Assembly (NCBI GenBank): GCA_964363475.1 | Contig: CAYIII010000001.1 | Span: forward strand, 2,170 to 66,169 | Direction: 5' to 3' | Source: an uncultured Candidatus Saccharibacteria bacterium | Lineage (GTDB): Bacteria > Patescibacteriota > Minisyncoccia > UBA6257 > UBA11618 | Length of the DNA: 64,000 nt | In this document: positions 1 to 64,000 of the stretch, piece by piece | How the letters are laid out: each line of letters begins with the position of its first letter | How positions within the stretch are numbered: position 1 is the first letter of the stretch | Position numbers and translations under genes: made by a program | The notes under the pieces: model-generated | Seen by the model: the letters and a program-made list of their open reading frames with translations, nothing else | Told to the model about the DNA's origin: nothing | Database searches by the model: none

Positions 1-160
1 CAATTTTATAGTTTTCAATACATTGATTTACTGCCACCCTTGCTTCTTCTTCAGATATTCTCATTTTTTCTGCAACTTTCTTTATTTTTTCATCTTCTTC
101 CATTTTTAAGCGTTTTTTAAAACCCTCTATTATCGTTTCAATCGTCTTTTTATCCATCAT
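1..160 (-). CDS. hypothetical protein, 5' part only; the ORF runs off the window start
   Basis: Minus-strand ORF starting MMDKKTIETIIEGFKKRLKMEEDEKIKKVAEKMRISEEE..., open to position 1. Confidence 0.3.
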   Translation of the reverse strand, partial: MMDKKTIETIIEGFKKRLKMEEDEKIKKVAEKMRISEEEARVAVNQCIENYKI

Positions 161-399
161 ACCAGCGGGAGGGGGGTTGTTAGGATTGGGAGGAAAGACA
201 AGGGGAACGGGAGGCGGAATAAAAACGGGTGGACGAAAAATTTCTGATACTAAAGATAATAAAGAAGACCAGAGGTTTAAGGGACTTTTAGTTAATTGGT
301 TATTACCTTGGGCAAAAACCAAAGAAATTCCCGTTAAAAAAACAAACAATCCAAAAAAAAGTGTTTTTCTAAAAATCACACTTTTATTATAACACACCA

Positions 400-625
400 A
401 CAAACCCCACCTTACATCCTTCATCACTTCACAAACAAAATATCAATTACCAATTTTCAATTTACAATCAATTTTCAATTATCAATTTTCAATAAAATCC
501 CAAATCCCAATGACCAATGTCCAACAAAATCCCAAAATCTCAAATCCCAATAACCAATTATCAATTGCCAATTTACAATCAATTTTCAATTACCAATTAT
601 CAATTATTGATAATTAGGTCTTTTG
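400..625. repeat. Satellite-like low-complexity region of degenerate 6-9 nt units (CAATTTT, CCAATTA, AAATCCCAA), containing about four copies of the AAATCCCAA motif
   Basis: Direct reading. The motif CAAATCCCAATGACCAA here matches the 14-nt units inserted in folD (1028-1058) and resembles the 17302-17411 segment. Confidence 0.6.
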
Positions 626-636
626 TTTTAGATATA

Positions 637-936
637 AACAACCACCCTCTTTCTCGACGAGGCCGTGGAGGCGAATAAGTTGGGGGGTGGCTGGTGTTTG
701 TTGAGAAAGGCGTCTCGGAAGCCGAGCGGGCATGGTACCAGCAGTCTTGTTATAATATTCTATTAACAAGACTGCTGGTGAGCGAGGCTGAGAGTCGAGT
801 GGTGATTTTCTCGCTGGAGAAAATCAACCACGTACTTTCGAGACAAACACCAGACAGGACCCCCCCTTCTTTTATATGAGCCGTAACACCTGCCTGCCGG
901 TAGGCAGGGGTTGAGGAGAGGAAGAGGGTGGTTGTT
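637..936. repeat. Structured repeat element, copy A. Its 5' end AACAACCACCCTCTTTCTC (637-655) pairs with its 3' end GAGGAAGAGGGTGGTTGTT (918-936) in a 19-bp helix. Candidate ncRNA or MITE-like structured repeat
   Basis: Nucleotides 643-677 are identical to 27327-27361 of copy B. The 3' block TATATGAGCCGTAACA...GGTTGAGGAGAGGAAG is conserved, and the terminal helix shows a compensatory pair change versus copy B. There are internal variable hairpins (cagcagtcttgtta...taacaagactgctg, cctgcc...ggcagg). Confidence 0.6.
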
Positions 937-1717
937 AATTCTCTTTATTTAATTTATAAAAATTCTCAAAAAGTTTTGCCACCAAAATAGGGCCGGTACC
1001 GCCGGGAGTAGGGGTGTAAAAACCTAATTTGGTCATTGGGATTTGGTCATTGGGATTTTTAAGGTCTGGCGGAAAACCAAAATCTATAATCCCCGCTCCC
1101 TCTTTAAGCCATTCGGGGTCAATTAAATCCTTTTGTCCAACGCCGGTAATAATCAAATCCGCGCCTAATAAAAACTTAGCCAGATTCTTTGTCTTGCTGT
1201 CCGCTATTTTAAATTTTAAATTTTCCCGCCCCAGCCACTTGATAACCGGCTGGCCAACCAACTTCCCCTTCCCCACCACAATAATTTTTAAACTATTCAA
1301 ATTTTTGACGCCCGCCCAATCCAACACCTCCTTAACCACTCCAACCACCGGTGGCTCAACCAGCGCGCCGGCAGTAAGAGCGTCCACATCTTTTTTCGCG
1401 TCAATATTAGACAATACTTTTTCCCTGTCAAATTTTTTTGGCAAAGGAAGCTGAACAATTACGCCGCCAATATTAAAATCGCCGGATATTTTCTTAACTT
1501 TTTCTTCCAAATCTTCTTGAGAAACCAAATCTGACAACTGATATATATCAAATCTAATGCTCAAAATACCCGCAATCTTTTCTTTTATTTTTAAAAAGGA
1601 CTGAGACGCTTTGTCATTACCCACTAAAATAGCGGCCAGAATTTTATCAGGAACAGGACTCGCCCTCAACCTCTCAACTATTTTGCCGGCAATTAATCTG
1701 CCGTCCACTTTTTGCAT
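935..1717 (-). CDS. folD: bifunctional methylenetetrahydrofolate dehydrogenase/cyclohydrolase FolD
   Basis: 260-aa ORF with FolD-like motifs (GRLIAGK, VQLPLP, TPTPGGTGP); overlaps glyA. Contains an in-frame tandem 14-nt repeat insertion at 1028-1058. Confidence 0.85.
   Translation of the reverse strand: MQKVDGRLIAGKIVERLRASPVPDKILAAILVGNDKASQSFLKIKEKIAGILSIRFDIYQLSDLVSQEDLEEKVKKISGDFNIGGVIVQLPLPKKFDREKVLSNIDAKKDVDALTAGALVEPPVVGVVKEVLDWAGVKNLNSLKIIVVGKGKLVGQPVIKWLGRENLKFKIADSKTKNLAKFLLGADLIITGVGQKDLIDPEWLKEGAGIIDFGFPPDLKNPNDQIPMTKLGFYTPTPGGTGPILVAKLFENFYKLNKEN
1028..1058. repeat. Intragenic tandem duplication of a 14-nt unit (TTGGTCATTGGGAT x2) in folD, encoding ...KNPNDQIPMTK...
   Basis: Direct reading. 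Its reverse complement AATCCCAATGACCA x2 matches the AAATCCCAATGACCAA motif of the 400-625 satellite. Confidence 0.7.
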
Positions 1718-2907
1718 AATAACTCAATTTCCTTTTTTATTTTTGATGGTTTTTCTTTTTTTATTAATACTCTCTCAAACCAATCGGCAATTTTCCCCAT
1801 TTCCGCCTCTTTCATTCCTTGAGTCGTAACAGCGGGCGTGCCTAAACGCAAACCGGTTGGATAAAACGGCGAAGCGTCTCCCACGAGGGCGTTGCGGTTG
1901 GTCATAATCCCCGCTTCCTCAAGCAAGTTCTGGGACTTATGGCCATCTGAACCAAAACCCTTACAATCCAGCAGAATTATATGATTGTCCGTACCGCCAG
2001 TAACAAGCGTAAAATTGCGAGCCATTAATGCTTCCGCTAATTTCTTGGCATTTTTAATAATCTGCTTGCCATAATTTCTGAAAGAAGAATGGTTGGCCTC
2101 AAAAGCCATCAGGGCCTTAGCCGCTATTTCCTGATTATGAGGACCGCCTTGTAAGCCCGGAAAAACCGCCCTGTCAATTCTGTCCGCTAAATCTTTCTTG
2201 CAAAAAATAACAGCGCTACGAGGGCCTCTTAATGTTTTGTGCGTAGTTGTCATAACAACATCCGCATCCGCAAAAGGAGAGGGATGAACGCCGGCAACAA
2301 CCAGCCCCGCGATATGTGAAATATCCGCCACATAATAAGCGCTGACTTTTTTTGATATTCTCCCAAATTCAGAAAAATCAATTTTTCTGGGATAAGATGA
2401 TGCTCCGGAAATAATTATTCTGGGCTGTTGTTCAGCGGCCATCTTTTCAACATCTTTGTAATTTATCAAGCCAGTTTCCGGGTCAACTCCGTATTGAACG
2501 GACTTGTAATACAAACCGGAAAAATTAACTTTATGCCCATGCGTTAAATGGCCACCGGCCGGCAAGGACATGCCCATTATAGTTTCTCCGGGTCGCAATA
2601 AAGAAAAATATATGGCTAGATTTGCGGATGAACCGGAATAGGGCTGAACATTTACATGCCAGTCATTATTTAATTTGAAAAGTTTTTTGAGCCGTTCAAT
2701 GGCCAACAGCTCAATTTTGTCATAAATCTCATTGCCGGAATAATAACGCTTCCCCGGATAACCTTCAGAGTATTTATTGGTCAAAACCGACCCCAAAACC
2801 CGCCTTATTTCTGGAGATACATAGTTTTCCGAAGCAATAAGATTTATAGTCGCGGCTTGTCTTTTTTCCTCGGTTCTTATCAGTTTTTCCAGTATTTTAT
2901 CATTCAT
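1693..2907 (-). CDS. glyA: serine hydroxymethyltransferase
   Basis: 404-aa ORF carrying the SHMT signature (SGSSANLAIY, TTTHKTLRGPR). Confidence 0.92.
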   Translation of the reverse strand: MNDKILEKLIRTEEKRQAATINLIASENYVSPEIRRVLGSVLTNKYSEGYPGKRYYSGNEIYDKIELLAIERLKKLFKLNNDWHVNVQPYSGSSANLAIYFSLLRPGETIMGMSLPAGGHLTHGHKVNFSGLYYKSVQYGVDPETGLINYKDVEKMAAEQQPRIIISGASSYPRKIDFSEFGRISKKVSAYYVADISHIAGLVVAGVHPSPFADADVVMTTTHKTLRGPRSAVIFCKKDLADRIDRAVFPGLQGGPHNQEIAAKALMAFEANHSSFRNYGKQIIKNAKKLAEALMARNFTLVTGGTDNHIILLDCKGFGSDGHKSQNLLEEAGIMTNRNALVGDASPFYPTGLRLGTPAVTTQGMKEAEMGKIADWFERVLIKKEKPSKIKKEIELLCKKWTAD

Positions 2908-2989
2908 AATAATTAACGCCTTAACTCTAGTGGAGTTCGCGCAAAAAATCCATTTATTAAAAAATCTGTTTATATTCTATACTTAATAA

Positions 2990-4312
2990 GTGGAGTTGCT
3001 TAACTGGCGAAATCTGTTAATTGTCTTTATTCTTTGGGGACTGATATTTTCAGGGGGACTGTTTTGGCAGGAGAAACTTTCCGAACAAACCAATCAAAGA
3101 TACAAGATAGCTAGAAAAACAATCGAACTTCCGCCCGTTAAAGAATTTACATTTGATAAGCCGACCGCGGAAGAACAAAAAAAGATTGAGGTTGAAGAAG
3201 AAAATTTCAAAAAGAACGACGAAGAAGAACTGGTAACCATACCTCTTAAAAGCGCCATCAAAGTTTTTCAGTGCGATAAAAAAAACTGTGGTCTTCTTGG
3301 AAAATTTGACCCGGGCACAGAGTTAAAATTTAATCTGCAATTAATTGACCCAGATTCGAAATGGCTTTCAGTTCCATGGCCCGACCCAAGCGCCGGACCA
3401 AAAACGGGATATATTCAGATTATCGACCTTGAAACAGCCGTTCAAGAGCCACCGATATTACCGCAGGTTATTCTTGATGTTACGGACATTAAACTTGAGC
3501 CGATAAATCCGGTGGATATTAATCCTCAAACGATAGTGGGGATAATGTGCGAATTTTATAATCCTGAAACCAAAGAAACCAAAACGACAAGGGGCTCGGG
3601 GGTCATAGTCACCGATGAGGGACATATATTAACCGCGAGAAGTTTGATAAACCTAAATTATCTGAACGAGGGACTGGAAAATTTTAAAATAGAAAATTGC
3701 CTGGTCGGCTCCATACCGCAGTCAGAGTCACTCCCGTCATTAGAAGCTATTCAGCGACTTAACGCCTTCGCGCGCATTCCTCTTTTGCCCTACATCGCCG
3801 AAGTATTTTACGCGCCCAATGAAATCGGGCTAAGCGAATATGAGAAATCATGGCTTGATTTTTCCATAATACAAATTAACGACCTTAATCCCGACGCTAA
3901 ATTTTTCGGCATCACTAAAATCCCCGATAAATTTCCTTATGCTCCGATGTTAATATCCGACATACCAAAAATTAACGAAATGGTTCTTAGTTTCGGCTTC
4001 CCCAGCGAAGCCACCGTGAGCAATAAAACAGACACAAAAACATTATTTATACAGGGGTTAATAAGCCGCGTTGTCAATTATTGGGCCGGAGACAGCAGAT
4101 ATGACGAGGACCTTTTTATGATAGAAACACGTCCGGACGCGGGAGGCACATCGGGAGGACGTTTTGGCTCTCCTATTTTTTGGAAGGGCTATGTAATAGG
4201 CATTCATACCGTTAAACAAAGAGAATCCCTTCAGGTATTTAACATAAGCGCCAAAGCAATTTTGGCAAACTTATACGATAACGGCATCGGGGTCCTTCTA
4301 GAAGTTTATTAG
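2990..4312 (+). CDS. membrane-anchored trypsin-like (S1/chymotrypsin-fold) serine protease domain protein
   Basis: N-terminal TM segment. C-terminal domain has a His motif (GSGVIVTDEGHILTARS) and a Ser motif (GGTSGGRFGSPIF). Paralog of the 8636..9610 protein. Confidence 0.6.
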   Translation: MELLNWRNLLIVFILWGLIFSGGLFWQEKLSEQTNQRYKIARKTIELPPVKEFTFDKPTAEEQKKIEVEEENFKKNDEEELVTIPLKSAIKVFQCDKKNCGLLGKFDPGTELKFNLQLIDPDSKWLSVPWPDPSAGPKTGYIQIIDLETAVQEPPILPQVILDVTDIKLEPINPVDINPQTIVGIMCEFYNPETKETKTTRGSGVIVTDEGHILTARSLINLNYLNEGLENFKIENCLVGSIPQSESLPSLEAIQRLNAFARIPLLPYIAEVFYAPNEIGLSEYEKSWLDFSIIQINDLNPDAKFFGITKIPDKFPYAPMLISDIPKINEMVLSFGFPSEATVSNKTDTKTLFIQGLISRVVNYWAGDSRYDEDLFMIETRPDAGGTSGGRFGSPIFWKGYVIGIHTVKQRESLQVFNISAKAILANLYDNGIGVLLEVY

Positions 4313-5323
4313 AAAAAACCATAAAATTTTTTGCCGCCACCAGCTGTTTTTTAATTGAAAATCCAATTTTTCCCCCTCCTTCTTCCAACTTTCTATTATA
4401 GAAATAAGTTTATTTATCATATTTTGTTTTTGAAAAACAACTCCCCCTTCCATCATATTATTAAAACTCAAAGCATCAATGTTTTGGGAACCGACCAGGG
4501 CTTCGGTTTTATCAATCAATAACGCCTTGGCATGAATCATTTTTTTAACAAAATAAAAATTGATGCCCGGACGATAAACCAAAGAAGCAAAAAAGTGATT
4601 TGCCAGATTCATAACAAATACATCTGTTTTCTTCGGCAAAAGAATGTCAATAATCGCGCCACGTTCAACGGCTTTGTATAAAGATTTTACCAGCCAAGGG
4701 TAAGGAACGAAGTAGGGAGTGATAATTGTAATGTTATTTTTCGCCTCCGATAAGACCTTTTGATAATGTTTTTTTAGAACATATTTTTTGCGTCCGGGCC
4801 AATGTTCAATGACTTTTATCTTTAATTTGCCTATAATTGATTTTTTAACGCTGATTCTGTCCCGTCCGCCGGAAAAATAATAGGTCTTCACGAAAGAGCG
4901 CAGTAAATAATTTACGATTCTGCCCTCTAATCTGATATGAAGGTCAAGCCAATGACGATGATGCTTGGCCAAATTAACTCCGCCGATAAAAGCTATTTTT
5001 TCATCAATGATTAGCAATTTTTTGTGATTTCTGCCCAATAAGCCGTGTCCTTTAAAAAATAAAATTTCCGCACCGGCGTCTTCCAGTGCCTTTCTTGTTT
5101 TAGAGCTCAAGAAAAAACTTCCCCAATAATCGGCAATAATTTTGACACTTAATCCCGCCTCCGCCTTTTCTTTTAAAGTATCAAAAATTTTTTGATTAAG
5201 TTCATCGCCATCGGTGTCAAGCAAAATATAACTTTCCCAATAAATAGATTTTTGGCTTAATTTTAACGCTTCTAACATCCCCTCCCAGGTCTTTTCCGAG
5301 GTTGTATAAAATTTATATCTCAT
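4298..5323 (-). CDS. phospholipase D / cardiolipin synthase-like protein with two HKD motifs
   Basis: Two HxKx4D motifs: HKKLLIID and HAKALLID. Confidence 0.75.
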   Translation of the reverse strand: MRYKFYTTSEKTWEGMLEALKLSQKSIYWESYILLDTDGDELNQKIFDTLKEKAEAGLSVKIIADYWGSFFLSSKTRKALEDAGAEILFFKGHGLLGRNHKKLLIIDEKIAFIGGVNLAKHHRHWLDLHIRLEGRIVNYLLRSFVKTYYFSGGRDRISVKKSIIGKLKIKVIEHWPGRKKYVLKKHYQKVLSEAKNNITIITPYFVPYPWLVKSLYKAVERGAIIDILLPKKTDVFVMNLANHFFASLVYRPGINFYFVKKMIHAKALLIDKTEALVGSQNIDALSFNNMMEGGVVFQKQNMINKLISIIESWKKEGEKLDFQLKNSWWRQKILWFFLINF

Positions 5324-5942
5324 CCTTTAAATTAACGGCTCCTTCCCTTAAAATTTGGGGCGGATTGGAAGTAACGTCAATAATTGTGGAAGAAACTCCG
5401 AAACTTTTCAAAGTTCCCCCATCCAGAATCAGATCAACGGAATCAAGAAGTGATTCGGGAATGTCATTAACCGTTAAAATACTATTTTGTCCGGATAAAT
5501 TAGCAGAGGTGCCAATAATGGGTAATTGCAGTTCTTTTATAAGATCGGTCGCTATCCTGTTTTTGGGCCAACGCACGGCTACTTTATCGCTATTAGCCGT
5601 CACCTCGCTGGAAACTTTTTTATTTTTGTAAAAAACAATTGTTAATTGGCCCGGCCAATATTTTTTTATCAGTTCTTTTGCCAATGGAGGTATTTCTTTT
5701 ACTAAAATTTCCAATTGCTTAATGTTGGCGATTAAAATCGGAAGCGCTTTGTTCTCCTTTCTTTTTTTGGCCAAAAAAATCTTTTTTACCGCATTTACAT
5801 TAAACGCATCACATCCTATTCCATAAACAGTATCAGTCGGAAAAATAACCAAACCACCGCTCCTCATAACAGAAGCGGCCTTTTTGATATTAACTGCGGT
5901 AGGCCTTAAAATCTTTTGGGCTTTTTGTTGTTCTAATTCCAT
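5313..5942 (-). CDS. tsaC: L-threonylcarbamoyladenylate synthase (Sua5/YrdC/TsaC family)
   Basis: Motifs FPTDTVYGIGCDAFN and RWPKNRIA typical of YrdC. Confidence 0.8.
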   Translation of the reverse strand: MELEQQKAQKILRPTAVNIKKAASVMRSGGLVIFPTDTVYGIGCDAFNVNAVKKIFLAKKRKENKALPILIANIKQLEILVKEIPPLAKELIKKYWPGQLTIVFYKNKKVSSEVTANSDKVAVRWPKNRIATDLIKELQLPIIGTSANLSGQNSILTVNDIPESLLDSVDLILDGGTLKSFGVSSTIIDVTSNPPQILREGAVNLKDEI

Positions 5943-7152
5943 TGTGATTTAAAAATTTTGATCCGAGCAAAATACTTGCCGCTAATATTAAAACGGCGCT
6001 TATTATAAATGGAAAAAAAGACCCATATTTTTGCCAAACAAATCCCGCTGTTATATTACCAATAATAGTGGAAAAGCCAATCACGGTATGATAAAGGCCA
6101 AAGGCCTCTCCTCGATTTTCTTTGAAGGATAAATCAGAAACAAATGCCTTCAAAACGCCGTCTGTAATACCGATAAATAAACCGTACAACACAAATAAGG
6201 GCCAAAGATAAGCTGTGTCGGTAACATAGGCAAAACCGATGTTAACTAAGGCAAATAATACAAAAGCCGATACCAATACCGGCACTCGCCCAACTTTATC
6301 AGAAAAACTTCCGGAAGGATAAGCGCTGGAAGCATAAAAAATATTGTAAAACAGATAAAGAACGGGGATTAAAAATATAGCCATCCGCAATTCATTGGCT
6401 TTTAAAATATAAAAAGAATAACTGTAATTTGCCAGACCGAAAAGCGCCGCTATTATTAAAAAAAATTTGAAATCAAAAGAAAATTTACCAAATTGAAAAA
6501 TTTTTTTAATTTCTCTGGAAGAATGCTTGCTTCCATCTTGATGCGGAGAAACTTCTTTAACAAAGAAAAGGAGGGATATGCCGATGACGGCGGGAATAAA
6601 AGACAGTAGAAGTATGAGCCGAATAGCATCTGCGACGGCTTTATTGTCAAAGTTACCAAAAGATTGAAAATAATAAAGTATAAGTATGGCAATAAGAGTA
6701 CCGATAACGGCGCCCAAAGTGTCGCTTGCGCGATGCAGGCCAAAATATTTACCTCGCTCTTCAGGACTCACCGATTCCGCAATTAAAGCGTCTCTGGGAG
6801 AAGTGCGAACGCCCTTGCCAATTCTATCCAAAGAACGAAAAAATAAGATAGACAGAGGACTGGCGGCCAAAGCAAAAAATAATTTAGAAACCGCGCTCAA
6901 ACTGTAACCCAAAAGCGTTAACTCCTTGCGACGGTGAATAACATCCGATAAATATCCTGAAAAATATTTCAATAAAGACGCCAACCCCTCCGCTATCCCC
7001 TCAATAACGCCAATCATTGAAAATGAGGCGCCTAAAACATTTTTTAGAAAAATAGGCAAAATGGGAAAAATCATTTCCGAGCTTATATCGGTAAAAAAAG
7101 ATGTGGCCGACAGCCACCAAACATTGGATTTAAGATTTTTTTTGTTTTCCAT
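5890..7152 (-). CDS. MFS transporter
   Basis: 420 aa, about 12 predicted TM segments, MFS-like loop motifs. Confidence 0.65.
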   Translation of the reverse strand: MENKKNLKSNVWWLSATSFFTDISSEMIFPILPIFLKNVLGASFSMIGVIEGIAEGLASLLKYFSGYLSDVIHRRKELTLLGYSLSAVSKLFFALAASPLSILFFRSLDRIGKGVRTSPRDALIAESVSPEERGKYFGLHRASDTLGAVIGTLIAILILYYFQSFGNFDNKAVADAIRLILLLSFIPAVIGISLLFFVKEVSPHQDGSKHSSREIKKIFQFGKFSFDFKFFLIIAALFGLANYSYSFYILKANELRMAIFLIPVLYLFYNIFYASSAYPSGSFSDKVGRVPVLVSAFVLFALVNIGFAYVTDTAYLWPLFVLYGLFIGITDGVLKAFVSDLSFKENRGEAFGLYHTVIGFSTIIGNITAGFVWQKYGSFFPFIISAVLILAASILLGSKFLNHNGIRTTKSPKDFKAYRS

Positions 7153-7777
7153 AAATATAAAAATAAATGACGCTAGAAATAAATATAATTATTAAGGCAA
7201 TTAAAAAATATTTTTCAAAGGCGGCAATTTGCCAAGCGTATTTTTCATATTCTTTTCCTAAATACCATCCCAAAAGAGATAAACTAGTTACACGAATAAA
7301 GGTGCCGAAAAAGGTAGTAAGTAAAAATTCACGCAAATTTAAACGAATCAATCCGCAAAAAATAGTGACTGTGCTAACAGGCAAAATAGGCACGATTCGT
7401 AAAAATAGTAACGCAAATTCATCAATATGGCCAGAAGTAAATTTTTTATTCAATTTTTCTATTTTCTGCCAATTTAAATTGATATATCTCCCCCATTTTT
7501 CAACAAAAGGTTTGCCCCCCCAGTAAACCAGACGATATAATAAGAAACTTCCTAAAGTTACTCCTAACGCGCCCGGCAATCCTATTTTAAATATGGATGT
7601 CACCACCGCATAAAAACCGCTTGCATAGGGATCAATTAATAAAAAACCGATGGCTATAAAAATTATTGAAGATGGAATAAAAACGACTATTTCTTCAATT
7701 ACGCCCAATAAAAAAACCGCCGCTAAACCATAAGCGGCAACAAAATATCTCATCAACTCTAGATAATCGTTAACCAT
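7130..7777 (-). CDS. DedA/SNARE-associated (TVP38) family membrane protein
   Basis: 215-aa hydrophobic protein with a DedA-like core (GLIRLNLREFLLTTFFGTFIRV). Confidence 0.6.
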   Translation of the reverse strand: MVNDYLELMRYFVAAYGLAAVFLLGVIEEIVVFIPSSIIFIAIGFLLIDPYASGFYAVVTSIFKIGLPGALGVTLGSFLLYRLVYWGGKPFVEKWGRYINLNWQKIEKLNKKFTSGHIDEFALLFLRIVPILPVSTVTIFCGLIRLNLREFLLTTFFGTFIRVTSLSLLGWYLGKEYEKYAWQIAAFEKYFLIALIIIFISSVIYFYIYGKQKKS

Positions 7778-7834
7778 TTTGTAATTATAATAGCATTATG
7801 GGGTGTCTGACGGGAATCGAAACCATATAACAGG

Positions 7835-7906
7835 GGAGGCATACCAGGATCGAACTGGCGCTAAGGCTGCCACAGAGCCTTGTGCTACCACTACACCAAT
7901 GCCTCC
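7835..7906 (-). tRNA. tRNA-His (anticodon GTG) with an encoded G-1
   Basis: Cloverleaf folded by hand: acceptor GAGGCAT/ATGCCTC, anticodon loop CTGTGGC, T-loop TTCGATC. The extra 5' G pairs with discriminator C, a His identity element. Confidence 0.8.
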
Positions 7907-7909
7907 ATA

Positions 7910-8255
7910 TTAACGAATAATTAACCTACGAACATAACCATGATCTAATCCGAGATGCTTGCCTATAGATCTATAAGACAGACCTTTTTCCCTGAGCAAC
8001 TTACACTTATTTTCTTTACTTTGCAACAACTTCCTCTTTTGATTATGAATCATTAGCAACAGAGTAAACCCAACTGTCCTTCCAATGTTCTTTTCTCTTC
8101 CTTGTTTTAAATATATTCCCCATATTAGAAAATGTTTTAATTTTTTGTAGAACTTCTTCATTAGTTTGAGGAATTGAAATACGATAATTAGTTGGATCGT
8201 GCTTTAAAATACTGCCTTCACCGTCAAAAAAACCAGCTATATAATTCCAATCCAT
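7910..8255 (-). pseudogene. free-standing LAGLIDADG homing endonuclease, apparently frameshifted into two overlapping ORFs (8043..8255 and 7910..8161)
   Basis: The N-terminal ORF contains IAGFFDGEGSI, a LAGLIDADG motif. The second, out-of-frame ORF has an HTH-like C-terminus (LSYRSIGKHLGLDHGYVRRL). It lies between tRNA-His and the intron-containing tRNA. Confidence 0.55.
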
Positions 8256-8293
8256 TGTCTAATTATATCTTACTTGGTGACAAAGTTATATTG

Positions 8294-8596
8294 TGCCGCG
8301 GGGGTGAATCGAACACCCGACGCCAGCCTCTTCCAAGGCTTAGTTTGGACTATCTCATCCCCGTCTAGCGGGGCCGGGCGCTATTTGCAAGATTATTGTT
8401 GGGACTCACTCGCTAGTCTCTACACCTTCCAAAAAACCTTCCGCCTCCGCCGATTAGCAGATGCGGGGCCCTTCTTGGCTTGGCTCGGGATAGCCGCTTA
8501 TCGCGATTCCCCCGAATTCACCCGGTTATTCAATCTGCATTACTGCAGAAGGCCCCAAAGATTTAGGGCTGCGCTCTACCACTGAGCTACCGCGGC
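8294..8596 (-). tRNA. tRNA-Phe (anticodon GAA) interrupted by a 231-nt group I intron between positions 33 and 34
   Basis: Exon 1 is 8565..8596 and exon 2 is 8294..8333. They ligate to a 72-nt cloverleaf (GCCGCGG acceptor, TAGCTCAGTGGTAGAGC D-arm, anticodon loop CTGAAGA, T-loop TTCGATT, discriminator A). The splice site is supported by P1 (exon GCCCU with IGS GGGGC, U.G at the junction) and P10 (exon 2 GAAG with CUUU). Confidence 0.75.
8334..8564 (-). ncRNA. group I self-splicing intron in the tRNA-Phe anticodon loop
   Basis: The internal guide sequence CUUUGGGGC follows the 5' splice site, and the intron ends in G. R-like (UAGAGACUAGCG) and S-like (GAGAUAGUCC) elements could form P7 (GACUA/UAGUC). 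Confidence 0.7.
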
Positions 8597-8635
8597 CTAT
8601 AACTGTTATAATAACATTATAATTAATAGTCAATT

Positions 8636-9610
8636 ATGAAAATAGCTTTGTTAATTTTGTTAATCGCCGTTGTTTCTACCGCAATTATAATTTTTTGGCC
8701 GCAAGAAAAAATCACGGTGGAAACAATTAATTTGCCGTCAAGCCCGATTACAAAACCGAATCAAATCAAAGAAATCAAAGAGGAGTTGATTAGGGGCGGA
8801 ATTGAAGAAGCCGCGACAACGCAAGAAGAGGTCTTGGAAGAAATTCCGATTAATCTGCAAAGCATTGTCGCCTTGCGTTGTATATATATAAATCCCGATA
8901 CGGGAGACAAAAGAACCGTTTTTGGGTCAGGGGCCATTGTCAGTGAAGACGGCTCTATTCTTACCGCCCGCCACATGGTGGACGCTAAATATATATATAA
9001 AGCAAGCAACGGCAAACAAGGATTTTACGGATATCAACTTAGTCATTGCGATGTTGGTTTTCCAAAGGAAACCGCAACCACGCCGACTGTTCAGCAAATA
9101 AGGTCCATCAATCCATTTATTATCATTGACTTTCTTCCTTATGTGGCTAAAATTGACTTTTTGCCGGATACTTCCGCATTAAGTCCCGCAGAAGAATCTC
9201 TGTTTGATGTTGCCCTGTTAAAAATTACCGATTTATCGGAAGACGCAAAAATTTTTGGCATAACAAAAATACCAGATTCTTTTGCATACAACACTCTTTT
9301 GGGCAATGGGTTGCCGGAAGAAGGAGAAGAGGTAATAACCTTTGGATTCCCCAGCGGAATTCCGGACTACGGGTCTTATTTCCGGCTTCAAGGCAGTGTT
9401 GGACATATTAAAAGAATCTTGGGGGGAGACCAATTTTTTAGAAATAAACCGGTAGAAATAGAAAGTTTGATGGAAACCATTGGAGGCCGCTCCGGCTCCC
9501 CCCTTTTCTGGAAAGGATATGTAATAGGAGTGGTTAGTTTTAAAGAAGACAACAGCATCAACGCTTTTGCTACAAGTATAATTCCTCTAGTTGAGGTCTT
9601 GCCGGAATAA
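8636..9610 (+). CDS. secreted or membrane-anchored trypsin-like serine protease domain protein (paralog of 2990..4312)
   Basis: N-terminal TM segment. Motifs GSGAIVSEDGSILTARHMV and GGRSGSPLFWKGYVIG. Shares FGITKIPD and FGFPS blocks with the 2990 protein. Confidence 0.6.
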   Translation: MKIALLILLIAVVSTAIIIFWPQEKITVETINLPSSPITKPNQIKEIKEELIRGGIEEAATTQEEVLEEIPINLQSIVALRCIYINPDTGDKRTVFGSGAIVSEDGSILTARHMVDAKYIYKASNGKQGFYGYQLSHCDVGFPKETATTPTVQQIRSINPFIIIDFLPYVAKIDFLPDTSALSPAEESLFDVALLKITDLSEDAKIFGITKIPDSFAYNTLLGNGLPEEGEEVITFGFPSGIPDYGSYFRLQGSVGHIKRILGGDQFFRNKPVEIESLMETIGGRSGSPLFWKGYVIGVVSFKEDNSINAFATSIIPLVEVLPE

Positions 9611-9626
9611 AAAAGGAATTCGTATT

Positions 9627-9878
9627 CTATGCAGACCTTATCCACCTGACACTTTTTACAAGAGCGATGATTGCGATAATACCCCACACAATCTGTATAG
9701 AAAAAGATGGCCACGCTTCTTGATAAAAAGTATTAATGCCAATACCTATTGCTCCAACTAAATTCATTAATTGATAAACTCTGCTACTACTCTGAACGCT
9801 TGTATATGAAACAAGAAAATATGCCAACACAATTAAAAATGCCCCTATCCAACCAACAATTTGTATAAATATTTCCAT
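9627..9878 (-). CDS. small hypothetical membrane protein (about 83 aa)
   Basis: The listed ORF continues upstream across tRNA-Arg. A start at MEIFIQIVGWIGAF avoids the overlap. Confidence 0.4.
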   Translation of the reverse strand: MEIFIQIVGWIGAFLIVLAYFLVSYTSVQSSSRVYQLMNLVGAIGIGINTFYQEAWPSFSIQIVWGIIAIIALVKSVRWIRSA

Positions 9879-9884
9879 ATATTG

Positions 9885-9956
9885 CGCCCCCTGCAGGAAT
9901 CGAACCCACATCAATGCCTTAGAAGAGCACTGCTCTGTCCATTGAGCTAAGGGGGC
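9885..9956 (-). tRNA. tRNA-Arg (anticodon TCT)
   Basis: Acceptor GCCCCCT/AGGGGGC, D-arm GCTCAATGGACAGAGC, anticodon loop CTTCTAA, T-loop TTCGATT. Confidence 0.75.
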
Positions 9957-10045
9957 GTCTGAAACAAAAATATCTAAATTTGCCACAAAAATCAAATTAA
10001 GATAGCATAATTCTATCAAGAATTCTCTCCTCAAAAAAGCGAGGA

Positions 10046-10116
10046 CGGGGTGTAGTGTAACGGCCGCACGAGTCTTTTGGGAAGATTTAGTCCGGGTTCA
10101 ATTCCCGGCACCCCGA
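10046..10116 (+). tRNA. tRNA-Pro (anticodon TGG)
   Basis: Acceptor CGGGGTG/CACCCCG, anticodon stem AGTCT/AGATT with loop TTTGGGA, T-arm CCGGGTTCAATTCCCGG. Confidence 0.7.
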
Positions 10117-10168
10117 CAGTGTTCGACAAGCCCTTCGACGCGGCTCAGGACAAGCTCACTGCAAGCAT

Positions 10169-10459
10169 ATGCAAATCAAACTAAGCAACTTCAACGAAAA
10201 TCCTACCGTTTTTATGCGCTCCTGCGGCTATTCTTTTGACAGGCAAGAAGGTGAAGAGTGGAGTTTTGCGCGCCATCTAAGCAATCAGGACTATCCCCGC
10301 TTCCACACCTACGTCCATCAAGAAAACGACAATTTAATAATCAATCTGCATCTTGACCAAAAAAAACCAAGTTACGGCACAAAATACGCCCACGGCGGAG
10401 AATACGACGGCGATTTAGTCCTGAACGAAAGTGAGCGAATCAAACTCTTCCATCGTTAA
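10169..10459 (+). CDS. hypothetical protein
   Basis: 96-aa ORF with no recognisable motif. Confidence 0.35.
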   Translation: MQIKLSNFNENPTVFMRSCGYSFDRQEGEEWSFARHLSNQDYPRFHTYVHQENDNLIINLHLDQKKPSYGTKYAHGGEYDGDLVLNESERIKLFHR

Positions 10460-11014
10460 ATTAAATTTTCTATTAAGATTATTAATGGAATTGGCTTCTT
10501 GATTGATAAGCAGAAGTAATTCTTTCAATCTATCTTCTCTATTTTGTATTTTTCCTTCAAATTTCGCTTTTAACAATTCAAATAATTGGCCCAAATGGTC
10601 GTTATAAGAAATCAAATGATTGATAATGCTTATTTCTTCTCCAACGGCTGAAGTGGCCAAAGCCCTGGCCTTTCTAGGTTTAATCGCTGATAAGGACTTA
10701 GCCATTTGGTCAAGATAATTGGATAATTTTACGGCCTCTCCTCTTGCCTTTTTGTTTCTGTCCAATTCTCGCTGAACCGTGTCAATAGCCGTTTGATAAT
10801 CTCTGCGGCTTTCATTTTGTGAAATTTGCTCTAACGCCTCAAGTGACTCGGCGGATATTTTGACTATATTTTCGGCAATGACTGCGCCCGCTATTCTGGC
10901 TTTTACGAATTCATCGGGCACGAATTTCCCTCCTCCGGCAAATTTATAAACGCCGAAGACAACCATAATCGTTAGAAACACCGAGACAAAAGCTATTTTG
11001 AACTTGTCTGACAT
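10415..11014 (-). CDS. hypothetical membrane-anchored coiled-coil protein
   Basis: N-terminal TM segment, then helical charged sequence. Confidence 0.4.
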   Translation of the reverse strand: MSDKFKIAFVSVFLTIMVVFGVYKFAGGGKFVPDEFVKARIAGAVIAENIVKISAESLEALEQISQNESRRDYQTAIDTVQRELDRNKKARGEAVKLSNYLDQMAKSLSAIKPRKARALATSAVGEEISIINHLISYNDHLGQLFELLKAKFEGKIQNREDRLKELLLLINQEANSINNLNRKFNLTMEEFDSLTFVQD

Positions 11015-11079
11015 TACAGTATATATTTATCAATTCTAGACAAAAAAGCAACAAAAGCCCTATAATCAGAAATTGCAAT

Positions 11080-11796
11080 ATGACAACCATTCTCTTCGGT
11101 CTTACAGCCACGCTATTCACTGTTTTAGGAGGTTTATTTGCCCTAAGATTCAAAGACAAGTTGCATTTAATATTGGGCTTCAGCGCTGGGGCGGTTTTAG
11201 GAGTGGCTTTTTTTGATTTACTGCCCGAAGCGATTGAATTATCAAGCAGTCAATATAACATTGGTTTTGTAACCGCCGTCGTAGCTTTGGGCTTTGTTAT
11301 TTTTATGATACTGGACCGGCTAATCGCCATTCATCCTCACGACGAGGAACCGCATCATAATCATCGTGGCAAACTTGGAGCCGGCAGTATGGCAATTCAC
11401 AGTTTTTTAGATGGATTGGCAATCGGCATAGCGTTTCAAGTGTCATCGGCCGTAGGACTTGTCGTGGCTATGGCGGTTTTAGTCCACGATTTTTCTGACG
11501 GCATTAATACGGTTGGTTTTATCATTAAAAATAAAGGCACATCTAAGCAGGCCTTAGGTTGGCTAGCATTAGACGCCATCGCTCCCACACTAGGAGCTTT
11601 TTCAACCCTGTTTTTTTCTCTTACTGAAACTACGCTGGGTTTAGCGCTGGCAATTTTCTGCGGTTTCTTTTTATATATTGGAGCCAGCGACCTTTTGCCG
11701 GAAAGCTATCATCATCACCCCACGCTCTGGACAACCACTATGACTATTTTGGGCGTACTAGTTCTTTTTGCGGTCATTAAGCTTGCGGGTTTGTAA
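11080..11796 (+). CDS. ZIP family metal (zinc) transporter
   Basis: His-rich loop (HPHDEEPHHNHRG) and conserved HSFLDGLAIG / VHDFSDG motifs. Confidence 0.75.
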   Translation: MTTILFGLTATLFTVLGGLFALRFKDKLHLILGFSAGAVLGVAFFDLLPEAIELSSSQYNIGFVTAVVALGFVIFMILDRLIAIHPHDEEPHHNHRGKLGAGSMAIHSFLDGLAIGIAFQVSSAVGLVVAMAVLVHDFSDGINTVGFIIKNKGTSKQALGWLALDAIAPTLGAFSTLFFSLTETTLGLALAIFCGFFLYIGASDLLPESYHHHPTLWTTTMTILGVLVLFAVIKLAGL

Positions 11797-11820
11797 AAAA
11801 ATAGCCATAATAATCTTATA

Positions 11821-11979
11821 ATGAATAAATTAGTTGTGGCCGCGGCATTATTGGCAATGTTGGCAGTAACCGTTTATATATATTACTTCAACGTTGAGTC
11901 GCCCCTCCCGACTTCGGTGGAATCGCTGGAAGGACTGCCGGAGGAACTTGACTCTTTGCTAAACGAACAGGGTAACTAA
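11821..11979 (+). CDS. small hypothetical membrane-anchored protein (52 aa)
   Basis: ORF MNKLVVAAALLAMLAVTVYIYYF... in an intergenic gap. Below the ORF-track size cut-off. Confidence 0.3.
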   Translation: MNKLVVAAALLAMLAVTVYIYYFNVESPLPTSVESLEGLPEELDSLLNEQGN

Positions 11980-12000
11980 CCTTAATTCCGTTCGTTCTAT

Positions 12001-12537
12001 ATGCTAGAAGAGGAAGATAAATTAATAAAAAAAGCGCAAAAAGGCGAAGCGGAGTCATTTGGCATATTATACGACCATTACTCCAGCCCAATTTATCGGT
12101 TTATATTTCTTAAAGTAAATAATAAATCGTTAGCCGAAGATTTATTCCACGAAGTATTTCTTAGCGCTTGGCAGAACATTAATAATTACAGCCACAAAGG
12201 ATTCCCCTTCTCAAGCTGGCTTTATCAAATAGCGCGAAATAGGGTTATAGATTATTACCGCACCAAAAAGGACTTTACCGAAATCAGCGACGAGGAGGAC
12301 CGCTTTATAACTTTAACCGCTGAAAATGTGATTGACCACAGCTTGAATATGGAAAAAATTAAGGGAGCGCTAGACCAGCTATCCGAAGAGCAGAGCAATG
12401 TCATCATCTTGAGATTTATCAATGATTTATCGCCTGCTGAAATTGCCCTGGTTTTGAATAAAAGCGAAGGCGCGGTACGGCTGATGCAACATAGAGCCAT
12501 AGCAAATTTGAAAAAAATATTAAACAAAAAATTATGA
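12001..12537 (+). CDS. ECF-type RNA polymerase sigma factor (sigma-70 family)
   Basis: Region 2-like FLSAWQNINNY and a region-4 HTH (LSPAEIALVLNKSEGAVRLMQHRAIANLKK). Confidence 0.75.
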   Translation: MLEEEDKLIKKAQKGEAESFGILYDHYSSPIYRFIFLKVNNKSLAEDLFHEVFLSAWQNINNYSHKGFPFSSWLYQIARNRVIDYYRTKKDFTEISDEEDRFITLTAENVIDHSLNMEKIKGALDQLSEEQSNVIILRFINDLSPAEIALVLNKSEGAVRLMQHRAIANLKKILNKKL

Positions 12538-12968
12538 GCTACGATTATCTGCTGGAATATTTAAAATCTCTAAAATCCATCAATCCTGATAGTGATTTTT
12601 TGTCGCGTTCCCGCAATTTAATTTTAAACCAACCCAAAAGGCCTGCTTATGTTTTTCATGTTAGAAATCAATTTTTAAATGTATTTAAATTTTCCTTGGC
12701 CATTGGCCTGTCATTGATTATGTTTTTGTCTTTGAGCGGCAAACTGTTCCCTAAAAATAATATCTTCGTCGCCAGTTTAAATAATAAAAATTTGATTAAG
12801 GAAAGCTTAAAGGCGGATATCAACATCCAATTGGCGGAAGTTAAATATTACAAAGAAACAAGCGCCCAGGTAACTTGGGCTTTAAGCGAAATCATTAACA
12901 ATGAAAATAACGCCGCAATTACCCGCTTGTTAAAAGAAAAAGCGCGCGAAAATGATGAGAATCCTTAA
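12534..12968 (+). CDS. hypothetical membrane protein, possible anti-sigma factor
   Basis: Immediately downstream of the ECF sigma gene with a 4-nt overlap; single TM segment. Call is by position only. Confidence 0.35.
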   Translation: MSYDYLLEYLKSLKSINPDSDFLSRSRNLILNQPKRPAYVFHVRNQFLNVFKFSLAIGLSLIMFLSLSGKLFPKNNIFVASLNNKNLIKESLKADINIQLAEVKYYKETSAQVTWALSEIINNENNAAITRLLKEKARENDENP

Positions 12969-13713
12969 TGCTATATTTATCCTTTTTCTCCTCGTTATAG
13001 GGCCGACCGTTCACGCAAAAAGTTTAAAACCCGCTCTTAATGACGTAATAGAAAGCTTGGAGCAATTAATCGCTATTAAAAATAGCGAAAATTATTTGTC
13101 GTCGGATGAAAAAGCCAATATAGAGGTTGAGGCAAGAAAAACCGCCCTAAATAAAATTCTTGAATTGTCCATAGAAGAAGTAAAAAATCTGAAAGATAAA
13201 TTGGAGCAATTTGACGATTTTTCCAGCGAAGAAATCGGCTTATTGAATCAAAACCACATAAACGCCCTCTCTGATTACGAATCCTACTACGAATCAATCC
13301 GTCAACAAGTTAATCAAAATATCGGCCTAAGCGAGGTTGTAGATTTAGCGCGAAAGTTAAAAAGTTGGCGAGAAAATAATTATCATAAAAAAATTAATAA
13401 AATAGCCAGCTTTGTTTTAGTTTTTCAAAATCAAGAAACGCTAAAAACGGCGGAAAATAGGTTAAATAAAATACTTAGGGACTCTAAAGCCATTAAAAGC
13501 TTGGTAAAAACAACGAAGTGGGGTGAAGTTGATAAGCTGTTAGAAGTAGCGGAAAAATTAATTAAAGAAGCCAAAAAAATTAATAATGACGCGCAAAATT
13601 TCTCTTTGGACTTGGAAACAGAATCTCTTATTAAAAAAGCAACGCAGAATATCATTGAGGCATATCAAGGATTTATAACTCTCGGTAAATTAGTAAATAA
13701 TAATCCTCGCTAA
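12952..13713 (+). CDS. hypothetical secreted coiled-coil protein
   Basis: N-terminal signal-like segment, Lys/Glu-rich helical sequence. Confidence 0.4.
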   Translation: MMRILNAIFILFLLVIGPTVHAKSLKPALNDVIESLEQLIAIKNSENYLSSDEKANIEVEARKTALNKILELSIEEVKNLKDKLEQFDDFSSEEIGLLNQNHINALSDYESYYESIRQQVNQNIGLSEVVDLARKLKSWRENNYHKKINKIASFVLVFQNQETLKTAENRLNKILRDSKAIKSLVKTTKWGEVDKLLEVAEKLIKEAKKINNDAQNFSLDLETESLIKKATQNIIEAYQGFITLGKLVNNNPR

Positions 13714-13731
13714 TTAGCGAGGATTATTATT
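13702..13731. terminator. bidirectional intrinsic terminator hairpin between convergent genes
   Basis: Perfect inverted repeat AATAATCCTCGCT-AATT-AGCGAGGATTATT with T/A-rich flanks on both strands. Confidence 0.6.
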
Positions 13732-13754
13732 TACTATCAAATTAATACTAATAA

Positions 13755-14030
13755 TTATTTAACGGCTTCTTTAAAAAGCTTTCCTGCTCTAAATTTTGGC
13801 TTGGTTGAAGCGCCGATTTTAATCTTTTCTCCCGTTTTAGGATTAACGCCCATTCTTTCAGCTCTTTTAACCACCTTAAAGGTGCCGAATCCCGGAAAAG
13901 AGACCTCACCTCCGCTGGCTAATGTCTTCAAAATTAAATCTAAAAATGCGTCCACCGCTTCTACCGCCTTTTTCTTGCTTTCTAAACCTATAGCGGTCAT
14001 AAACGATTGAGCAAACTCAACTTTTTTCAT
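13755..14030 (-). CDS. hup: DNA-binding protein HU
   Basis: 91 aa with the HU signature (GFGTFKVVKRAERMGVNPKTGEKIKI). Confidence 0.9.
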   Translation of the reverse strand: MKKVEFAQSFMTAIGLESKKKAVEAVDAFLDLILKTLASGGEVSFPGFGTFKVVKRAERMGVNPKTGEKIKIGASTKPKFRAGKLFKEAVK

Positions 14031-14090
14031 AATAAATATACTACTTTTTATTAACGACCTTTCTTTTTCTTAAATTTAATAATATAGCAT

Positions 14091-15614
14091 TTACCTAGCA
14101 AATTCAACCGCTCTAACCTCCCTAATGATATTAACCTTAATTTCGCCCGGGTACTTAAGTTCTGATTGAATCTTGCCGGCAATGTCTTTAGCTAATTGCA
14201 GAGCGCCAAAGTCATCAACTTTTTCTGGAATGACAAATACCCTGATTTCTCTGCCGGCAGAAATGGCATAAGCGCTTTTGACACCTTCAAAGCCAGTGGC
14301 AATTTTTTCTAAATCCCCCAAACGCTTCAAGTAACTTTCCGCACTATCACGCCTCGCTCCGGGCCTTGCCCCAGACAAAACATCAGCGGCGGTAACAATA
14401 AAGGCCTCGGGAATGGCGTAAGGATATTCATCATGGTGGGCCTCCATTGCTTTAATGACTAAATCATTAACTCCGTATTTTTTAAGCATTTTTCTTCCCA
14501 ATTCAACATGCGTTCCGGGAACTTCATGGTCAATTGCCTTGCCAAGGTCATGAAGCAAGGCGCCTTTTTTGGTAACCTCAACATTCAATCCCAACTCTGT
14601 CGCCATCATGCCGGCAATGTGCGCCATTTCAACGGAATGAGCCAGAACATTCTGGCCGTAACTTGTGCGAAAATGTAATCTGCCAAGCACCTGTAAAATT
14701 TCCTTGGGCAAGTCAACTATGCCCAACTCATAAGCTGCCGCCTCCCCGTATTCCTGAATTTTTTTATTTAATTCTTGACGGGCCTCTTCCACCTTCTCTT
14801 CTATTTTGGCCGGTTGAATGCGCCCGTCCTTAATTAACTTTTCCAAAGACATTCGGGTCAGCTCTCTTCTCATACCGTCAAAAGACGAAATAACTATGGT
14901 CTCTGGGCTTTCATCAACAATAATTTCCGTACCGGTTAATCTTTCCAATGCCCTGATGTTGCGGCCTTCTCTTCCGATAATTTTCCCTTTCAAATCTTCG
15001 TTGGGAAGCGTAAAAACGCTTGTGCTTAATTCTGAAACGCTGGCGCGGGCATAACGTTGAAGAGCCGTAGTTATAATTTCCGCGCTTTTCTTTTCAATTT
15101 CATCTCTGCGGTCTCTTTCCATCTTTTGTATGGTAAGAGCCAAGTCCCTTTTATATTCCTCCTGCAATTGGTCAAAAAGCCGCTGTTTCGCCTCCGCCGC
15201 CGTTAAACCGGCTATTCTCTCCAAACTGTCCGAGGCCTGCTTTCTCAACTTCTCAATCTCGCTTTTCTCAAACTGAAAATCAGCTAATTTTTTATTTAAT
15301 TGCCCTTCTTTGGATAAAAAGTCCCTATTTTGATGCTCTAAAAATTCTTCTTTCTTAAGAAGACGCTCTTCAATTTTGTTAAGCTGGCCCTTTCGCTCTC
15401 TTTCTTCTTTTTGAACTTCCTCAAGAAGAGCGGTGGATTTCTCTTTGGCGTTCGAAACTAGCTCTCTGGCTTCATTTTTGGCCTCTTCAACTTGAACTTT
15501 AAGCTTCTGCTCTAAAGAGTTTGCCTGGCGAGCGGAAAACAGTTGTCGAACAAAATACCCGACAATGGCGCCCAACAACAAGACGCCCCCCAGTAATAGT
15601 AGGATTGAATTCAT
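14091..15614 (-). CDS. rny: ribonuclease Y
   Basis: N-terminal TM segment, coiled coil, KH domain (GKIIGREGRNIRALE), HD domain (HSVEMAHIAGMMA..LLHDLGK). Confidence 0.9.
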   Translation of the reverse strand: MNSILLLLGGVLLLGAIVGYFVRQLFSARQANSLEQKLKVQVEEAKNEARELVSNAKEKSTALLEEVQKEERERKGQLNKIEERLLKKEEFLEHQNRDFLSKEGQLNKKLADFQFEKSEIEKLRKQASDSLERIAGLTAAEAKQRLFDQLQEEYKRDLALTIQKMERDRRDEIEKKSAEIITTALQRYARASVSELSTSVFTLPNEDLKGKIIGREGRNIRALERLTGTEIIVDESPETIVISSFDGMRRELTRMSLEKLIKDGRIQPAKIEEKVEEARQELNKKIQEYGEAAAYELGIVDLPKEILQVLGRLHFRTSYGQNVLAHSVEMAHIAGMMATELGLNVEVTKKGALLHDLGKAIDHEVPGTHVELGRKMLKKYGVNDLVIKAMEAHHDEYPYAIPEAFIVTAADVLSGARPGARRDSAESYLKRLGDLEKIATGFEGVKSAYAISAGREIRVFVIPEKVDDFGALQLAKDIAGKIQSELKYPGEIKVNIIREVRAVEFAR

Positions 15615-15681
15615 AAATAAAATTATTTATATTGGTTAACATTCGATTTGTTTAGCTATATTATACTACAATAATAATTGT

Positions 15682-17226
15682 ATGTCAAAAAGAACCGTTG
15701 TATTGATTGTGCTTGATGGCTGGGGAATCGGCTATGATAATTTTACCAATCCGATTTATATCGCCAATCTTGAGAACATAAACCACATAAAAAGCAATTA
15801 TTTAACCGGATCGCTTCAGGCGTCGGGAATTGCAGTTGGTCTTCCGTGGGGAGAAGAGGGAAACAGTGAAACGGGACATTTAACAATTGGGGCGGGCAAG
15901 GTAATTTACCAGCATTTCCCTCGCATTACCTTATCCATTCGCGACGGCAGTTTTTTTCAAAACAAAGTTTTACTGGAAGCTCTGAATCACGCCGTAAAGA
16001 ATCAATCAGCGGTCAATTTAGTGGGAGTTTTAGCCGAAGGAAATATTCATTCGTCATTAGAACATTTACTGACTTTGATTGAGTTTTCCCAAAAAATCGG
16101 GGCTAAGAAAATTAATCTTCATTTATTCAGCGATGACAAAGACAGCGCTCCAAAGTCCATTCTTAAATTGTTGGAAATAATATCAGACAAGCAAGCTAAA
16201 TTAGCCACTCTGTCGGGGAAATATTATGCCATGGACAGAGACCATCACTGGGAAAGAACAAATCAGGCCTATGACGCATTATTAGGAAAAGGAACGCCTG
16301 TTGCGGACATTAAAGAACATATTAATAATCAATACAAAAGGGACTTAACGGATGAATATCTGGAGCCAACTATCGTGGGACCGGAAATCAATTCAATTAA
16401 AGACAATGATTCCGTAATTTTCTTTAATTATAGGGAAGACAGCATCCGCCAAATCGTATCGCCTTTCGCGCTGAAAGATTTTAAGGAATTTCCGATAACG
16501 CCTCTAAAAAATATTTATTTGGCGACTATGACTCAATATTCCGATAAATTTGACGCCAATGTGATGTTTCCGCCGGAAAAAATTGAAAATTCGTTGGGAG
16601 TTGTATTAGCGGAAAATAATAAACTACAACTCCGAATCGCGGAAACGGAAAAATACGCTCATGTAACTTATTTCTTTAATGGCTTGAAAGATGTGCTGTT
16701 AAAAAATGAATATAGAATTTTAGTGCCTTCCAGAAATTTAGCCCGCCACGACGAACACCCCGAAATGATGGCTGAAGAAGTAAGCAATCGCGTAATGCAA
16801 GCCATAGAAGATGGCGACATTGACTTTATATTGGCAAACTTTGCCAATGCCGACATTATTGCCCATACGGGCAACTTTGACGCCACCGTTAAGGCCGTCA
16901 AGGTGATTGACTTGGAAATAGGAAAAATAATTAAAACTGCTTTAGCGCGCGATGGCATCGTTATGATAACTTCCGACCACGGAAACGCGGAACAAATGAT
17001 AAGCCCCTTAACAGGCCTGCCGGAAACCAAACACGACCCTAATCTGGTGCCCGTTTACTTGGTGGGAAAAGAATTCGTAAAAATAAAAAATAAGTCCGAA
17101 ATTTCAAGAATAGAAAATGAAGCGGTGGGAATATTGAGCGACATAGCGCCAACTGTTTTAGAATTACTGAAAATAGCAAAACCTGCGGAAATGAGTGGCG
17201 AAAGTCTTATCGGAAGATTAGAATAA
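15682..17226 (+). CDS. gpmI: 2,3-bisphosphoglycerate-independent phosphoglycerate mutase
   Basis: VVLIVLDGWG start and SDHGNAE metal-binding motif. Confidence 0.88.
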   Translation: MSKRTVVLIVLDGWGIGYDNFTNPIYIANLENINHIKSNYLTGSLQASGIAVGLPWGEEGNSETGHLTIGAGKVIYQHFPRITLSIRDGSFFQNKVLLEALNHAVKNQSAVNLVGVLAEGNIHSSLEHLLTLIEFSQKIGAKKINLHLFSDDKDSAPKSILKLLEIISDKQAKLATLSGKYYAMDRDHHWERTNQAYDALLGKGTPVADIKEHINNQYKRDLTDEYLEPTIVGPEINSIKDNDSVIFFNYREDSIRQIVSPFALKDFKEFPITPLKNIYLATMTQYSDKFDANVMFPPEKIENSLGVVLAENNKLQLRIAETEKYAHVTYFFNGLKDVLLKNEYRILVPSRNLARHDEHPEMMAEEVSNRVMQAIEDGDIDFILANFANADIIAHTGNFDATVKAVKVIDLEIGKIIKTALARDGIVMITSDHGNAEQMISPLTGLPETKHDPNLVPVYLVGKEFVKIKNKSEISRIENEAVGILSDIAPTVLELLKIAKPAEMSGESLIGRLE

Positions 17227-17244
17227 TCAATTTTTAATTATATT

Positions 17245-17468
17245 GGAACTTGGTGCTTGAGATTTTATTAGGTTAATTAGAGTAATTAGAAATTAGAAAT
17301 TAACCTAATTAATCTAATAAAACCCCAAATCTCAATAACCAAATCCCAATAAAATCTTAAAATCACAAATCCCAACATTGGACCTTGGGGTTTGGGGCTT
17401 TGTTGGGATTTGGAACTTGGTGCTTGAGATTTTATTAGGTTAATTAGAGTAATTAGAAATTAGAAATT
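17245..17468. repeat. Complex intergenic repeat. Two identical 57-bp direct repeats (17245-17301, 17412-17468) flank a 110-bp segment rich in CAAATCCCAA / TTGGGATTTGG motifs. Each 57-mer has an internal inverted repeat
   Basis: Direct reading. ggaacttggtgcttgagattttattaggttaattagagtaattagaaattagaaatt occurs twice; 17262-17280 is complementary to 17303-17321; ccccaaa/tttgggg pairing is possible. Confidence 0.7.
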
Positions 17469-17525
17469 TTGTAAGGTGGACATTTATTTGACCAAAACGT
17501 CAAATTACCTTAAAATATCGGTTCA

Positions 17526-18632
17526 ATGAGAAGCGATTTAGAGCAAAAAATTAAAAAAGCTCCGCAAACCCCCGGGGTTTATATTTTTTATAAAAATTTA
17601 AATCCGCTTTATATAGGCAAGGCGTCTAATTTGAAAAACCGGCTTCAGTGTTATTTAAAAATTACTGACATTAAAAATAAAATTCTAAACGAAGAAGCCA
17701 ATAAATTAAAATTAATTAAACTTCGTTCCCCCGTTGAAGCGCTTATAACCGAAGCCGGCTTAATTAAGGCCTTAAAACCGCGATACAATATTTTGTGGCG
17801 CGATGATAAAAATTATTTTTATATCGCTTTTACCAAAGAAAAGTTTGAAAAGATTTTTATTACCCATCAGCCAAATAATTTAGAGGCCATCGGCCCGTTT
17901 ACGGACGGCAAGGCCATTCGTTTGTTTTTAAAAATACTGCGCCGTAAATATCCCTACTGTACTTGCTATAAAACACACCTACGAAGCTGTTTAAACGCCC
18001 AAATAGGAAATTGCCTTGATTATTGCTGTAGAGAAAATGCCGTGCCAGACAATCAATATCTAAAGAACATTAAAATTATTAAACAAATGCTTGCGGGTAA
18101 AAAAATGACCGCCTTAAATAAAATAATTAAACCGTCGGAACTGTGGGCCTTTGAAAATATCTCTGAACATATTCCGTTTTTAGACGCAAACAATGCGGAA
18201 AAAACTTTTCAAAAAATAGAATGCTATGATATATCACATTTTTCAGGAAAAGAAGCCGTGGGCGCTTTCACTGTTTTGGTCAACAAAAACGGCGATTGGG
18301 AAGCGGACAGAAACCAATTTCGTAAATTTAAAATTAAAAATACGAATACCCGCAACGACCCTCAAATGATTTCGGAAATATTAAGCCGGAGGTTAAATCA
18401 TCCCGAATGGCCGTATCCGAATTTAATAATTATTGACGGGGGAATTACTCAATATAATGCCGCCAAAAAAATAGCGGGCAATCTGCCGTTAATCAGCTTC
18501 GCCAAACCGAATAAGAAAATATTTGGAAAAACGGACTTGCCGAGAGAAATCGTGGAAAGAGCAATTGAGCAAACCCACCGCTATGTCCTGAACTTCCACC
18601 GCCACCTTCGCAATGCTAGAATCTATTCGTGA
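17526..18632 (+). CDS. short UvrC-like nuclease with GIY-YIG and EndoV/RNase H-like domains and no C-terminal HhH region
   Basis: GIY-YIG motif (PGVYIFY..LYIGKASNLKNR), Cys-rich middle, and UvrC-like IECYDISHFSGKEAVGAFTV..FRKFKIKN. Only 368 aa. Confidence 0.6.
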   Translation: MRSDLEQKIKKAPQTPGVYIFYKNLNPLYIGKASNLKNRLQCYLKITDIKNKILNEEANKLKLIKLRSPVEALITEAGLIKALKPRYNILWRDDKNYFYIAFTKEKFEKIFITHQPNNLEAIGPFTDGKAIRLFLKILRRKYPYCTCYKTHLRSCLNAQIGNCLDYCCRENAVPDNQYLKNIKIIKQMLAGKKMTALNKIIKPSELWAFENISEHIPFLDANNAEKTFQKIECYDISHFSGKEAVGAFTVLVNKNGDWEADRNQFRKFKIKNTNTRNDPQMISEILSRRLNHPEWPYPNLIIIDGGITQYNAAKKIAGNLPLISFAKPNKKIFGKTDLPREIVERAIEQTHRYVLNFHRHLRNARIYS

Positions 18633-19006
18633 ATGCCGTATCCAAATTGATAGTGGTCTTTGCCGCTAATTTAACCGCCGTTTTATTAACCGCTTATTTT
18701 ATTCCCGAATTTCAATTAACGACGGATATACCGGGCATTATCTCAATAGCATTAGTGATAACCGTAACCAATCTCACTATCAGGCCGTTAATAAAGCTTG
18801 TCCTTAGTCCGCTGATATTTATTACTTTTGGCTTATTTACCATCTTAATCAATGCCGGTATTATCTACACAATTGACATTTACTCTGAATCGCTTACAAT
18901 TACTGGACCATGGCATCTTATCGGAGCTTCGCATATTATAAGCATTATAAACTTAGTAATTAACTACGCCGCCCTTTATTTGTATCGTGGCTCCGACGTG
19001 TCATAA
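18629..19006 (+). CDS. hypothetical small membrane protein (about 4 TM)
   Basis: 125-aa hydrophobic ORF, overlaps the upstream gene by 4 nt. Confidence 0.4.
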   Translation: MNAVSKLIVVFAANLTAVLLTAYFIPEFQLTTDIPGIISIALVITVTNLTIRPLIKLVLSPLIFITFGLFTILINAGIIYTIDIYSESLTITGPWHLIGASHIISIINLVINYAALYLYRGSDVS

Positions 19007-19011
19007 AATTT

Positions 19012-19257
19012 ATGGACAATCTCCCTTTAATACTTATTATCGTGCAAATAGCCGTTTCGGTTCTTTTGGTCATACTAATTCTTCTACAGGACTCGTCTGA
19101 GGCCTCAGGAATATTCGGCGGAGGCGGTCAGGGATTCTATCAGACCAAAAGAGGAGTTGAGAAAGGCGTATTTGTGGCAACAATAGTATTTACTGTTGTA
19201 TTTGCGGCGCTAGCTTTACTAAACCTTGTTTTACCTAACCTACAAAATTTTTTCTAG
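19012..19257 (+). CDS. secG: preprotein translocase subunit SecG
   Basis: 81 aa, two TM segments with a Gly-rich loop (GIFGGGGQGF). Confidence 0.75.
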   Translation: MDNLPLILIIVQIAVSVLLVILILLQDSSEASGIFGGGGQGFYQTKRGVEKGVFVATIVFTVVFAALALLNLVLPNLQNFF

Positions 19258-20890
19258 CTTTTCTAAGTTAGAACGCCGGATATTAATTGGCGCTTTTTTA
19301 ATATTCATTCTTTCTTCTTTTTTTATCGCTCTAAATTTTTATTACAGCGCCACGAAAGAACAGCCCGCGCGTGGCGGAATTTACATTGAAGGAGAAGTAG
19401 GCCAACCGACATTTATCAATCCATTAATAGCCAACATCAGCGATATTGATTTGGACTTAATAGAAATTTTATTTGATAATCTTTTAAATTTGACCGACAA
19501 CTATAAAATCAGCCAAGACAATAAAACCTGGACAATTTTTCTTAAAAAGGACTTAAAGTGGGATGACGGCAAAGAACTTACCGCCGACGATGTTCTTTTT
19601 ACGATTAAAATAATTCAGGACCCCGACACGCGTTCGCCTCTTTTTTTGAGTTGGCAAGGAATTGAAGTTGAAAAAATTGGCGACAGTGAAATTAGATTTA
19701 TTTTGCCAAAACCCTACGCCTTCTTTATTGATAATCTTCGCAGCTTAAAAATTGTTCCGCAACACATCTTCGGCAATATTCCCGCCGCTAATTTAAAGCT
19801 GTCTCAATATAACCTTGAGCCGGTGGCAAGCGGTCCTTATAGATTTAAGAATATTGTAACGGAAAAAGACGGATTTATTCAGGAAATGTCTCTAATAAAA
19901 AATCCTCTATATCATGGCAATCCTCCTTTTATTGATAATTTTATTTTTAAATTTTATCGCAACGAACAAGACCTGATTCAAGATTTTAATACGAAAAAAA
20001 TCAGCGGCTTTGGCGGTTTAAATCCTCAAAATATTAATGAAATAAAAATTAGCCACAAACTGGCCAATCTAAGTTTGCCAAGATATTATGCCGTATTCTT
20101 TAACAGCAACACGAACCCCGTTCTTCAAAATAATGAAGTGCGCGAAGCGTTAACTTTTGCGACAAATAGAGCAAAAATTATTAAACGGGTCTTTAACGAA
20201 CACGCGTCGCTTGCCGACGGCCCAATTCCGTCAAATGTGACGGGTTATAATAAAGATGTTTATCAAAATGACAGATTCTCCATACAGCAAGCTCAAGAGA
20301 TATTAGAGAAAAACGGCTGGCTTTTAAATCCGGAAGACGGGATAAGATATAAAACAGTTAATAAGATAAGGCAAAAACTGGAATTTGAAATTATTACGCC
20401 CCAAATACCATTCTTAATAGAAACGGTTGATTTAATTAAAGATGACTGGAATAAAATAGGGGTGAAAATAAATTCTGCCACATTGCCGCTAAGCGATATA
20501 AGCAGAGAAGTGTTGAGAACGAGAAATTATCAGTTGCTTATTTTTGGCAATATCTTAAATAACAATCCCGATGTATTATCTTTTTGGCATTCGTCGGAAC
20601 GGCTTTATCCCGGACTCAATTTATCGCTTTATAACAACAAAGACGCGGACAATGCTTTGATAAATATAAGACAAGAAATTAATCCGGATAAAAGACAATT
20701 AGAGCTGGATAAATTGCAAAATATCATTTATAAGGAAAATCCGGCCGTCTTCTTGTTTAATCCAAATTATATTTATGTAACCAATAGCGATTTGTTGGGC
20801 TTTAACGCGTCATCCATAACCACTCCCGCCCATCGCTTTGAAAAAATAGCGGAATGGCATCTGAAGACCGAGAGGCGATTTGCTAATTAA
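19226..20890 (+). CDS. ABC transporter substrate-binding protein, family 5 (peptide/nickel type)
   Basis: 554 aa, N-terminal TM anchor, SBP_bac_5-like size and motifs. Confidence 0.6.
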   Translation: MFYLTYKIFSSFSKLERRILIGAFLIFILSSFFIALNFYYSATKEQPARGGIYIEGEVGQPTFINPLIANISDIDLDLIEILFDNLLNLTDNYKISQDNKTWTIFLKKDLKWDDGKELTADDVLFTIKIIQDPDTRSPLFLSWQGIEVEKIGDSEIRFILPKPYAFFIDNLRSLKIVPQHIFGNIPAANLKLSQYNLEPVASGPYRFKNIVTEKDGFIQEMSLIKNPLYHGNPPFIDNFIFKFYRNEQDLIQDFNTKKISGFGGLNPQNINEIKISHKLANLSLPRYYAVFFNSNTNPVLQNNEVREALTFATNRAKIIKRVFNEHASLADGPIPSNVTGYNKDVYQNDRFSIQQAQEILEKNGWLLNPEDGIRYKTVNKIRQKLEFEIITPQIPFLIETVDLIKDDWNKIGVKINSATLPLSDISREVLRTRNYQLLIFGNILNNNPDVLSFWHSSERLYPGLNLSLYNNKDADNALINIRQEINPDKRQLELDKLQNIIYKENPAVFLFNPNYIYVTNSDLLGFNASSITTPAHRFEKIAEWHLKTERRFAN

Positions 20891-20938
20891 TTAATAATAT
20901 GATATATTAAATCAATCTTAATTTCTTATGATACGAAT

Positions 20939-21022
20939 GTCGCGGTGGCGAAATTGGCAGACGCGCACGGTTCAGGGCCGTGTATCCGTAAGGATGTGTG
21001 AGTTCAAATCTCACCCGCGACA
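20939..21022 (+). tRNA. tRNA-Leu (anticodon CAG)
   Basis: Acceptor GTCGCGG/CCGCGAC, anticodon stem CACGG/CCGTG with loop TTCAGGG, long variable arm, T-arm GTGAGTTCAAATCTCAC, discriminator A. Confidence 0.8.
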
Positions 21023-21057
21023 CACTGCACTAACTAGTTAAAACCAAAAAATAAATA

Positions 21058-22743
21058 ATGCCTAAAAAAATAGATACGAGTGAAGAATCCTTAAAATTTG
21101 TGCCGTTGGGCGGCCTTGAAGAAATCGGCCGCAATATGATGTTTTTTGAATACAAAAATGAAATCGTCATTATTGACGCCGGTTTGCAGTTCCCCGAAGA
21201 AACCACGCCCGGCATTGATTTTATTATTCCCAACGTTAACTATTTAGAAAAAAATAAAGAGAAGATTAAAGCCCTAATTGTGACTCATGCCCATTATGAC
21301 CACATAGGAGCGATTCCATATGTTCTCGGAAAATTAGGCAATCCTCAGATTTACTGCGCCGCCATAACCAAAGAAATCATATTGAAACGCCAAGAGGATT
21401 TTACTAATTTAGCCAAGCCCAACATTGAAGTTGTGAAACACGGCGCGCAGATAAAATTAGGAGAACATTTTAATTCGGAATTCTTTTATCTGGACCACAC
21501 GATTCCCGACACTATCGGAGTTATTTTAAAAACTCCAATCGGCAATATGGTCCATTTTGTTGATTTTAAATTTGATTACGATAACGAAGGAAAACCGCTT
21601 AGATTGGACGACTTTGCCCGCATCGGCAAGGAAGGCGTGCACACTCTTTTCATTGACAGCACCAATGCTGACGAAGAAGGTTTTTCGCTGTCTGAAAGGA
21701 TTGTTGAAAAAAATCTGGAACAACTTTTTAAAGACGCTCCGGGCAGGGTGATTGTCGGCACATTTGGTTCTTTACTAACCAGATTGGGGGAAATGATTAA
21801 AATCGGCATAAGATTAAAGAGAAAAATTTTTGTCAGCGGTTACTCAATGAAAACCAATTTGCAAATAGCGCAAAATTTGGGATACATAAAAACAGAAAAA
21901 GGAGCTATTCTTCCGTTGGAAGAAATTCATAAATATAAAGATGATAAAATATTAGTCCTTTGCACCGGCGCTCAAGGAGAGCCAAATGCCAGCTTAATGC
22001 GCATCGCGAACGGCGAACATAAATTTATAAAAACAAAGCGGGGGGATATGTTCGTTTTTTCTTCCTCAATCATTCCCGGCAATGAACGCGGCGTTCAGTT
22101 TCTAAAAGACACGCTCACTAGACAAGGGGCAAAGGTATATCAGTCAAAACACATTGACATTCACTCCAGCGGACACGCGCCACAGGAAGAATTAAAAGAG
22201 GTTTTTAGATTAACCAAGCCAAAATTTGTAGTTCCCGTGCACGGATATTTTTTCAAAAGGGCGGCTAATAAGGAAAATGCCGTGTCTGTAGGTATTCCAG
22301 AAAAAAATGTTCTGTTAATGGACAACGGACAAGTTGCCGAATTAACAAAAGGCGGTCTTACTCTTACTAACAAAACAGTAGACGCGTATTATGTGATGGT
22401 TGATGGCTTGGGGGTCGGAGATGTAAGCGAAGTGGTTTTGCGAGACCGCAGAATCTTATCGGATGAAGGCATGATGGTTATCATAGCCACTTTGGATAAG
22501 AATCGCGGACACTTTCTAAAAAAACCGGACATTATTTCTAGAGGATTTATTTATTTGAAAGATAACCAAGTAATGCTGGAAGAAGTTCGCAATCGTTTGC
22601 GCCACATTATAGAAAGGATTCCACGACATCAGGAAGTGGAGCCGGAATATGTAAAATCTTTAATCAGAGACCAAATCGGCGCTTTTATTTATAATAAAAC
22701 TCAGCGCCGTCCGATGATTCTGCCAGTTATTATTGAAGTTTAG
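21058..22743 (+). CDS. rnj: ribonuclease J
   Basis: MBL motif VTHAHYDHIG, beta-CASP region and C-terminal domain. Starts LGGLEEIGRNMMFFEY like RNase J. Confidence 0.88.
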   Translation: MPKKIDTSEESLKFVPLGGLEEIGRNMMFFEYKNEIVIIDAGLQFPEETTPGIDFIIPNVNYLEKNKEKIKALIVTHAHYDHIGAIPYVLGKLGNPQIYCAAITKEIILKRQEDFTNLAKPNIEVVKHGAQIKLGEHFNSEFFYLDHTIPDTIGVILKTPIGNMVHFVDFKFDYDNEGKPLRLDDFARIGKEGVHTLFIDSTNADEEGFSLSERIVEKNLEQLFKDAPGRVIVGTFGSLLTRLGEMIKIGIRLKRKIFVSGYSMKTNLQIAQNLGYIKTEKGAILPLEEIHKYKDDKILVLCTGAQGEPNASLMRIANGEHKFIKTKRGDMFVFSSSIIPGNERGVQFLKDTLTRQGAKVYQSKHIDIHSSGHAPQEELKEVFRLTKPKFVVPVHGYFFKRAANKENAVSVGIPEKNVLLMDNGQVAELTKGGLTLTNKTVDAYYVMVDGLGVGDVSEVVLRDRRILSDEGMMVIIATLDKNRGHFLKKPDIISRGFIYLKDNQVMLEEVRNRLRHIIERIPRHQEVEPEYVKSLIRDQIGAFIYNKTQRRPMILPVIIEV

Positions 22744-22767
22744 TAAATCTTAACTTATTCTTATTTT

Positions 22768-23754
22768 ATGAGACCGAATCTTGTTTCTGGCATACAGCCG
22801 TCCGGCAAATTACATTTGGGCAATTATTTAGGCGCCTTAAAAAACTTTGTTAAACTGCAAAATTCGGAGCAATATAATTGTTATTTTTTTATCGCCGACC
22901 TCCATTCTTTGACGGAGGACTTTAATCCGACTCTAAAAACAAATCAAATTTTAGACCTTTTATCTTCTTATTTGGCGGCTGGCTTAAATCCCAAAAAATC
23001 GGTTATTTTTATTCAATCTCAAATCCCCGCCCATACACAGCTCGCTTGGTTTTTAAATACGATTACTCCTTTCGGAGAATTGTCGCGAATGACGCAGTTT
23101 AGAGATAAATCGCAAAGTCAGTCGGAAAATATTAATGTCGGCCTTTTTGCTTATCCTGTTTTAATGGCCGCCGACATAATTTTATATGACGCAAATTTCG
23201 TTCCTGTCGGAGAAGACCAGACGCAACATTTAGAGCTTACAAGAACTTTGGTAAGAAAATTTAATAATAAGTTTGGCGAACAATTCATAGAGCCCCAGCC
23301 GTTGCTTGCAAAAACGCCGCGAATAATGAGCTTGCAAGACCCAAATAAAAAAATGTCCAAATCGCAACCGGAGGGATGCTTATTTTTAGACGATTCAACC
23401 GAAGAAATAGAGTCCAAAATAATGTCGGCTGTCACGGATTCGGAAAAAGAAATTCGTTATGATATTCAAAACAAAGCCGGACTTTCTAATTTATTGGAAA
23501 TATACGCGAGTTTGAGCGATAGAGAGATTACCTATATAGAAAATGAATTCAAAAATAAAAATTATGCCAAATTTAAAAAATCGCTCGCTAAATTAATAAC
23601 TAAATATTTTGCTCCATTTAGGCGCAAAAAAATAAGGATTCTGTCCAACCCGGAAAAGTTAATAAAAATTGCCCAAAGAGGCAATAAAGCCGCAAATAAG
23701 ATTGCCGCGCAAAAAATCACAAAAGTAGAAAAAGGATTGGGATTAGTGTTATAA
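22768..23754 (+). CDS. trpS: tryptophan--tRNA ligase
   Basis: Class I motifs: HLGNYLG (HIGH-like) and KMSKS. Confidence 0.88.
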   Translation: MRPNLVSGIQPSGKLHLGNYLGALKNFVKLQNSEQYNCYFFIADLHSLTEDFNPTLKTNQILDLLSSYLAAGLNPKKSVIFIQSQIPAHTQLAWFLNTITPFGELSRMTQFRDKSQSQSENINVGLFAYPVLMAADIILYDANFVPVGEDQTQHLELTRTLVRKFNNKFGEQFIEPQPLLAKTPRIMSLQDPNKKMSKSQPEGCLFLDDSTEEIESKIMSAVTDSEKEIRYDIQNKAGLSNLLEIYASLSDREITYIENEFKNKNYAKFKKSLAKLITKYFAPFRRKKIRILSNPEKLIKIAQRGNKAANKIAAQKITKVEKGLGLVL

Positions 23755-23799
23755 TCCACTTCAGCAAAGGACCTTGTAAATTCACGCAAGAGGAGGAAA

Positions 23800-24312
23800 A
23801 TGAAGTTCACGCACGTCATCATTGAGCCGATTAGGCGCGGCGTTATCACGATAGCAACATTATTTTTAGCTTCCAAATTATTGATTTGGTTGCTCGCTTT
23901 GTTTTTTGGATTTATAAATCCGTTGCGAACCACCGTTCTTTATTTAATAGGCAGTGATAATTTTTGGATTGGCACTCTTATTGCCGTAATGATTCTATTG
24001 CCAATTTGCTGGCTGGTTGGCCAATTTTCTATATCAAACATATTTTTCTTTTTATTCAAAAGGAAGGCTCAAAAAGAATCCGGAAAATATCTGCAAGTTG
24101 CCAGAATTAAAAATAAAAACTTTTATATGGGATGCGGAATAGGGCTTGTTACTAAAAAAATGGAAATTGACGGAAAAACGCACTACAATATTTGTTTTCC
24201 TAATTTAGGGGGATTTATAACCTTATCTAAAGTCCCGGAAGAAGAAGTGGAACTGACCGGAGAAAGCGTAGTCAACACTTTATTGTTTTATCTGTCATGC
24301 GGCTCCCTGTGA
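23800..24312 (+). CDS. hypothetical membrane protein
   Basis: Two N-terminal TM segments followed by a soluble domain; AGGAGG RBS upstream. Confidence 0.4.
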   Translation: MKFTHVIIEPIRRGVITIATLFLASKLLIWLLALFFGFINPLRTTVLYLIGSDNFWIGTLIAVMILLPICWLVGQFSISNIFFFLFKRKAQKESGKYLQVARIKNKNFYMGCGIGLVTKKMEIDGKTHYNICFPNLGGFITLSKVPEEEVELTGESVVNTLLFYLSCGSL

Positions 24313-24328
24313 GCCGTATTTTATTCCC

Positions 24329-27223
24329 TTATTTTCTTATTCCCAGCCAAATTTTTGAGCCGTCTAAGTCAACCTCAATAAAATGCTCAACTTTTTCCGT
24401 TCTCTCAAAAATAATTTCTTCCGCGTTGATATCTTTTCTAAAACCCTTGTTGCTTTCTAAAACGCTTTGCAATTTTTTTGGCAAGTCGGCGTGCAAAATA
24501 ATTTTGTTTTGGGGGGAATATTCGGCATCGCGCCTTAATCCTTGAATCGCTCTCGCCAATTCCCTTACGGCGCCTTCATTTTTCAGTTCTTCGGTAATGT
24601 TAATATCCAGCTCAATCTCGTCATTAATTTTGGAATCAAAAATAATTTCTTTGACATTTATTTCATCGGCTAATATATGTAATAATTCTTCGTTATTTTT
24701 TAATTTTTCATTTTTAATTTTTAATTTCCTCAACGGCTGTCTTATCTTAATCCCCGCTTCCGCTCTTTTGGCCAAAGCCAAACTGGCCAACGTTCTGACA
24801 TCCGACATATCTTCAATTAATTTTTTACTTGCCCCTCGAAGCTTTAGCGAAGTGGGGTCAACCCTTGGCCATTCTTCCAAATGAACGGAAACGCCACCGC
24901 TTAAAGATTTATACAAAGCATCCGCGAAAAACGGGACGAATGGAGCGATTAGTTTGCTGATTTCCAGTAAAACATTTTGTAAGATAGGCAACGCCTCCGC
25001 GCGCTTGCGTGAACGGCGAATGTACCAATGAGACAAGTCGCTTACGAATAACTCTAAAATTTTAGCCGCATACCCTATTTCATATTTGTTAAGATTCTCT
25101 TCAACTTCTAAAATAGTTTCATTTAATCTGGAGAAAATCCACTTATCTAAAATATTACTTAACTGGAAATTAGTCCGCCAACTGGCGGATGGGACTTGGG
25201 GCTCATTTTTTGAATAGGTCTCAAAAAATACATATGAATTATAAAGCAACGAGATAAAACGCCTGAAGGCCTTGCTTAACTCCGCCTCATCAAACTTTTT
25301 GGGCTCTGCCGGAGGATTAACGGTATAGAAATACCACCTGATAACGTCTACTCCGTATTTATCAATCATCTCCCAAGGGTCAACGATATTATTTTTTGAT
25401 TTAGACATTTTCTGTCCATGTTTATCTAAAAGATGGCCAAGTGAAATAACATTTTTGTAAGGGGTGTCTTCATTTAATAAAACGCCAATGGCCAGCAATG
25501 TATAAAACCAGCCGCGAGTTTGGTCAATTGCTTCGCAAATATAATCCGCCGGATAACGGTTCGGATATTCTCCGCTCGCAAACGGCATGCCGCCGGAATC
25601 AAACCAAACATCCGCCACTTCTTTCACTCTTGTCATAGAGCCATTACACTTCGGACAAATTAATTTCACTTCATCAATATAAGGACGATGCAAATCAGCC
25701 GGCGCCTCACCGCCATGCTCTTTAAGTTCGTCTCTGCTGCCAATCACTAATTTTTCATCGCATTTTTCACACTCCCAAATAGGCAATGGCGTGCCCCAAT
25801 AACGCTCGCGAGAAATAGCCCAGTCCTTTACCCCTTGAAGCCACTCCCCGAAACGCCCGCTTTGAAGATGATGGGGAATCCAATTTATTTTCTCGTTGGC
25901 TTTTAACAAATCGCTTCTTAACTTACTCATCTCTATAAACCAAGAAAATCTGGGAAAGTAAATGAGGGCTCTGGAACAGCGCCAGCAAAAAGGATAGTCA
26001 TGTTCAATCGTGGTCTGGTAAAAAAGCAAATTTCTTTTTTGAAGGTCTTCTAATATATCTTTATCCGCTTCTTTAATATATTTGCCCGCGCCGGGCAATC
26101 CGTTTTTCATAATCCCCTGGTCATCAATAGTTACGGGAAAGTCGCTCATTTTGTTTCTCATTAAATTCAAGTCATCCTCGCCAAAAGAGGCAATATGAAT
26201 TAATCCGGTTCCATCTTCCGCGCTGACAAAATCAGCCTTCACCACTTCATGAGGACCGTTATTTTCATACAAGGACTCATATTTTAGGCCAATCATTTTT
26301 TTTCCGGAAAGTTTTTCTATGACCTCTATCTTAGTGTCCGAAGAAAATGGCGGCGCGTTAACAGCCCAAATATATTCGCCATTAATTTCATATTTTGTGT
26401 AAGTTAATTCCGGATTTACGGCAATAGCCAGATTTGCCGGCAAAGTCCACGGAGTGGTGGTCCATATTAATAAGTATTCGTTAACTTGGGATTTGGAACT
26501 TGGGATTTGGAACTTTATATATACTGACGGGTCCTTAACTTTCTTATACGCCCCCGGCTGTCCCAACTCATGGCTTGATAAAGATGTTTGGCAACGAGGG
26601 CACCACGGAACTACTTTATAAAACTTATTTAATAATCCCCTCTCGTCAATCTTTTTAAAAACGCCCCACAATTTTTCCAAATAATCGTTTTCGTAAGTTA
26701 TATACGCATTTTCAAAGTCCAACCAAAAACCGATTCTTTCAGTTAATTTTTCCCATTCATCCTTATATTTCCAGACGGATTCTTTGGCTTTTTTATTAAA
26801 TTCGGCAATGCCAAATTTTTCTATGTCCTGCTTGTTTTTAATTCCTAATTCTTTTTCAACTTCAATTTCCACGGGCAAGCCCTGCGTATCCCAACCGGCG
26901 CGACGGGGCGCATAATAACCTTGCATAGTTTTAAACCGTAAAATAATATCTTTAAAAGCACGGGCTAAGATATGATGAGTGCCGGGACGGCCATTGGCAG
27001 TCGGAGGACCTTCATAAAATATGAATTCTCTTTTCCCTTTTGATTGGCTTAAGGTTTTTGAAAAGATATTATTTTCTCGCCAAAAATCCAAAACTTTTTC
27101 TTCAATTTCTGGAAGATTAAACTGTTTTAAACCACGCAACATAAGTAAAATAATAAGCCAAAAACTGCTTTTTTTCAACGAAGGTTCGTTCATCAACAAC
27201 CATCCTCTATATAGCAACCCCAC
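24329..27223 (-). CDS. ileS: isoleucine--tRNA ligase
   Basis: 964 aa with the HIGH-class motif (PPTANGRPGTHH), KMSKS, and CP1 editing domain. Contains two in-frame repeat insertions (25165-25203 and 26484-26514). Confidence 0.9.
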   Translation of the reverse strand: MGLLYRGWLLMNEPSLKKSSFWLIILLMLRGLKQFNLPEIEEKVLDFWRENNIFSKTLSQSKGKREFIFYEGPPTANGRPGTHHILARAFKDIILRFKTMQGYYAPRRAGWDTQGLPVEIEVEKELGIKNKQDIEKFGIAEFNKKAKESVWKYKDEWEKLTERIGFWLDFENAYITYENDYLEKLWGVFKKIDERGLLNKFYKVVPWCPRCQTSLSSHELGQPGAYKKVKDPSVYIKFQIPSSKSQVNEYLLIWTTTPWTLPANLAIAVNPELTYTKYEINGEYIWAVNAPPFSSDTKIEVIEKLSGKKMIGLKYESLYENNGPHEVVKADFVSAEDGTGLIHIASFGEDDLNLMRNKMSDFPVTIDDQGIMKNGLPGAGKYIKEADKDILEDLQKRNLLFYQTTIEHDYPFCWRCSRALIYFPRFSWFIEMSKLRSDLLKANEKINWIPHHLQSGRFGEWLQGVKDWAISRERYWGTPLPIWECEKCDEKLVIGSRDELKEHGGEAPADLHRPYIDEVKLICPKCNGSMTRVKEVADVWFDSGGMPFASGEYPNRYPADYICEAIDQTRGWFYTLLAIGVLLNEDTPYKNVISLGHLLDKHGQKMSKSKNNIVDPWEMIDKYGVDVIRWYFYTVNPPAEPKKFDEAELSKAFRRFISLLYNSYVFFETYSKNEPQVPSASWRTNFQLSNILDKWIFSRLNETILEVEENLNKYEIGYAAKILELFVSDLSHWYIRRSRKRAEALPILQNVLLEISKLIAPFVPFFADALYKSLSGGVSVHLEEWPRVDPTSLKLRGASKKLIEDMSDVRTLASLALAKRAEAGIKIRQPLRKLKIKNEKLKNNEELLHILADEINVKEIIFDSKINDEIELDINITEELKNEGAVRELARAIQGLRRDAEYSPQNKIILHADLPKKLQSVLESNKGFRKDINAEEIIFERTEKVEHFIEVDLDGSKIWLGIRK
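25165..25203. repeat. Intragenic palindromic repeat element #1 in ileS (GGAAATTAG-TCCGCCAACTGGCGGA-TGGGACTTGG), encoding EPQVPSASWRTNFQLS
   Basis: Direct reading. The near-palindromic core TCCGCCAACTGGCGGA is shared with copies at 40281, 46589 and 36841. Confidence 0.8.
26484..26514. repeat. Intragenic tandem 14-nt repeat (AACTTGGGATTTGG x2) in ileS, encoding KFQIPSSKSQV
   Basis: Direct reading. Same TTGGGATTTGG motif as the folD insertion and the intergenic satellite regions. Confidence 0.7.
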
Positions 27224-27320
27224 CCCATATCCTTCATCAATACCGTCCTCGTTCAGAATAAAACTGAACTCGGATTAAATATTGATTCAGGATACGAGGT
27301 GGGGCTGTATACTAAACAAA

Positions 27321-27540
27321 AACCACCACCCTCTTTCTCGACGAGGCCGTGGAGGCGAATATATAAATTACGAAGCTTGGAGTAAGGCTATAAGCAAAAA
27401 AGCGCTGATAGAATCCCAAGTCCCGATACTAACAGTATCGGGACGGGTTGAGTTCGCTTTTTTGCTATATAGCACACGACAAGCGAGTCGCAATTTATAT
27501 GAGCCGTAACAGGTTGAGGAGAGGAAGGGGGTGGTGGTTT
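27321..27540. repeat. Structured repeat element, copy B. 5' AACCACCACCCTCTTTCTC (27321-27339) pairs with 3' GAGGAAGGGGGTGGTGGTT (27522-27540). Candidate ncRNA or MITE-like structured repeat
   Basis: Shares a 35-nt identical 5' block and a conserved 3' block with copy A (637-936). Internal hairpin cccgatact-aac-agtatcggg. Lies between divergent ileS and the Cas4-like gene. Confidence 0.6.
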
Positions 27541-27611
27541 ATATTGGGGTTGGAGAAAACAAGTGGTCTTTGGTTATAGATAAAAAAATTATTTTTCGTT
27601 AAAATAAAGCA

Positions 27612-28439
27612 ATGTCCGAATATTATACTTCCAGAAGAACCAAAAATCTTTACGATCCGAAATCAGCTTATCCCTTTAAATTAAGCCGCTCCAAAATAGA
27701 GCTGTTTTTGGCATGTCCTCATTGTTTCTATCTAGACCGCCGTCTGGGCGTGGGTCAGCCACCCGGCTTTCCTTTTAGTTTAAATTCGGCAGTAGACACT
27801 TTATTAAAAAAAGAATTTGACATTCACCGCGCCGCCCAATCAACTCACCCGCTGGTCAAATATTATAAAATTGACGCCATCCCGTTTAGCCATCCGGAAA
27901 TAAATAAATGGCGGGAAAATTTTGTCGGCATTCAGTATCACCATCAACCAACTAATTTTATAATCTCCGGCGCAATTGACGATCTCTGGATTAATGCGCA
28001 GGGCGAACTAATTGTCGTTGATTATAAATCCACCAGCAAAAACGAGGTCATCACCAACATTGATAAAGAATGGCAAGGCGGCTATAAACGCCAAATGGAA
28101 ATTTATCAATGGCTTCTGCGTCAGAATGGACACAAGGTCTCCAGCACCGGTTATTTTGTGTATTGCAATGGCCGCACCGATAAAGAGGCCTTTGACGGCA
28201 AGCTAGAATTTGACATAACGCTCATACCTTATGACGGAAAAGACGGTTGGATTGAAAAAGAAATTTTTAATGCCCACAAATGCCTTAACGATGAGAAAAT
28301 TCCGCCGTCTTCCGCCAGTTGCGATTTTTGCGCTTATGTGGATGCCGTCAAAGAAGTCACGGACGAAAAAAAGAAGACCAAACCTTCAAAGAAAAAAGCG
28401 GGAGAAGCGGGTCAGGGTTCGCTTATCGGCATTTTCTAA
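27612..28439 (+). CDS. Cas4-like PD-(D/E)XK nuclease (RecB-family nuclease domain with a 4-Cys cluster), stand-alone
   Basis: N-terminal CPHC, PD-(D/E)XK-like D...DDLW...VVDYKS, C-terminal C...CDFC cluster, and a Lys-rich tail. No CRISPR array or cas genes in the window. Confidence 0.55.
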   Translation: MSEYYTSRRTKNLYDPKSAYPFKLSRSKIELFLACPHCFYLDRRLGVGQPPGFPFSLNSAVDTLLKKEFDIHRAAQSTHPLVKYYKIDAIPFSHPEINKWRENFVGIQYHHQPTNFIISGAIDDLWINAQGELIVVDYKSTSKNEVITNIDKEWQGGYKRQMEIYQWLLRQNGHKVSSTGYFVYCNGRTDKEAFDGKLEFDITLIPYDGKDGWIEKEIFNAHKCLNDEKIPPSSASCDFCAYVDAVKEVTDEKKKTKPSKKKAGEAGQGSLIGIF

Positions 28440-28463
28440 AATCGTGCTACTATCTAAACGCCG

Positions 28464-28907
28464 ATGGACACAAACATTACTAACAAAAAAGCGTACTTTA
28501 ACTACGAAATCCTGGAGACCTACGAAGCGGGAATTGAGTTAAAAGGATTTGAAGTTAAGGCCATCAAAACCGGCAAAGCGAGCATAGTCGGTTCTTTTGT
28601 GATTGTTAAAAATAATGAAGCATGGTTATTAAACGCCGACATTCCTCCTTATCAGCCGGCTAACACTCCTCCGGACTACGACCCAAAACGCACCCGCCGC
28701 TTATTATTAAAAAAAGAAGAAATAAAAGAGTTGATTGGGAAAACCCACGAAAACGGCTTGACAATAGTGCCATTAAAATTGTACAATAAAAACGGAAAGA
28801 TTAAGATTGAAATTGGTATCGGACGGGGGAAAAAGAAAACGGATAAGCGTGAAACCATTAAAAAAAGGGAGTGGTCAAGGCTTCGACGGAACATTGAAAC
28901 CAGATAA
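28464..28907 (+). CDS. smpB: SsrA-binding protein SmpB
   Basis: 147 aa, conserved YFNYEILETYEAGIELKG..VKAIK, basic C-terminal tail. Confidence 0.9.
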   Translation: MDTNITNKKAYFNYEILETYEAGIELKGFEVKAIKTGKASIVGSFVIVKNNEAWLLNADIPPYQPANTPPDYDPKRTRRLLLKKEEIKELIGKTHENGLTIVPLKLYNKNGKIKIEIGIGRGKKKTDKRETIKKREWSRLRRNIETR

Positions 28908-29209
28908 GCAAGTAAGGTTGCAGGCCCTTTAAAAACTGCGCAAGATTAACTGCAAACACATTTAATCGACAACCCGCGTTGGCATACGCTTAATGCGGCA
29001 CCGGCGGCTTATGCCTAATAAAGCCATAACCGGTGTAATAATCTTAGGCTCTGTTTCGAAAAACTGATGTTTCGAAATGAAAATTTAGTCAGTAAAATTT
29101 TTCAGTTTTTGCCAAGTTTTAAGCTGAAAAATTTAAATTAACTTGGATAAACTTGTAGAAAGTTTGGCGGACATGCTTTCGGACGGGAGTTCAATTCTCC
29201 CCACTTCCA
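28867..29209 (+). ncRNA. ssrA: tmRNA (SsrA), standard one-piece; its 5' end overlaps the last 41 nt of smpB
   Basis: 5' GGGAGUGGUCAAGGCUUCGACGGAACAUUGAAACC matches the tmRNA 5' consensus (UUCGACGG). 3' CUUUCGGACGGGAGUUCAAUUCUCCC CACUUCC A gives a T-arm plus a 7-bp acceptor stem with the G3.U pair. Tag-like ORF with terminal ...AYA and UAA stops at 28964-29021. CCA not encoded. Confidence 0.85.
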
Positions 29210-29265
29210 CAAAAAATAAATTTTGACTTTTTATCTTTTATAAGCTATCCTTACCATAAACTTTC

Positions 29266-29769
29266 TTGCAAAATCCAAAACTAAACAATCAAATCACCGC
29301 TGAACAGTTGATGGTAATTGATGAACAGGGGCAAAGCTTAGGAGTTATGAGCCGCGACCAAGCCATCCTAAAAGCGAAAGAAAGGGGACTGGACTTAATT
29401 GAAATAGCCGCTTCTGCCAAGCCCCCGGTTGCTCGCATTATGAGTTTTGATAAGTATCGTTATCAGCAAGAGAAGAAGTTGAAAAAGCAAAAAATTGGAC
29501 AAAAAAATCTTGAAACGAAGCAGGTTCAAATAAGCGGAAGGTCAGCCACAAATGACCTCCAAGTTAGAGCTAATCAAATTAATAAATTTTTAGGCGAGGG
29601 CAGAGTGGTAAACATTATTTTAGTGCTTCGTGGCAGAGAAAAAGCCCATAAAGATTTGGCAGAGGAAAAATTAAAGGAGTTTTTGAAAAATATGATAACT
29701 GACCATAAAGTTATCTCCTCAATCAAATTTATGGGACGAGGAATGCAAGTACAAATCATAAAAAATTAA
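29266..29769 (+). CDS. infC: translation initiation factor IF-3
   Basis: INEQIRAREVRL-like start (ITAEQLMVIDEQGQSLGVMSRDQA), conserved C-terminal domain; followed by rpmI-rplT. Confidence 0.88.
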   Translation: MQNPKLNNQITAEQLMVIDEQGQSLGVMSRDQAILKAKERGLDLIEIAASAKPPVARIMSFDKYRYQQEKKLKKQKIGQKNLETKQVQISGRSATNDLQVRANQINKFLGEGRVVNIILVLRGREKAHKDLAEEKLKEFLKNMITDHKVISSIKFMGRGMQVQIIKN

Positions 29770-29792
29770 AAAATAAAATATAAAAATTAAAA

Positions 29793-29981
29793 ATGGCAAG
29801 GAAATCCGTAACCAAAAGAATAAGAATTACAAAAACCGGAAAATTAATGCGCCGCAAGATGGCGCAGGACCATTTTCGCGCTAAAAAAACGGGCAAACAA
29901 ATACAGTCAAAAAGGGAGAACAGGCAACTTGAAAGAATGGACGCTAAAGTTTTCCTTCCGTACCTTACATCTAAAAACTAA
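29793..29981 (+). CDS. rpmI: 50S ribosomal protein L35
   Basis: 62-aa basic protein, MARKSVTKRIRITKTGK... Confidence 0.85.
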   Translation: MARKSVTKRIRITKTGKLMRRKMAQDHFRAKKTGKQIQSKRENRQLERMDAKVFLPYLTSKN

Positions 29982-29984
29982 AAT

Positions 29985-30329
29985 ATGACCAGAGTTAAAA
30001 GAGGCACGATTGCCACTAAAAAAAGAAAAAAGATATTAAAATACACAAAAGGATTTCGCTGGGGAAGAAAGTCCAAAGAAAGAGCCGCCAAAGAGGCCTT
30101 GCTTCACGCCTGGTCTCATTCCTTCAGAGGAAGAAAGGAAAGAAAAAGGGACTTTAGGGCCCTATGGCAAGTCAAAATAAATGCCGCGGTTAGAGACGAA
30201 GGACTGTCATACAGCAAATTTATTTCCCTGCTAAAAAATAAAAATATTAAATTAGACAGAAAGATATTAGCCGATTTGGCAGAAAATCAGCCGGAAGTTT
30301 TTAGAAAAATAGTCACGCAGGTTAAATAG
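29985..30329 (+). CDS. rplT: 50S ribosomal protein L20
   Basis: MTRVKRGTIATKKRKKILK... typical L20. Confidence 0.9.
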   Translation: MTRVKRGTIATKKRKKILKYTKGFRWGRKSKERAAKEALLHAWSHSFRGRKERKRDFRALWQVKINAAVRDEGLSYSKFISLLKNKNIKLDRKILADLAENQPEVFRKIVTQVK

Positions 30330-30798
30330 CCACCACCGGCGATGCAACGACAGTAGCCGGCCCCTTGATATAAAAGAAGGCCTTTTTAAGAATCGCCATT
30401 CTAACTTTATATCTAGACAACATTCTTCGCGCTTCATTATAAGAAAACCAGCCGTAGCCCTCATGCTCGGAAGAAATCTTAATTTCTGATTTTTCGGTTT
30501 TTGCCAAATAAAAAATTACTATCTTAAAAACCCTTTCTTTTCCCCGAGAATACGGAAACTTCTCATAAACCTTAAAATTTTGTTGCATCTCTAAATCAGA
30601 TTTTTTTAATCCTGTTTCTTCACTTACTTCTCTAAAGGCGGTCTGCCAACTTTTTTCATCTGCCTCCATTCGTCCACGCGGAAAATCCCAAACTCCCTTA
30701 GCCCTATAAAGCAATAAAAACCTAGGACCTTGTTGGGTCTGTCTAACTACTATAATTCCTGCTGATATAACTTTTGTATAACTTTTATTTTCCTCCAT
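30322..30798 (-). CDS. NUDIX hydrolase
   Basis: Nudix box GRMEADEKSWQTAFREVSEETGL. Confidence 0.75.
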   Translation of the reverse strand: MEENKSYTKVISAGIIVVRQTQQGPRFLLLYRAKGVWDFPRGRMEADEKSWQTAFREVSEETGLKKSDLEMQQNFKVYEKFPYSRGKERVFKIVIFYLAKTEKSEIKISSEHEGYGWFSYNEARRMLSRYKVRMAILKKAFFYIKGPATVVASPVVAI

Positions 30799-32515
30799 TC
30801 TTAAGCATGCTAAGCATCTTTTCTAACGGCCAAGCATTAATAATATCCTTCTTCTCAGCCCAACCGCGCCTAGCTTGAGCAATGCCATACTCTAACACAG
30901 AAAAGTGAGAAACGGAATGGCTGTCAGAATCAATTGACAATCTAACGCCCTCATTAACACACTGCCTAATATGGTCATCTTTAAGATCTAAGCGGTCAGG
31001 AAAGGCGTCAATCTCTAAAATGGTCCTAGTTTCTTTGGCAGTTTTTATAATCGCTTCCATATCAAGCTCATAAGCGGGCCGTTTATTAATTCGTCTTCCT
31101 GTGGGATGAAAAATAATATCTACGTTTGGATTATTCATCGCCTTTTGCATTCTCTTTGTTTGTTCTTCTTTAGATAGATTAAAATAAGAATGGATAGAGC
31201 CCCCCACTACATCTAATTGGGCCAAAATTTCATCAGGCAAATCCATACTGCCGTCTTTCAAGATATCACATTCACTACCTTTTAAAATTCTGAATTTTGA
31301 ACCAAACTTTAAATTTAATTCGTCAATTTCTTTTATCTGTTTTAAAATCCTTTCCGAATCCAATCCATTCGCCATTGCCAATCGCTTGGTATGGTCGGTA
31401 ATCACCATATATTCTAAACCGACGTTTATAGCGGCTTGAGCCATATCCTCAATAGAATCAGCTCCGTCAGACCAATTACTTTGTATCTGCAAATCACCTT
31501 TTAAGTCCTCGTATTGAATTAATTGTGGCAACCCTCCTTTTTGAGCGGCCTCTATTTCTCCGGTCATTTCTCTTAACTCCGGCTCTATATAATCCAAACC
31601 CAACGCCTTATATAAGTCCTGCTCCGTCTTGCCGGCTATCATTTTCTCGCCCTTGAATAATCCGTACTCGTTAAGTTTACATCCTTTATCCATAGCAATC
31701 TGACGCAAGGCGATATTATGCTCTTTTGAGCCCGTAAAATAATTTAAAGCCGCCCCATAAGATTCTTTTGATACCACCCGCAAATCTACATCCAAACCAT
31801 TTTTTAATTTTATGGCCGATTTAGTGTCGCCGCGAGCATAAACTATTCCAACTTCCGACATAGAAACAAAAAAATCCATTACAGGATTAGGATTGTCAGA
31901 TATAACTAAAATATCCACATCTCCGATTGTTTCCTTTTTGCGGCGAACTGAACCTGCGATTACCACATCTTCAACTTCTTTTAATTTTTTTAGATGGTGT
32001 TCTATTTCTTTTATTAAGGGCATCACTTCCCCCAAAACAAATCTGGAGCCAGATTTGTTTATAAATTCTAATCCCTTAGAAATATTTTCCTCTGTCTTTT
32101 TCCCAAATCCTTCTAAATCCCTTATTTTGCCTTTTTTTACCGCTTCTTCTAATTCTTTAAGATTGGTAATACCTAATTTCTTGTACAATTTATAAATACT
32201 TTTTGCTCCAAGGCCTTGAATCCGTTCTAATTCTGATAGATTAACCGGCATTTCTTTTTTTAATTGTTCGTAATATTTTAAGCGGCCGGTCTTTATCAAT
32301 TCTTCAATTTTTTCCGCGATAGAGATCCCTATGCCGGAAATTTTTTCTAAAGACCCCCTACCTCCTTTTTCATAAATATCGCTTACTTTCTCCGATAAAG
32401 AACCAACAACATCCGCCGCTTTTTCGTAGGCCTTAATTTTAAAAAATGATTCGCCCTGCATTTCAAGATACTCGCCTATCTCCCGCAAAATTTTCTCAAT
32501 CTCACGATTTTCCAT
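30785..32515 (-). CDS. polX: DNA polymerase X family protein (Pol beta-like nucleotidyltransferase with C-terminal PHP domain)
   Basis: HhH motifs, GSVRRKKETIGDVDILV polymerase-beta core, C-terminal PHP (ITDHTKR...HPTGRR). Confidence 0.8.
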   Translation of the reverse strand: MENREIEKILREIGEYLEMQGESFFKIKAYEKAADVVGSLSEKVSDIYEKGGRGSLEKISGIGISIAEKIEELIKTGRLKYYEQLKKEMPVNLSELERIQGLGAKSIYKLYKKLGITNLKELEEAVKKGKIRDLEGFGKKTEENISKGLEFINKSGSRFVLGEVMPLIKEIEHHLKKLKEVEDVVIAGSVRRKKETIGDVDILVISDNPNPVMDFFVSMSEVGIVYARGDTKSAIKLKNGLDVDLRVVSKESYGAALNYFTGSKEHNIALRQIAMDKGCKLNEYGLFKGEKMIAGKTEQDLYKALGLDYIEPELREMTGEIEAAQKGGLPQLIQYEDLKGDLQIQSNWSDGADSIEDMAQAAINVGLEYMVITDHTKRLAMANGLDSERILKQIKEIDELNLKFGSKFRILKGSECDILKDGSMDLPDEILAQLDVVGGSIHSYFNLSKEEQTKRMQKAMNNPNVDIIFHPTGRRINKRPAYELDMEAIIKTAKETRTILEIDAFPDRLDLKDDHIRQCVNEGVRLSIDSDSHSVSHFSVLEYGIAQARRGWAEKKDIINAWPLEKMLSMLKNGGK

Positions 32516-32529
32516 ATTAAAATTAAAAG

Positions 32530-33210
32530 TTATTTATTGATACTTTTGGGCGTATGGTCTCCGACCATATGCTCCCCCACTTTAGAATCGCGGGGAGGAA
32601 GGGCGATTTCAGGCACCAAAACAATAATTATTGCGGCAAGCAAACTCAATGCGGCCGCTATAAAAAATATAGCCACAAATCCAAACGACTGCACCAAGAC
32701 ACCGCTCAATAACCCCGTTAAACCGGCGGCCAACCCCGCTACGGTGCTATCCAAAGAAAACTCAAATGAGCGATGACTTCCGTCCAAATGACGCGAAAAA
32801 AGACTATACCACGAAGGAATAAAAAGAGAGAAAGCTATTGCCTGCAATAATTTAATTAAATACAACTGCCATATTTGAGTGATAAAAATTAAACTGATGG
32901 CAGCTAAACTGGACAGAGTTAAACCCAAAACTAGAACTAAATGGTCGTCCTTTTCCCCTTTAATCCTATCCAACATTAAAGCTACGGGCATTTGAAGCAT
33001 TGACTTGGCAAACCAATAAATAGCCGCGGCAAATCCGATAGTAACAACGGTCGCCCCTTGAATTCTGTCAATAATAAAAATAGCAAAAACAGGGTCTACT
33101 AAGCTCCATCCGCTCATAACAGTTAAATCAACCAGAATGAGCTTTTGTATAATCTTATTAACTTTAAGATTTTGGATATATTCCAGCATTATCTGTGATA
33201 ATCTTAACAT
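32530..33210 (-). CDS. hypothetical membrane protein (6 TM, resembles an MFS half)
   Basis: Hydrophobicity pattern only. Confidence 0.35.
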   Translation of the reverse strand: MLRLSQIMLEYIQNLKVNKIIQKLILVDLTVMSGWSLVDPVFAIFIIDRIQGATVVTIGFAAAIYWFAKSMLQMPVALMLDRIKGEKDDHLVLVLGLTLSSLAAISLIFITQIWQLYLIKLLQAIAFSLFIPSWYSLFSRHLDGSHRSFEFSLDSTVAGLAAGLTGLLSGVLVQSFGFVAIFFIAAALSLLAAIIIVLVPEIALPPRDSKVGEHMVGDHTPKSINK

Positions 33211-33784
33211 CTTTACTCTTTTCCATTAAACGAGAAAATAACAAATCGGGGGACACATTAAAACCGTCTTCCAGTAAATCTTGCGCCTCCTTTAATAATT
33301 CTTCTTTGGAAATTTTGGCATTCAAAGTTTTATTTAATTCTTCTTTAATTTCTTTTCTAATTTTTTTATAAGCGGATTTTTTCAATGATAATAAATCTTT
33401 TACTTCGTCATAACCCAATGCCCTTTCCGCAACCCATAAATAAAAATTGCCGCCAAATAAAGTTGCCCTGTCTAGAGAGTACTCTAATATTGACCAAGCA
33501 GAAGTTGATTCTTTCTTGAGCCACCACAATCTGTCCGCCAAAAATAGAGCCAGAACAATTCCAATAATTTTCATCCACATTATTTCCGAAAAAATCCACA
33601 TTAAAGATATGGCAATCAACAGCCCGTAGAAAAGATAAGTGAATAAACGGACCAGAAACCTCTCCCAAACATTCATAGATAATTTCAAATAATTCAAATC
33701 CCTTTTTGCTAAAAAATTAAGACGCAAAAAAGTAAGAATACGATAAAGGGACTTGCCAAATACATAAATTGAAACAAGACGCAT
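33164..33784 (-). CDS. hypothetical membrane protein
   Basis: Two or three TM segments then a charged helical tail; overlaps the downstream ORF out of frame. Confidence 0.35.
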   Translation of the reverse strand: MRLVSIYVFGKSLYRILTFLRLNFLAKRDLNYLKLSMNVWERFLVRLFTYLFYGLLIAISLMWIFSEIMWMKIIGIVLALFLADRLWWLKKESTSAWSILEYSLDRATLFGGNFYLWVAERALGYDEVKDLLSLKKSAYKKIRKEIKEELNKTLNAKISKEELLKEAQDLLEDGFNVSPDLLFSRLMEKSKDVKIITDNAGIYPKS

Positions 33785-33792
33785 AAGTAAAG

Positions 33793-34230
33793 TTAACTTT
33801 TAAGCTGATTTCGTGTCAAAAGTATGGATAATAAAGGCAGAAGCATCATTTGAAAAACAGGCAAAAGACCGACATTTAACAGGGGCAAAATCGGCATAAT
33901 ACTTGAATAAGCCCAACGATTATTATTAATTGCGTGATATTCCACCAATATCGCCCACAACCCGCCTAAAACGAATAGTATCGCCAATTTTTTATTGCTT
34001 ATTTTTCTTCCCCAATACATATTTCTCATCAGCATTCCGGTTAATAAATACAAACAGACAACTATAAGAGCGTCTTTAAAAGAAACAATCCAGTGAACTT
34101 CAATAAATTTTAAATAATTGGAAATATCTCCCAATCCTTCAAATTTGTAAAAGGACATTTGAGAAACTTCCCAAACAAAATTCAATAAAAAAGAAATCAC
34201 CAAGAGATAAACAAGAAACCTGAAGAGCAT
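33793..34230 (-). CDS. hypothetical small membrane protein
   Basis: 145 aa, 4 predicted TM. Confidence 0.35.
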   Translation of the reverse strand: MLFRFLVYLLVISFLLNFVWEVSQMSFYKFEGLGDISNYLKFIEVHWIVSFKDALIVVCLYLLTGMLMRNMYWGRKISNKKLAILFVLGGLWAILVEYHAINNNRWAYSSIMPILPLLNVGLLPVFQMMLLPLLSILLTRNQLKS

Positions 34231-34238
34231 TAATTAAA

Positions 34239-35381
34239 TTATATATTTTTATCCTCTATTTTGCCATCCTTAATCTGCCTTAAAATTAAATTCACCCCAA
34301 CCACATCGCCGTTTAAATCAAAAGAATATTTCCCTAATAAGCCATCGTACTCCGCCATATTATATAAATAATCTCTAACTTTTATATAATCGTAATTAAC
34401 TTTTTCAATGGCCTGGACCAAAATGTTTACCGCGTCGTAAGAAGCGGCCATATAAAATTCGGGGTCGTTAATTTTGCCGAATGTTTTTTTATAGTCCCCT
34501 AAAAAGGCCTGAACTCTGATATTGTCGTGGTCAATATTGGGCAAATCGGTGAAAACAATGCCTTCCGCCGACTTGCCGGCAATTTCTAAAAACTTCGCCC
34601 CGTTAGGAATTATATGAGCGAACATCGGCAAGGTGATTTTCGCACCTCTTATCCCCTTCGCCAAAAGACCGCCCGATTGTTCCGTTTGCGAATTTATTAT
34701 AATAGCTTCGGCTTTAGAATTTTTTATTTTGGAGAAAATTAAACGAAAGTCCTTCGTGTCGGGAGAAAAAATTTCGTCCACGGACACTTGAACATTGGCT
34801 TTAGAAACCTTTTCTAAAAAGGAACGCCTTAATGATTGAGCGTGTTCGGTGCTTTCTGAAATAATGGCCAGGTCTTTATATTGATTGCTCAAAATTTCTC
34901 CCAGCACATAACCGCCATAAGAATCAGAGGGAATGTTTCTAAAAACAAAAGTTCCGGCGCCGGTAAGGTCAGGACTTGAAGCGGACGGCGAAAAAAGAAT
35001 GACTTTATTTTTTTCCGCGATTTCTGACATTGCTAGAGTTTCTCCGTTGCAAACGCCGCCGATAATAATTTTTATTTTATCTACATCAATAAGCTTTGTA
35101 ATCGCAGCGCGAGCAGTCTCGCCGTTGCACTTGCTATCCTCATAAACAATATCAATCAACCTTCCTTGAGTCCTTAAATCCTTAACGGCCAAATCAATGG
35201 AGTTTTTAACGGAAGCGCCGTAAGAAACAGAATCACCGCTTAAAGAACCGACAAAACCAATCTTAATGGGCTCTAATCGGAATTCTTTCTCTTCCAAATA
35301 AGAAGAAGGGGGTCCAAAAAAATAATATATTCCCAGAATGACCGCGAGCGATAAAAAAACACCTATAAGGTATTTCGTCAT
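34239..35381 (-). CDS. periplasmic-binding-protein type I family substrate-binding protein (Leu/Ile/Val-binding-like)
   Basis: N-terminal TM anchor; PBP1 fold-like sequence (IGFVGSLSGDSVSYG...). Confidence 0.5.
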   Translation of the reverse strand: MTKYLIGVFLSLAVILGIYYFFGPPSSYLEEKEFRLEPIKIGFVGSLSGDSVSYGASVKNSIDLAVKDLRTQGRLIDIVYEDSKCNGETARAAITKLIDVDKIKIIIGGVCNGETLAMSEIAEKNKVILFSPSASSPDLTGAGTFVFRNIPSDSYGGYVLGEILSNQYKDLAIISESTEHAQSLRRSFLEKVSKANVQVSVDEIFSPDTKDFRLIFSKIKNSKAEAIIINSQTEQSGGLLAKGIRGAKITLPMFAHIIPNGAKFLEIAGKSAEGIVFTDLPNIDHDNIRVQAFLGDYKKTFGKINDPEFYMAASYDAVNILVQAIEKVNYDYIKVRDYLYNMAEYDGLLGKYSFDLNGDVVGVNLILRQIKDGKIEDKNI

Positions 35382-35442
35382 ATGATAAGGATTTTATTAA
35401 AAATTATTGCTTATTGCAAGAAAGACATTATAATTACAGCAA

Positions 35443-36732
35443 ATGGACGGAAGGCATTATTTAGAAAGTGTCTTTAAGCGAATTGATGAAACCGCTAAAA
35501 TACTTCAACTAAAACCCTACGTTATAAAAGAACTGAAAACTTTTTCCAGGGTTTTAGAAATGAGAATCCGGGTTGGCAAACAACATTTTACCGCTTATCG
35601 CATTCGTCATGTAAATCCTTACGCGACTGGCCATCGCCCCTATAAAGGCGGCTTGCGTTTTGATAAAGATACCGGTGGAGACCTGAATACCATCAAAGCG
35701 TTAGCGGTGGAAATGACTTTAAAATGCGCCACCGTGGGACCGGACCCGGAACGACGCTTGCCTTTTGGAGGCGCAAAGGGGGGGATAGGAATTAATGCAA
35801 AGATTTATTCTAAAGAACAAATAAGGGGGATAGTGGAAAAATTTGTGGATGAAATGGGGAACGCGATGGGGCCAACGGTTGATGTGCCGGCGCCTGATTA
35901 CGGAACTAATGAAGAAATAATGCGGCTTATTAGCACTCGTTATTGCAAATCTCACCCCTTTTCCGGTTCCGGAGCGGTAGTTACAGGCAAACCCCTAAGT
36001 AGGGGGGGAGGCGGTTGTCCGGGACGCAAGGAGGCAACTGGATTGGGAATGCTATACGCTTACAGTACTTTAAAAGAACTAAAAGCCCTGCCGGAAGCGG
36101 TGATCAACACAAAACATCCTCGAGCAGTAATTCACGGCTTTGGCAACGTAGGTTCTCATTTTGGTTTATATGCCGGTCAGTTCGGAATTAAAATTGTTGG
36201 AGTCGCCGAAGTTAATGCCACAATTTATAATGCCAACGGCATTAATATGGAGGAACTCTACGACTATGCCAATGAAAATAAAACCGTTGCCGGATTTCCC
36301 AATGCTCACGAAATTACTTTTGAAAATTTACTGCGCCAACCGCATGAAATAGACGCTCCCTGCGCCAAAGAAAATTCCATTGATGATAACTGGGCCAACA
36401 CCACGGAAGCAAAATTAGTTATTGAAGGCGCAAACGGCCCTTGTTTTCAAAAAGCCGAAGATATTTTTACCAAAAGAGGAATCGTGATAGTGCCTGACTT
36501 ATTAGCCAATGCCGGCGGCGTCACCGTGTCTTATTTTGAGTGGCAACAAGATATTGAAGGAGCGCAATACGACAAAAAGACCATATTTGAACAATTAGAA
36601 AAATACATGCGCACCGGCACGGAGGGCGTTGTAAAAATGGCGCAAGAATATCGCACAGACCTGCGGACGGGCGCTTATATTTGGTCTATTAAGTACCTTA
36701 ACGACGCTATTTGCGCCAAACACGGCTGGTAA
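35443..36732 (+). CDS. gdh: Glu/Leu/Phe/Val dehydrogenase family protein (glutamate dehydrogenase)
   Basis: Catalytic Lys motif (FGGAKGGI) and the GFGNVGSH NAD(P)-binding motif. Confidence 0.8.
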   Translation: MDGRHYLESVFKRIDETAKILQLKPYVIKELKTFSRVLEMRIRVGKQHFTAYRIRHVNPYATGHRPYKGGLRFDKDTGGDLNTIKALAVEMTLKCATVGPDPERRLPFGGAKGGIGINAKIYSKEQIRGIVEKFVDEMGNAMGPTVDVPAPDYGTNEEIMRLISTRYCKSHPFSGSGAVVTGKPLSRGGGGCPGRKEATGLGMLYAYSTLKELKALPEAVINTKHPRAVIHGFGNVGSHFGLYAGQFGIKIVGVAEVNATIYNANGINMEELYDYANENKTVAGFPNAHEITFENLLRQPHEIDAPCAKENSIDDNWANTTEAKLVIEGANGPCFQKAEDIFTKRGIVIVPDLLANAGGVTVSYFEWQQDIEGAQYDKKTIFEQLEKYMRTGTEGVVKMAQEYRTDLRTGAYIWSIKYLNDAICAKHGW

Positions 36733-37636
36733 GCAATAGTCCCGAAACCAACCAAAATATTATCAGGCCGGAACGCAAAGTCCATAAAAAATGGTCAAAT
36801 AAACCAAGTAAAACTAATGCCAGAAGCATTATTTTCAAATTTCCAATTTCCATCCGCCAACTGGCAGGCCAATTTCCAATAAATAAATAAATTAAAAAAA
36901 TAAGAAATAACGAAAAACCAACCAGCCCTATTTCTACCGCAATAGTTAAATATAAATTATGAATGGGACGCTCGCCCATCGCAAAAGTTAAGCCGTGACC
37001 AAACCACGGTTTTTCTTTTATTTTTTCCCAAGCAAATTGATAATCGCTTAAACGGTTCTGTACGGAAAAGTCCTGATAATTAAAATTAACGCGGGGGAAA
37101 ATCGCCCAAGAAAACATCAAGCTCAAAGTTACGAACGTTAAAAAAACAATTAATAATAAGTCCTTATTATAATTAATTAAAAGAAAAAGCGCGCTTGCCA
37201 TTATTCCCACAATCCAGCCGGCCCGAGAAAAAGTCAAAATCAATCCTAGCCAATTTATAAATATCGTCGCAACGAATAAGAATAAAAATTTTTTATTGTA
37301 CAGAAAATAAACGCTTAACAAACTTAAAACCAAAAAAGTGGCTAAAATATTGGGATGAGGAAACAAGCCATAGGCCCTTAATAACCGTCCCCCATCAATA
37401 AAAACCCGGGCCAAGTCCTTATTAAGAGGGCTTAAAAAGGACTCGCCTAAAAAATATAAACCCAAACTTTTATGAGAAACAAACTGAATCAAGCCAAGAA
37501 GAGATTGCAACGCGCCCAAAATCGTCAGACCAATAAATATCCGCCTTATTGATAAAAAATTTTTATTTGCCCTTATTTCCATTGGAAAGGGCCGCTTTTT
37601 TAACCACCCTATCTTCCAAAAACCAAAGAAAAACAA
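36707..37636 (-). CDS. O-antigen ligase-like (Wzy_C) membrane protein
   Basis: Multi-TM protein; contains the in-frame palindromic repeat at 36841-36880 encoding NWPASWRMEIGN. Confidence 0.5.
   Translation of the reverse strand: MFFFGFWKIGWLKKRPFPMEIRANKNFLSIRRIFIGLTILGALQSLLGLIQFVSHKSLGLYFLGESFLSPLNKDLARVFIDGGRLLRAYGLFPHPNILATFLVLSLLSVYFLYNKKFLFLFVATIFINWLGLILTFSRAGWIVGIMASALFLLINYNKDLLLIVFLTFVTLSLMFSWAIFPRVNFNYQDFSVQNRLSDYQFAWEKIKEKPWFGHGLTFAMGERPIHNLYLTIAVEIGLVGFSLFLIFLIYLFIGNWPASWRMEIGNLKIMLLALVLLGLFDHFLWTLRSGLIIFWLVSGLLLTSRVWRK
36841..36880. repeat. Intragenic palindromic repeat element #4, in opposite orientation relative to the host gene compared with copies #1 and #3
   Basis: + strand reads TTCCAATTTCCA-TCCGCCAACTGGCAGG-CCAATTTCCAA, the reverse complement of the GGAAATTGG-core-GGAAATTGG arrangement. 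Confidence 0.8.
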
Positions 37637-38015
37637 AAACCGCGAGAGTAAGTCCCGTAGAAAAAATCGCTATGGAATACAAGCTGTAAGCTACAGACAT
37701 GCCAATGGCGGCCGCTACCCACAAGCCAGCGGCGGTTGTTAGTCCATGAACTCGGGACTCATAAAAAATAATAGAGCCAGCCCCCAAAAAACCAATGCCC
37801 ACCACCACTTGAGAAGCTATGCGAGACGGGTCAAAACCCGGCATACCCCAAAATTCGGGAAAGGCATGTTTAGACATCAAAGAAAATAACGCCGCTCCCA
37901 ATGACACCAGCGCGTAAGTGCGAACTCCGGCCACCTTTCCGGCTAGTTGCCTTTCAACGCCCAAACTCGCCCCTAAAACAACAGCTAAAACTAATTGCAA
38001 ATAAACTTCATTCAT
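37563..38015 (-). CDS. MgtC/SapB family membrane protein
   Basis: LGASLGVERQ...GVRTYALVSLG signature. Confidence 0.75.
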   Translation of the reverse strand: MNEVYLQLVLAVVLGASLGVERQLAGKVAGVRTYALVSLGAALFSLMSKHAFPEFWGMPGFDPSRIASQVVVGIGFLGAGSIIFYESRVHGLTTAAGLWVAAAIGMSVAYSLYSIAIFSTGLTLAVFVFLWFLEDRVVKKAALSNGNKGK

Positions 38016-38026
38016 AATATTTACTG

Positions 38027-38605
38027 TTAATGTTTATCATTTTTTTCTTGCTCTATCATTTCCACAACCATCTTTAATAATTCCTTAGGGTCAGAAGAGA
38101 AAACAACCTTCCCAAATCCGCGATGAGATTTAGTTAATAATTCGCGTATAAAATCCGCAGTTCCATTACTCCCCTCAAGAACGCCAATGGGCTTTCTGTC
38201 TTCAAAGGCAATAGTAAATTCATTTAACGTTCCTATTCTTCCGCAAATAATAATCACGGCGTCTGATGAACGAACTAATAATAAATTGCGGCCGGCATAA
38301 TCAAAGCCGGTAAAAACAATCGTATCGTGATAGTCCACCGGCAAACGATAGGACTTGATATGAGCAGTTTCGGAAGCGGCCGGAGAAAAACCTATTACCG
38401 TGCCTCCCTCTTTTTTCGCCCCCTTAGCCCCCCAATAAGGAACGCCCGTAGTAGCTCCGGTTACTAAAATAAAACCGGCTTTAGCAACTTCCGCCCCCAT
38501 CTTTTCGGCATTTTCCAAAGTATCTAAGGAACAATGCCCTGTTTCAGCGGCGCCGGAAATACAAATTTTATGTTTAATATTAGATAAACGCTTTCTGCCT
38601 GCCAC
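38027..38605 (-). CDS. TIGR00725/LOG-family Rossmann-fold protein
   Basis: GGxGxMG-like core (VTGATTGVPYWGAKGA), SLOG-type fold pattern. Confidence 0.55.
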   Translation of the reverse strand: MAGRKRLSNIKHKICISGAAETGHCSLDTLENAEKMGAEVAKAGFILVTGATTGVPYWGAKGAKKEGGTVIGFSPAASETAHIKSYRLPVDYHDTIVFTGFDYAGRNLLLVRSSDAVIIICGRIGTLNEFTIAFEDRKPIGVLEGSNGTADFIRELLTKSHRGFGKVVFSSDPKELLKMVVEMIEQEKNDKH

Positions 38606-38619
38606 GGTTTTATTATAAC

Positions 38620-40011
38620 TTATTTTAATTCATAAGAAACATTAAGGTCTGGAAGCATAGCGTTAATTGCCAACTCATCTTTCAATGCCTGCGCCAAAAC
38701 ATTGCCTTCTTTTTCTTCGCCTTGAACTAAAAATATATTTTTTAAATTTTGTCTTTGCGGCTTAATCCAATTTAATAATTGCGGTTTGTCGGCATGAGCG
38801 GAATAACCGCTAATGGCCTTAACCTTGCAATTCACATTAATCTCCTCGCCAAATATCTTAACTTTTTTCTCTCCATCCAATAATTTTCTTCCCAACGAAC
38901 CCATAGCTTGATAACCAACCACAAGCAATGTGCTGTTTGGGTCCGATAAATAACGGCGCTCGTGATGTAAAATTCTCCCGCCATTAGACATGCCGGAACC
39001 GGCAATAATCACCTTTGGAGGCAAGACATCATTAATTGATTTGGACTCTTCGGTAGTTAAGGTTGTCTTCAGGCCAGGAAAATTAAAATGCATACTGCCG
39101 TCAATCAAATAGCGGCGATTTTTCTCATAAACTTCGGTCAATTTAATCGCCAAAGGACTGTCAATAAAAACCGGGATTCTTGGAATTCGCTTTTGTTCAA
39201 CTAATTGGTCAATTTCAAAAATCATTTCCTGCGTTCGTTCCATGGCAAAAGCCGGAATCATTAAAACCCCATTACTTCTGACCACGTCCTCAATCAGGTC
39301 CTCAATGATTTCTTTTCTTTTTTCCAGGTCCTCGTGAATTCTGCCGCCATAAGTGGATTCCATTACGCAATAATCGGCCTCCGGCAATTCTTCTTTTGAG
39401 CCCAATAGCGGAGCCGGACTATTTCCCAAATCACCCGAAAAAACAATTTTAGTCCTTCCGTTATCAACAAGTATAAAACTTGAGCCCAAAATATGGCCAG
39501 CATTGTATAATCTCACTGATAAATTATCTATCTTAATGGATTGGTGATATTCCACTCCTTCCCATAATTGCATCGTCAATGAAATATCATTTGATGTGTA
39601 CAGTAATGGCTTATTTTTTTTATCAGCTTCTTGAGATAGAATATGCTCCGAATCCAAAAGTAAAAGCCCCGAGGCGTCTCTGGTGGGGGGAGTGGAAAAA
39701 ATTTTTCCGCCAAATCCCGATTTAACTAATTGAGGCAAGCGTCCAATGTGGTCAATATGAGAATGAGTAACAAAGACCGCTTTTATTTCTTTGGGGTCAT
39801 ACAAAAACGGCTCCCAATTATGGGCTTCGCAATAACTGCTTCCCTGATGCAATCCGCAATCTATCAAAATTTTAGTATCGCCATCTTCTAGCAAATAATT
39901 TGCTCCGGTAACCGATTTGACCGCCCCGTAGAAAGTTATCTTCATATGACAGATAATACCACTTGCTTGTCGCTCCAGGGAATTTTTTGGTTGTTTTTTT
40001 TGTGAATCCAC
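38620..40011 (-). CDS. MBL-fold beta-CASP ribonuclease (RNase J/CPSF-like)
   Basis: VTHSHIDHIG motif, beta-CASP region, C-terminal RNA-metabolising MBL domain. Confidence 0.7.
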   Translation of the reverse strand: MDSQKKQPKNSLERQASGIICHMKITFYGAVKSVTGANYLLEDGDTKILIDCGLHQGSSYCEAHNWEPFLYDPKEIKAVFVTHSHIDHIGRLPQLVKSGFGGKIFSTPPTRDASGLLLLDSEHILSQEADKKNKPLLYTSNDISLTMQLWEGVEYHQSIKIDNLSVRLYNAGHILGSSFILVDNGRTKIVFSGDLGNSPAPLLGSKEELPEADYCVMESTYGGRIHEDLEKRKEIIEDLIEDVVRSNGVLMIPAFAMERTQEMIFEIDQLVEQKRIPRIPVFIDSPLAIKLTEVYEKNRRYLIDGSMHFNFPGLKTTLTTEESKSINDVLPPKVIIAGSGMSNGGRILHHERRYLSDPNSTLLVVGYQAMGSLGRKLLDGEKKVKIFGEEINVNCKVKAISGYSAHADKPQLLNWIKPQRQNLKNIFLVQGEEKEGNVLAQALKDELAINAMLPDLNVSYELK

Positions 40012-41111
40012 CGCTCACTGCCCTTTCCGGTAATTGCCACGACATCGCCGGGCCCAGCCAAACTAACAGCTTTTTTAATAGCTTCTTTTCTGTCCAATAT
40101 TTTTTGAGCCCGAGGACAACCCGCGGCTATTTCATTAATAATGTCTTCCAGTTCTTCATTATATGAATCTTCATCCGTCAAGATGATTTCATCGCAATAT
40201 TGCCCGGCAATTTTACCCATTTCCGGACGCTTCCATTTATCTCTCCCCCCACCGGCCGCGCCTAATACACATATTAATTTGGAAATTGGTCCGCCAACTG
40301 GCGGATGGGAATTGGGATTTTTTTCTCTAAGGGCCTCATAAACTTTACGCAAAGAGTCCGGCGTATGAGCATAATCCAAAACCACGGCAAATGGTTCTTT
40401 TTTTAAAAATTCCATTCTTCCGGAAATTCCGGAGAACTCGCCCACGGCTTCTTTAATAATATCGCGCGCAATGCCTCGCGATTCCGCGAAAGCGACGGCG
40501 GCGCCGATATTATATTTATTAAAATCGCCAATTAAATTGGAAAACAAATCGCTTTTTTCATAAAGAATAATTTTTCCTCCTCCAACGGCATCTATGAAAT
40601 CTTTTGAGCTAGCATCGTCTTTATTAATTATAAATAATTTTGAGAATCCACTGCCCGCATACCTAAAAAAATCTAATTTGGCTTTTTTATAATTATCAAA
40701 CGAACCATGGGCTTCAATGTGTTCTGGAGACAAATTAGTAAAAATAACAGCATCCCACTTGATAAAACGGTGGCGACTTTGTGAAACCCCTTGAGAAGTT
40801 ACTTCTATTAGAGCGTAATCACATTTACCGACAACCGCTTTCTTCAAAAATCTTTGCAAGAAAAATCTTCCGGGCATTGTCATGGAGGACTCACCATTAC
40901 GCAAAGAAGAACTTACGGCTACTTTCTTTCCCGCTTTTTCTAAAATAAAAGCCGTAAGCTCTAAAACGGTGGACTTTCCTTTTGTGCCCGTAACACCTAA
41001 AACAAAAATGTTCCTTGAGGGAAAATCGCAGAATAAAGCGGCAAAAAAAGACCATAACCAGTGATAGATAAAAACCAGCCAAGAAAAACGATAAAATATC
41101 TTTCTAATCAT
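39942..41111 (-). CDS. Mur ligase family protein (MurE/MurF-like UDP-N-acetylmuramoyl peptide ligase)
   Basis: P-loop VLGVTGTKGKSTV, Mur ligase middle and C domains. In-frame palindromic repeat at 40281-40320 encoding KNPNSHPPVGGPISKL. Confidence 0.6.
   Translation of the reverse strand: MIRKIFYRFSWLVFIYHWLWSFFAALFCDFPSRNIFVLGVTGTKGKSTVLELTAFILEKAGKKVAVSSSLRNGESSMTMPGRFFLQRFLKKAVVGKCDYALIEVTSQGVSQSRHRFIKWDAVIFTNLSPEHIEAHGSFDNYKKAKLDFFRYAGSGFSKLFIINKDDASSKDFIDAVGGGKIILYEKSDLFSNLIGDFNKYNIGAAVAFAESRGIARDIIKEAVGEFSGISGRMEFLKKEPFAVVLDYAHTPDSLRKVYEALREKNPNSHPPVGGPISKLICVLGAAGGGRDKWKRPEMGKIAGQYCDEIILTDEDSYNEELEDIINEIAAGCPRAQKILDRKEAIKKAVSLAGPGDVVAITGKGSERWIHKKNNQKIPWSDKQVVLSVI
40281..40320. repeat. 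Intragenic palindromic repeat element #2 (GGAAATTGG-TCCGCCAACTGGCGGA-TGGGAATTGGGATTT)
   Basis: Direct reading; shares the core and flanks with #1, #3, #4 and ends in the TTGGGATTT motif. Confidence 0.8.
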
Positions 41112-41689
41112 TTGCTTTTAATAATCTTAAGCGCGGCCATAAGTCGCGTCTCTAATCCTTTAATTTGAGAATCCAGTTGAGCAATGCCGCGTTGCGCTTG
41201 CTGCTTAGAATACCCCAAGCTCACCAAGGCCTCTTCCAGGTCCAAGTCGGATTCCATTAATCTCACTGTGCCGGCGGAATTTAAAGATGCCAATTTGCCT
41301 TTTAATTCTAAAATAATTCTTTCTCCAGTTTTCTTTCCAATTCCCGATGCTCTGGTCAATAAATCAATTTTCCCTTCATTAATGGCGGCAATCAAATTAT
41401 CCGAGGAGGATATCGCCATAACGCCCAAAGCGGTCTTGGGGCCAACGCCGTTAACTTGAATTAATTTTTCAAATAAATGCAGGTCCGATTCGTCTAAAAA
41501 TCCATATAAATCCAAAGCGTCTTCTTTGACGTGTAAATAAGAAAATAAACTGACACCGCTTCCCGTTAAGGGTAAATTTTTTGCGGTCCTGTGAGTGATA
41601 AAAACTTTATACCCTATTCCGCCGGCGCTAACTACCGCGAAGTTTTCCTTTTTAGACAATAATTGACCCGATAGAAAATAAATCATTTT
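41108..41689 (-). CDS. ruvA: Holliday junction DNA helicase RuvA
   Basis: Start placed at MIYFLSGQLL (typical RuvA N-terminus); the upstream in-frame extension is probably not translated. HhH motifs present. Confidence 0.8.
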   Translation of the reverse strand, partial: KMIYFLSGQLLSKKENFAVVSAGGIGYKVFITHRTAKNLPLTGSGVSLFSYLHVKEDALDLYGFLDESDLHLFEKLIQVNGVGPKTALGVMAISSSDNLIAAINEGKIDLLTRASGIGKKTGERIILELKGKLASLNSAGTVRLMESDLDLEEALVSLGYSKQQAQRGIAQLDSQIKGLETRLMAALKIIKSK

Positions 41690-41783
41690 ATAGTGAGCTT
41701 GTCCTGAGCCGCGCCGAAGGGCTTGTCGAACTATTGCTTCCATAATATAGGACTTTATGGCATAATTCCAGCTCATTTCAAAT

Positions 41784-43547
41784 ATGAGCTTCCAGCTAAT
41801 ATCACAATTCACGCCGCAAGGAGACCAGCCCCAAGCAATCGCAAAACTTGTTGATGGCGTTGAAAAAAATTTTAAAAATCAGGTTTTGTTAGGTATAACC
41901 GGCTCAGGCAAGACCTTCACGATGGCTTCAGTAATTAAAAAATTAAAAATGCCCGCCCTGGTAATTTCCCCGAACAAAACCCTTGCCGCCCAGCTATACC
42001 AGGAATTCAAATCTTTTTTCCCCAATAATGCCATCCAGTATTTTGTATCTTACTATGATTATTACCAACCAGAGGCCTATCTGCCTTTAAGCAATACTTA
42101 TATACAAAAAGAGGCCCGCGTAAATGCCGAAATTGATAAGTTGCGCCACGCAACTATCCAAAGCGTCTTAACAAGAAAAGACACACTGGTAGTGGCGTCT
42201 GTTTCTTGCATATACGGCATTGGCGACCCCGACCTCTATAAAAATGTAAGATTAGAATTAAGAGCCGGCCAAGTAATTAGCAGTCAGGACTTAATTCGCC
42301 ACCTTAATTTACTTCAATACCAAAGGAACGACAACGAACCGGGGTTGGGAGAATTTTCCGTAACAAATACGGCTAAAGGCAGCAGGATTTTTATTCATTT
42401 GGTAACCGACGAAAAAATTAATATTGAAATCAAAAAAAGGAAAATTACCTCATCCGCATCCATTTATCCGGCTAAATTTTGGGTTGCTCCGCAACACAAA
42501 TTTAATTTATCTTTACAAAATATAAAATCGGAAATGGAGCAAAGAATAGAAGAATTGCAATCCGCCAATAAATTTGAGGAAGCGGAACGGCTTGAAAAGA
42601 AAACATTATTTGACCTGGCAATGCTTAAAAAAAATAAATACGTAAACGGCATTGAAAATTATTCCCGCCATTTAAATTTTCGAACGCCGGGAGACCCGCC
42701 GTTAACTCTTTTGGATTACTTTCCCAAACCATTTTTATTATTTATAGACGAATCGCATATTTCCGTCCCCCAACTCAACGCCATGCAAGAAAGCGACCGC
42801 CGCCGCAAGCAAGTTTTGGTGGACTACGGTTTTCGTCTACCTTCGGCTCTTGATAATCGCCCGCTCACTTTCGTGGAGTTTAACCAAAAAATAGGACAAA
42901 CTATTTTTGTTTCCGCCACTCCAAGCCGCTATGAATTAGAAAGGGCAAAACAAAACGGACAAATAGCGGAACAATTAGTTCGGCCCACCGGCATTTTAGA
43001 CCCAAAAATAAAAATAAGGTCCGCTCAAAATCAAGTTCACGATTTGCTTAAAGAAATCAAAATAAGAATTGATAAAAACGAAAGGGTCCTAGCGTTAACT
43101 TTAACTAAAAGAGCGTCCGAGGACTTAACAGAATTTTTATTAAAAAGGGGAATTAAAGCCAATTATCTGCATTCAGAAATAAAAACACTAAAAAGAACAG
43201 AAGTGTTGAGCTCGCTTCGCAGAGGAGAAATAGATGTGATTGTGGGAATAAACTTATTGAGAGAAGGACTGGATTTGCCGGAAGTAAGTTTGGTAGCCAT
43301 TTTAGACGCTGACCGCGAAGGATTTTTAAGAAGCCATCGCAGTTTGATTCAAATGGCCGGACGCGCCGCCCGCTCCATTAATGGCGAAGTTATTTTATAC
43401 GCCGATTTTATGACCGAATCAATAAAAAAGACAATTCTGGAAACAGTGAGACGGCGTAAAATACAAATAAAATACAATAAGCAAACTAACATAAAGCCGA
43501 AAGCAATAATAAAGGACGAATACGCGGTATTGTCAAAAACCCAATAA
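41784..43547 (+). CDS. uvrB: excinuclease ABC subunit B, short form lacking the C-terminal UvrC-interaction domain
   Basis: Walker A GITGSGKTFT, the beta-hairpin region, helicase motifs. Ends shortly after the last helicase motif (587 aa). Confidence 0.85.
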   Translation: MSFQLISQFTPQGDQPQAIAKLVDGVEKNFKNQVLLGITGSGKTFTMASVIKKLKMPALVISPNKTLAAQLYQEFKSFFPNNAIQYFVSYYDYYQPEAYLPLSNTYIQKEARVNAEIDKLRHATIQSVLTRKDTLVVASVSCIYGIGDPDLYKNVRLELRAGQVISSQDLIRHLNLLQYQRNDNEPGLGEFSVTNTAKGSRIFIHLVTDEKINIEIKKRKITSSASIYPAKFWVAPQHKFNLSLQNIKSEMEQRIEELQSANKFEEAERLEKKTLFDLAMLKKNKYVNGIENYSRHLNFRTPGDPPLTLLDYFPKPFLLFIDESHISVPQLNAMQESDRRRKQVLVDYGFRLPSALDNRPLTFVEFNQKIGQTIFVSATPSRYELERAKQNGQIAEQLVRPTGILDPKIKIRSAQNQVHDLLKEIKIRIDKNERVLALTLTKRASEDLTEFLLKRGIKANYLHSEIKTLKRTEVLSSLRRGEIDVIVGINLLREGLDLPEVSLVAILDADREGFLRSHRSLIQMAGRAARSINGEVILYADFMTESIKKTILETVRRRKIQIKYNKQTNIKPKAIIKDEYAVLSKTQ

Positions 43548-43565
43548 TCAATTAGTATAACTGGC

Positions 43566-43820
43566 ATGCCGATAACAAGTTCCGCTAAAAAGGCCTTAAG
43601 ACAAAATAGGAAAATTAGGGTCATTAACGAAAAGCGCAAAAAGAATCTTAAAGACACTATTAAAAAATTTAAAAAAGATTTAAAATCGGAAGGTTTGTCG
43701 TTAGTTTATCAAGCCCTAGATAAAGCCGCTAAAATGAATCTTATAAAGAAAAATAAGGCCTCTCGCCTAAAATCCCGCTTATCTCACTTGATAGCAAAAT
43801 CTGTTAAGGCGGTTTCGTAA
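43566..43820 (+). CDS. rpsT: 30S ribosomal protein S20
   Basis: MPITSSAKKALRQNRKIRVINEKRK... typical S20. Confidence 0.85.
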   Translation: MPITSSAKKALRQNRKIRVINEKRKKNLKDTIKKFKKDLKSEGLSLVYQALDKAAKMNLIKKNKASRLKSRLSHLIAKSVKAVS

Positions 43821-43828
43821 CAGGAGGA

Positions 43829-46372
43829 CTAGGGAAGAGGGATGCCACTTTCTATCTCTGAGAGAGAGCCGTCAATATATTCATAATTATAAAAACTGTC
43901 TATCACCCAGTAAGGAAGCGCCCTCACATAACTCGGCAGTCCTCCTTGTTCCTTTTCATATAACTCCGCAAATTCTCCTACTAATCTTTCGGTTTCTTCT
44001 ACTAAGAGACGTCTCATAAATTCACATCTTTTTTCTTCATCAGCTATATACTCACTGTCACCCACCTTAGAAAGCAATGACTTAGCTTGATGCTCATCAA
44101 TAGGAAAACCATATTCTCTTAAGAGAAATCCGAAAGCTCTTGCCGTTAATAAAGGGTCCTCTAATAAGAGGTCGCTTCCCGTTCTTCTGCTTTTCTTATA
44201 AAAAAGGTTTAACTCTTCACAAGGTATACAATACACCATAGAAACATCCGGGATATTGACGCCTTTCTCGGCCAACCACCTATCTCTAAGCTCAACAAGA
44301 GTACCGATATTGCCAACATTACCAACAATAGTAACGGGGGCGGAAGTAAGGGCCCTACCAAAAACACCTAGCCCCTTCCCCAAAGATGTCCACCAGCTTG
44401 TCGGGGGTTTTGGCGCAGTAACCGGAACTGTTGTAAGAGGTTTAACTACAATCCCCCTTGGTCCTGACTCTAAAGCTTTAAGTGGCTTGATATCGGGAAT
44501 ATCGGAAATTTGAGCCGGTTTAGAATAAACTTGTTTCCTTCGTATTCTAATGTCTGGTAGTTCTTGCCTTGCATCTACTACAAATAAGTCCGGAACCGTT
44601 GTTGGTCGAGACGGAAGACTAGGAAGCGCTTGTTTGGCATGCAAATCTAGCACCTTGCCCCTTGCATGTCTATATGCTCTATAAATATGTTCATCAACAA
44701 TCGATGGTGATAGCTTATTCCCTTGATTCCATTCATAGATTCTAGATTGAACAACTTCTTGTTGTGGAAGCGATAAATCATACATATATTTTTCAAATAA
44801 TTCTACTAACCTGCCCTCTTCCTTTCGAATGACAGGGAGTTGTTGAGTCTTCCTGGCGGCATTGACATAATGCGCTGGTCTAACATCTATTTGCGAAAAG
44901 GGCTTTCCCCCTCTCGCGTGCTCTTCAACTATTCGTCTTTGCGAGTCAGTAAAATATGATGGATGTTTTTCGACAGCTTCTAAAATCTTAATTTTATCTT
45001 TCGTACCTCCTTTTAAGTCGACACCTGCTTTTGTATCTACGCTATTAAAATATTTACTAATAACAAGCTGCCCTCCCCTAGGAGAAATTTCACGCATGGT
45101 CTCTGGTAAATGCCCCTCATCAATTAATTTATTTAAAATAGTTGTATAATCTAATTTATCTCCATTTTTCCAAGTTAATCTTAGTTCTGATACTCTCCGC
45201 TCAATTATAGTGATTTTTCCTTCATTAAACGCCTCAAGAATTAATCTCTTTGTTTCTTCTTCTTCTTTTAAAATATCAGGTAGCGTTGCAATCCTGGCCT
45301 GGATCGCATCCCAGCTTTCACTAACGACTTTTGGTTTTATCGATTCATTTTTAGCAATCTCTATAAAAGTATGCTTGCTGCCGTCTTCGCGACGGGTAAG
45401 ATAAGCTCTAGCAATATCTCTCATTCTGGAAGTAAAATACTGGGGATATTCATCAATGACGCTTAATAAGCGAGCTTCACTTTCTAAGTCAGAAAAAAGC
45501 GTAGCCGTTTTTGAAAGAGCGTCATTAAGAGAATTTCGAACGGATCTTACTGATAAATTAGTTCCGTATAACTTATTATACTCCAATGTTATTTCTGCTA
45601 CCGCGCCTCTACCAACAAAACCCTGATTAGTGTAAATTTCCATTATCCTATATTGTTGTTCGGTAAAAACTCCAGGATATTTGAGCAATAAATCCCCCAG
45701 AGGAGATCTAACTCCTATTGCTTTTTTGGAATCGTGTATATGTACAAGAATACCAGCGTAAGCATCCATTACTTCATCCACAGTCCAATCTAGTTCTTGA
45801 GCAATTTTAGTAAATAAATCACCTTGTTGATTTTCTGGCTTTAAAAGCGATTCTATAAGCTTTTTTTCGTCATGATTTTTCGGCAAAGAATTGGCATAAT
45901 CTTGAAAAGCTTTTTTAGAAAAAGGATGCTGTGAGGCAATCTCTGTTGGGACAATTAATGATATTTTATTTCCAGTTTTAATATTTTCGATGTAAAAATC
46001 GCTACCGGGTCCAGCTTGATATAATGGTAAATCCGTTCTATCGAATCTTATTCGAAATCCTAACTCCTCTATTTCCTTATAGTGATCACTGTAAACATCC
46101 AATATAGCTTCCGCTTTCGCATGGGACCTACTAAATGTTTCAGGTTCATACGACGAAACCTTATCCAAATTCAGCCACTTTTCTCCCGTTACTACATCTT
46201 CTTCGCCACCATATTTATTGTAAACCTTTTCTAAATCTGTACGAAATGCTTCCCACAATTCTTCTAACGATAGGGGAGCGGCCCAAGTTGCAGAAAATAC
46301 CACAAAAAATAGACAGTAAAATAAGGTTAACGATAGAAAGCCACGCATAGGTAAATCATAACATAATAGCAA
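43829..46372 (-). CDS. large hypothetical secreted or membrane-anchored protein (847 aa)
   Basis: N-terminal hydrophobic segment, Pro-rich linker (about aa 600-650), no recognisable catalytic motif. Confidence 0.45.
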   Translation of the reverse strand: MLLCYDLPMRGFLSLTLFYCLFFVVFSATWAAPLSLEELWEAFRTDLEKVYNKYGGEEDVVTGEKWLNLDKVSSYEPETFSRSHAKAEAILDVYSDHYKEIEELGFRIRFDRTDLPLYQAGPGSDFYIENIKTGNKISLIVPTEIASQHPFSKKAFQDYANSLPKNHDEKKLIESLLKPENQQGDLFTKIAQELDWTVDEVMDAYAGILVHIHDSKKAIGVRSPLGDLLLKYPGVFTEQQYRIMEIYTNQGFVGRGAVAEITLEYNKLYGTNLSVRSVRNSLNDALSKTATLFSDLESEARLLSVIDEYPQYFTSRMRDIARAYLTRREDGSKHTFIEIAKNESIKPKVVSESWDAIQARIATLPDILKEEEETKRLILEAFNEGKITIIERRVSELRLTWKNGDKLDYTTILNKLIDEGHLPETMREISPRGGQLVISKYFNSVDTKAGVDLKGGTKDKIKILEAVEKHPSYFTDSQRRIVEEHARGGKPFSQIDVRPAHYVNAARKTQQLPVIRKEEGRLVELFEKYMYDLSLPQQEVVQSRIYEWNQGNKLSPSIVDEHIYRAYRHARGKVLDLHAKQALPSLPSRPTTVPDLFVVDARQELPDIRIRRKQVYSKPAQISDIPDIKPLKALESGPRGIVVKPLTTVPVTAPKPPTSWWTSLGKGLGVFGRALTSAPVTIVGNVGNIGTLVELRDRWLAEKGVNIPDVSMVYCIPCEELNLFYKKSRRTGSDLLLEDPLLTARAFGFLLREYGFPIDEHQAKSLLSKVGDSEYIADEEKRCEFMRRLLVEETERLVGEFAELYEKEQGGLPSYVRALPYWVIDSFYNYEYIDGSLSEIESGIPLP

Positions 46373-47138
46373 AATCAGTTAGAGCGGTTTCGTAGTCCAA
46401 TTTTCCCGATTTAACGGCAATGTCATAATCGGCCATTAATTTTTTATTTTCAGGACTTGTCGTGAAAGCCAAAACATTAAATATCTTAGCCGGGTCTTCT
46501 TCTTTTATTAATGTCTCCAAAATGGGTATTTTGCTTAAAAAATTACCGCGAGATAATTTATTAACTAAATTAAAAAAATCGTACCCTAATTGGAAATTGG
46601 TTCGCCAGTTGGCGGATGGAAATTGGAAATTATACAAAGCCAATTTGTCTAGCTCCGTAACAAGTCCCCAGCAATCCCCCCTATATTGCCTTAATAAATT
46701 ATTTAAAAAATCCAAAGGCAATTTTAGGTCTCTTTTTTCCAATTCTTTTTGCGCAAACTTTTCCCAGTCCTTATTTTGTAAAGTATCAAACTCTTGAAAA
46801 ATAACCGGTTTCTTCAAGAGAAAATCAAATTCCTTATTGGGCTTGTCATCAGAGACCAGCAATAAAATAAGCTCCTTTGTTGATAAGTTCTTCTTGAAAA
46901 TTTCTTTTAATTCCGATTGGAAGGGATTGGCAACTACTGCCATTCTGAAAGAATCAAACAAAGAAACCGCCGACACAAATTCCTTCAAACGAATCAAATC
47001 GTCGCCCTCCTCTAAATCAAACTTATCAACGCTTAAATGAGAATGTTTTAATTGATACTGCTTAACAATCTCCTTCTGCTTATGAAATCTGAAATATGAT
47101 TCCGGGCCGTAGAGAAAAATAATCATTGAATCTGGCAA
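46356..47138 (-). CDS. holA: DNA polymerase III subunit delta-like protein
   Basis: N-terminal IIFLYGPESYF (typical HolA start). Contains the in-frame palindromic repeat at 46589-46630. Confidence 0.55.
   Translation of the reverse strand: MPDSMIIFLYGPESYFRFHKQKEIVKQYQLKHSHLSVDKFDLEEGDDLIRLKEFVSAVSLFDSFRMAVVANPFQSELKEIFKKNLSTKELILLLVSDDKPNKEFDFLLKKPVIFQEFDTLQNKDWEKFAQKELEKRDLKLPLDFLNNLLRQYRGDCWGLVTELDKLALYNFQFPSANWRTNFQLGYDFFNLVNKLSRGNFLSKIPILETLIKEEDPAKIFNVLAFTTSPENKKLMADYDIAVKSGKLDYETALTDFAIML
46589..46630. repeat. Intragenic palindromic repeat element #3 (ATTGGAAATTGG-TTCGCCAGTTGGCGGA-TGGAAATTGGAAATT), encoding NFQFPSANWRTNFQL
   Basis: Direct reading; same frame and peptide as copy #1 in ileS. 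Confidence 0.8.
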
Positions 47139-47974
47139 TTAGGACAATAATAAGCGGACCTGCCTCCTTTTTTAGAACGAATAATCTTAGTTCCACACCT
47201 TTTGCAGGACTCTCTTTCTCTTTTATAAACAAGCCGTCTGTCGCCATAAAAACCTGATTTACCATCAATGTCCCGATAATCGCTGACGGACGTCCCCCGC
47301 AATTTAAGAGCCGATTTGAGAACTTTTTTCATTGCCAAATATATTCTTTTAATTTCTTCTTCGCTTAATTTTTTAGCCGACTTGAAAGGAAAAACCTTTC
47401 CCTCCCATAAAATATCACTGGAATATATATTGCCGATACCGGCAATAACCGTTTGGTCCATTAAAACCTGGTAAATCGTTTTATTCCTGCTTTTTATTTT
47501 TTCAGCAAAACCCTCAACCCTTAATTTAGAATCAAGGGCGTCGGGTCCCAGCTTCTTTAATTCCGGCAAATCTTCTATTTCCTTTTTAGGCCCAAAAACG
47601 GCTTTGGCGAATTTTCTTAAGTCGGAAAGGCCAATCATCTCGCCGTTGTCTAAAATTAAAATAAAATGAATATACCCATTAACTTTTTCTTTTAAAGATT
47701 CCGGAGCCAGAGGCACGATTTTTCTTCCGTCAATTTTCCACTTTCCAACCAAAATATGACCGGTCATTTTTTGATGAACCAGCAAAATCTTATCATCGCT
47801 TAAATAAAATAAAATATTTTTTCCTCGCCTAACCACCCTTTGAATGGTTAAACCAACGGACTTTTCTGTAATTTTTAATTTGTTCCAGTCAAACCAAGCG
47901 CCAACTATTTTAAGGCCCGCTACTCTTTTATTTAAGCCGTCAACTATTGTTTGGACTTCAGGAAGTTCGGGCAT
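47123..47974 (-). CDS. mutM: formamidopyrimidine-DNA glycosylase
   Basis: N-terminal MPELPEV and C-terminal zinc finger CKRCG...CPNCQ. Confidence 0.88.
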   Translation of the reverse strand: MPELPEVQTIVDGLNKRVAGLKIVGAWFDWNKLKITEKSVGLTIQRVVRRGKNILFYLSDDKILLVHQKMTGHILVGKWKIDGRKIVPLAPESLKEKVNGYIHFILILDNGEMIGLSDLRKFAKAVFGPKKEIEDLPELKKLGPDALDSKLRVEGFAEKIKSRNKTIYQVLMDQTVIAGIGNIYSSDILWEGKVFPFKSAKKLSEEEIKRIYLAMKKVLKSALKLRGTSVSDYRDIDGKSGFYGDRRLVYKRERESCKRCGTKIIRSKKGGRSAYYCPNCQIQ

Positions 47975-49040
47975 GTTCTAACGGCAATGTAAAATAAAAA
48001 GTTGATCCCCTGTCTAATACGGATTCCACCCAAACATTCCCTCCGTGTTCCTCAATAATATTTTTTACTAAATATAATCCCAAGCCGGAACCACCCACGA
48101 CAAACTTTTCAACATTTTTAGCCCGAAAAAATTTGCTAAATAAATTAGGCAAATCATCTTCTGAAATACCAATGCCAGTGTCCTTAACGGAAACCTGCAC
48201 TGAATTATTTTTCTTGCTTACACCTACTGTTATCCTGCCCCCCGAAACATTATATTTTATGGCATTATCAATTAAATTAGATATAGCCAGCCCCAGTTTC
48301 GCGGAATCCGCAGAAACCGTAATTTCTTTTTCCGGAGGTCTTTCAAAATAAAGATTAACTTTGTATTCTCCAGCAATAGGCGATGCCTCTGCCAATAATT
48401 TGTCCAAAAAATCTATCAAATTGATGTTTTGAAACTGATAATCAAACCTACCTTCCTCTAGTTGGGCGACGTTTAACAAATCATTAATAATTTTTAATAA
48501 TCCCTGCGATGTTTTATAACCGATATTCACCGCCTCCCTTGAAGAAACATTCAGGCCTTGATCCTTCATTAAATTCTCAAAAGACCAATTAATAGCCGTT
48601 GCGGGAGTTCGTAATTGGTGTGCGGCGACAGTCACAAAATCGCTTTTGGACTTTAACAAAGACGCCTCTCGGGTAACGTCTTTGACCAGTTTTATAAAAG
48701 CGATAATTTGCCCTCCTTCGTCTTTAACCTGACTGGTGCGGGTCTCATATTCTTTACGCGGATTATCTAATATTATCTTCAAGACCTGAAAATCGTCATT
48801 TGTTTCGGAAAGCCGCACGACAGTGGGAGCCAAAGACGAATAAATAATCATAGATAAAGATTTCCAACTGGAATCTTGCGCTTTATCCAAAGTAAAATTT
48901 TGGCCAATTATATCTTGGGCCTTCACGCCAAACATATCTTCAGCCCCTTTATTGAAATGTAAAATCTGAAAATTATTATCGTAAATAATCAGGCCGCTAT
49001 CAAGGGTCTCTGCTAATATTTTTAATAATTGCGTATCCAT
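47958..49040 (-). CDS. sensor histidine kinase (PAS, HisKA, HATPase_c)
   Basis: H-box AAHQLRTP, N-box NLIDNAIKY, G-boxes DTGIGI and GGSGLGL. Confidence 0.8.
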   Translation of the reverse strand: MDTQLLKILAETLDSGLIIYDNNFQILHFNKGAEDMFGVKAQDIIGQNFTLDKAQDSSWKSLSMIIYSSLAPTVVRLSETNDDFQVLKIILDNPRKEYETRTSQVKDEGGQIIAFIKLVKDVTREASLLKSKSDFVTVAAHQLRTPATAINWSFENLMKDQGLNVSSREAVNIGYKTSQGLLKIINDLLNVAQLEEGRFDYQFQNINLIDFLDKLLAEASPIAGEYKVNLYFERPPEKEITVSADSAKLGLAISNLIDNAIKYNVSGGRITVGVSKKNNSVQVSVKDTGIGISEDDLPNLFSKFFRAKNVEKFVVGGSGLGLYLVKNIIEEHGGNVWVESVLDRGSTFYFTLPLEHARTS

Positions 49041-50276
49041 TTATAGTGGTTTTAATTCCCCCCAATTACAGCCGATTTTAACATTAACTTTAAGAGGGAC
49101 GCTTAAACGATAAATCGATTCCATTATATTTTTAATATCATCAACGACATCTTTTACTTTATCATCCTCAATTTCAAACAACAACTCGTCATGAATAGAC
49201 AGCAAAAGACGGTATTTATTGGTTTGAATCATCGCCATTTTAATAATATCCGCGGCCAAGCTTTGAATCGGCATATTAATTGCCGCCCTCTCCGCTTCAA
49301 TGGGCAGCCATCTTTTCCTTCCGTTTAAATTTTCCACATATCCCTTTTGACGCAGCTCATTTTTAACTTTTTCCTGCCAATCGCGAACTTGGGCAAAATC
49401 GTTAAAATATTCCGCAATAAATTTTTCCGCTTCTTGACGAGACAAACCGCTAGCTCGAGCAAAAGCCGAAGGACCCATACCGTATACAACGCCAAAATTT
49501 AAGGTTTTAGCTAATTGTCTCATATCTAAAGTTACTTTTTCTAACGGCGTGTTAAAAACTTGACTGGCTGTTAATTTGTGAATATCTAAATCATTTTGAA
49601 AGGCCTCAATCATTTTTTTGTCGTTAGCCGCCGTCGCCAAAACTCTTAATTCTATTTGAGAATAATCAAAAGAGACAAAAACACAGCCAGCTCTGGCGAC
49701 AAAAGCCGGCCTAATAACATCGGGAACATTTTGTAAATTGGGATTTTTAGAGCTTAATCTTCCGGTAGCGGTTCCTGTTTGCAAAAAAGTGGTGCGCGCC
49801 ATCTCTCCCAAGCCCAATAAGGGCTCTACGTAAGTGGATTGGGCTTTAAAAATTTCGCGATAATTTAAGATTAAAGAAATGACGGGGTGCTTATCTTTAA
49901 TCAATTCCAATTGTCCAGCGGCCGTGGACTTCAGCCGAGGAACGATTTTTAACTTATCAAATAAAACGGCCGCCATCTGTTTAGGCGAATTAACATTAAA
50001 CTCTCCCGTATGTTGATATATTTTCTTTATCAAGTCCTCAATTTGTTGAGATTGTCTTTTCCTTAAATTTTTTAAAAAATTAGAGTCCAAACCGACGCCT
50101 CTCTCGTGCATATCTTTCAAAACGGGCATTAGCGGCAATTCTATTTCTTTTAAAATTTTATCCAATCCAAACTGAGCTAATCTTTCCTCGGCCTCTTTAA
50201 GACGAAGACCCGCGTAAACTTGCGGCTCATCGGGATTTAAAAGCCAATTAATTATGTCTCTTTCGGTTTCCGTCAT
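49041..50276 (-). CDS. polA: DNA polymerase I, polymerase domain only (family A)
   Basis: Motif A (DYSQIELR), motif B (RQLAKTLNFGVVYG), motif C (HDELLFE). No 3'-5' exonuclease domain. Start overlaps the upstream 5'-3' exonuclease ORF by 4 nt. Confidence 0.8.
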   Translation of the reverse strand: MTETERDIINWLLNPDEPQVYAGLRLKEAEERLAQFGLDKILKEIELPLMPVLKDMHERGVGLDSNFLKNLRKRQSQQIEDLIKKIYQHTGEFNVNSPKQMAAVLFDKLKIVPRLKSTAAGQLELIKDKHPVISLILNYREIFKAQSTYVEPLLGLGEMARTTFLQTGTATGRLSSKNPNLQNVPDVIRPAFVARAGCVFVSFDYSQIELRVLATAANDKKMIEAFQNDLDIHKLTASQVFNTPLEKVTLDMRQLAKTLNFGVVYGMGPSAFARASGLSRQEAEKFIAEYFNDFAQVRDWQEKVKNELRQKGYVENLNGRKRWLPIEAERAAINMPIQSLAADIIKMAMIQTNKYRLLLSIHDELLFEIEDDKVKDVVDDIKNIMESIYRLSVPLKVNVKIGCNWGELKPL

Positions 50277-51157
50277 AATTTGTCTATTAAACTATTAAAT
50301 CCAAGTTTTTGAAAGTGCGATATTAAAGAATTTTTATCATATGGACGCAATTTGAAATCATTTAATGATTTTATTTCTAACGGCACGTCTTTTTTAATCG
50401 TGGCTAATTCCTTGGAAAGAAGGGCAATTTCTTTTTGGGCTTCCAGTTTAACGCCGATTTTGTCGGAAATTTCCCATAAATTATTAAAAATATTCTCTAA
50501 ACTGCCGTATTTTTGTAATAATGGTATGGCCGTCTTATAACCAACGCCTTTTACTCCGGGAATATTATCCGAAGTGTCGCCCACCAGCCCCTTTAAGTCC
50601 GGTAATTGTTTGGGGGTTAAGCCATAACGATTTTTCACGGCAACTTCATTGTATATTTCCACATCGCTTGTCCCCTTTTTAATAATCTCCACGACAATCT
50701 TGTCATTATCCACTAACTGCAAGTTATCCAAGTCCCCGGAAAGAATGGATGTGATTAAGTCCGGTTCGTTTTTAAATTTTTCGGCTAAACTTCCGATTAA
50801 ATCATCGGCCTCATAACCGGCTTTCTCTATTACTTTAACGCCAAATTGTTCAAATAATTCCCTGGCTTTATTGAATTGCGATATTAATTCGGGAGCCGGC
50901 TTAGGGCGTTGTATTTTGTATTCTTTAAAGACCTCTGCCCTAAAAGTTTTTTCCGGCCTGTCAAAAGTCGCGATAACATAATCCCGTTTCTTTTCCTTAA
51001 AGATATTAAGGATAAGGCGCGCTAATCCGTAAATGGAGCCGACGGATTCTCCTGCTGGCGTGGTTAGCGGCGGCAAGGCGTAGAAAAAACGATAGATTAG
51101 GGCGTGGGAATCAATCAATAATAATGTTTCTTTCATTTTTATCTTTTCCATGCTCAA
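50273..51157 (-). CDS. 5'-3' exonuclease (Pol I N-terminal / FEN-like domain) as a separate ORF
   Basis: LLLIDSHALIYRFFYA start, acidic metal-binding residues, HhH region (GVKGVGYKTA). Confidence 0.8.
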   Translation of the reverse strand: MSMEKIKMKETLLLIDSHALIYRFFYALPPLTTPAGESVGSIYGLARLILNIFKEKKRDYVIATFDRPEKTFRAEVFKEYKIQRPKPAPELISQFNKARELFEQFGVKVIEKAGYEADDLIGSLAEKFKNEPDLITSILSGDLDNLQLVDNDKIVVEIIKKGTSDVEIYNEVAVKNRYGLTPKQLPDLKGLVGDTSDNIPGVKGVGYKTAIPLLQKYGSLENIFNNLWEISDKIGVKLEAQKEIALLSKELATIKKDVPLEIKSLNDFKLRPYDKNSLISHFQKLGFNSLIDKL

Positions 51158-51542
51158 ATTCTATCCACAAAGCGGATTTTGGCAATAATTCCTTGATTTT
51201 GTCCGCCCATTCTATTAAAAGAATATTTTTGGGATTATCTAGTATCTCCTTAAATCCTAGCGCCAGCAATTCTTCTGGATTTTTTATGCGATAGCAATCT
51301 ATGTGATAAGCCGAGGCGTAATTTTGTCCGCCAATCGGCGAATTTAATTTATAATTTTTAATTATCGTAAAGGTGGGACTTGTAATTCTGCCTTTCACCT
51401 TCAATGCCCTTAAAAAAAATTGGGAAAAGGTAGTTTTTCCAGCGCCCAAATCGCCAATTAAAGCAAAAATTCTGCAAGGCAACCGAGATGCTAGGTCCTC
51501 GGCTACTTCTCTAGTGTTAAAAATATCTTTTGAATTGGTCAT
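51111..51542 (-). CDS. tsaE: tRNA threonylcarbamoyladenosine biosynthesis protein TsaE
   Basis: P-loop GDLGAGKTTF; about 143 aa. Confidence 0.75.
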   Translation of the reverse strand: MTNSKDIFNTREVAEDLASRLPCRIFALIGDLGAGKTTFSQFFLRALKVKGRITSPTFTIIKNYKLNSPIGGQNYASAYHIDCYRIKNPEELLALGFKEILDNPKNILLIEWADKIKELLPKSALWIEFEHGKDKNERNIIID

Positions 51543-52537
51543 ATAAGCGTCTCTTGCGGCGGCTTAAATCCTAAATGCTGATAAGCTAATGGCGTTGCTA
51601 TCCTGCCGGAGGTGGTGCGCCGCAAAAAACTGATTGTAAGCAGATAGGGCTCTATGACATCTTCTATATTTTCCGGGTCATCGCTAAGAGCGGCGGCGAT
51701 AGAATTAATGCCCACAGGCCCACCGTCAAATTTCTTAATAATGACTTCTAAAAAACGCCTGTCCAAAAACTCCAAGCCCAATTCGTCTATTTCCAACAAA
51801 TCTAAAGTTTTTTTAACCGCGTCGCCGCTTACTTCTTTTATATCGTGGACTTCAACATAGTCCCTCACTCTTTTTAAAAGACGATTAGCCACTCTAGGCG
51901 TAAAACGAGAGGATTTAGCTACCATTGAAACAGCTTCATTGCTCATTTTCATGCCCAAAATTTTTGCGGACCTTTTTATAATTTCTTCAATATCCTCCAA
52001 ATCATAAAAATCCAGCTTAAAGGAAGCCCCAAAGCGAGAACGCAGCGGTCCGGATAATAAATGAATGCGGGTGGTGGCGGCAATCATAGTAAAAGGCGGG
52101 AGGTCTAAAGAAACAGTCCGCGCGCCCGGCCCCTTTCCGATAATCAAATGCAGTTTACGGCTTTCCATAGCCGGATAAAGAACTTCTTCAATGGACTTAT
52201 TTAAACGATGCGCCTCGTCAATAAACAACACATCGTTTTTTTCTAAATTGCTTAAAATAGCCGCTAAATCCCCCATTTTTTCCACAGCCGGACCGGAAGT
52301 AACTCTAATATTACAACCTAATTCTTTAGCCACGAGCATTGCCAAAGTGGTTTTGCCCAGTCCCGCTTGCCCATAAAACAAAAGATGGTCGCAGGATTCT
52401 TGTCTTTTTTTAGCGGCTTCAAGTATAATCTTTAGATTTTTCTTAATTTTCCTCTGGCCCACATAATCATCCCAATTTATGGGCCGCAAAGCCGAATCAA
52501 TTGTTAAATAATCGTTTTCCACAGATTTTATTGACAT
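51539..52537 (-). CDS. ruvB: Holliday junction DNA helicase RuvB
   Basis: Walker A GQAGLGKTTLA, Walker B VLFIDEAHRL, sensor motifs. Confidence 0.9.
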   Translation of the reverse strand: MSIKSVENDYLTIDSALRPINWDDYVGQRKIKKNLKIILEAAKKRQESCDHLLFYGQAGLGKTTLAMLVAKELGCNIRVTSGPAVEKMGDLAAILSNLEKNDVLFIDEAHRLNKSIEEVLYPAMESRKLHLIIGKGPGARTVSLDLPPFTMIAATTRIHLLSGPLRSRFGASFKLDFYDLEDIEEIIKRSAKILGMKMSNEAVSMVAKSSRFTPRVANRLLKRVRDYVEVHDIKEVSGDAVKKTLDLLEIDELGLEFLDRRFLEVIIKKFDGGPVGINSIAAALSDDPENIEDVIEPYLLTISFLRRTTSGRIATPLAYQHLGFKPPQETLI

Positions 52538-52739
52538 TAGCCAGTGACTATGATATAATTACGGCGGTTTAACTTTTAAGCCGTAAGAAGGCGTTAATCT
52601 GTGGGCGGGAATTTTTTTTAGCATTTCGGATGGCTTGGCTCCGGCTGTGCCACTCCTCGAAGAAATTCTAACCTCTTTCACTTAAGAAAGAGACTTTTAT
52701 TGTTCTCGGCTCTCATATCGAGACACTTTAGCCCACAGA

Positions 52740-54089
52740 TTAATGCCTTTTTATTATGCCCGCAACTCTTTCCACTTCTTCTAAAGTAGTTATACCACGA
52801 AGCGCTTTTAAAATTCCATCCTGTTGCATCGTCACCATACCGTTTGCGATAGCAAAGCTCTGTATTTCGGTTTCACTGGCTTGTTTTTCTATTAAATTTT
52901 CTATTTTTTCATCAACTTTTAATAATTCAAAAATCCCCACCCTTCCTTTATAACCTAAATGATTGCACTTATCACAGCCGCCCGGTTCAAACATCTGAAA
53001 AGGGCCGTTTTCTTTCGCTCTTTCCGGCAATGCCGCTAAAAAACTGTCAATCCACTCCTTTGTTTCGGAAGAAATTTCTTTGGCCTTCTTGCAATCGGGA
53101 CACAAACGGCGCGCCAATCTTTGCGCCATTATTAAACTAAGCGAAGGGCCGATACTGGATGCCTTAACATTCAAGTCCAATAATCTTGGAATGGCTCCTG
53201 CGGCTTCATTTGCGTGGATAGTGGAAAAAACAAGGTGTCCCGTCAAAGCCGCTTGAATAGCTATCTCCGCTGTTTCTTGGTCGCGAATTTCACCTATCAG
53301 AATCACATCCGGGTCTTGCCTTAATATAGATCGCAGTCCGTTGGCAAAATTATAATTGCCATTAGAAGTTACTTGGGTTTGTTCTATGCCCCCTAAATGA
53401 TATTCAATAGGGTCTTCTATGGTGATTATTTTAATTTCGGAAGTTTGTTTCTTTTTAAGAAAAGCGTAAAGAGTGGTTGTTTTGCCGGAACCGGTAGGGC
53501 CGGTATTTAAAATCATCCCGTTTGGAGCGGCCAATTCCTCCTGCACGATTGCCGAATCATCGGAACGCAGTCCTAATTCTTCCAGAGAAACAATGAGCGC
53601 GTCCGGGTCCAGTAAGCGCAAGACGGCAGTTTCTCCGTATTCCGATGGAACAATAGAAACACGGATGTCAATGTTTCTCGCGGCTAATTTTATGGTAAAA
53701 CGGCCGTCTTGGGGCTTATCAGTTATATTTAATTTAAGATTAGAAAGGAACTTTACCCTATTAATAATCAATTTATAAAAATCTAAAGAAAAACTAGCTG
53801 TGTCGTATAAAAGGCCGTCAACCCTGTATCTGATTTTCACGTCGCTTGCTCCGGGCTCAAGATGAACATCGGAGACGCGGTTGGCCAGAGCGCCCCCCAA
53901 TATTATTTCCAGCAAATAAGCCGTTGATTGATTTTTAAAATCAAAGCCGTCAACCCACTTTTTCACTTCTCGCAAACTGGTTAATTGTTTATAGAGTTCC
54001 TCTATCTCTCCGTTAGCCGCGCGCTTTGATTCTCTTTCTTCGGCCTCTTTTTTTAATCTCAAAAATTGCGCTTCAATTGGCGAAGTCAT
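52740..54089 (-). CDS. type II secretion / type IV pilus assembly ATPase (GspE/PilB family)
   Basis: Walker A GPTGSGKTT, Asp box, His box, and the tetracysteine motif CPDC...CDKC. Confidence 0.85.
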   Translation of the reverse strand: MTSPIEAQFLRLKKEAEERESKRAANGEIEELYKQLTSLREVKKWVDGFDFKNQSTAYLLEIILGGALANRVSDVHLEPGASDVKIRYRVDGLLYDTASFSLDFYKLIINRVKFLSNLKLNITDKPQDGRFTIKLAARNIDIRVSIVPSEYGETAVLRLLDPDALIVSLEELGLRSDDSAIVQEELAAPNGMILNTGPTGSGKTTTLYAFLKKKQTSEIKIITIEDPIEYHLGGIEQTQVTSNGNYNFANGLRSILRQDPDVILIGEIRDQETAEIAIQAALTGHLVFSTIHANEAAGAIPRLLDLNVKASSIGPSLSLIMAQRLARRLCPDCKKAKEISSETKEWIDSFLAALPERAKENGPFQMFEPGGCDKCNHLGYKGRVGIFELLKVDEKIENLIEKQASETEIQSFAIANGMVTMQQDGILKALRGITTLEEVERVAGIIKRH

Positions 54090-54132
54090 TATTTATAAGA
54101 TATTCTAAATTTAGATACTAAACAATATATAA

Positions 54133-54597
54133 ATGAAAATATTAGGCATTGACCCGGGCAGTTCCCGAATTGGCTACGGATTAATTGAGAAAACCGGACA
54201 AAAATTAAAATTAATAAGGGCTGACACGCTGGAGATAAAAGAAAAGGACCCTAATCAAAAATTGCTTTATTTGGCCGCTGATTTTAAAAAACTTCTTGAG
54301 GAGTGCAAGCCGGATTTGCTTGGCATAGAAAAAATATTTTTTTATAAAAATGTAAAGACCGCCATTGAAGTGGCTCAAGCCCGCGGAGTTTTAGTGCTTT
54401 TAACATTACAAAGGGGGATTCCACTGGTGGAATTTACGCCCCAAAAGGTAAAAAAAGCGACCACTAATTATGGCTCCGCCGATAAACAGGCGGTAGCTAA
54501 AATGGTTTCTCTATTACTAAACGAACCGCAAACCAAAAGATTAGACGACACCACGGACGCAATAGCAATCGCTATCACAGCGGCAAATAATTATTGA
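54133..54597 (+). CDS. ruvC: crossover junction endodeoxyribonuclease RuvC
   Basis: MKILGIDPGSSRIGYGLIE start; catalytic acidic residues. Confidence 0.85.
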   Translation: MKILGIDPGSSRIGYGLIEKTGQKLKLIRADTLEIKEKDPNQKLLYLAADFKKLLEECKPDLLGIEKIFFYKNVKTAIEVAQARGVLVLLTLQRGIPLVEFTPQKVKKATTNYGSADKQAVAKMVSLLLNEPQTKRLDDTTDAIAIAITAANNY

Positions 54598-54612
54598 TTG
54601 TCATTCTGTGTC

Positions 54613-56295
54613 TTATAATCCGGCCTCTTCGCGAAGGTCTATTATTTCTCTTTGAGTCATATCCATTAATGAACGTTTTATCTCTCCACACACCTTATCA
54701 ACAAATTCATATTCTTTTGAAGTCAGCTCTCTTTCTCTCTCCAGATAAGCGCGCAGAGCATCTCTTTCTTCATCAACGAAGGTTCTGCTCATGCCCTTGT
54801 AAATCAATCTATCTCGGTAGACATCAGTATCTAAATTGCAAAACAAACCATTTTCGTCTAAATAAGAGTTGATTTCAGTAGCCAAATTATAAGACGGACC
54901 GAATAAAGTGTCGTAAGCAAAACTTCTCGGCGTTTCTCTCCTAATATTTTCTCCATAAAATGTATTAATTAAATCATAACAAGACAAACTATTTATAAAA
55001 GCGGCGTCGGTTGTTGAGCCGCCTCTTTTAGCCAGTGACCTATAATAAAGCTCCATAAACCCACCAACATCACCACCAACACCAAGACCGAGACCGCCCG
55101 CTATTTTGGCAAGTTTGCTGGCAGTGCCAGTAAGGACTTCCTTTCCAGCCAATGCCTTTAGACGCGCCCACGCCGACATAACTTCTGTTGTGGGATTTGG
55201 TGAAGAAATAGGCGGTTTCGGCACAGCAATCGGTCGACTTTTTACTATCTTTTCTTCCGCCTCATCAAGTGTGATATCACCGGATTCTTTCATCATTTTT
55301 ATTATTTTGGAAGCCTCATCGTCGGGCAGAGGCTTATCAGCCGGAAAACTCTTCATTTTACTTAAAATTCTTTTTAGTTCTTCTCGTCGCGCCGCCTCTT
55401 CGGGAGTTAAAGGAGCCCCGCCGCCAGGAAGAGCCGCGCCACCTCTAGTCATAGTTGTTCCCGGGATTGGATCGGGCTCTGTGATTAAGGTCATTCTTTC
55501 CGGCATTTTTATCCTAGCCTCAACAACAGGTCCGCCCCCTTCCTTAATAATCCTTTTAAGATACGCAGTCTCTTCTTCGCGTAGTCTCTTTTCTATTTCT
55601 AATATTTTCGATTGATTATCTTTAAATAATCCTATAAGTCTTTGATCTTCTGAGGAATCAGTTAAGGACTCTTCTAATATTCTTTTTGTGTTTATTGCGT
55701 ATTCTAAAGCTTTTTTAGATGCCGTAACTTGTTGCTCAAGTATGTCCATATCTATCTTCGTCATCCTTCCTAATCCTCTAAGACCCCTCTCGCTCATCGC
55801 CTTATCAGGACTGAGCGTCATTTCTATATAACGCCGATAAAATTTTCCATAGTGCTCGTCCCTAACAACTCCACCGGGAATAACTCCACCACCAAAAAAA
55901 GCTGGTTTTGTTTTGACCGTAAATACTATAAAATCGTCTCTTCCGTAGGTAAGAAGGGTTCCTCCCGTATTAATATCAAATATGTCCCCTAATTCCCCAA
56001 ATCTAAAGCCCACAACTCTGCCACTCCCATCAAAGACCATATCATATCTATTACGAACAATTCTTCCGCTCGCTAGCTCAAACTCTCTAATTTTTGCCAG
56101 GGCACCAGAAACATTCCACGTTGTATCTGCGGATAACTCGGGTGACCCCGGAAATTCTAGAAACCTTTTGGGGTCGAAGTCAGGGAAATCAGGGTTGTCG
56201 GGAAAAGGATTAAGCTCATCAGCCCTAACAACATTCAATTGAGAAAAAAATATTAGAAGAAGAATAGTCAGCGTTATTCTTGTATAAAAACTCAC
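54613..56295 (-). CDS. hypothetical secreted protein (560 aa)
   Basis: Cleavable signal-like N-terminus (LLLIFFSQLNVVRA), Gly/Pro-rich central segment, no recognisable domain. Confidence 0.45.
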   Translation of the reverse strand: MSFYTRITLTILLLIFFSQLNVVRADELNPFPDNPDFPDFDPKRFLEFPGSPELSADTTWNVSGALAKIREFELASGRIVRNRYDMVFDGSGRVVGFRFGELGDIFDINTGGTLLTYGRDDFIVFTVKTKPAFFGGGVIPGGVVRDEHYGKFYRRYIEMTLSPDKAMSERGLRGLGRMTKIDMDILEQQVTASKKALEYAINTKRILEESLTDSSEDQRLIGLFKDNQSKILEIEKRLREEETAYLKRIIKEGGGPVVEARIKMPERMTLITEPDPIPGTTMTRGGAALPGGGAPLTPEEAARREELKRILSKMKSFPADKPLPDDEASKIIKMMKESGDITLDEAEEKIVKSRPIAVPKPPISSPNPTTEVMSAWARLKALAGKEVLTGTASKLAKIAGGLGLGVGGDVGGFMELYYRSLAKRGGSTTDAAFINSLSCYDLINTFYGENIRRETPRSFAYDTLFGPSYNLATEINSYLDENGLFCNLDTDVYRDRLIYKGMSRTFVDEERDALRAYLERERELTSKEYEFVDKVCGEIKRSLMDMTQREIIDLREEAGL

Positions 56296-56330
56296 AATGT
56301 AATTGTATCACGCCCAATAATTGCTTTGAC

Positions 56331-56358
56331 TTGACAAGCATTTTCTCTTATATATACT
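56331..56358 (+). promoter_or_regulatory. candidate sigma-70-type promoter (TTGACA, about 16 bp spacer, TATACT) upstream of the small acidic ORF and PBP1A
   Basis: Direct reading only. Confidence 0.3.
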
Positions 56359-56436
56359 TCTTATGATTAACTATGAAATTTAAATTTATAAAGGTCGTAA
56401 TTTTGTAATTTATTTGTAATTTATCAAACATAAACC

Positions 56437-56565
56437 ATGAGTCCTTATAATGAAGATGGATTACTGGAAGAATTAAGCGAGGATTCTGACCTTGACGAAG
56501 AAGAAGACAAAGAAGAAGAGCCGGGTTCAAAAGATGACGAGGAAAAGAATGACGAAAATTACTGA
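56437..56565 (+). CDS. small highly acidic hypothetical protein (42 aa)
   Basis: ORF MSPYNEDGLLEELSEDSDLDEEEDKEEEPGSKDDEEKNDENY; below the ORF-track size cut-off; 39 nt upstream of PBP1A. Confidence 0.3.
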   Translation: MSPYNEDGLLEELSEDSDLDEEEDKEEEPGSKDDEEKNDENY

Positions 56566-56604
56566 ACTAAAATCTCCCAACGAAATTGGGAGATTTTAAA
56601 ATAT

Positions 56605-58953
56605 ATGTCTAGAAAAATATTAATCTACGGATTTTTAGGAATTTGCGCTCTAGCATTGGGAGGATTTTTTTATATTGAATTATTATTTAGAAACCTTCCT
56701 AATCCAACCCTATTTGACCAACGGCAAGTAGCGCAATCAACTAAAATTTATGATAAAACGGGCGAAGTTTTGCTCTATGAACTTTATGGAGAGCAAAAAA
56801 GGACGGTTATCCCGTTTGAGGAAATTCCGGAAATAATCAAAAATGCCTCTTTAATTATTGAGGATAAGGAATTTTATAATCATCCCGCCTTTGATTGGAA
56901 ATCCATTATAAGAGCAGCAATTATAAATTTAACCAGCGGACGCATTGTCCAAGGAGGGTCAACTATAACGCAACAATTAGCCAAAAACGCCTTCTTAAGT
57001 TCGGAAAGGACAATTAACAGAAAAATTAAGGAATTGCTCTTGGCTTTTCGTTTAGAAAAAAAATACACCAAAGACCAAATTCTAAATTTATATTTAAATC
57101 AGATTCCTTATGGAACGAATGCTTATGGCATAGAAGCGGCCGCGCAGACCTATTTTCAAAAAAAGGCCAAGAATTTAAATTTAGCCGAAGCCGCCTTATT
57201 GGCCAGTTTACCCAAAGCTCCCAGTTACTATTCTCCATGGGGCGAACATAAAGAAGAACTTACCGGACGCAAAAACTATATTATAGACCAAATGGCCGCG
57301 GCTAAGATGATTAGCGAAGAAGAAGCCGCCGAAGCTAAAAAAATTGAAATAGAATTTGCCCCGCAGACCATTAGCATCAACGCCCCTCATTTTGTAATAA
57401 CGATTCAGGATTATTTAAACAGCCATTATGGAGAGGATTTTGTCAGAAGCGCCGGATTAAAAGTTACAACAACTCTTGATTGGAAAATGCAACAATTAGC
57501 GGAAAAAGTGGTCGCCGAAGGAGCCGAAAATAATGAAAAATTATATAAAGGGAAAAATGCCGCTTTGGTCGCTCAAGACGCGAAAACAGGACAAATATTA
57601 GCCCTGGTTGGCTCCAGAAATTATTTTGATGAAGAAGTGGACGGCAACTTTAATGTTGCCACCCAAGGACTAAGACAGCCCGGTTCCGCCATTAAACCCA
57701 TCGCTTATTTAACGGCATTTATTAAAGGATATACTCCGGACTCCATAGTTTTTGATTTAGAAACAGAGTTTAATACCACGGACGAAGAAGAAAAAAGTTA
57801 TAAACCGCAAAATTATGACGAACAATTTCGCGGTCCCGTGACTATGAGGAACGGATTGGCGCAGTCAATAAACGTTCCGTCGGTAAAAACCCTTTATTTG
57901 GCGGGATTAGATGAGACATTAAAGAACGCTAAAAAAATGGGTATAACAACACTAACCGAAAGAAGCCGCTATGGTCTTTCGTTGGCGCTGGGAGGCGGCG
58001 AAGTCAAACTTATTGATTTAGTGGGCGCTTATTCGGTATTCAGCCAAGACGGCATAAAACATAAACAGGTATTTATTTTAAAAATAGAAGATAGTCAAGG
58101 TGAAATCATTGAAGAATATAAAGACCAATCGGAACAGATTATAGAACCGCAATATGTAAGATTAATAAATGATATTTTAACGGATATAGAGGCCCGCTCT
58201 TTATTATTTAGTAATAGCTTGAGTTTAACGGTTTTTCCAAATCAAGAAGTGGCTTTAAAAACCGGCACGACAAACGATTACAGAGACGCTTGGGCGATGG
58301 GCTATACTCCGTCCTTAACTGTGGGCGTGTGGGCCGGAAACAACGATAATCAACCAATGGAAAAAAGGGGCGGTAGTATTCTGGCGGCCGTTCCTATCTG
58401 GAATGCGTTTTTAAAAGAAGCGCTTAAAGAAACGGCGCTAGAAACATTTCCCAGACCGGAAGTGATTTTGGTAGATAAGCCGATATTAAAAGGAGAATAT
58501 ATAATAAATAATGAAATTCACGATATTCTCTATTATATTGATAAAAATAATCCCCAAGGACAATCGCCGTCCGACCCAAAAAAGGACTCTCAATTTGAGA
58601 ATTGGGAGAAAGTAGTAAGGGACTGGGCACAAATTAATTTACCGGCTTTATCTAATAATAATCCGAATAATCAATCTGTTATTGAGTTTTTGAATTTACA
58701 AAACGGCCAAACCATAACTAATCCTCTTAATATCAGTATTAAAATAAAAAGTTCTCAAGATATTACTAAATTAGAAACATATTTCAACGATAAACTAATA
58801 GACCAAAAATTCCTGAACTTGGGAAAAGAATTTGATTATCAAATGAATTTTGACTTAACTTTGGAACTACAAAACAAATTCACAATTAAAACATTTGATG
58901 TTTTAAATAATATTATAACTAAAGAAATAATTTTATATTCTAATGGGCATTAG
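56605..58953 (+). CDS. penicillin-binding protein 1A (bifunctional transglycosylase/transpeptidase)
   Basis: GT51 motifs (EDKEFYNHPAFDW, GGSTITQQLAKN), transpeptidase SAIKP, SIN, KTGT. Confidence 0.88.
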   Translation: MSRKILIYGFLGICALALGGFFYIELLFRNLPNPTLFDQRQVAQSTKIYDKTGEVLLYELYGEQKRTVIPFEEIPEIIKNASLIIEDKEFYNHPAFDWKSIIRAAIINLTSGRIVQGGSTITQQLAKNAFLSSERTINRKIKELLLAFRLEKKYTKDQILNLYLNQIPYGTNAYGIEAAAQTYFQKKAKNLNLAEAALLASLPKAPSYYSPWGEHKEELTGRKNYIIDQMAAAKMISEEEAAEAKKIEIEFAPQTISINAPHFVITIQDYLNSHYGEDFVRSAGLKVTTTLDWKMQQLAEKVVAEGAENNEKLYKGKNAALVAQDAKTGQILALVGSRNYFDEEVDGNFNVATQGLRQPGSAIKPIAYLTAFIKGYTPDSIVFDLETEFNTTDEEEKSYKPQNYDEQFRGPVTMRNGLAQSINVPSVKTLYLAGLDETLKNAKKMGITTLTERSRYGLSLALGGGEVKLIDLVGAYSVFSQDGIKHKQVFILKIEDSQGEIIEEYKDQSEQIIEPQYVRLINDILTDIEARSLLFSNSLSLTVFPNQEVALKTGTTNDYRDAWAMGYTPSLTVGVWAGNNDNQPMEKRGGSILAAVPIWNAFLKEALKETALETFPRPEVILVDKPILKGEYIINNEIHDILYYIDKNNPQGQSPSDPKKDSQFENWEKVVRDWAQINLPALSNNNPNNQSVIEFLNLQNGQTITNPLNISIKIKSSQDITKLETYFNDKLIDQKFLNLGKEFDYQMNFDLTLELQNKFTIKTFDVLNNIITKEIILYSNGH

Positions 58954-60045
58954 AATATAAAAATAAGATTTATCTTCTATTGGTTTTAGTAATGACGGTT
59001 TATTATAACCATTGCTTCCAAAAAAAACATTTTCGCCTTCAATAATCCTCAATCCATCCAATAAATAACGCCAATTAAAAGCTATTCCTTCAAAATCAGC
59101 CCCTTTTACTTTAGCCGGTATTAAATAATTATTTTCTCCTAATAACTGATTTAAAGAATATACTTCCAGGGTCTTCTGATTATTTTTAATCGCTAACCTA
59201 ATATCGTTTGTTTTCCCGCTGAAATTACTGACTAATTTAACCGAATTAATAAAATGATTTTTATTTAAAATAACTTCAGTTTCTATTTCTTTGGGAATAA
59301 TTTGCTCATAATCGGGGTAATTACCATCAATTAATCGAGAGATTAATTCGGTGGTGTTATTTTTAAATAATATCTGATTATTATCCAAAGATATTCTTAT
59401 AGGCATGTCATTAGAAAATATCCTTACTACTTCTTGAATTGTTTTTAACGGAATTATAATTTTAAAACTTTTATCAAAATTATGTTTAAATTGACTGCTG
59501 TTTAGGGTTTTTTCTGCTAAACGAAAACTGTCGGTTGTCACTAATTTTAATATCGTTAATTGAAAATCAAATAGAACTCCGCTTATTTCCGGCCTAATAT
59601 CGGATATTTGAGCCGCGTTTATCACTTTACTAATCGCGTCTTTAAAAGTTACTGGTTCTATTTCTAAGTAATTACTAGTATTTTCTAATTTTGGAATTAT
59701 AGGAAACTCATCTTCATGAATCCCCTGTATTTTGGCCTCATAATTATCGGTTTTAAAAATAAAATTATTATCAACTTTTTCTAAATTAATCCGTTCGTGA
59801 TTAGTATTATTAACAATGTTGTAAAAAGTATGAAAAGGCACTGTTAAACATCCTTCTTCTATTATTTTTCCGGAAATTACTTTTGTAATAGCTAATTCTA
59901 AATTAGTCGTTACCAGTTTAATTTTACCGTCAATTGTTTTTAATAAGACATTTTTTAATATCGGTAAATTAGAATTATCGGTAACAGCTCTTTCTGTTAT
60001 AGATAAACCGTCTTTTAAATTATCCTTAAACATTATTACTTTCAT
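58933..60045 (-). CDS. dnaN: DNA polymerase III subunit beta
   Basis: 370 aa, three-domain sliding clamp pattern; immediately downstream of dnaA. Confidence 0.8.
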   Translation of the reverse strand: MKVIMFKDNLKDGLSITERAVTDNSNLPILKNVLLKTIDGKIKLVTTNLELAITKVISGKIIEEGCLTVPFHTFYNIVNNTNHERINLEKVDNNFIFKTDNYEAKIQGIHEDEFPIIPKLENTSNYLEIEPVTFKDAISKVINAAQISDIRPEISGVLFDFQLTILKLVTTDSFRLAEKTLNSSQFKHNFDKSFKIIIPLKTIQEVVRIFSNDMPIRISLDNNQILFKNNTTELISRLIDGNYPDYEQIIPKEIETEVILNKNHFINSVKLVSNFSGKTNDIRLAIKNNQKTLEVYSLNQLLGENNYLIPAKVKGADFEGIAFNWRYLLDGLRIIEGENVFFGSNGYNKPSLLKPIEDKSYFYILMPIRI

Positions 60046-60221
60046 ATTATTTATTTAATATATTTATTAGTAGTTAATAGTAGCACTTTTAATTTTTGTT
60101 GATAACTCATTTTTATTGCATTATTCCTCATATTTTTCATTTAATAAATTGTTTATAAAATCTTAAGTAATTCTGATATTATTGTTTATAATCTTTAATC
60201 GTCAATCTTTTCCACATTTAA
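60046..60221. promoter_or_regulatory. AT-rich dnaA-dnaN intergenic region; candidate DNA-unwinding element or secondary oriC module
   Basis: 176 bp of very high A+T with a DnaA-box-like TGTTGATAA at 60097-60105. Confidence 0.4.
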
Positions 60222-61580
60222 TTAATTTTTTATTAACCTGTCTTTAATAGTTAAAATATTTTGGCTTAACGTCTGATTATTACTTAATTCCCTGGTAATT
60301 TTTTCACAAGCGTATATAACGGTGGTATGGTCTCGTTTCCCCAGCCTTTCCCCAATAAAAGGATAAGAAAGACTTAAAATATCTCTTAATAAATAAGCGG
60401 TTATTTGTCTGCATTCCACTAATTCTTTTTTTCTGCTACGGCTAATTAAATCACTGGGAGATATTTCAAAATAATCGGCCACGGTCTTAATTATTTGGTC
60501 GGGGCCGATATTTTTTACCGGCTCTTTAATAACTTCACTCATGATTTGTTCTGCTAATTTTGTGGTTATTTCTAAATTCTTAACTTGCTGATAAAAAAGG
60601 ATTCTATTTAAAATACCTTCTAATTCCCTTAATCCCTTTCTAACTTTGTTGGCAATACAATTAACCACCTCGTCATTTAAGACCGCTCCCTTGCTAGCAA
60701 GTTTATTTTTTAAAACAGCCACTTTTAATTCATAATCGGGATATGTAATGTCAACAATCATCCCCCCTTCAAATCTAGACCTCAATCGTTCTTCTAAAAT
60801 TGGTATAAAACGCGGCGATCTGTCGGAAGATAAAACTATTTGCTTGTTGGCCTCATATAAAGCGTTGAAGGTATGAAAAAACTCTTCTTCAGTTCGGGCC
60901 TTTCCTCCCACAAATTGGATGTCATCAATAATTAAAACATCCACCATCCTATACTTATCTTTAATGGTCTCCATTCTTTTATTTCTCATTGCCCAAATCA
61001 CTTCATTAGTGAACTTTTCAGAGGGAACATATCGTATTTTGATTTTATTTTCATATAATTTATTAATCTCATTGCCCAATCCTTGGATAAGATGGGTCTT
61101 CCCTACCCCTACTCCGCCGTAAATAAATAAAGGATTATATTTTTTGCCTATATTTTTCAACACGGCCGACACGGCCGCGTGCGCCATTTCATTGGAAGAG
61201 CCAACCACAAACGAATCTAACGTATAGCTTGGATTTAAATTGGTCTCGGGGTCAACTTTTAATTCCGAAAAAACCAACTGATGATTTTTTTCGGACAGAT
61301 TTGCGCTTTTGCCCGCCGTTGATGCTAATTGATTGCCATGAACGCAATATTCAACCTTACGAATATTACTGTCAATGTTTCTTAGAGCCCCTAAAATTAT
61401 TTTGTGATACTTATTTTCCACCCACTCTTTAGCGAAATTATTAGGCAGGCCGACTGTCATCGCTCCGCTTTCTTTATTGCTAATTAGTTTGCTGTTTTTT
61501 AACCAAGTGGCAAAATTGGGGCGAGAAACCTGTAATTCAATTTCACCCAACGCTTTTTCCCACAAGGAATTTAAATCCAT
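60222..61580 (-). CDS. dnaA: chromosomal replication initiator DnaA
   Basis: Walker A GGVGVGKTHL, Walker B, C-terminal DNA-binding signature (ISPSDLISRSRKKELVECRQITAYLLR). Confidence 0.92.
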   Translation of the reverse strand: MDLNSLWEKALGEIELQVSRPNFATWLKNSKLISNKESGAMTVGLPNNFAKEWVENKYHKIILGALRNIDSNIRKVEYCVHGNQLASTAGKSANLSEKNHQLVFSELKVDPETNLNPSYTLDSFVVGSSNEMAHAAVSAVLKNIGKKYNPLFIYGGVGVGKTHLIQGLGNEINKLYENKIKIRYVPSEKFTNEVIWAMRNKRMETIKDKYRMVDVLIIDDIQFVGGKARTEEEFFHTFNALYEANKQIVLSSDRSPRFIPILEERLRSRFEGGMIVDITYPDYELKVAVLKNKLASKGAVLNDEVVNCIANKVRKGLRELEGILNRILFYQQVKNLEITTKLAEQIMSEVIKEPVKNIGPDQIIKTVADYFEISPSDLISRSRKKELVECRQITAYLLRDILSLSYPFIGERLGKRDHTTVIYACEKITRELSNNQTLSQNILTIKDRLIKN

Positions 61581-61635
61581 AGTTTCATTCTAGTGCGTGA
61601 CTGGTCTCGGTCAATAGTGACATAAGTTCAATATG

Positions 61636-61655
61636 TGTTGATAAGGTGTGGATAA
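61636..61655. promoter_or_regulatory. two adjacent DnaA boxes (TGTTGATAA, TGTGGATAA) between divergent dnaA and rpmH
   Basis: Direct reading; TGTGGATAA is the reverse complement of the consensus TTATCCACA. Confidence 0.6.
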
Positions 61656-61672
61656 CCTGCTAGAATATCCAA

Positions 61673-61807
61673 ATGAGTAGGACCTATCAGCCAAAAAAGA
61701 AAAAAAGAAGAAGGACTCACGGATTTCTAAAAAGAATGAGAATGGTAGGCGGCAGAAGGGCGTTAAGAAAGCGTCGTCAGAAGGGAAGACATAAGCTTAC
61801 CGTATAA
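61673..61807 (+). CDS. rpmH: 50S ribosomal protein L34
   Basis: 44-aa basic [47 protein letters not shown]; below the ORF-track size cut-off. Confidence 0.9.
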
Positions 61808-62118
61808 TGTTGCCTAAAAAGAGCCGCTTGCCCATACAAGAATTGTTGGATAAGAGAGGAAAGACCCATCGCGGCGATTTTTTTACCATAAAGGTTTTTT
61901 TTAATAACTTTTCTTACAGCAGGTTTGGAATTATTATTAGCAAGAAAGTAGTCAATTCTGCCGTTCAAAGGAATAAAATAAAACGAATGCTGTTTTCGGC
62001 CCTGGAGTTGATTGTGGATAAATGGCAAAAGGCGGATTATTTAGTAGTGCTCAATAATTGGAAAGAATTAAATCAAAAACAAGTTAATGATCAATTTATT
62101 TCATACATTTTTCACTAA
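61807..62118 (+). CDS. rnpA: ribonuclease P protein component
   Basis: Start overlaps the rpmH stop (ATAATG). Basic RNase P protein-like sequence with the RNR-type motif NKIKRMLF. Confidence 0.75.
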   Translation: MLPKKSRLPIQELLDKRGKTHRGDFFTIKVFFNNFSYSRFGIIISKKVVNSAVQRNKIKRMLFSALELIVDKWQKADYLVVLNNWKELNQKQVNDQFISYIFH

Positions 62119-62785
62119 TCCCTTAATTGACAGCTTGGTTTTCCTTTATAATCATGTCGCCTTTCAGGACTTGGGCGTAGCTATTATATTATTAACTCTT
62201 ATTATACGGCTGGCGCTCTTTCCTTTATTTTATAAAGGATTTCGTAACCAAACCTTATTACAAAAGATTCAGCCAGAAATAGAGAAAATCCAACAATTAC
62301 ATAAACACGACAGAGAGAAACAAGGGCTGGCGATGATGGAGTTGTACAGGCAACATAAAGTTAACCCGTTTTCCAGTTTTTTAATTATTTTAATACAACT
62401 ACCTATTTTAATAGGTCTCTATAATGTTTTTTTGCACCCTCCCGCCGGCTTAAATAATATTTTCTTAGGATTAGTGGACTTACAGAGCACGAATCTTTTA
62501 ATAGTGGCAACGGCGACTATTTTGCAGTATTTTCAAGGTAAATTAAGCTTGCCGAAAGCAAGGGCAGGGCAAGAAAATTCGCCCTCTTTCAAAATGGCAA
62601 GAAATATGATATTTTTAGGGCCACTGATTACAGTTGCTGTTTTGTACAATCTGCCATCGGCTATCGGACTCTATTGGCTTGCCACCACTATTTTCTCTAT
62701 AGGACAACAATTGTATATTAATAAACAACTGGAAAAAGAAGACAAAAATGGAACCACTGCAACAGACAACTCAAAAAATAGTTGA
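62087..62785 (+). CDS. yidC: membrane protein insertase YidC (short form)
   Basis: Conserved TM1-TM2 region (LLTLIIRLALFPL...KIQPEIEKIQQ...MELYRQHKVNP). Confidence 0.8.
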   Translation: MINLFHTFFTNPLIDSLVFLYNHVAFQDLGVAIILLTLIIRLALFPLFYKGFRNQTLLQKIQPEIEKIQQLHKHDREKQGLAMMELYRQHKVNPFSSFLIILIQLPILIGLYNVFLHPPAGLNNIFLGLVDLQSTNLLIVATATILQYFQGKLSLPKARAGQENSPSFKMARNMIFLGPLITVAVLYNLPSAIGLYWLATTIFSIGQQLYINKQLEKEDKNGTTATDNSKNS

Positions 62786-63182
62786 ATTAATGGGATTTAA
62801 GGATATTAGCGTAAGTTTTGACGCGGCGGGGCGCAGAATCTCTATTCTTATCAATGACGGCGAATGGATAAAGGAATGGCTACCGAAAATGATTAGCGAT
62901 TTTTCTCATATAGTTCGTTTGCTGGGAAAAAAGAATAACATCAGCGAAAACATTTATATTGATGTTAATAATTACAGAAAAGAAAGAGAAAGGATTATTT
63001 TGGAGCTGGCAAGAGCCGCCGCCAGAAAAGCCACCACGACAAAAGAAGAGATTAAACTGCCGGCGATGAACGCTTACGAAAGAAGATTAATCCACACAGA
63101 GTTATCCGCCCGTCCCGATGTTAAGACGGAAAGCATTGGCGAAAAGTTAGAGCGTTACGTTATTATAAAACCCTTATTATAA
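62748..63182 (+). CDS. jag: Jag/KhpB-like RNA-binding protein (KH and R3H domains)
   Basis: R3H motif (ERRLIHTELSARPDV), position after yidC. Confidence 0.75.
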   Translation: MEPLQQTTQKIVELMGFKDISVSFDAAGRRISILINDGEWIKEWLPKMISDFSHIVRLLGKKNNISENIYIDVNNYRKERERIILELARAAARKATTTKEEIKLPAMNAYERRLIHTELSARPDVKTESIGEKLERYVIIKPLL

Positions 63183-64000
63183 ATCAATCTTATATACTTT
63201 ATTATCGTAACGATTCGTAAAATATAAGTCGTCATTTATAACCATTAAGTTGACGGCGTCCAGCTTTTGGTCGCCTGTTTGGCTAAGTATTATTTGCGAT
63301 TTAGTCGGATTAACCGTTAAAGATATTATTTGGTCTTCCGAATAAAACTTATTTTTTAAATAGTCGTCTGGAAGCGCCGTGTTAGACGGCATTGTTTTTG
63401 GAACGGCGCAATATATTTTTTCTTCGTTATTGTTGGAAAAAGCGCATTTATTAGGCAGGGTTATAAAGGGCAGGCCAATCACTTGGCCGGTTTTATTATT
63501 TATTAGAGATAATTCTCCGTTAAACTTTAAAACCAGATTACCGTCTTTGGACCAATTTGCCATTAAGCCGGGTTCGTTTTGAAAAATATAATCCAGATTT
63601 TTATTTTTTAAATTATAACTCCAAATTGATGAGGGTATAAGAATTGACGGTTTTTCAATAATAAATACTTCGTCGGGCTTAACCCAGGCGACATTTACAT
63701 CTTCCAGGTTAATTTTTACCGCTTGCAGAACCTTATTTGTTTTTAGGTCAATAATTTTTAAGCCCCTTTCAAATTGAACTTTTTTAGTGTTATCGGGGTT
63801 AATGTCTTTGATAAAAAGTCCTTTGTAAAAATCTTCTTCCGACTCATCTGACACGGGCCTTAAAAGCGCTTCCGCTTCTTCTGCGGCGTCGGTATCGGGC
63901 AGTTGTTGCCCTGCCAATTCGGGCGCGTTAAAAACTTTTCTTCCTAAATAAAATATAAAAACAACGGATATGGCGATAACTATTGTTATTAAAATTATTA
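63177..64000 (-). CDS. hypothetical secreted or membrane-anchored protein; the N-terminus probably lies beyond the window end
   Basis: The ORF remains open upstream of M63917 into a hydrophobic segment (LILITIVIAISVVFIFYLG) that reaches position 64000. Confidence 0.4.
   Translation of the reverse strand, partial: IILITIVIAISVVFIFYLGRKVFNAPELAGQQLPDTDAAEEAEALLRPVSDESEEDFYKGLFIKDINPDNTKKVQFERGLKIIDLKTNKVLQAVKINLEDVNVAWVKPDEVFIIEKPSILIPSSIWSYNLKNKNLDYIFQNEPGLMANWSKDGNLVLKFNGELSLINNKTGQVIGLPFITLPNKCAFSNNNEEKIYCAVPKTMPSNTALPDDYLKNKFYSEDQIISLTVNPTKSQIILSQTGDQKLDAVNLMVINDDLYFTNRYDNKVYKIDL

Follow-up and report, generated by a model that had tools for sequence, protein, structure and literature searches.

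The spacer between gpmI and a uvrC-like gene in the window (the whole 64-kb stretch of DNA analyzed here) contains one complete member of a dispersed family of hairpin elements, located at 17298–17468, together with an exact extra copy of that member's own right arm. The members of this family have sharp ends, fill intergenic spacers, and also occur within 23S rRNA genes. As a repeat family spread across Patescibacteria it seems to be undescribed; a literature search on CPR repeats and on the sequence strings themselves found no description of it. We regard the element as probably a non-autonomous selfish hairpin element of Patescibacteria, resembling MITEs, BIMEs, and IVSs, one arm of which has recently been duplicated at this locus.

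ARCHITECTURE OF THE SPACER

The upstream gene, gpmI (15682–17226, + strand), encodes a 2,3-bisphosphoglycerate-independent phosphoglycerate mutase with matches to PF01676 and PF06415, and the downstream gene (17526–18632, + strand) encodes a short UvrC-like protein in which a domain search identified a GIY-YIG domain and a UvrC RNase H-like domain. The non-coding repeat stretch occupies 226 nt of the 299-nt spacer between them, with 171 nt forming its canonical part. Self-comparison of the window reveals a perfect direct repeat of 59 nt, with copies at 17243–17301 (DR1, + strand) and 17410–17468 (DR2, + strand) that are 100% identical and offset by 167 nt. The earlier note had described a perfect 57-bp repeat; the perfect repetition is real and contains that 57-mer, but its length is 59 nt. 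The window contains exactly two occurrences of a 28-mer from the repeat, against none in 100 dinucleotide-preserving shuffles. From its 5′ end, DR1 consists of TTGGnnn heptamers and then AATTAG 9/7-mers, among them the 23-mer ATTAGGTTAATTAGAGTAATTAG, which comprises three AATTAG units and lies at 17267–17289 in DR1 and, as an exact second copy, at 17434–17456 in DR2 (both on the + strand).

Between the repeats lie a left arm and a central hairpin. The left arm (17302–17355, + strand), built of CTAATT-type units followed by CCAA-type heptamers, is an imperfect complement of either 59-mer and can pair with either of them. The central hairpin (17366–17412, + strand) has a perfect 12-bp stem, CAAATCCCAACA / TGTTGGGATTTG, in which 17366–17377 pairs with 17401–17412 at 100% complementarity around a G-rich loop. 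Complementarity reaches 84% between 17257–17287 and 17298–17328, and 73% over 70 nt between 17284–17353 and 17399–17468, while CAAATCCCAA occurs three times, at 17340 and 17366 on the + strand and at 17403 on the − strand. The self-complementary core reported in the earlier note is thus real.

Read from left to right, 17243–17468 presents forward units (the first 59-mer), reversed CTAATT and CCAAnnn units, the small perfect hairpin, and forward units again (the second 59-mer), all in steps of 7 and 9 nt (TTGGnnn and AATTAGnnn) and with the orientation pattern ++++----+++++. Autocorrelation of the region is elevated at lag 7 (z = 5.6), lag 8 (z = 4.5), and lag 9 (z = 3.7), with a further peak at 14, and Tandem Repeats Finder reports periods of 7, 9, and 14. 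The cyanobacterial STRR units are CCCCA[A/G]T, TTGGTCA, and CAACAGT; STRR-like tandem 7-nt units, including TTGGTCA, are also present at this locus, where they are mixed and imperfect and where 9-mers dominate the AATTAG part.

On the + strand, the spacer is predicted to fold at −84 kcal/mol, well below its shuffles (z = −5.9); for the − strand, z = −6.5. The predicted optimum comprises two hairpins of ~93 nt each (−66.2 kcal/mol), and with DR1 held single-stranded, 17298–17468 is predicted to form one long hairpin of −54 to −55 kcal/mol, so that the alternative large hairpins envisaged from the outset are possible. Within the spacer, we found no ORF of 40 aa or longer, no tRNA or tmRNA, and no terminator-like site, and Rfam searches with gathering and E-value thresholds returned no family, only weak matches to generic hairpins of the microRNA-precursor type. 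Nor is the locus CRISPR-like, in agreement with the earlier assessment: in place of at least three regularly spaced repeats with unique spacers and cas genes nearby, 17243–17468 has two repeats only, a 108-nt intervening segment that is complementary to the repeat, and gpmI and the uvrC-like gene as its neighbors.

A DISPERSED FAMILY OF TWO-ARMED ELEMENTS

The 23-mer ATTAGGTTAATTAGAGTAATTAG has 106 exact matches in public metagenome contigs sampled at many sites, against a roughly estimated chance expectation of ~1 match in the collection; because all 106 loci were recruited via this one exact 23-mer, which the profile and fold statistics below contain by construction, the picture of the family leans toward that variant. 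Although their flanks are non-homologous to the window, the matches display the same units in the same order. Relative to the 23-mer, the CTAATT cores of 77 unique loci are most frequent at −120 to −50, TTGG cores lie at −40 to −1, and AATTAG cores lie at −20 to +40, with nothing past +40. These positions delimit a canonical element of ~150–170 nt, in which CTAATT 9/7-mers and CCAA 7-mers make up the left arm, a loop or central hairpin follows, and TTGG 7-mers and AATTAG 9/7-mers make up the right arm. Successive TTAG cores of the right arm are spaced by 9 nt (220 cases) or 7 nt (24 cases), and the dominant unit vocabulary of both arms consists of TTAGAATAA, TTAGGTCAA, TTAGGTTAA, TTAGAGCAA, and TTAGAAA.

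An nhmmer profile built from 83 canonical elements and run against the 64-kb window found the gpmI/uvrC-like spacer as the only significant locus. One match (17299–17465, E = 1.3e-19) covers both arms and is mirrored on the − strand because the element is palindromic, and another (17225–17298, E = 4.7e-12) covers the right half only, corresponding to profile positions 80–180. The next-best matches, to heptamer arrays at 943–1058 and 542–621, are non-significant. The segment 17298–17468 (no strand assigned), with its left arm, central hairpin, and right arm, its profile match in both arms, and its one-hairpin fold, is one complete family element; DR2, itself matched by the profile, is its right arm, and DR1 is an exact extra copy of that arm. 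The make-up from 7/9-nt units and the membership in a Patescibacteria-wide family had gone unrecognized in the earlier note.

Folding is predicted to be a trait of the family as a whole, with a median z of −3.0 against shuffles and 66% of members below −2. The complete hairpins span 110–170 nt of AT-rich 7/9-nt units, and the 23-mer is typically paired with the upstream arm over 19 of its 23 nt in the predicted folds. The variable triplets are non-complementary between the arms—among ~170 left-arm units, only 2 are the partner of the AGT unit found in the right arm—which indicates that the arms are independent arrays of a shared core, not inverted duplicates.

The placement of the elements relative to genes was judged from mechanically called ORFs. 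The right end lies a median of 17.5 nt from the next ORF boundary (25 nt or less in 68%), and the upstream ORF is a median of 95.5 nt away, so the element is usually the whole intergenic spacer. The neighbor at the right end is a gene start in 48 loci and a gene stop in 40, in either orientation, and the flanking gene pairs are mostly co-directional. For nine of ten loci, the protein predicted from the first ATG after the array exactly matches a called protein. Hosts can be named for few loci, and those named from 23-mer loci are Curtissbacteria and Woesebacteria. A looser genome scan with degenerate patterns for both arm types yielded three foreign loci, namely, one in Kerfeldbacteria, in the spacer that follows the gene for ribosomal protein L5, one in another Hainich Patescibacterium, and one in Ignavibacterium, which may be a chance match.

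That the element is a discrete, dispersed unit is evident from another organism, in which a single 570-kb contig carries two copies (L060 and L065) that are ~95% identical over ~103 nt, end sharply, and have unrelated flanks. These flanks contain no clear target-site duplication, the ends being blurred by unit slippage. Two other roles suggested by the units themselves were set aside. The TAGAAT-like units of the family have no consistent −35 spacing and the elements face genes both ways, at odds with a promoter role, and the 64 kb contains only 39 occurrences of AATTAG and 50 of CTAATT, at odds with a DNA-uptake sequence.

A PROBABLE LOCAL ARM DUPLICATION

The additional right-arm copy is peculiar to the gpmI/uvrC-like spacer. 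It is present in none of the other family loci: two copies of the 23-mer occur in 0 of 106, and junctions of AATTAG followed by CTAATT are rare there. This singularity, combined with the perfect identity of both 59-nt copies, argues for a duplication that is both locus-specific and recent, and the recent duplication put forward in the earlier note is supported by the same identity. DR1 immediately precedes the left arm, so that a right end of the element meets its left end at the junction 17301|17302. Simple doubling of the 167-nt unit in tandem was rejected, since the repeat would then measure 334 nt and not the observed 226 nt. Possible origins of DR1 are a tandem dimer followed by a deletion, template switching from unit to unit, or a partial head-to-tail dimer.

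Whether the second copy could be a product of assembly deserves consideration, since 59 nt is near typical k-mer lengths and the assemblies are all short-read; a single 59-mer might have been wrongly duplicated, or the 167-nt unit miscounted. The same spacer of ~300 nt is, however, 100% identical in ERZ1292623 and ERZ1292643, two further independent assemblies from the groundwater well Hainich H51, so that three independent assemblies agree and the arrangement is not a one-off assembly error. Moreover, the core is joined to the 59-mer on both sides, and at least two copies are therefore needed to place it. An artefact of this kind is extremely improbable; the 59-nt repeat is present at least twice in the short-read assemblies, and their count of the 167-nt unit is a lower bound.

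Perfect direct repeats around a distinct core are also what would be left if a small circle bearing one 59-mer had recombined with a chromosomal 59-mer, producing attL/attR-like ends, and the junction is indeed a hotspot at which relatives carry different inserts. Against such an integration scar, the core measures only 108 nt and, joined to the right 59-mer, is simply a standard family element; no integrase or recombinase is found among the genes neighboring 17243–17468; and phage and plasmid BLAST searches gave no meaningful matches, as a search of viral contigs with the 23-mer gave none. We consider a scar highly doubtful. The mobile or integrative scar entertained in the earlier note is thereby borne out in its mobile direction, the core plus DR2 being a copy from a dispersed family, but not as a scar.

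A HYPERVARIABLE JUNCTION UPSTREAM OF THE UVRC-LIKE GENE

The pairing of gpmI with the uvrC-like gene is kept in relatives, but the content of the spacer is not. The junction is an 18-nt spacer in one relative (72%, UvrC-like), a 104-aa gene on the opposite strand, with an N-terminus read as pilin-like, in a second (69%, gpmI), and two small opposite-strand genes in a third (70%, gpmI). In the closest genome (89% for gpmI and 82% for the UvrC-like protein), it holds a small ORF, a different short repeat, and, where the contigs break, a repeat element rich in GC. Such differing contents identify the junction as an insertion-prone, hypervariable slot.

This comparison bears directly on the regulatory leader that had been proposed for the uvrC-like gene. 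In a cis-regulatory leader or attenuator, the core would pair alternatively with the left 59-mer or with the right one, thereby switching uvrC-like expression, a notion made attractive by the location of the element upstream of the gene and by its two mutually exclusive predicted folds (−66.2 vs. −54 to −55 kcal/mol). However, the two-hairpin fold is favored by ~12 kcal/mol, so no balanced switch is predicted, and the two-copy arrangement on which the switch would depend is seen in 0 of 106 family loci. The best sigma-70-like promoter candidate in the spacer (17488–17516, + strand; TTGACC and TAAAAT separated by 17 nt, a 10/12 match to the consensus only) lies between the element and the uvrC-like ATG, 10 nt before the latter. 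A riboswitch or attenuator would be conserved upstream of orthologues and situated within the 5′ leader, whereas the element is missing upstream of the gene in the relatives, no Rfam family matches, and family members abut starts and stops about equally. The missing conservation, together with the promoter-like site downstream, argues that the element is not a conserved uvrC-like leader; the comparative data largely refute the attenuator, to which we attach very little probability. We infer that the element does not control the uvrC-like gene and that, at most, the gpmI transcript acquires a structured 3′ end from it.

COPIES WITHIN 23S rRNA GENES AND HEPTAMERS WITHIN PROTEIN GENES

In three loci of the family (L019, L039, and L040), the array resides inside a 23S rRNA gene. 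The insertion in L039 follows Rfam model position 583, which is taken to be the helix 25 region. In the rRNA sense, it starts with a small GC hairpin and CTAATT units and ends with AATTAG units and a GC hairpin, and these arms bracket ~400 nt containing a reverse-strand ORF of 79 aa with no Pfam match. The L040 insertion occupies that site too, with the same arms enclosing another small ORF, and its 23S gene carries a second feature close to the 5′ end, a heptamer hairpin devoid of cargo. The element in L019, also cargo-free, lies at a different 23S position. For rRNA genes of CPR bacteria, a survey reported many short, ORF-less, non-intron insertions at the classical sites of RNase III-cleaved IVSs, which remained uncharacterised (PMC11270868). 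The 23S-borne family elements fit this class of short insertions; the survey describes neither unit arrays nor copies outside rRNA.

Related heptamers occur elsewhere in the window. A one-armed 7-nt array of CAATTnn and CCCAAAT types spans 430–615 on the − strand (lag-7 z = 8.9). TTGGnnn heptamers, recognized by sequence match, lie in frame inside two protein-coding genes on the + strand: TTGGTCATTGGGAT twice inside the FolD gene (1029–1058) and TTGGGATTTGGAAC twice inside the IleRS gene (26486–26515). In the IleRS loop, a relative at 82–89% has a different insertion. The GC-rich element at 629–939 matched nothing in Rfam, and by eye it fits none of a T-box, a hammerhead ribozyme, or a group II intron domain 5.

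RELATION TO KNOWN REPEAT SYSTEMS

Functionally, the element comes closest to BIME/REP mosaics, MITEs, and the intervening sequences of 23S rRNA; in composition, it comes closest to mixed heptamer assemblages found in Cyanobacteria, Bacteroidetes, Beggiatoaceae, and Xanthomonas (PMC4679880; PMC4692102). Like the BIME/REP elements of enterobacteria, the family is an extragenic, non-coding mosaic of hairpin modules in alternating orientation, locally variable in module number and inserted in any orientation, and the ++++----+++++ pattern and intergenic location of the spacer copy are those of a BIME. In contrast, the arms of the element are long, AT-rich 7/9-nt arrays instead of GC-rich palindromes of 20–40 bp, the lack of which places the element outside the definition of a REP; furthermore, copy number per genome seems low, and members also lie inside rRNA genes.

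MITEs such as the Correia elements of Neisseria and the Rickettsia palindromic elements share with the family a short, non-autonomous build, inverted ends, and sharply bounded dispersed copies, and the Rickettsia elements recall in addition the related short modules that lie in frame inside essential genes of this genome. With 226 nt in total and no ORF of 40 aa or longer, the repeat stretch has the small size (below ~500 bp) and non-coding nature of a MITE. In place of one terminal inverted repeat, its ends carry many repeats of a core whose variable triplets go unmatched, the arms being inverted arrays of the same cores that are 73–84% complementary. With array ends, no target duplication at L060/L065, and no known parent element, the definition of a MITE applies only in part.

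The 23S IVSs of the RNase III type (helices 9, 25, and 45) are approached by the family members inside 23S, with their extended stem and, sometimes, a small ORF. The stem is also seen in the spacer copy, in the long hairpin of −55 kcal/mol predicted for 17298–17468, and in the family-wide median z of −3.0. The copy at 17243–17468 differs from an IVS in being intergenic and not within a 23S helix.

Heptamer repeats have been described as GGGNATC in Xanthomonas and Nostoc (PMC4692102) and as TAACTGA in Beggiatoaceae, Cyanobacteria, and Bacteroidetes (PMC4679880). These assemblages resemble the present family in their 7-nt units of mixed types, their intergenic location near start and stop codons, and an inverted arrangement that yields stem-loops; likewise, contigs break at the arrays, relatives are without them, and their cross-phylum distribution is unexplained. 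The family differs in its Patescibacteria hosts, its combination of AATTAG 9-mers with TTGG 7-mers, and a fixed two-armed layout of ~150–170 nt in place of plain tandem repeats. As for variation in unit number, the three assemblies from the one well are identical, and no further strain with the element was found. The BOX elements of Streptococcus pneumoniae consist of end modules and variable internal modules, lie in intergenic regions, and have a stable predicted secondary structure. They share the modular build, the intergenic location, and the stable predicted structure, but have modules of 45–60 nt versus 7–9 nt here and no known sequence relation to the family.

SELFISH SPREAD OR HOST FUNCTION

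The reading that we favor, a non-autonomous selfish element, would have the element spread by transposition or recombination of some kind and be tolerated for carrying no function that must be kept. Its RNA would fold into a long stem, much like the 23S rRNA intervening sequences that RNase III removes. The 59-nt repeat would then represent a recent local duplication, arising by slippage or template switching between units, or as a partial head-to-tail dimer. Several findings speak against selfish spread: no target-site duplication and no empty site at base resolution was found, the arms are not true inverted copies, their triplets being mismatched, which is unusual for a MITE, and there is only one full element in the 64-kb window.

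Indeed, the maintenance of short cores across deep lineages could reflect a function, as a protein-binding or RNA-processing site, rather than selfish spread. The AU-rich stem might serve the host as a signal for RNA processing, stabilization, or insulation, or the AATTAG and TTGG cores might be arrays for protein binding; at this locus, 17243–17468 would then mark the end of the gpmI transcript or separate transcription units. The small unit vocabulary kept across Microgenomates and Parcubacteria-type lineages, the spacers filled exactly up to start and stop codons, and the family-wide hairpin folding are all consistent with a host role, as are a copy in a ribosomal-protein operon spacer (L009) and the copies in rRNA, where excision would be required. 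An effect on expression has been proposed or reported for heptamer repeats located close to start codons in Beggiatoaceae and Nostoc (PMC4679880; bioRxiv 10.1101/2022.06.06.494920). On the other hand, close relatives are without the element at the same junction, its orientation relative to genes is not preferred, and no terminator-like site was found by the scan of the spacer. Furthermore, the non-complementary variable triplets indicate that the stem is not finely maintained, and there is a single copy in 64 kb with dozens of gene junctions. On balance, a host function seems to us unlikely.

The elements may also be an undescribed class of mobile elements spanning Patescibacteria, a more speculative proposition to which we give perhaps a one-in-several chance. 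The arms may be arrays of binding sites for a dedicated protein, and the element may carry small cargo genes. Intergenic spacers and rRNA helices may both be invaded, with heptamer modules invading the loops of proteins, and the arms may pair and be cut out of the RNA, which would render the element harmless. The junction 17301|17302 may be the trace of a transposition intermediate of the head-to-tail or circle-junction type.

IMPLICATIONS

At the gpmI/uvrC-like locus, the element appears to be an ordinary, dispensable occupant of a spacer that has undergone a fresh duplication, and the family matters more than this one copy. A single unit vocabulary recurs across distant Patescibacteria, where it makes up whole spacers and brackets insertions in 23S rRNA genes, and TTGG heptamer modules lie in frame inside the essential genes for IleRS and FolD. 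In practical terms, short-read contigs break at the arrays, and gene callers can be misled where genes begin and end. If these arrays belong to one mobile system, they would provide a concrete, testable source for three oddities of CPR genomes noted for a long time: rRNA insertions, protein insertions, and broken assemblies. The existence of such a mobile class, if true, would connect the short rRNA insertions of CPR bacteria, so far unexplained, to intergenic repeats and to insertions in proteins.

Repeat modules in frame within protein genes

Some repeat modules of the window lie in frame within coding sequences. A 42-nt module, arranged as TTGGAAATTGG, a hairpin TCCGCCAACTGGCGGA and then TGGGAATTGG, occurs in frame within four genes (25163-25204, 36838-36879 in reverse, 40279-40320 and 46590-46631), namely, IleRS and three unannotated ORFs that we read as an O-antigen-ligase-like membrane protein, a Mur ligase and a holA-like gene. 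The encoded peptides include PSASWRTNFQ and SANWRTNFQ. At the IleRS site, the window segment is 6 aa longer than that of a relative, and the two sequences are unrelated. In its position in frame inside genes, this module resembles the Rickettsia palindromic elements.

The TTGGnnn heptamers that form part of the hairpin element between gpmI and the uvrC-like gene are likewise found in frame, as 30-nt runs in two essential genes, FolD (1029-1058; peptide KNPNDQIPMTK) and IleRS (26486-26515; peptide KFQIPSSKSQ). The same IleRS loop holds a different, longer repeat-like insertion in an 82-89% relative.

Hairpin arrays within 23S rRNA genes

Among public metagenome loci that match a 23-mer of the hairpin element, three carry hairpin-array elements inside 23S rRNA genes: L039 (462-1027, rRNA sense), L040 (7017-7545 and 6105-6275, reverse strand) and L019 (1519-1650). 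L039 and L040 share the arms at the helix-25-region site, and the small reverse-strand ORFs enclosed there differ (79 aa in L039, 68 aa in L040). The L039 ORF, which had no match in Pfam, possesses by eye its own Shine-Dalgarno-like sequence and a terminator. The arms of the 23S rRNA elements are flanked on their outer sides by short GC hairpins (CACATCAC...GTGATGTGG type).

In L040, CAATTnn units make up an insertion close to the 5′ end of a 23S rRNA gene. The same units occur in the window at 430-615, where 7-nt units (CAATTnn, CCCAAAT) form a 185-nt array in a single orientation (lag-7 z = 8.9).

GC-rich element and other dispersed repeats

Directly adjoining this array is a GC-rich element, present in the window in two copies (629-939 and 27313-27542). 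Both copies share conserved, mutually pairing ends (ACCACCCTCTTTC... / ...GGAAGAGGGTGGT) and the inner motifs GACGAGGCCGTGGAGGCGAA and TATATGAGCCGTAACA, and they differ in the middle. The element, for which Rfam gave no match, may represent a MITE-like repeat or else a structured RNA of an unknown kind. In relatives, contigs break within it, 42-73 nt upstream of the uvrC-like gene, and it is therefore probably multi-copy there.

A GC mini-hairpin, CCTGCCTGCCGG..GGCAGG, lies at ~880-905 inside the GC-rich element, and the same mini-hairpin is found in L016, an unrelated metagenome contig, within an AATTAG/TTGG array. Its presence in both settings suggests that small modules are drawn from a shared pool.

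A further 40-nt repeat, GTTCGACAAGCCCTTCGACGCGGCTCAGGACAAGCTCACT, occupies 10121-10160 and 41692-41731, two sites that are 98% complementary; one copy immediately follows tRNA-Pro, and the other falls within an ORF or at its edge. The relative L117 has a similar motif, GACGCCGCTCAGGATAAA, after gpmI.

The gpmI/uvrC-like junction and the uvrC-like transcript

The gpmI/uvrC-like junction varies in small-gene content among relatives, with a Cys-rich 102-aa ORF in L117 (4612-4920), a 104-aa ORF that we read as pilin-like in L118 (3724-4038), and two small opposite-strand ORFs in L120 (2344-2993). It has the appearance of a hotspot for gene insertion.

The uvrC-like ATG lacks a visible Shine-Dalgarno sequence upstream (17488-17528). 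Use of the promoter predicted within this same interval would place the start of the uvrC-like mRNA only ~2-5 nt before the ATG, and the transcript may be leaderless.

Follow-up and report, generated by a model that had tools for sequence, protein, structure and literature searches.

Five short sites inside protein-coding genes are probably, though by a modest measure, copies of a very small non-autonomous mini-element of the REP/MITE kind that spreads as DNA and is kept in tolerant loops. They were found in the window, which is the whole 64-kb stretch of DNA that was analysed. The element looks like a selfish DNA of very small size that has not been described before: it is multi-copy, its consensus is open in six frames and all frames are used, it lies in loops, its murE copy is an insertion, its range is cross-phylum, and its sites show nesting and turnover. 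From the comparison between species we infer that it is mobile; within populations, presence/absence polymorphism was not observed.

The ancestral core is TCCGCCAGCTGGCGGA, a perfect, GC-rich palindrome of 16 nt centred on CAGCTG, usually with G on its 5' side and TGG on its 3' side. An earlier note on this DNA had described 7-bp arms around a 2-nt centre, but the ancestral core has no spacer. In this genome the unit spans 33-42 nt and the core is placed between direct heptamer repeats, (TGGAAAT)n. When the core pattern was searched on both strands of the window with at most 2 mismatches, 13 matches were found compared with 2.5 +/- 1.8 in 100 shuffles, and 13 was reached by 0 of the 100. The half-sites alone are not over-represented in the 64 kb (TGGCGGA 7, TCCGCCA 14), nor is GGAAATTGG by itself in the window (40 matches vs 34 expected), while CAGCTG, a PvuII-type site, occurs there once vs 4.4 times expected. 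The consensus contains no stop codon in any of its six frames, a rare property which is shared by 1.06% of the 42-mers in the window and by 0.35% of shuffled consensus sequences.

The core arms keep phase with the TGG period of 7 in the flanks, which are members of a wider family of TGG-phased heptamer tracts. Period-7 tracts in which TTGG, CCAA or CAAT is repeated at least three times occur 4, 1 and 4 times in the window and are absent from 50 shuffles. The tract without a core inside ileS (Table 1) consists of the same kind of repeat as the palindrome flanks, and its site is a second hyper-variable IleRS loop where homologues carry other repeat-derived peptides. The remaining tracts in Table 1 show that repeats of the flank type occur genome-wide.

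Table 1. Host genes, element copies and heptamer tracts in the window
Feature	Position	Strand	Remarks
ileS	24329..27223	-	ORF as listed; called protein P0121, 954 aa; Pfam match
Wzy_C-family membrane protein gene (O-antigen-ligase-like)	36707..37636	-	P0241, 291 aa; Pfam match
murE-type Mur ligase gene	39942..41111	-	Pfam match; TIGR01085 above its cut-off
holA (DNA polymerase III delta), borderline	46356..47138	-	TIGR01128, E = 2.7e-22
tsaE	51111-51542 (ORF)	-	Pfam TsaE, E = 4.7e-34
Copy 1	25163..25204	+	Antisense in ileS; orientation from the G...TGG flanks
Copy 2	36838..36880	-	Sense in Wzy_C gene; opposite orientation by flanks
Copy 3	40279..40320	+	Antisense in murE; peptide NPNSHPPVGGPIS
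Copy 4	46590..46631	+	Antisense in holA; peptide FQFPSANWRTNFQ (FPSANWRTNFQL)
Copy 5, decayed, probable member	51316..51357	+	In frame in tsaE; core TCCGCCAATCGGCGAA; peptide KLNSPIGGQNY
Heptamer tract without core	26486..26518	+	(TTGGGAT/TTGGAAC)x4 inside ileS; peptide KFQIPSSKSQ
Intergenic heptamer tract	429..604	-	(CAATNNN)n on plus strand
Related heptamer tract	1029-1061		
Related heptamer tract	17236-17468		

The source organism is a groundwater CPR bacterium. The earlier observation is confirmed and its interpretation is partly supported: all four copies of the palindromic repeat (~42 nt each) were recovered where they had been placed in four essential or housekeeping genes, ileS, the Wzy_C gene, murE and holA, each in frame within one long minus-strand ORF whose translation gives the peptide claimed. 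The site in tsaE is probably a fifth member, being 64% identical to copy 3 and in register, and with it all five copies are intragenic. The holA call is a borderline one (TIGR01128, 79.5 bits against a cut-off of 80), and 766 relatives were found. Central symmetry has been lost in 4 of the 4 copies and two also have arm mismatches. Copy 3 is the best preserved, with one transition at the centre; copy 4 has CAGTTG at the centre and TTCGCCA as its left arm, the left arm of copy 2 has decayed to CCTGCC, and copy 1, with the centre CAACTG, is no longer open in six frames. The direct repeats reported around every copy, GGAAATTGG, are exact in copies 2-4, whereas copy 1 has the degenerate flanks GGAAATTAG and GGGACTTGG. 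Copy 1 adds VPSASWRTNFQL to the linker that precedes the anticodon-binding domain, and copy 2 contributes IGNWPASWRMEIGN (NWPASWRMEIGN) to a loop that joins predicted membrane segments. IleRS and holA do gain a near-identical peptide (PSASWRTNFQL in IleRS and FPSANWRTNFQL in holA), but the statement that the same peptide is encoded in either orientation holds for the core residues and not for the flanks.

In the protein alignments, no columns vary more in length than those at the four sites, and the closest relatives are without the element at each of them. Judged from the sequences, the murE copy stands out as a clean insertion when compared with its two nearest relatives: L038 and L040 neatly lack 36 and 33 nt here, their flanks are about 90% identical, and their empty sites already read AAAATTCGAAATT or AAAATCAAAATT, which are heptamer-like. 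Among 120 aligned homologues, the core peptide HPP(V/A)GG was found at this loop only in the window's partial duplicate P0003 and in P0009. The latter is a MurE of 64% identity with the element at the same codons, in the same orientation and the same frame; its core is kept at 17 of 18 nt and at 6 of 6 third positions, compared with a third-position identity of 0.40 across the gene. This match would fit an old insertion with constraint on the core, or gene conversion, rather than a freely decaying passenger. The copies had been regarded as lineage-specific insertions for which orthologues should lack the segment; this applies to murE relative to its nearest relatives but not to P0009, and the other three sites are hot-spot loops that have been occupied again and again, with turnover and nesting.

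In the AlphaFold model, which is a good one (mean pLDDT 88.8), the loop that connects helix 251-263 to strand 279-284 contains the murE insert, which lies in the only segment with pLDDT below 50. This is a low-confidence surface loop, and the insert is predicted to be disordered. The ileS linker is highly variable in length among 120 homologues, and L037 is 14-18 nt shorter there and unalignable. In homologues the Wzy loop contains heptamers alone, heptamers with a nested hairpin, or a remnant shorter by 21 nt. The holA linker is also variable (70 homologues, some with heptamer-type peptides), and at this site the relative L040 carries a GC-rich nested palindrome unlike the present one. The ileS and Wzy sites look like replacement or partial deletion, and a clean empty site is found in only one of the four cases. 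Other hairpins are nested within the core as well.

Scanning of genomes yielded 33 loci, of which about 15 are true copies, and scanning of metagenomes at least 120 loci; the distinct low-GC copies from database scans number at least 119 and, together with the decayed tsaE copy, take the family beyond the four sites first noticed. The carriers are Patescibacteria, Bacteroidota, including the isolate Sunxiuqinia dokdonensis, and low-GC MAGs labelled otherwise, and the core sequence is near-identical across phyla. As far as sequence matches go, the family is cross-phylum and not specific to this lineage, and it is not peculiar to this reduced genome. Low-GC viral contigs contain 10 matches to the palindrome vs 1 for each of two composition-matched control palindromes. 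Among the database matches, some from GC-rich genomes are evidently coding sequence that matches by chance.

Long ORFs contain 45 of the at least 119 distinct low-GC copies. These genic copies occupy all six frame/orientation classes (12, 12, 10, 5, 4 and 2), with 19 sense and 26 antisense to the gene among the matches listed, and the encoded peptides are unrelated across frames (PSASWRT, HPPAGG, IRQLAD, GPPAGGW, VRQLADG, SASWRM). The open consensus and the use of all frames point to an element that acts at the DNA level; its nucleotides are conserved beyond what the proteins need, in keeping with the expectation of the earlier note. Host genes elsewhere include those for LeuRS, SerRS, TsaD, DnaG, RNR, RecG, a GT2 and an MBL hydrolase. 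The non-genic settings are terminator tips, riboswitch and group-I-intron stems, partial tRNA duplicates and intergenic repeats; one copy is within a cobalamin-riboswitch stem and another is read as lying at the tip of stem P8 of a group-I-like intron. The sites, which are unrelated protein loops, stem tips and tRNA fragments, share nothing but insertion tolerance. Heptamer flanks are missing in 48 of 93 low-GC copies (coding genes, RNA stems and tRNA fragments included), and no target-site duplication was seen flanking the copies in these contexts. On the mRNA-sense strand the core of the two best copies folds at -10.8 kcal/mol, with z-scores of -2.4 and -3.1, and the core is on the tips of longer hairpins more commonly than with shuffled partner flanks (p = 0.003).

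Among the 114 core-bearing loci, the largest ORF family shared across loci is a stand-alone GIY-YIG protein of about 85 aa (PF01541, E = 1e-14 to 1e-18). It occurs at 9 loci in 6 distinct contexts, all in other genomes, and the palindrome is mostly 17-58 nt from the ends of its ORF. Y1_Tnp ORFs are present at 4 loci (L003, L107, L150 and L165), 1-3.7 kb from the core, and the Y1 gene of L003 is flanked by another palindrome, TCCACCCCAAGGGTGGA. No homologue of either enzyme is encoded in the 64-kb window, viral contigs yielded no member of the GIY-YIG family, and none of the 114 loci revealed a transposase-bearing element with the palindrome at its end. From these sequences, the palindrome-flanked GIY-YIG ORFs appear as the only candidate autonomous unit.

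We propose that the element would spread as DNA and not as a protein module, and that the encoded peptides would be passengers. Its likeliest route may be a single-stranded DNA hairpin handled by a trans-acting nuclease or transposase without target-site duplication, and the candidates for this machinery are the ~85-aa stand-alone GIY-YIG nuclease flanking the palindrome in other genomes and a Y1 (RAYT-like) transposase. The copies surviving in a compact, gene-dense genome would be those which alter the length in multiples of three, have no stop in the landing frame, as the six-frame-open consensus would guarantee, and fall in linkers or surface loops tolerating 7-14 extra residues. The same loops could be hit again, and copies could decay, be partly or precisely deleted, or gain hairpins nested in their centre. 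A simple transposition model does not explain the constant heptamer flanks.

These flanks can be accounted for differently, by a cassette that moves between heptamer microsatellites and not by transposition. (TGGAAWT)n tracts would arise and persist in tolerant loops, the constant flanks would be landing pads, and GC-rich hairpin cores would be copied by short-homology recombination, template switching or gene conversion; the bacteria are naturally competent, and external DNA could also be the donor. The same loops indeed hold heptamers alone (P0247, ATTGAAA ATTGGAA ATTGGAA...), with this core or with other cores, and the heptamer-like sequence at the empty murE sites, the different palindrome at the relative's holA site and the phase of the core arms point in the same direction, as does a core conserved between orthologous copies with drifted flanks, which fits gene-conversion homogenisation. 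Nevertheless, we consider this explanation unlikely, if worth serious attention: about half of the low-GC copies compared have no heptamer flanks, 9-15 nt of flank is little for recombination of the RecA type, and the GIY-YIG association is left unexplained.

It is more doubtful still that the palindrome is a functional host site under selection with the in-frame copies as recruited sites, whether it binds a dimeric DNA-binding protein (regulator, restriction-modification, segregation or uptake) or forms a structural RNA hairpin. The near-identity of the core across phyla, its retention in the murE orthologues and the scarcity of CAGCTG in the window suggest such a function, but the loss of symmetry in every window copy, the arm mismatches in two, the closed frames of copy 1, the decay of the fifth copy, the mixed orientation, the ordinary half-site counts and the closest relatives without the element at all four sites argue against it, and the locations have only insertion tolerance in common. 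The earlier preference for recognition by a dimeric DNA-binding protein, and against a hairpin, is not supported either: the core is spacer-less and is often on the tips of longer hairpins and RNA stems. Selection on the peptide itself, as a PSASWRT-like module recruited by housekeeping proteins, is suggested by the gain shared by IleRS and holA; it is effectively refuted by the use of all six frames and orientations with unrelated peptides, the element is also found in non-coding RNA stems, terminators and intergenic repeats, and the murE insert is predicted to be disordered, so we give it very little credence. There is scarcely any chance of a coincidental match or an assembly or library artefact. 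Chimeric reads can yield perfect palindromes and chance matches do exist in GC-rich genomes, but the insert-bearing proteins were assembled independently in three samples, and the copies are in frame, mutually diverged, present in an isolate genome and enriched over shuffles and control palindromes.

When the mini-element we favour is compared with known systems, its behaviour is that of the RPEs, which are likewise repeated palindromic DNA in frame in unrelated housekeeping genes of a small genome and add peptide segments compatible with the protein fold (PMC10969869); its insertion, too, is in frame and fold-compatible. RPEs are ~100-150 bp long and form roughly ten families in the genus Rickettsia (PMC10969869), whereas the block here is ~40-42 nt and the murE insert 33-36 nt, and a 16-nt palindrome with heptamer repeats, in at least two phyla and also in RNA stems and tRNA fragments, is unlike them. 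Given this size and architecture, in which the family is unrelated to RPEs, homology is unlikely, in line with the earlier note. REP/BIME sequences are palindromes of 20-40 bp that have a strong tendency to fold into hairpins and cause no target duplication, and the hairpin unit here is comparable (16 nt, or 18-20 nt with the G...TGG context). They have an unpaired GTAG or CGTC tag at one end, and some are within genes (PMC3733652). In the present case the core is flanked by G and TGG with no GTAG/CGTC in the aligned contexts, and all the window copies, and the 45 in long ORFs elsewhere, depart from the extragenic habit of REPs. REP sequences are also species-specific, unlike this cross-phylum palindrome. 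The Y1_Tnp genes near some copies, one with a palindrome of similar style, recall the REP/RAYT pair; none of the Y1 genes at the loci compared has this palindrome directly beside it.

MITEs (Correia, ERIC, BOX, Nezha) are similar in being non-autonomous and multi-copy, with in-frame ORF fusion and inverted-repeat ends. Their usual length is 50-500 bp, they generate target-site duplications, and the terminal inverted repeats of a cognate IS match theirs; no such feature was found here, as far as the 114 loci show for the IS, and the heptamer flanks are constant and hence not site-derived. With about 5 copies in 64 kb and the half-site counts above, the element does not resemble DUS/USS. A mobile cassette based on a homing endonuclease or a free-standing GIY-YIG gene would have a nuclease ORF linked to the repeat; a candidate ORF of this kind is present in the 6 independent contexts of other genomes and absent from the window. 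The element does not fit the defining features of RPEs, REPs or MITEs, and it behaves like RPEs and the yeast mitochondrial GC clusters (e.g. GC42). No published description of it was found in literature searches, consistent with the earlier remark that such elements are not widely described.

By analogy, GC clusters are the closest counterpart in way of working, and fungal mitochondrial double-hairpin elements are a similar one. GC clusters are organellar, mostly intergenic and unrelated in sequence, they have putative dinucleotide target duplications (PMC4478555), and they are not known to have heptamer flanks. Like the present element, they are GC-rich hairpin mini-elements of an AT-rich compact genome, with conserved stems and units that merge, nest and shuffle, and intron-encoded endonucleases are proposed as helpers in their mobilisation (PMC4478555).

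The four copies of the repeat in ileS, the Wzy_C gene, murE and holA (copies 1 to 4, respectively) share the ~40-nt block TTGGAAATTGG-TCCGCCA(AC/GT)TGGCGGA-TGGRAATTGGRA when they are aligned with copy 2 reverse-complemented, and each of them lies within its own long minus-strand ORF. The core pattern, with at most 2 mismatches, gave 13 matches on both strands of the window when compared with 2.5 +/- 1.8 in shuffled sequences. The four in-frame copies reported in the earlier note were confirmed by alignment and by this shuffle comparison, and translation of the host ORFs returned the same peptides as it had written. The table below also lists a probable fifth copy. No family in Rfam covers the elements of the window, and the MurE with its insert is present in independent assemblies from three samples. 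The window is part of a Hainich groundwater genome of the Patescibacteria (CPR), Paceibacteria/Parcubacteria in type.

Coordinates of the host genes, repeats and related features in the window and in loci (L-numbers) from other genomes
Feature	Sequence	Position	Strand or orientation	Evidence or remark
IleRS ORF, host of copy 1	window	24329-27223	minus	Pfam/NCBIfam
Wzy_C protein ORF, host of copy 2	window	36707-37636	minus	Pfam/NCBIfam
murE-type Mur ligase ORF, host of copy 3	window	39942-41111	minus	Pfam/NCBIfam
holA ORF, host of copy 4	window	46356-47138	minus	NCBIfam, 79.5 bits against a cut-off of 80
Probable fifth copy, decayed, in frame in tsaE	window	51316-51357		64% identity in register
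Core-less heptamer tract inside ileS	window	26486-26518		encodes KFQIPSSKSQ
Intergenic heptamer tracts	window	429-604, 1029-1061, 17236-17468		same kind as the flanks
GC-rich element, two copies	window	620-945 and 27300-27545 (+)		~250-330 nt
40-nt GC-rich repeat GTTCGACAAGCCCTTCGACGCGGCTCAGGACAAGCTCACT	window	10121-10160 and 41692-41731	inverted	98% identical
IleRS second variable loop	window	26467-26511
IleRS second variable loop of the relative	L037	10730-10830
~250-nt intergenic repeat with two palindrome copies	L116	900-5200
GIY-YIG ORFs adjoining tRNA genes	L133	1-720
	L145	3600-4314
	L162	1600-2304		also holds the group-I-like intron
Repeats with a different palindrome around a Y1_Tnp ORF	L003	2709-2727 and 3434-3450

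From the copies in other genomes, the ancestral core is a perfect 16-nt palindrome, TCCGCCAGCTGGCGGA, which has no spacer and so replaces the 7-bp arms with a 2-nt centre described earlier. The centre in all four window copies is CAACTG or CAGTTG; in both, the inner C of AGCT has changed to T on one of the two strands. The window has a single CAGCTG where 4.4 are expected, a deficit which is suggestive and not significant. In the two best copies the core folds into a 6-bp hairpin of -10.8 kcal/mol, with z-scores of -2.4 and -3.1. The flanks are heptamer repeats (TGGAAAT)n rather than any special 9-mer, and the 7-nt phase of TGG runs on from the right arm into them (TGGCGGA|TGGGAAT|TGG). By direct translation, the consensus has zero stop codons in all six frames, reading LEIGPPAGGWKLEI, WKLVRQLADGNWK and GNWSASWRMEIGN on the plus strand and NFQFPSASWRTNFQ, ISNFHPPAGGPIS and FPISIRQLADQFP on the minus strand. 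Such openness is rare, being found in 1.06% of the 42-mers of the window and 0.35% of shuffled consensus sequences; tandem arrays of the heptamers TGGAAAT and TGGAATT are six-frame open too. Copy 1 has since gained a stop in a frame that is not used.

To compare the sites with their homologues, we used the syntenic relative GCA_964488085.1 (loci L037 and L040; 82-85% nucleotide identity), which spans all four of them. At murE this relative lacks exactly 33 nt, and a second one (L038, 74% amino-acid identity) lacks 36 nt; the flanks of these empty sites are ~90% identical to the window, and both sites are already heptamer-like (AAAATTCGAAATT and AAAATCAAAATT). The holA site of GCA_964488085.1 carries a different GC-rich nested palindrome, CCCGCCC..GGGCGAGGCTCGCCC..GGGCGG, at the same position, its Wzy site is 21 nt shorter with an apparent left flank and left arm kept, and its ileS linker is 14-18 nt shorter and unalignable. 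The four sites thus differ: compared with these relatives, murE has a clean insertion, and at the other three another palindrome, a remnant or an unalignable linker is found.

In the protein alignments of the four families, no columns vary more in length than those of the sites. Heptamer-type peptides (NSKFKIQNS, ENWKLEIENW, NFQLPIFNFQL) stand at the same sites in many CPR homologues, with or without other GC-rich cores. For example, the DNA of one Wzy_C homologue (P0247) has pure heptamers at the Wzy loop, and that of another protein (P0243) has the same flanks and a CCGCC/GGCGG stem, into the middle of which a second hairpin, GGCGAGCCTCGCC, is nested. In the ileS linker of the homologue P0133 the core lies in a different frame and at a different offset, and it is therefore an independent insertion. 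P0009, a MurE 64% identical to that of the window, has the element at the same codons and in the same orientation and frame, with 17/18 nt and 6/6 third positions of the core identical when compared to a gene-wide third-position identity of 0.40; the flanks of the element have drifted. Therefore, the murE element is perhaps an old one that precise deletion has removed more than once, its core kept by constraint or gene conversion; alternatively, the very same site may have received it repeatedly. An AlphaFold model (mean pLDDT 88.8) places the murE insert between helix 251-263 and strand 279-284, in a surface loop which holds the sole segment with pLDDT <50.

A scan of one genome per species gave 33 loci with ~15 true copies, the GC-rich loci being chance coding matches. 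The true copies carry the record labels Daviesbacteria, Saccharibacteria and other Patescibacteria, and Prolixibacteraceae and Bacteroidales (Bacteroidota), including the isolate Sunxiuqinia dokdonensis DH1; some are in low-GC MAGs recorded as Gammaproteobacteria. With the metagenome scan (at least 120 loci), the pooled set consists of at least 119 distinct low-GC copies. Among the matches listed, 45 of 119 are in long ORFs, and these use all six frame and orientation classes (12, 12, 10, 5, 4 and 2), with no bias in orientation: 19 run in the sense of the host gene and 26 are antisense to it. Confirmed host genes elsewhere encode LeuRS, SerRS, TsaD, DnaG, class II RNR, RecG, GT2 and an MBL hydrolase.

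Context was classified for the 93 copies with full flanks among the matches listed: 28 have heptamer flanks, 9 have one heptamer-like unit, 8 are at the tip of an extended hairpin and 48 are in other contexts, which include terminator tips, riboswitch and intron stems and an intergenic repeat. In cobalamin riboswitches of four loci (L069, L078, L153 and L164), the peripheral stem between GCCACUG and GGGAAGG is the same palindrome. In L162 it is at the tip of the putative P8 stem of a group-I-like intron in a tRNA gene, read by eye from conserved core motifs. The intergenic repeat of L116, a contig that looks like Bacteroidota by gene content, is found between unrelated genes at several places in 5 kb. 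Where heptamers are lacking, the two flanks of a copy complement each other better than shuffled flank pairs do (p = 0.003), and no target-site duplication can be seen. The palindrome had 10 matches in low-GC viral contigs, compared with 1 and 1 for two composition-matched control palindromes. A viral origin was rejected, as in viral contigs the flank-specific pattern matches nothing but a GC-rich coding region, in 4 of them.

When the ORFs of the 114 core-bearing loci among the matches listed were clustered, the largest cross-locus family was a stand-alone GIY-YIG protein of ~85 aa (PF01541, E = 1e-14 to 1e-18). It is found in 9 of these loci, representing 6 independent contexts, in most of which the palindrome is 17-58 nt from the ends of the GIY-YIG ORF. 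These ORFs adjoin tRNA genes in L094, L091/L088 and L064 as well as in the loci of the table, and beside them are partial duplicates of the same tRNA in which the 16-nt palindrome stands in place of 3-10 nt; in L133 a 75-nt unit of the tRNA-Val 5' part and the palindrome is present as four tandem copies. An origin from the tRNA variable arm was rejected, since ARAGORN calls only the neighbouring intact tRNA-Val and the palindrome is in the partial duplicates. Y1_Tnp (RAYT-like) ORFs are in 4 loci, at a distance of 1-3.7 kb from the core. In L003, a Daviesbacteria MAG, the Y1_Tnp ORF has on both sides a direct 32-nt repeat containing a different palindrome of similar style, TCCACCCCAAGGGTGGA, which suggests that CPR have REP/RAYT-like systems. 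We infer an enzyme link from other genomes, because neither family is encoded in the window (no tblastn homologue better than E = 0.2). No relatives of the GIY-YIG family were found in IMG/VR.

Our results agree with a hairpin element of very small size, non-autonomous and spreading as DNA, whose mobility we infer from sequence comparison. Copies would be kept in the compact genome only where they lengthen a tolerant loop in frame and without a stop, and the added peptides would be passengers. Since all six frames are used, a protein module, with the peptide itself selected, is excluded. The interpretation in the earlier note is supported in part. The decay of the copies and the absence of the element from the closest relatives make a functional binding site unlikely; the conserved core in the orthologous murE copies still leaves it a low probability. 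Cassette exchange between heptamer tracts would move cores and account for the hot spots and the variety of cores, but it gives no account of the half of the copies without heptamers.

As for what drives such a spreading hairpin element, we think it possible, though improbable, that the ~85-aa GIY-YIG nuclease drives a new kind of minimal selfish element, with the 16-nt palindrome as its cargo or footprint. The nuclease would cut DNA that is single-stranded or structured (the tips of hairpins, the cloverleaf DNA of tRNA genes, and terminators), and the break would be healed with the palindrome, excised or copied from another copy, often at a cost of 3-10 nt; the in-frame peptides of essential CPR genes would be scars. 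This would explain the palindrome on the tips of longer hairpins, the short segments replaced in partial tRNA duplicates by GIY-YIG genes, the absence of target duplications, and the near-identity across Patescibacteria and Bacteroidota.

When compared with known elements, the repeat is like the Rickettsia RPEs in behaviour (PMC10969869), but not in size. Closest in behaviour are the mitochondrial GC clusters, with stem conservation, nesting, shuffling and an unresolved mechanism (PMC4478555). Unlike REP sequences (PMC3733652), it has no GTAG/CGTC tag and does not share their extragenic location, and no RAYT gene was found flanked by this palindrome. Unlike a MITE, it has no target-site duplication outside heptamer contexts, and no transposase-bearing parent IS ending in the palindrome was found among the 114 core-bearing loci. 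No description of the core sequence, the peptides, the heptamers or the CPR phenomenon was found in the searchable literature, the coverage of which is incomplete.

The notable features are the minimal size, the six-frame-open design, the cross-phylum identity, the hairpin-tip placement and the GIY-YIG association. If the reading as a mobile element is true, a specific, traceable DNA element would explain many odd low-complexity loops in Patescibacteria core proteins (peptides of the NSKFQIP, GNWKLEI, PPAGG and SASWR types), the 16-nt palindrome would be among the smallest repeat units behaving as mobile, and different phyla, down to episymbionts whose genomes are ~1 Mb, would be able to share so small a unit. 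Selfish DNA in genomes that leave hardly any room between genes may owe its survival to such six-frame openness. For annotation, the element is a hazard through spurious ORFs and inflated 'unique' protein regions, and this extends to riboswitch, intron and tRNA-like sequences holding it. The stand-alone GIY-YIG link offers a testable candidate function for a widespread nuclease family.

Other observations concern IleRS and the remaining repeats. Most close IleRS homologues (1120-1210 aa; P0123-P0240) have an inserted His_Phos_1 (PF00300) domain, which the window IleRS and its nearest relative P0122 (954 aa) are without. At the IleRS second variable loop the insert of the relative encodes SFAKASEDKKASQGK, and RQAQGK/SFAKASEGK-type peptides stand there in many homologues; both look like products of yet another CPR GC-rich repeat family. 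The two copies of the longer GC-rich element share a 41-nt 5' block (AACCACCACCCTCTTTCTCGACGAGGCCGTGGAGGCGAATA) and a ~45-nt 3' block, with mutually complementary block ends and a variable middle. The copy at 620-945 has inverted heptamer tracts on either side and no match in Rfam; the element may be a further mobile element or a structured RNA that has escaped annotation. The 40-nt repeat, a second repeat family in the window, has one copy directly after tRNA-Pro and the other upstream of ruvA. As to tetramers, AGCT-specific avoidance was rejected, AGCT being at an unremarkable 0.81 of expectation. GATC (observed/expected 0.16), ACGT (0.34) and TCGA (0.35) are strongly avoided over the whole window, which suggests restriction-modification pressure.

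Follow-up and report, generated by a model that had tools for sequence, protein, structure and literature searches.

The region described here separates two divergently transcribed genes, ileS and a gene encoding a PD-(D/E)XK nuclease, within a 64,000-nt stretch of DNA that was analyzed as a whole (the window). The ATG of ileS at 27142 is in frame and opens a typical IleRS N-terminus. Between the two genes lies a long composite hairpin, copy B, with the following features in and around it (L numbers designate sequences compared with the window).

27178..27150, minus strand: predicted ileS promoter, TTGAAA-17-TATTAT, 10 of 12 matches to the consensus
27192..27312, minus strand: decayed neighboring element with an 'M' hairpin, folding at -61 kcal/mol (minus) against -43.5 (plus)
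27282..27509, plus strand: spurious ORF of 75 aa with a TTG start
27320..27540, plus strand: copy B, composite hairpin, supported by minimum free energy and shuffles, shared ends, covariation of closing helix and core, and an independent assembly
27340-27360, plus strand: conserved 5' core of copy B, GACGAGGCCGTGGAGGCGAAT, delimited by shared ends
27362-27495, plus strand: type-B interior module
27420..27444, plus strand: apical hairpin gtcccgatact-aac-agtatcgggac, 11 bp
27496-27521, plus strand: conserved 3' core, TATATGAGCCGTAACA and GGTTGAGGAG, delimited by shared ends
27545..27590, plus strand: 'P' module GGGGTTGGAGAAAACAAGTGGTCTTTGGTTATAGATAAAAA, which recurs after the copies in L042 and L047 and before copy A (617-638)
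27577..27605, plus strand: predicted promoter of the PD-(D/E)XK nuclease gene, TAGATA-17-TAAAAT, ending 6 nt before the ATG at 27612

The predicted ileS promoter, which scores best among the promoter-like sites of the region, is located between the element and the start codon, and its -10 box ends 7 nt from the ATG. When the 62 gene starts of the window were inspected, strong -10-like hexamers were most frequent at 6 nt (10 genes) and 7 nt (6 genes) upstream of the start codon, against about 2 genes per offset elsewhere, so that leaderless transcripts appear to be common in the window. A leaderless ileS mRNA that starts downstream of the element is likewise predicted, and neither flanking mRNA is predicted to include copy B. 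The P module on the other side of copy B overlaps the -35-like hexamer of the promoter predicted for the nuclease gene.

A related element, copy A, is found at the folD locus as part of a larger inserted block:

400..635, no strand assigned: remainder of the block inserted at folD
403-426, minus strand: M motif
427-616: low-complexity array of CAAT/CCCAAT heptamers
617-638: P module
636..936, plus strand: copy A, closing helix P1 formed by 637-655 with 918-936
656-676, plus strand: 5' core
678-872, plus strand: type-A interior, a three-way-junction module
873-888 and 909-918, plus strand: first and second parts of the 3' core
889-908, plus strand: inserted 20-nt mini-palindrome CCTGCCTGCCGGTAGGCAGG, between GTAACA and GGTTGAGG

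The stop codon of folD (935-937) overlaps the final bases of P1 of copy A.

Copy B is a single long hairpin

The plus strand of copy B folds at -122 kcal/mol, whereas shuffled sequences reach a mean of -65 (z -12.4; none of 200 shuffles was as good), and the minus strand folds at -101.7 kcal/mol (z -10.9 in the shuffle test). The predicted plus-strand shape is one long hairpin almost without branches. The first-pass annotation had described a 19-bp closing helix (27321-27339 with 27522-27540) including two G.U pairs; the helix and its G.U pairs (U27336.G27524 and U27332.G27528) are indeed there, but the helix is 20 bp long and begins one pair further out, joining 27320-27339 to 27521-27540. 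Similarly, the internal hairpin that it reported is present at 27422-27442 and extends to 11 bp over 27420-27444. This apical hairpin is a variable tip, since L036 and L044 bear other hairpins at the equivalent position. On the minus strand TTTTTGTTT (reverse complement of 27314-22) comes after the helix, and the strand ends in UUUUUGUUU; the string AGAGGGTGGT, also quoted in that annotation, is the reverse complement of 27325-34. Overall, its description of a structured repeated element is borne out by a fold far beyond chance and by the further copies presented below.

The ORF overlapping the element (27282..27509) had been dismissed as spurious. We agree, as its product has no Pfam match and the same frame is broken by stop codons in other copies. 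Next to copy B, the decayed element at 27192..27312 retains the M hairpin, with motif TGATGAAGGATATGGGGTGGGGTT at 27216-27239 and its partner at 27283-27304, as well as a leftover of the 3' arm of a closing helix (27192-27208, minus strand). Comparison with the L045 copy shows that this element has lost its 3' core by deletion. In L001, an independent replicate assembly from the aquifer sample that yielded the window, the entire ileS / PD-(D/E)XK intergenic region is base-identical, which shows that copy B is not an assembly chimera or artefact.

Copies A and B share their base and differ in their interior

Copy B had been presented as a second copy of the element on the folD side. This holds for the basal part only: the two copies have in common about 90 nt, comprising the closing helix and a core rich in G-A mismatches, while their interiors, of about 195 nt in copy A and about 135 nt in copy B, are unrelated and each form a strong hairpin alone. 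The shared 5' part, AAAC[A/C]ACCACCCTCTTTCTC-GACGAGGCCGTGGAGGCGAATA, is 98% identical over 42 nt. On the 3' side the common strings are TTTATATGAGCCGTAACA and GGTTGAGGAGAGGAAGRGGGTGGT, the second of which extends as GGTTGAGGAGAGGAAG[A/G]GGGTGGT.

Pairing is maintained across copies and one strand is favored

We aligned the basal parts of the five full copies after removal of their interiors, which gave 34 basal pairs. In this alignment 94.5% of the cells are standard pairs and 12 of the 34 pairs have changed on both sides, values that none of 500 shuffles reached; in controls in which the partner column was slid, pairing fell to about 50%. Single cases illustrate the same behavior. Copy A and L048, otherwise 99% identical, differ by a C-G to U-A exchange; L036 carries a 2-bp insertion in both arms of the closing helix; the GGCC/GGUU helix shows G.U pairs turned into G-C or A-U among the copies; and the closing helix of L044 has an entirely different sequence that is still complementary. 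In the type-A module we counted 17 compensated pairs over four sequences, including the diverged L051 from another species, and an unpaired GCAYGGU bulge and the CUCGCUGG loop are kept across species. Type B offers few changes because its copies are close to one another.

The core is not palindromic, as GA occurs on the same strand in both arms. Its sense strand forms four tandem G-A/A-G steps and a GGA/GUA loop, whereas the complement would present C-U/U-C mismatches. The conserved part of the element is thus a subterminal, asymmetric core, unlike the terminal inverted repeats (TIRs) of TIR-type MITEs and closer in kind to a protein-binding RNA. The core-sense strand has the folding advantage over its complement in all five full copies, by 18-27 kcal/mol. 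For copy B the favored strand is the plus strand, antisense to ileS, which is better by about 20 kcal/mol because its G.U pairs and tandem G-A pairs are replaced by C-A and U-C mismatches when the ileS strand folds. A preference for their own sense strand is also seen in the M hairpin and in the type-A modules that stand alone, even where they are inverted beside a core element. With dnaA and dnaN at 58.9-61.6 kb, the window is essentially one replichore; inverted modules on the same replichore keep their own sense bias, and a mutation bias linked to the replication strand therefore cannot explain the asymmetry. Retained pairing combined with one favored strand suggests that selection or a copying mechanism acts on the folded single strand, either RNA or ssDNA.

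A TA-rich, -10-like hexamer precedes the base of the helix in six of the six copies that have their 5' end, a position compatible with independent transcription.

The family is multi-copy, mosaic and tied to no particular gene

The other copies, at least nine, adjoin folD, pth, glmS, groES, smc, dnaE and others, but never ileS, and their loci have nothing in common with the window except the element. With respect to the gene on the 3' side, five copies point in the same direction and six are convergent. The composite elements of 220-300 nt were found in intergenic DNA only.

Members of the family combine their parts in different ways. A type-A or a type-B interior may be found within the same core, and type A also stands alone, in inverted orientation, just upstream of the type-B elements of L036 and L044. 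In L045 the M hairpin replaces most of type B, and L040 has the 5' core but is missing the 3' core and that half of the element. Small palindromes of 15-21 nt are nested inside larger ones: a 20-nt mini-palindrome occurs 3' of GTAACA, on the 3' arm, in copy A, L045 and L048, and on the 5' arm, after GCGAAT, in L036. Over 315 nt copy A and L048 share 99% identity, their flanks being unrelated; judged from this identity, the pair is the product of a recent duplication. The family is thus multi-copy, mosaic, sometimes truncated and linked to no particular gene.

To define the spread of the family two large databases were scanned with exact patterns. The pattern of the 3' core identified 7 further loci, all in the metagenome of Hainich groundwater well H51, from which the Patescibacteria MAG of the window also comes, and none elsewhere in the metagenome collection. 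The 21-nt pattern of the 5' core, run on 185,579 species genomes, identified 2 true loci, both in one MAG (CAZATK01); the 8 other matches are chance occurrences in G+C-rich coding DNA. Detectable cores are restricted to two related genomes, although the true breadth may be larger given that exact patterns let diverged members, such as the GACGAGACCGTGAAGG variant of L044, escape. Fuzzy-pattern and BLAST scans of about 180 kb of Patescibacteria loci identified no further divergent cores. Viral contigs, phage records and plasmid records contained no match to the element, and the 22 viral matches to a 17-mer were all chance matches in coding sequence; an origin from a phage or plasmid was rejected on these grounds.

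Close relatives differ by gain or loss of element blocks

The window and the syntenic relative L049 differ at the folD locus: an M motif, a CAAT-heptamer array, a P module and copy A fill about 535 nt in the former, whereas the latter has about 19 nt between folD and the next gene. The gene order of L049 is that of the window (VTT-MFS-Sua5-PLD-protease-glyA-folD-secreted protein), and the TGTGTTATAAT promoter of the gene after folD is conserved on the far side of the block. At the junction of dnaE and rpmF-nusB, a related MAG carries about 1.1 kb made up of a type-B element, a type-A module and two small ORFs. The Hainich genome is without this segment even though the flanks align on both sides and NusB is 94% identical. 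Going by these alignments, the element blocks are insertions in two comparisons with relatives, so that close relatives differ by their gain or loss. None of the filled/empty junctions allowed a target-site duplication to be defined.

Among the relatives compared we found no empty site for copy B itself, because they are not syntenic at ileS. Relatives of the PD-(D/E)XK nuclease gene (72-88% protein identity) have 29-41 nt upstream and no element. A role of copy B as regulatory leader of this gene was rejected, since the gene is conserved across Parcubacteria with such short upstream regions.

Searches for known RNA families and mobility functions

Rfam 15 returned only chance-level, miRNA-type matches for both window copies and the related modules, at gathering and at permissive thresholds. 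The first-pass annotation had considered a T-box leader for ileS and rejected it, proposing a covariance-model scan as a formal exclusion. That scan gave no RF00230 match, either for the whole window at the gathering threshold or for 27100-27700 on both strands at E<=10. Moreover, the 14-nt T-box sequence AGGGUGGNACCGCG has no match within 3 mismatches in or near the element, and its three matches elsewhere in the window are at chance level. What copy B shares with the T-boxes and attenuators of aminoacyl-tRNA synthetase genes is its position upstream of ileS and a short resemblance, AGAGGGUGGU. It differs from them by the missing covariance-model match and T-box sequence, by a strand preference that is the wrong one, by its location outside the predicted transcript and by its copies at unrelated genes.

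Other identities were considered and rejected. The 3' core GAGCCGUA...GGUU resembles domain V of group II introns, but the geometry is wrong (4-bp base, 6-nt loop), the inserted hairpin exists in some copies only and changes arm in L036, and Rfam returned no intron match. Inspection of GGCGAA/UGAGCC for a hammerhead or a k-turn revealed a two-way junction with tandem G-A pairs and no 3-nt bulge. Retrons and diversity-generating retroelements were discarded as no reverse transcriptase is encoded nearby.

A Pfam scan of 59 window ORFs identified no transposase, integrase, reverse transcriptase or HUH protein. A consensus terminator scan called neither copy A nor copy B. The stem and the UUUUUGUUU that an intrinsic terminator would require are present on the minus strand of copy B, but no gene lies upstream there whose transcript could be terminated; copy A does abut the folD stop codon.

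Small palindromes of a related kind were found inside genes. In the FolD of L049 the mini-palindrome known from copy A forms an insertion absent from two orthologs, and ileS, a Mur ligase gene, tsaE and ORF 46356 contain related TCCGCC...GGCGGA palindromes in frame. In-frame insertions of the composite element itself were not seen. The in-frame presence of mini-palindromes in coding genes suggests that palindromes are inserted by a process operating on DNA.

Discussion

Taken together, copy B is probably a member of a lineage-restricted, non-coding and modular family of nested palindromic hairpin repeats, which would be selfish and non-autonomous and reside in the intergenic DNA of a groundwater Patescibacteria genome (Parcubacteria-type). 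We favor a selfish repeat because of its about ten or more copies in a small genome, its mosaic and truncated members, near-identical copies at unlinked loci, insertion or deletion among relatives, a narrow distribution, the absence of coding capacity and the nested palindromes that are also found in genes.

A full element has four layers. The outermost is the closing helix, which may vary in sequence provided that pairing is preserved. Inside it comes the conserved, non-palindromic core, forming an irregular helix in which four steps of tandem G-A/A-G mismatches accompany a GGA/GUA loop, followed by an interchangeable interior hairpin module (type A, type B or M) and finally by the variable tip. 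Such elements could spread as selfish DNA through transposition in trans or through recombination. The step under selection would be the folded, core-sense single strand, which might be an ssDNA intermediate recognized at the G-A core or a transcript. Copy B at ileS would then be a passenger between two divergent, leaderless promoters with no specific role in ileS expression. Where transcription reads through an element, the hairpin would incidentally block or terminate it and protect 3' ends.

Some of our observations sit less easily with a selfish repeat, namely the filled/empty comparisons without target-site duplication, the window ORFs without a mobility protein, the asymmetric subterminal core and the -10-like hexamers before the helix.

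The elements might instead be self-contained genes for hairpin RNAs, each with a promoter at the helix base and an end at a U-rich stretch, a G-A core that binds a protein and interiors that are functional cargo. This is a less probable explanation, but one that accounts for the strong bias toward the sense strand and the conserved tandem G-A motifs (C-U/U-C on the other strand), for the extensive compensatory change and for the unpaired type-A motifs conserved across species, the GCAYGGU bulge and the CUCGCUGG loop. The -10-like hexamer would fit as well: it precedes the helix base by 5-8 nt in each of the six copies with a complete 5' end (in copy B, TATACT precedes 27320 by 6 nt), -10 boxes in this genome sit 6-7 nt before start points, and UUUAUAUU or UUGUU follows the helix. 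Orientation is also independent of the neighboring genes. On the other hand, there is no consistent -35, and TA-rich hexamers are frequent by chance in AT-rich flanks. Genes for functional RNAs would also be difficult to reconcile with truncated and core-deleted copies, with near-identical copies at unlinked loci, with presence or absence between close relatives, with the narrow distribution and with mini-palindromes that insert at varied positions of the core region and inside ORFs. A more far-reaching version, which we regard as speculative and rather improbable, is that the family represents a new, Patescibacteria-specific class of self-transcribed hairpin RNAs in which exchangeable 'cargo' hairpins are mounted on a tandem G-A scaffold recognized by a protein (this could be a family of scaffold or guide RNAs, or an element propagated via an RNA or ssDNA hairpin intermediate), with the same machinery seeding the in-frame mini-palindromes of essential genes.

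Somewhat more doubtful still is that the hairpin, whatever its origin, has been co-opted as a bidirectional terminator or insulator and stabilizer of mRNA 3' ends between closely packed genes. Folding is strong on both strands (-100 to -160 kcal/mol), A-rich 5' and U-rich 3' sequence borders the closing helix on both strands (AAAC...GUUU), with the minus strand of copy B ending in UUUUUGUUU, and 6 of 11 copies lie directly against a convergent gene's stop codon, the folD stop even overlapping the helix. However, relatives make do with 19-41 nt of intergenic DNA at the same junctions, neither copy was called by the terminator scan and, in the convergent cases, the strand bias favors the strand antisense to the abutting gene. 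Such a role is possible for copies that abut stop codons, for instance copy A at folD, but makes no sense for copy B, which lies between two divergent predicted promoters and has nothing to terminate.

The first-pass annotation had proposed that, read in the ileS sense, the element behaves as a terminator or attenuator-like hairpin in the ileS 5' leader. Its position upstream of the gene and the long hairpin followed by UUUUUGUUU on the ileS strand speak for this. We now consider it very unlikely: the predicted promoter sits between the element and ileS and implies a leaderless mRNA, the ileS strand is the weaker-folding one, and nothing lies upstream to terminate. There is no T-box, riboswitch or leader match, no other copy is linked to ileS, the copies being at other genes, and the family behaves as an insertion at other loci. 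A function of copy B as an ileS riboswitch or attenuator is thus not supported by our predictions, and nothing ties the hairpin to ileS control. Finally, an assembly or amplification artefact (an inverted-repeat chimera) can be practically dismissed, for although several assemblies break inside or beside the element, an independent replicate assembly contains the identical sequence together with both flanks, mismatches in the imperfect arms are conserved, and related copies occur in a MAG from another study.

For the selfish repeat family that we favor, the nearest known kinds appear to be RPE, BOX, ERIC and MITE-type elements. The likenesses to these and to Correia and REP elements are analogies of kind, and homology is not claimed. 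A full-text search of the literature found no description of palindromic, MITE-like or RPE-like repeats in Patescibacteria/Candidate Phyla Radiation. The RPE of Rickettsia insert in frame in genes. Like them, the repeats described here seem to form several non-coding palindromic families in a small, reduced genome, with no recognizable transposase and a patchy occurrence among relatives, and essential genes (ileS, the Mur ligase gene, tsaE and the folD of a relative) contain small related palindromes (15-45 nt) in frame. In contrast to RPE, the composite elements are intergenic, nested and mosaic, and their conserved part is a subterminal core of G-A mismatches. The BOX elements of pneumococcus and the enterobacterial ERIC/IRU sequences are comparable as modular intergenic repeats with conserved end modules, variable or inserted interiors and long stable hairpins. 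ERIC pairing is likewise kept by compensatory change, and BOX and ERIC may also offer a parallel for incidental effects on neighboring transcripts. The modules described here are nevertheless unrelated to them in sequence, larger, built as hairpins within hairpins and hosted by Patescibacteria.

MITEs such as the Correia elements of Neisseria resemble the family in being multi-copy, non-autonomous and intergenic, with inverted-repeat ends. The family is indeed multi-copy, non-coding and polymorphic for presence and absence, but we found neither conserved TIRs nor a target-site duplication. The arms are complementary but co-vary or, in L044, are replaced, instead of being a conserved transposase-binding part, and no parent insertion sequence is known. 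REP/BIME, REPIN-RAYT and integron attC sites offer a parallel for a folded single strand that is strand-specific, conserves mismatched or extrahelical features and varies in its terminal structure, and mosaic combinations also occur among REP elements; for REPs the comparison draws partly on a published survey (PMC3733652). REPs are G+C-rich palindromes of 20-40 nt with a GTAG/CGTC tag and a RAYT, whereas our elements, at 220-300 nt, are 5-10 times larger and have no consistent tag. The mini-palindrome carries GGTAGG in some copies and GGCAGG in L036. No RAYT or other Y1/HUH transposase gene and no integrase gene was found in the window, and there is no cassette array. Compared with all these known kinds, the family stands apart in that its ends co-vary while a subterminal G-A core is conserved, in its hairpins within hairpins and in its strong strand asymmetry.

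The usual picture of Patescibacteria is one of small, streamlined genomes in which repeated or mobile DNA is scarce. The genome studied here contrasts with this picture, as it harbors about ten or more large nested hairpin repeats together with related mini-palindromes that lie in frame in essential genes, as in Rickettsia. Because these repeats break short-read assemblies, with many contigs ending within them, they would bias the completeness and synteny of the MAGs of this group. For annotation, copy B should not be labeled an ileS riboswitch or attenuator. The strict retention of pairing and of a one-strand G-A core suggests that a protein recognizes the folded single strand, and identifying such a protein would explain how the elements spread without a visible transposase.

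Palindromic repeats inside reading frames

Four long ORFs of the window each carry an in-frame repeat of about 42 nucleotides, at the following positions:

25163-25204, within ileS
40279-40320, within a Mur ligase ORF
46590-46631, within ORF 46356-47138
51316-51357, within tsaE

The repeat consists of the palindrome TCCGCCARYTGGCGGA with short repeats of the CCCAAT/TTGGAA type on its flanks, is read in two reading frames and contributes about 14 amino acids: IleRS carries the peptide EPQVPSASWRTNFQ, the Mur ligase KNPNSHPPVGGPISK and the other two proteins NFQFPSANWRTNFQ and KNYKLNSPIGGQNYA. By analogy, these four repeats appear similar in kind to the in-frame palindromic elements of Rickettsia. 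The short motif that flanks the palindromes is also the one found in low-complexity arrays of CAATTTT/CCCAAAT-type heptamers, which occupy two long intergenic regions (427-616 and 17227-17525), the second of which additionally contains a 59-nt sequence twice in the same orientation without a single difference (17243-17301, 17410-17468).

In L049, a relative syntenic with the window at folD, the folD gene (10001-10822) contains three palindromic insertions, all in frame, that are missing from FolD of the window and from FolD of another species (L051). One of them, TCCTGCCTGCCGGTAGGCATG, encodes SCLPVGM and is identical at 18 of 18 positions to the mini-palindrome inserted in the 3' core of copy A, the composite hairpin repeat beside folD in the window. 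Each of the remaining two is CCGCCAGCTGGCGGA, encoding PPAGG.

A tandem hairpin pair in other species

The same pair of structured modules was found at different loci in two different species:

L056 13007-13490, trmD to sigma-70 gene, sense of flanking genes
L051 1387-1716, folD to tpiA, sense of flanking genes

A hairpin that we call X (...GGCTCGGCTCGCCGCTTTTTGTTTTT...AACAAAAAGACC.TGCCGGCGCGGCCTCCGCCA...) comes first and is followed by a diverged type-A module, the three-way-junction hairpin. Searching Rfam with the pair from these two loci returned zero matches. The X module was found again in L028-L031.

Gene starts and other genes of the window

When all gene starts of the window were considered, strong -10-like hexamers were concentrated exactly 6-7 nt 5' of the start codon (10 of 62 genes at offset 6 and 6 of 62 at offset 7; about 2 at each other offset). 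This enrichment suggests that the organism makes many of its mRNAs without a leader, for example those of ileS, the PD-(D/E)XK nuclease gene, the secreted-protein gene beside folD and gdh (at 35443).

Downstream of copy B, the composite repeat between ileS and the nuclease gene, smpB is directly followed by a tmRNA gene (28867-29212, 143.6 bits; the pair spans 28464-29212), an ordinary arrangement that confirms this block as housekeeping. DNA polymerase I is seemingly split into two adjacent ORFs (49041-51157), in which no 3'-5' exonuclease domain was detected:

50273-51157, 5'-3' exonuclease
49041-50276, family-A polymerase domain

The genes dnaN, dnaA and yidC (PF02096) lie within 58933-62785, with a short ORF (61807-62118) upstream of yidC, and the 226-nt gap at 61581-61806 probably holds the chromosomal replication origin.

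Contig breaks at the hairpin repeats

Contig ends fall within or beside hairpin repeats in several replicate short-read assemblies (L002-L004, L042-L047 and L028-L031), and in a relative of 82% identity the PD-(D/E)XK gene has a contig break 200-240 nt upstream of it in each of four independent assemblies. Evidently, the hairpin repeats fragment the MAGs of this lineage.
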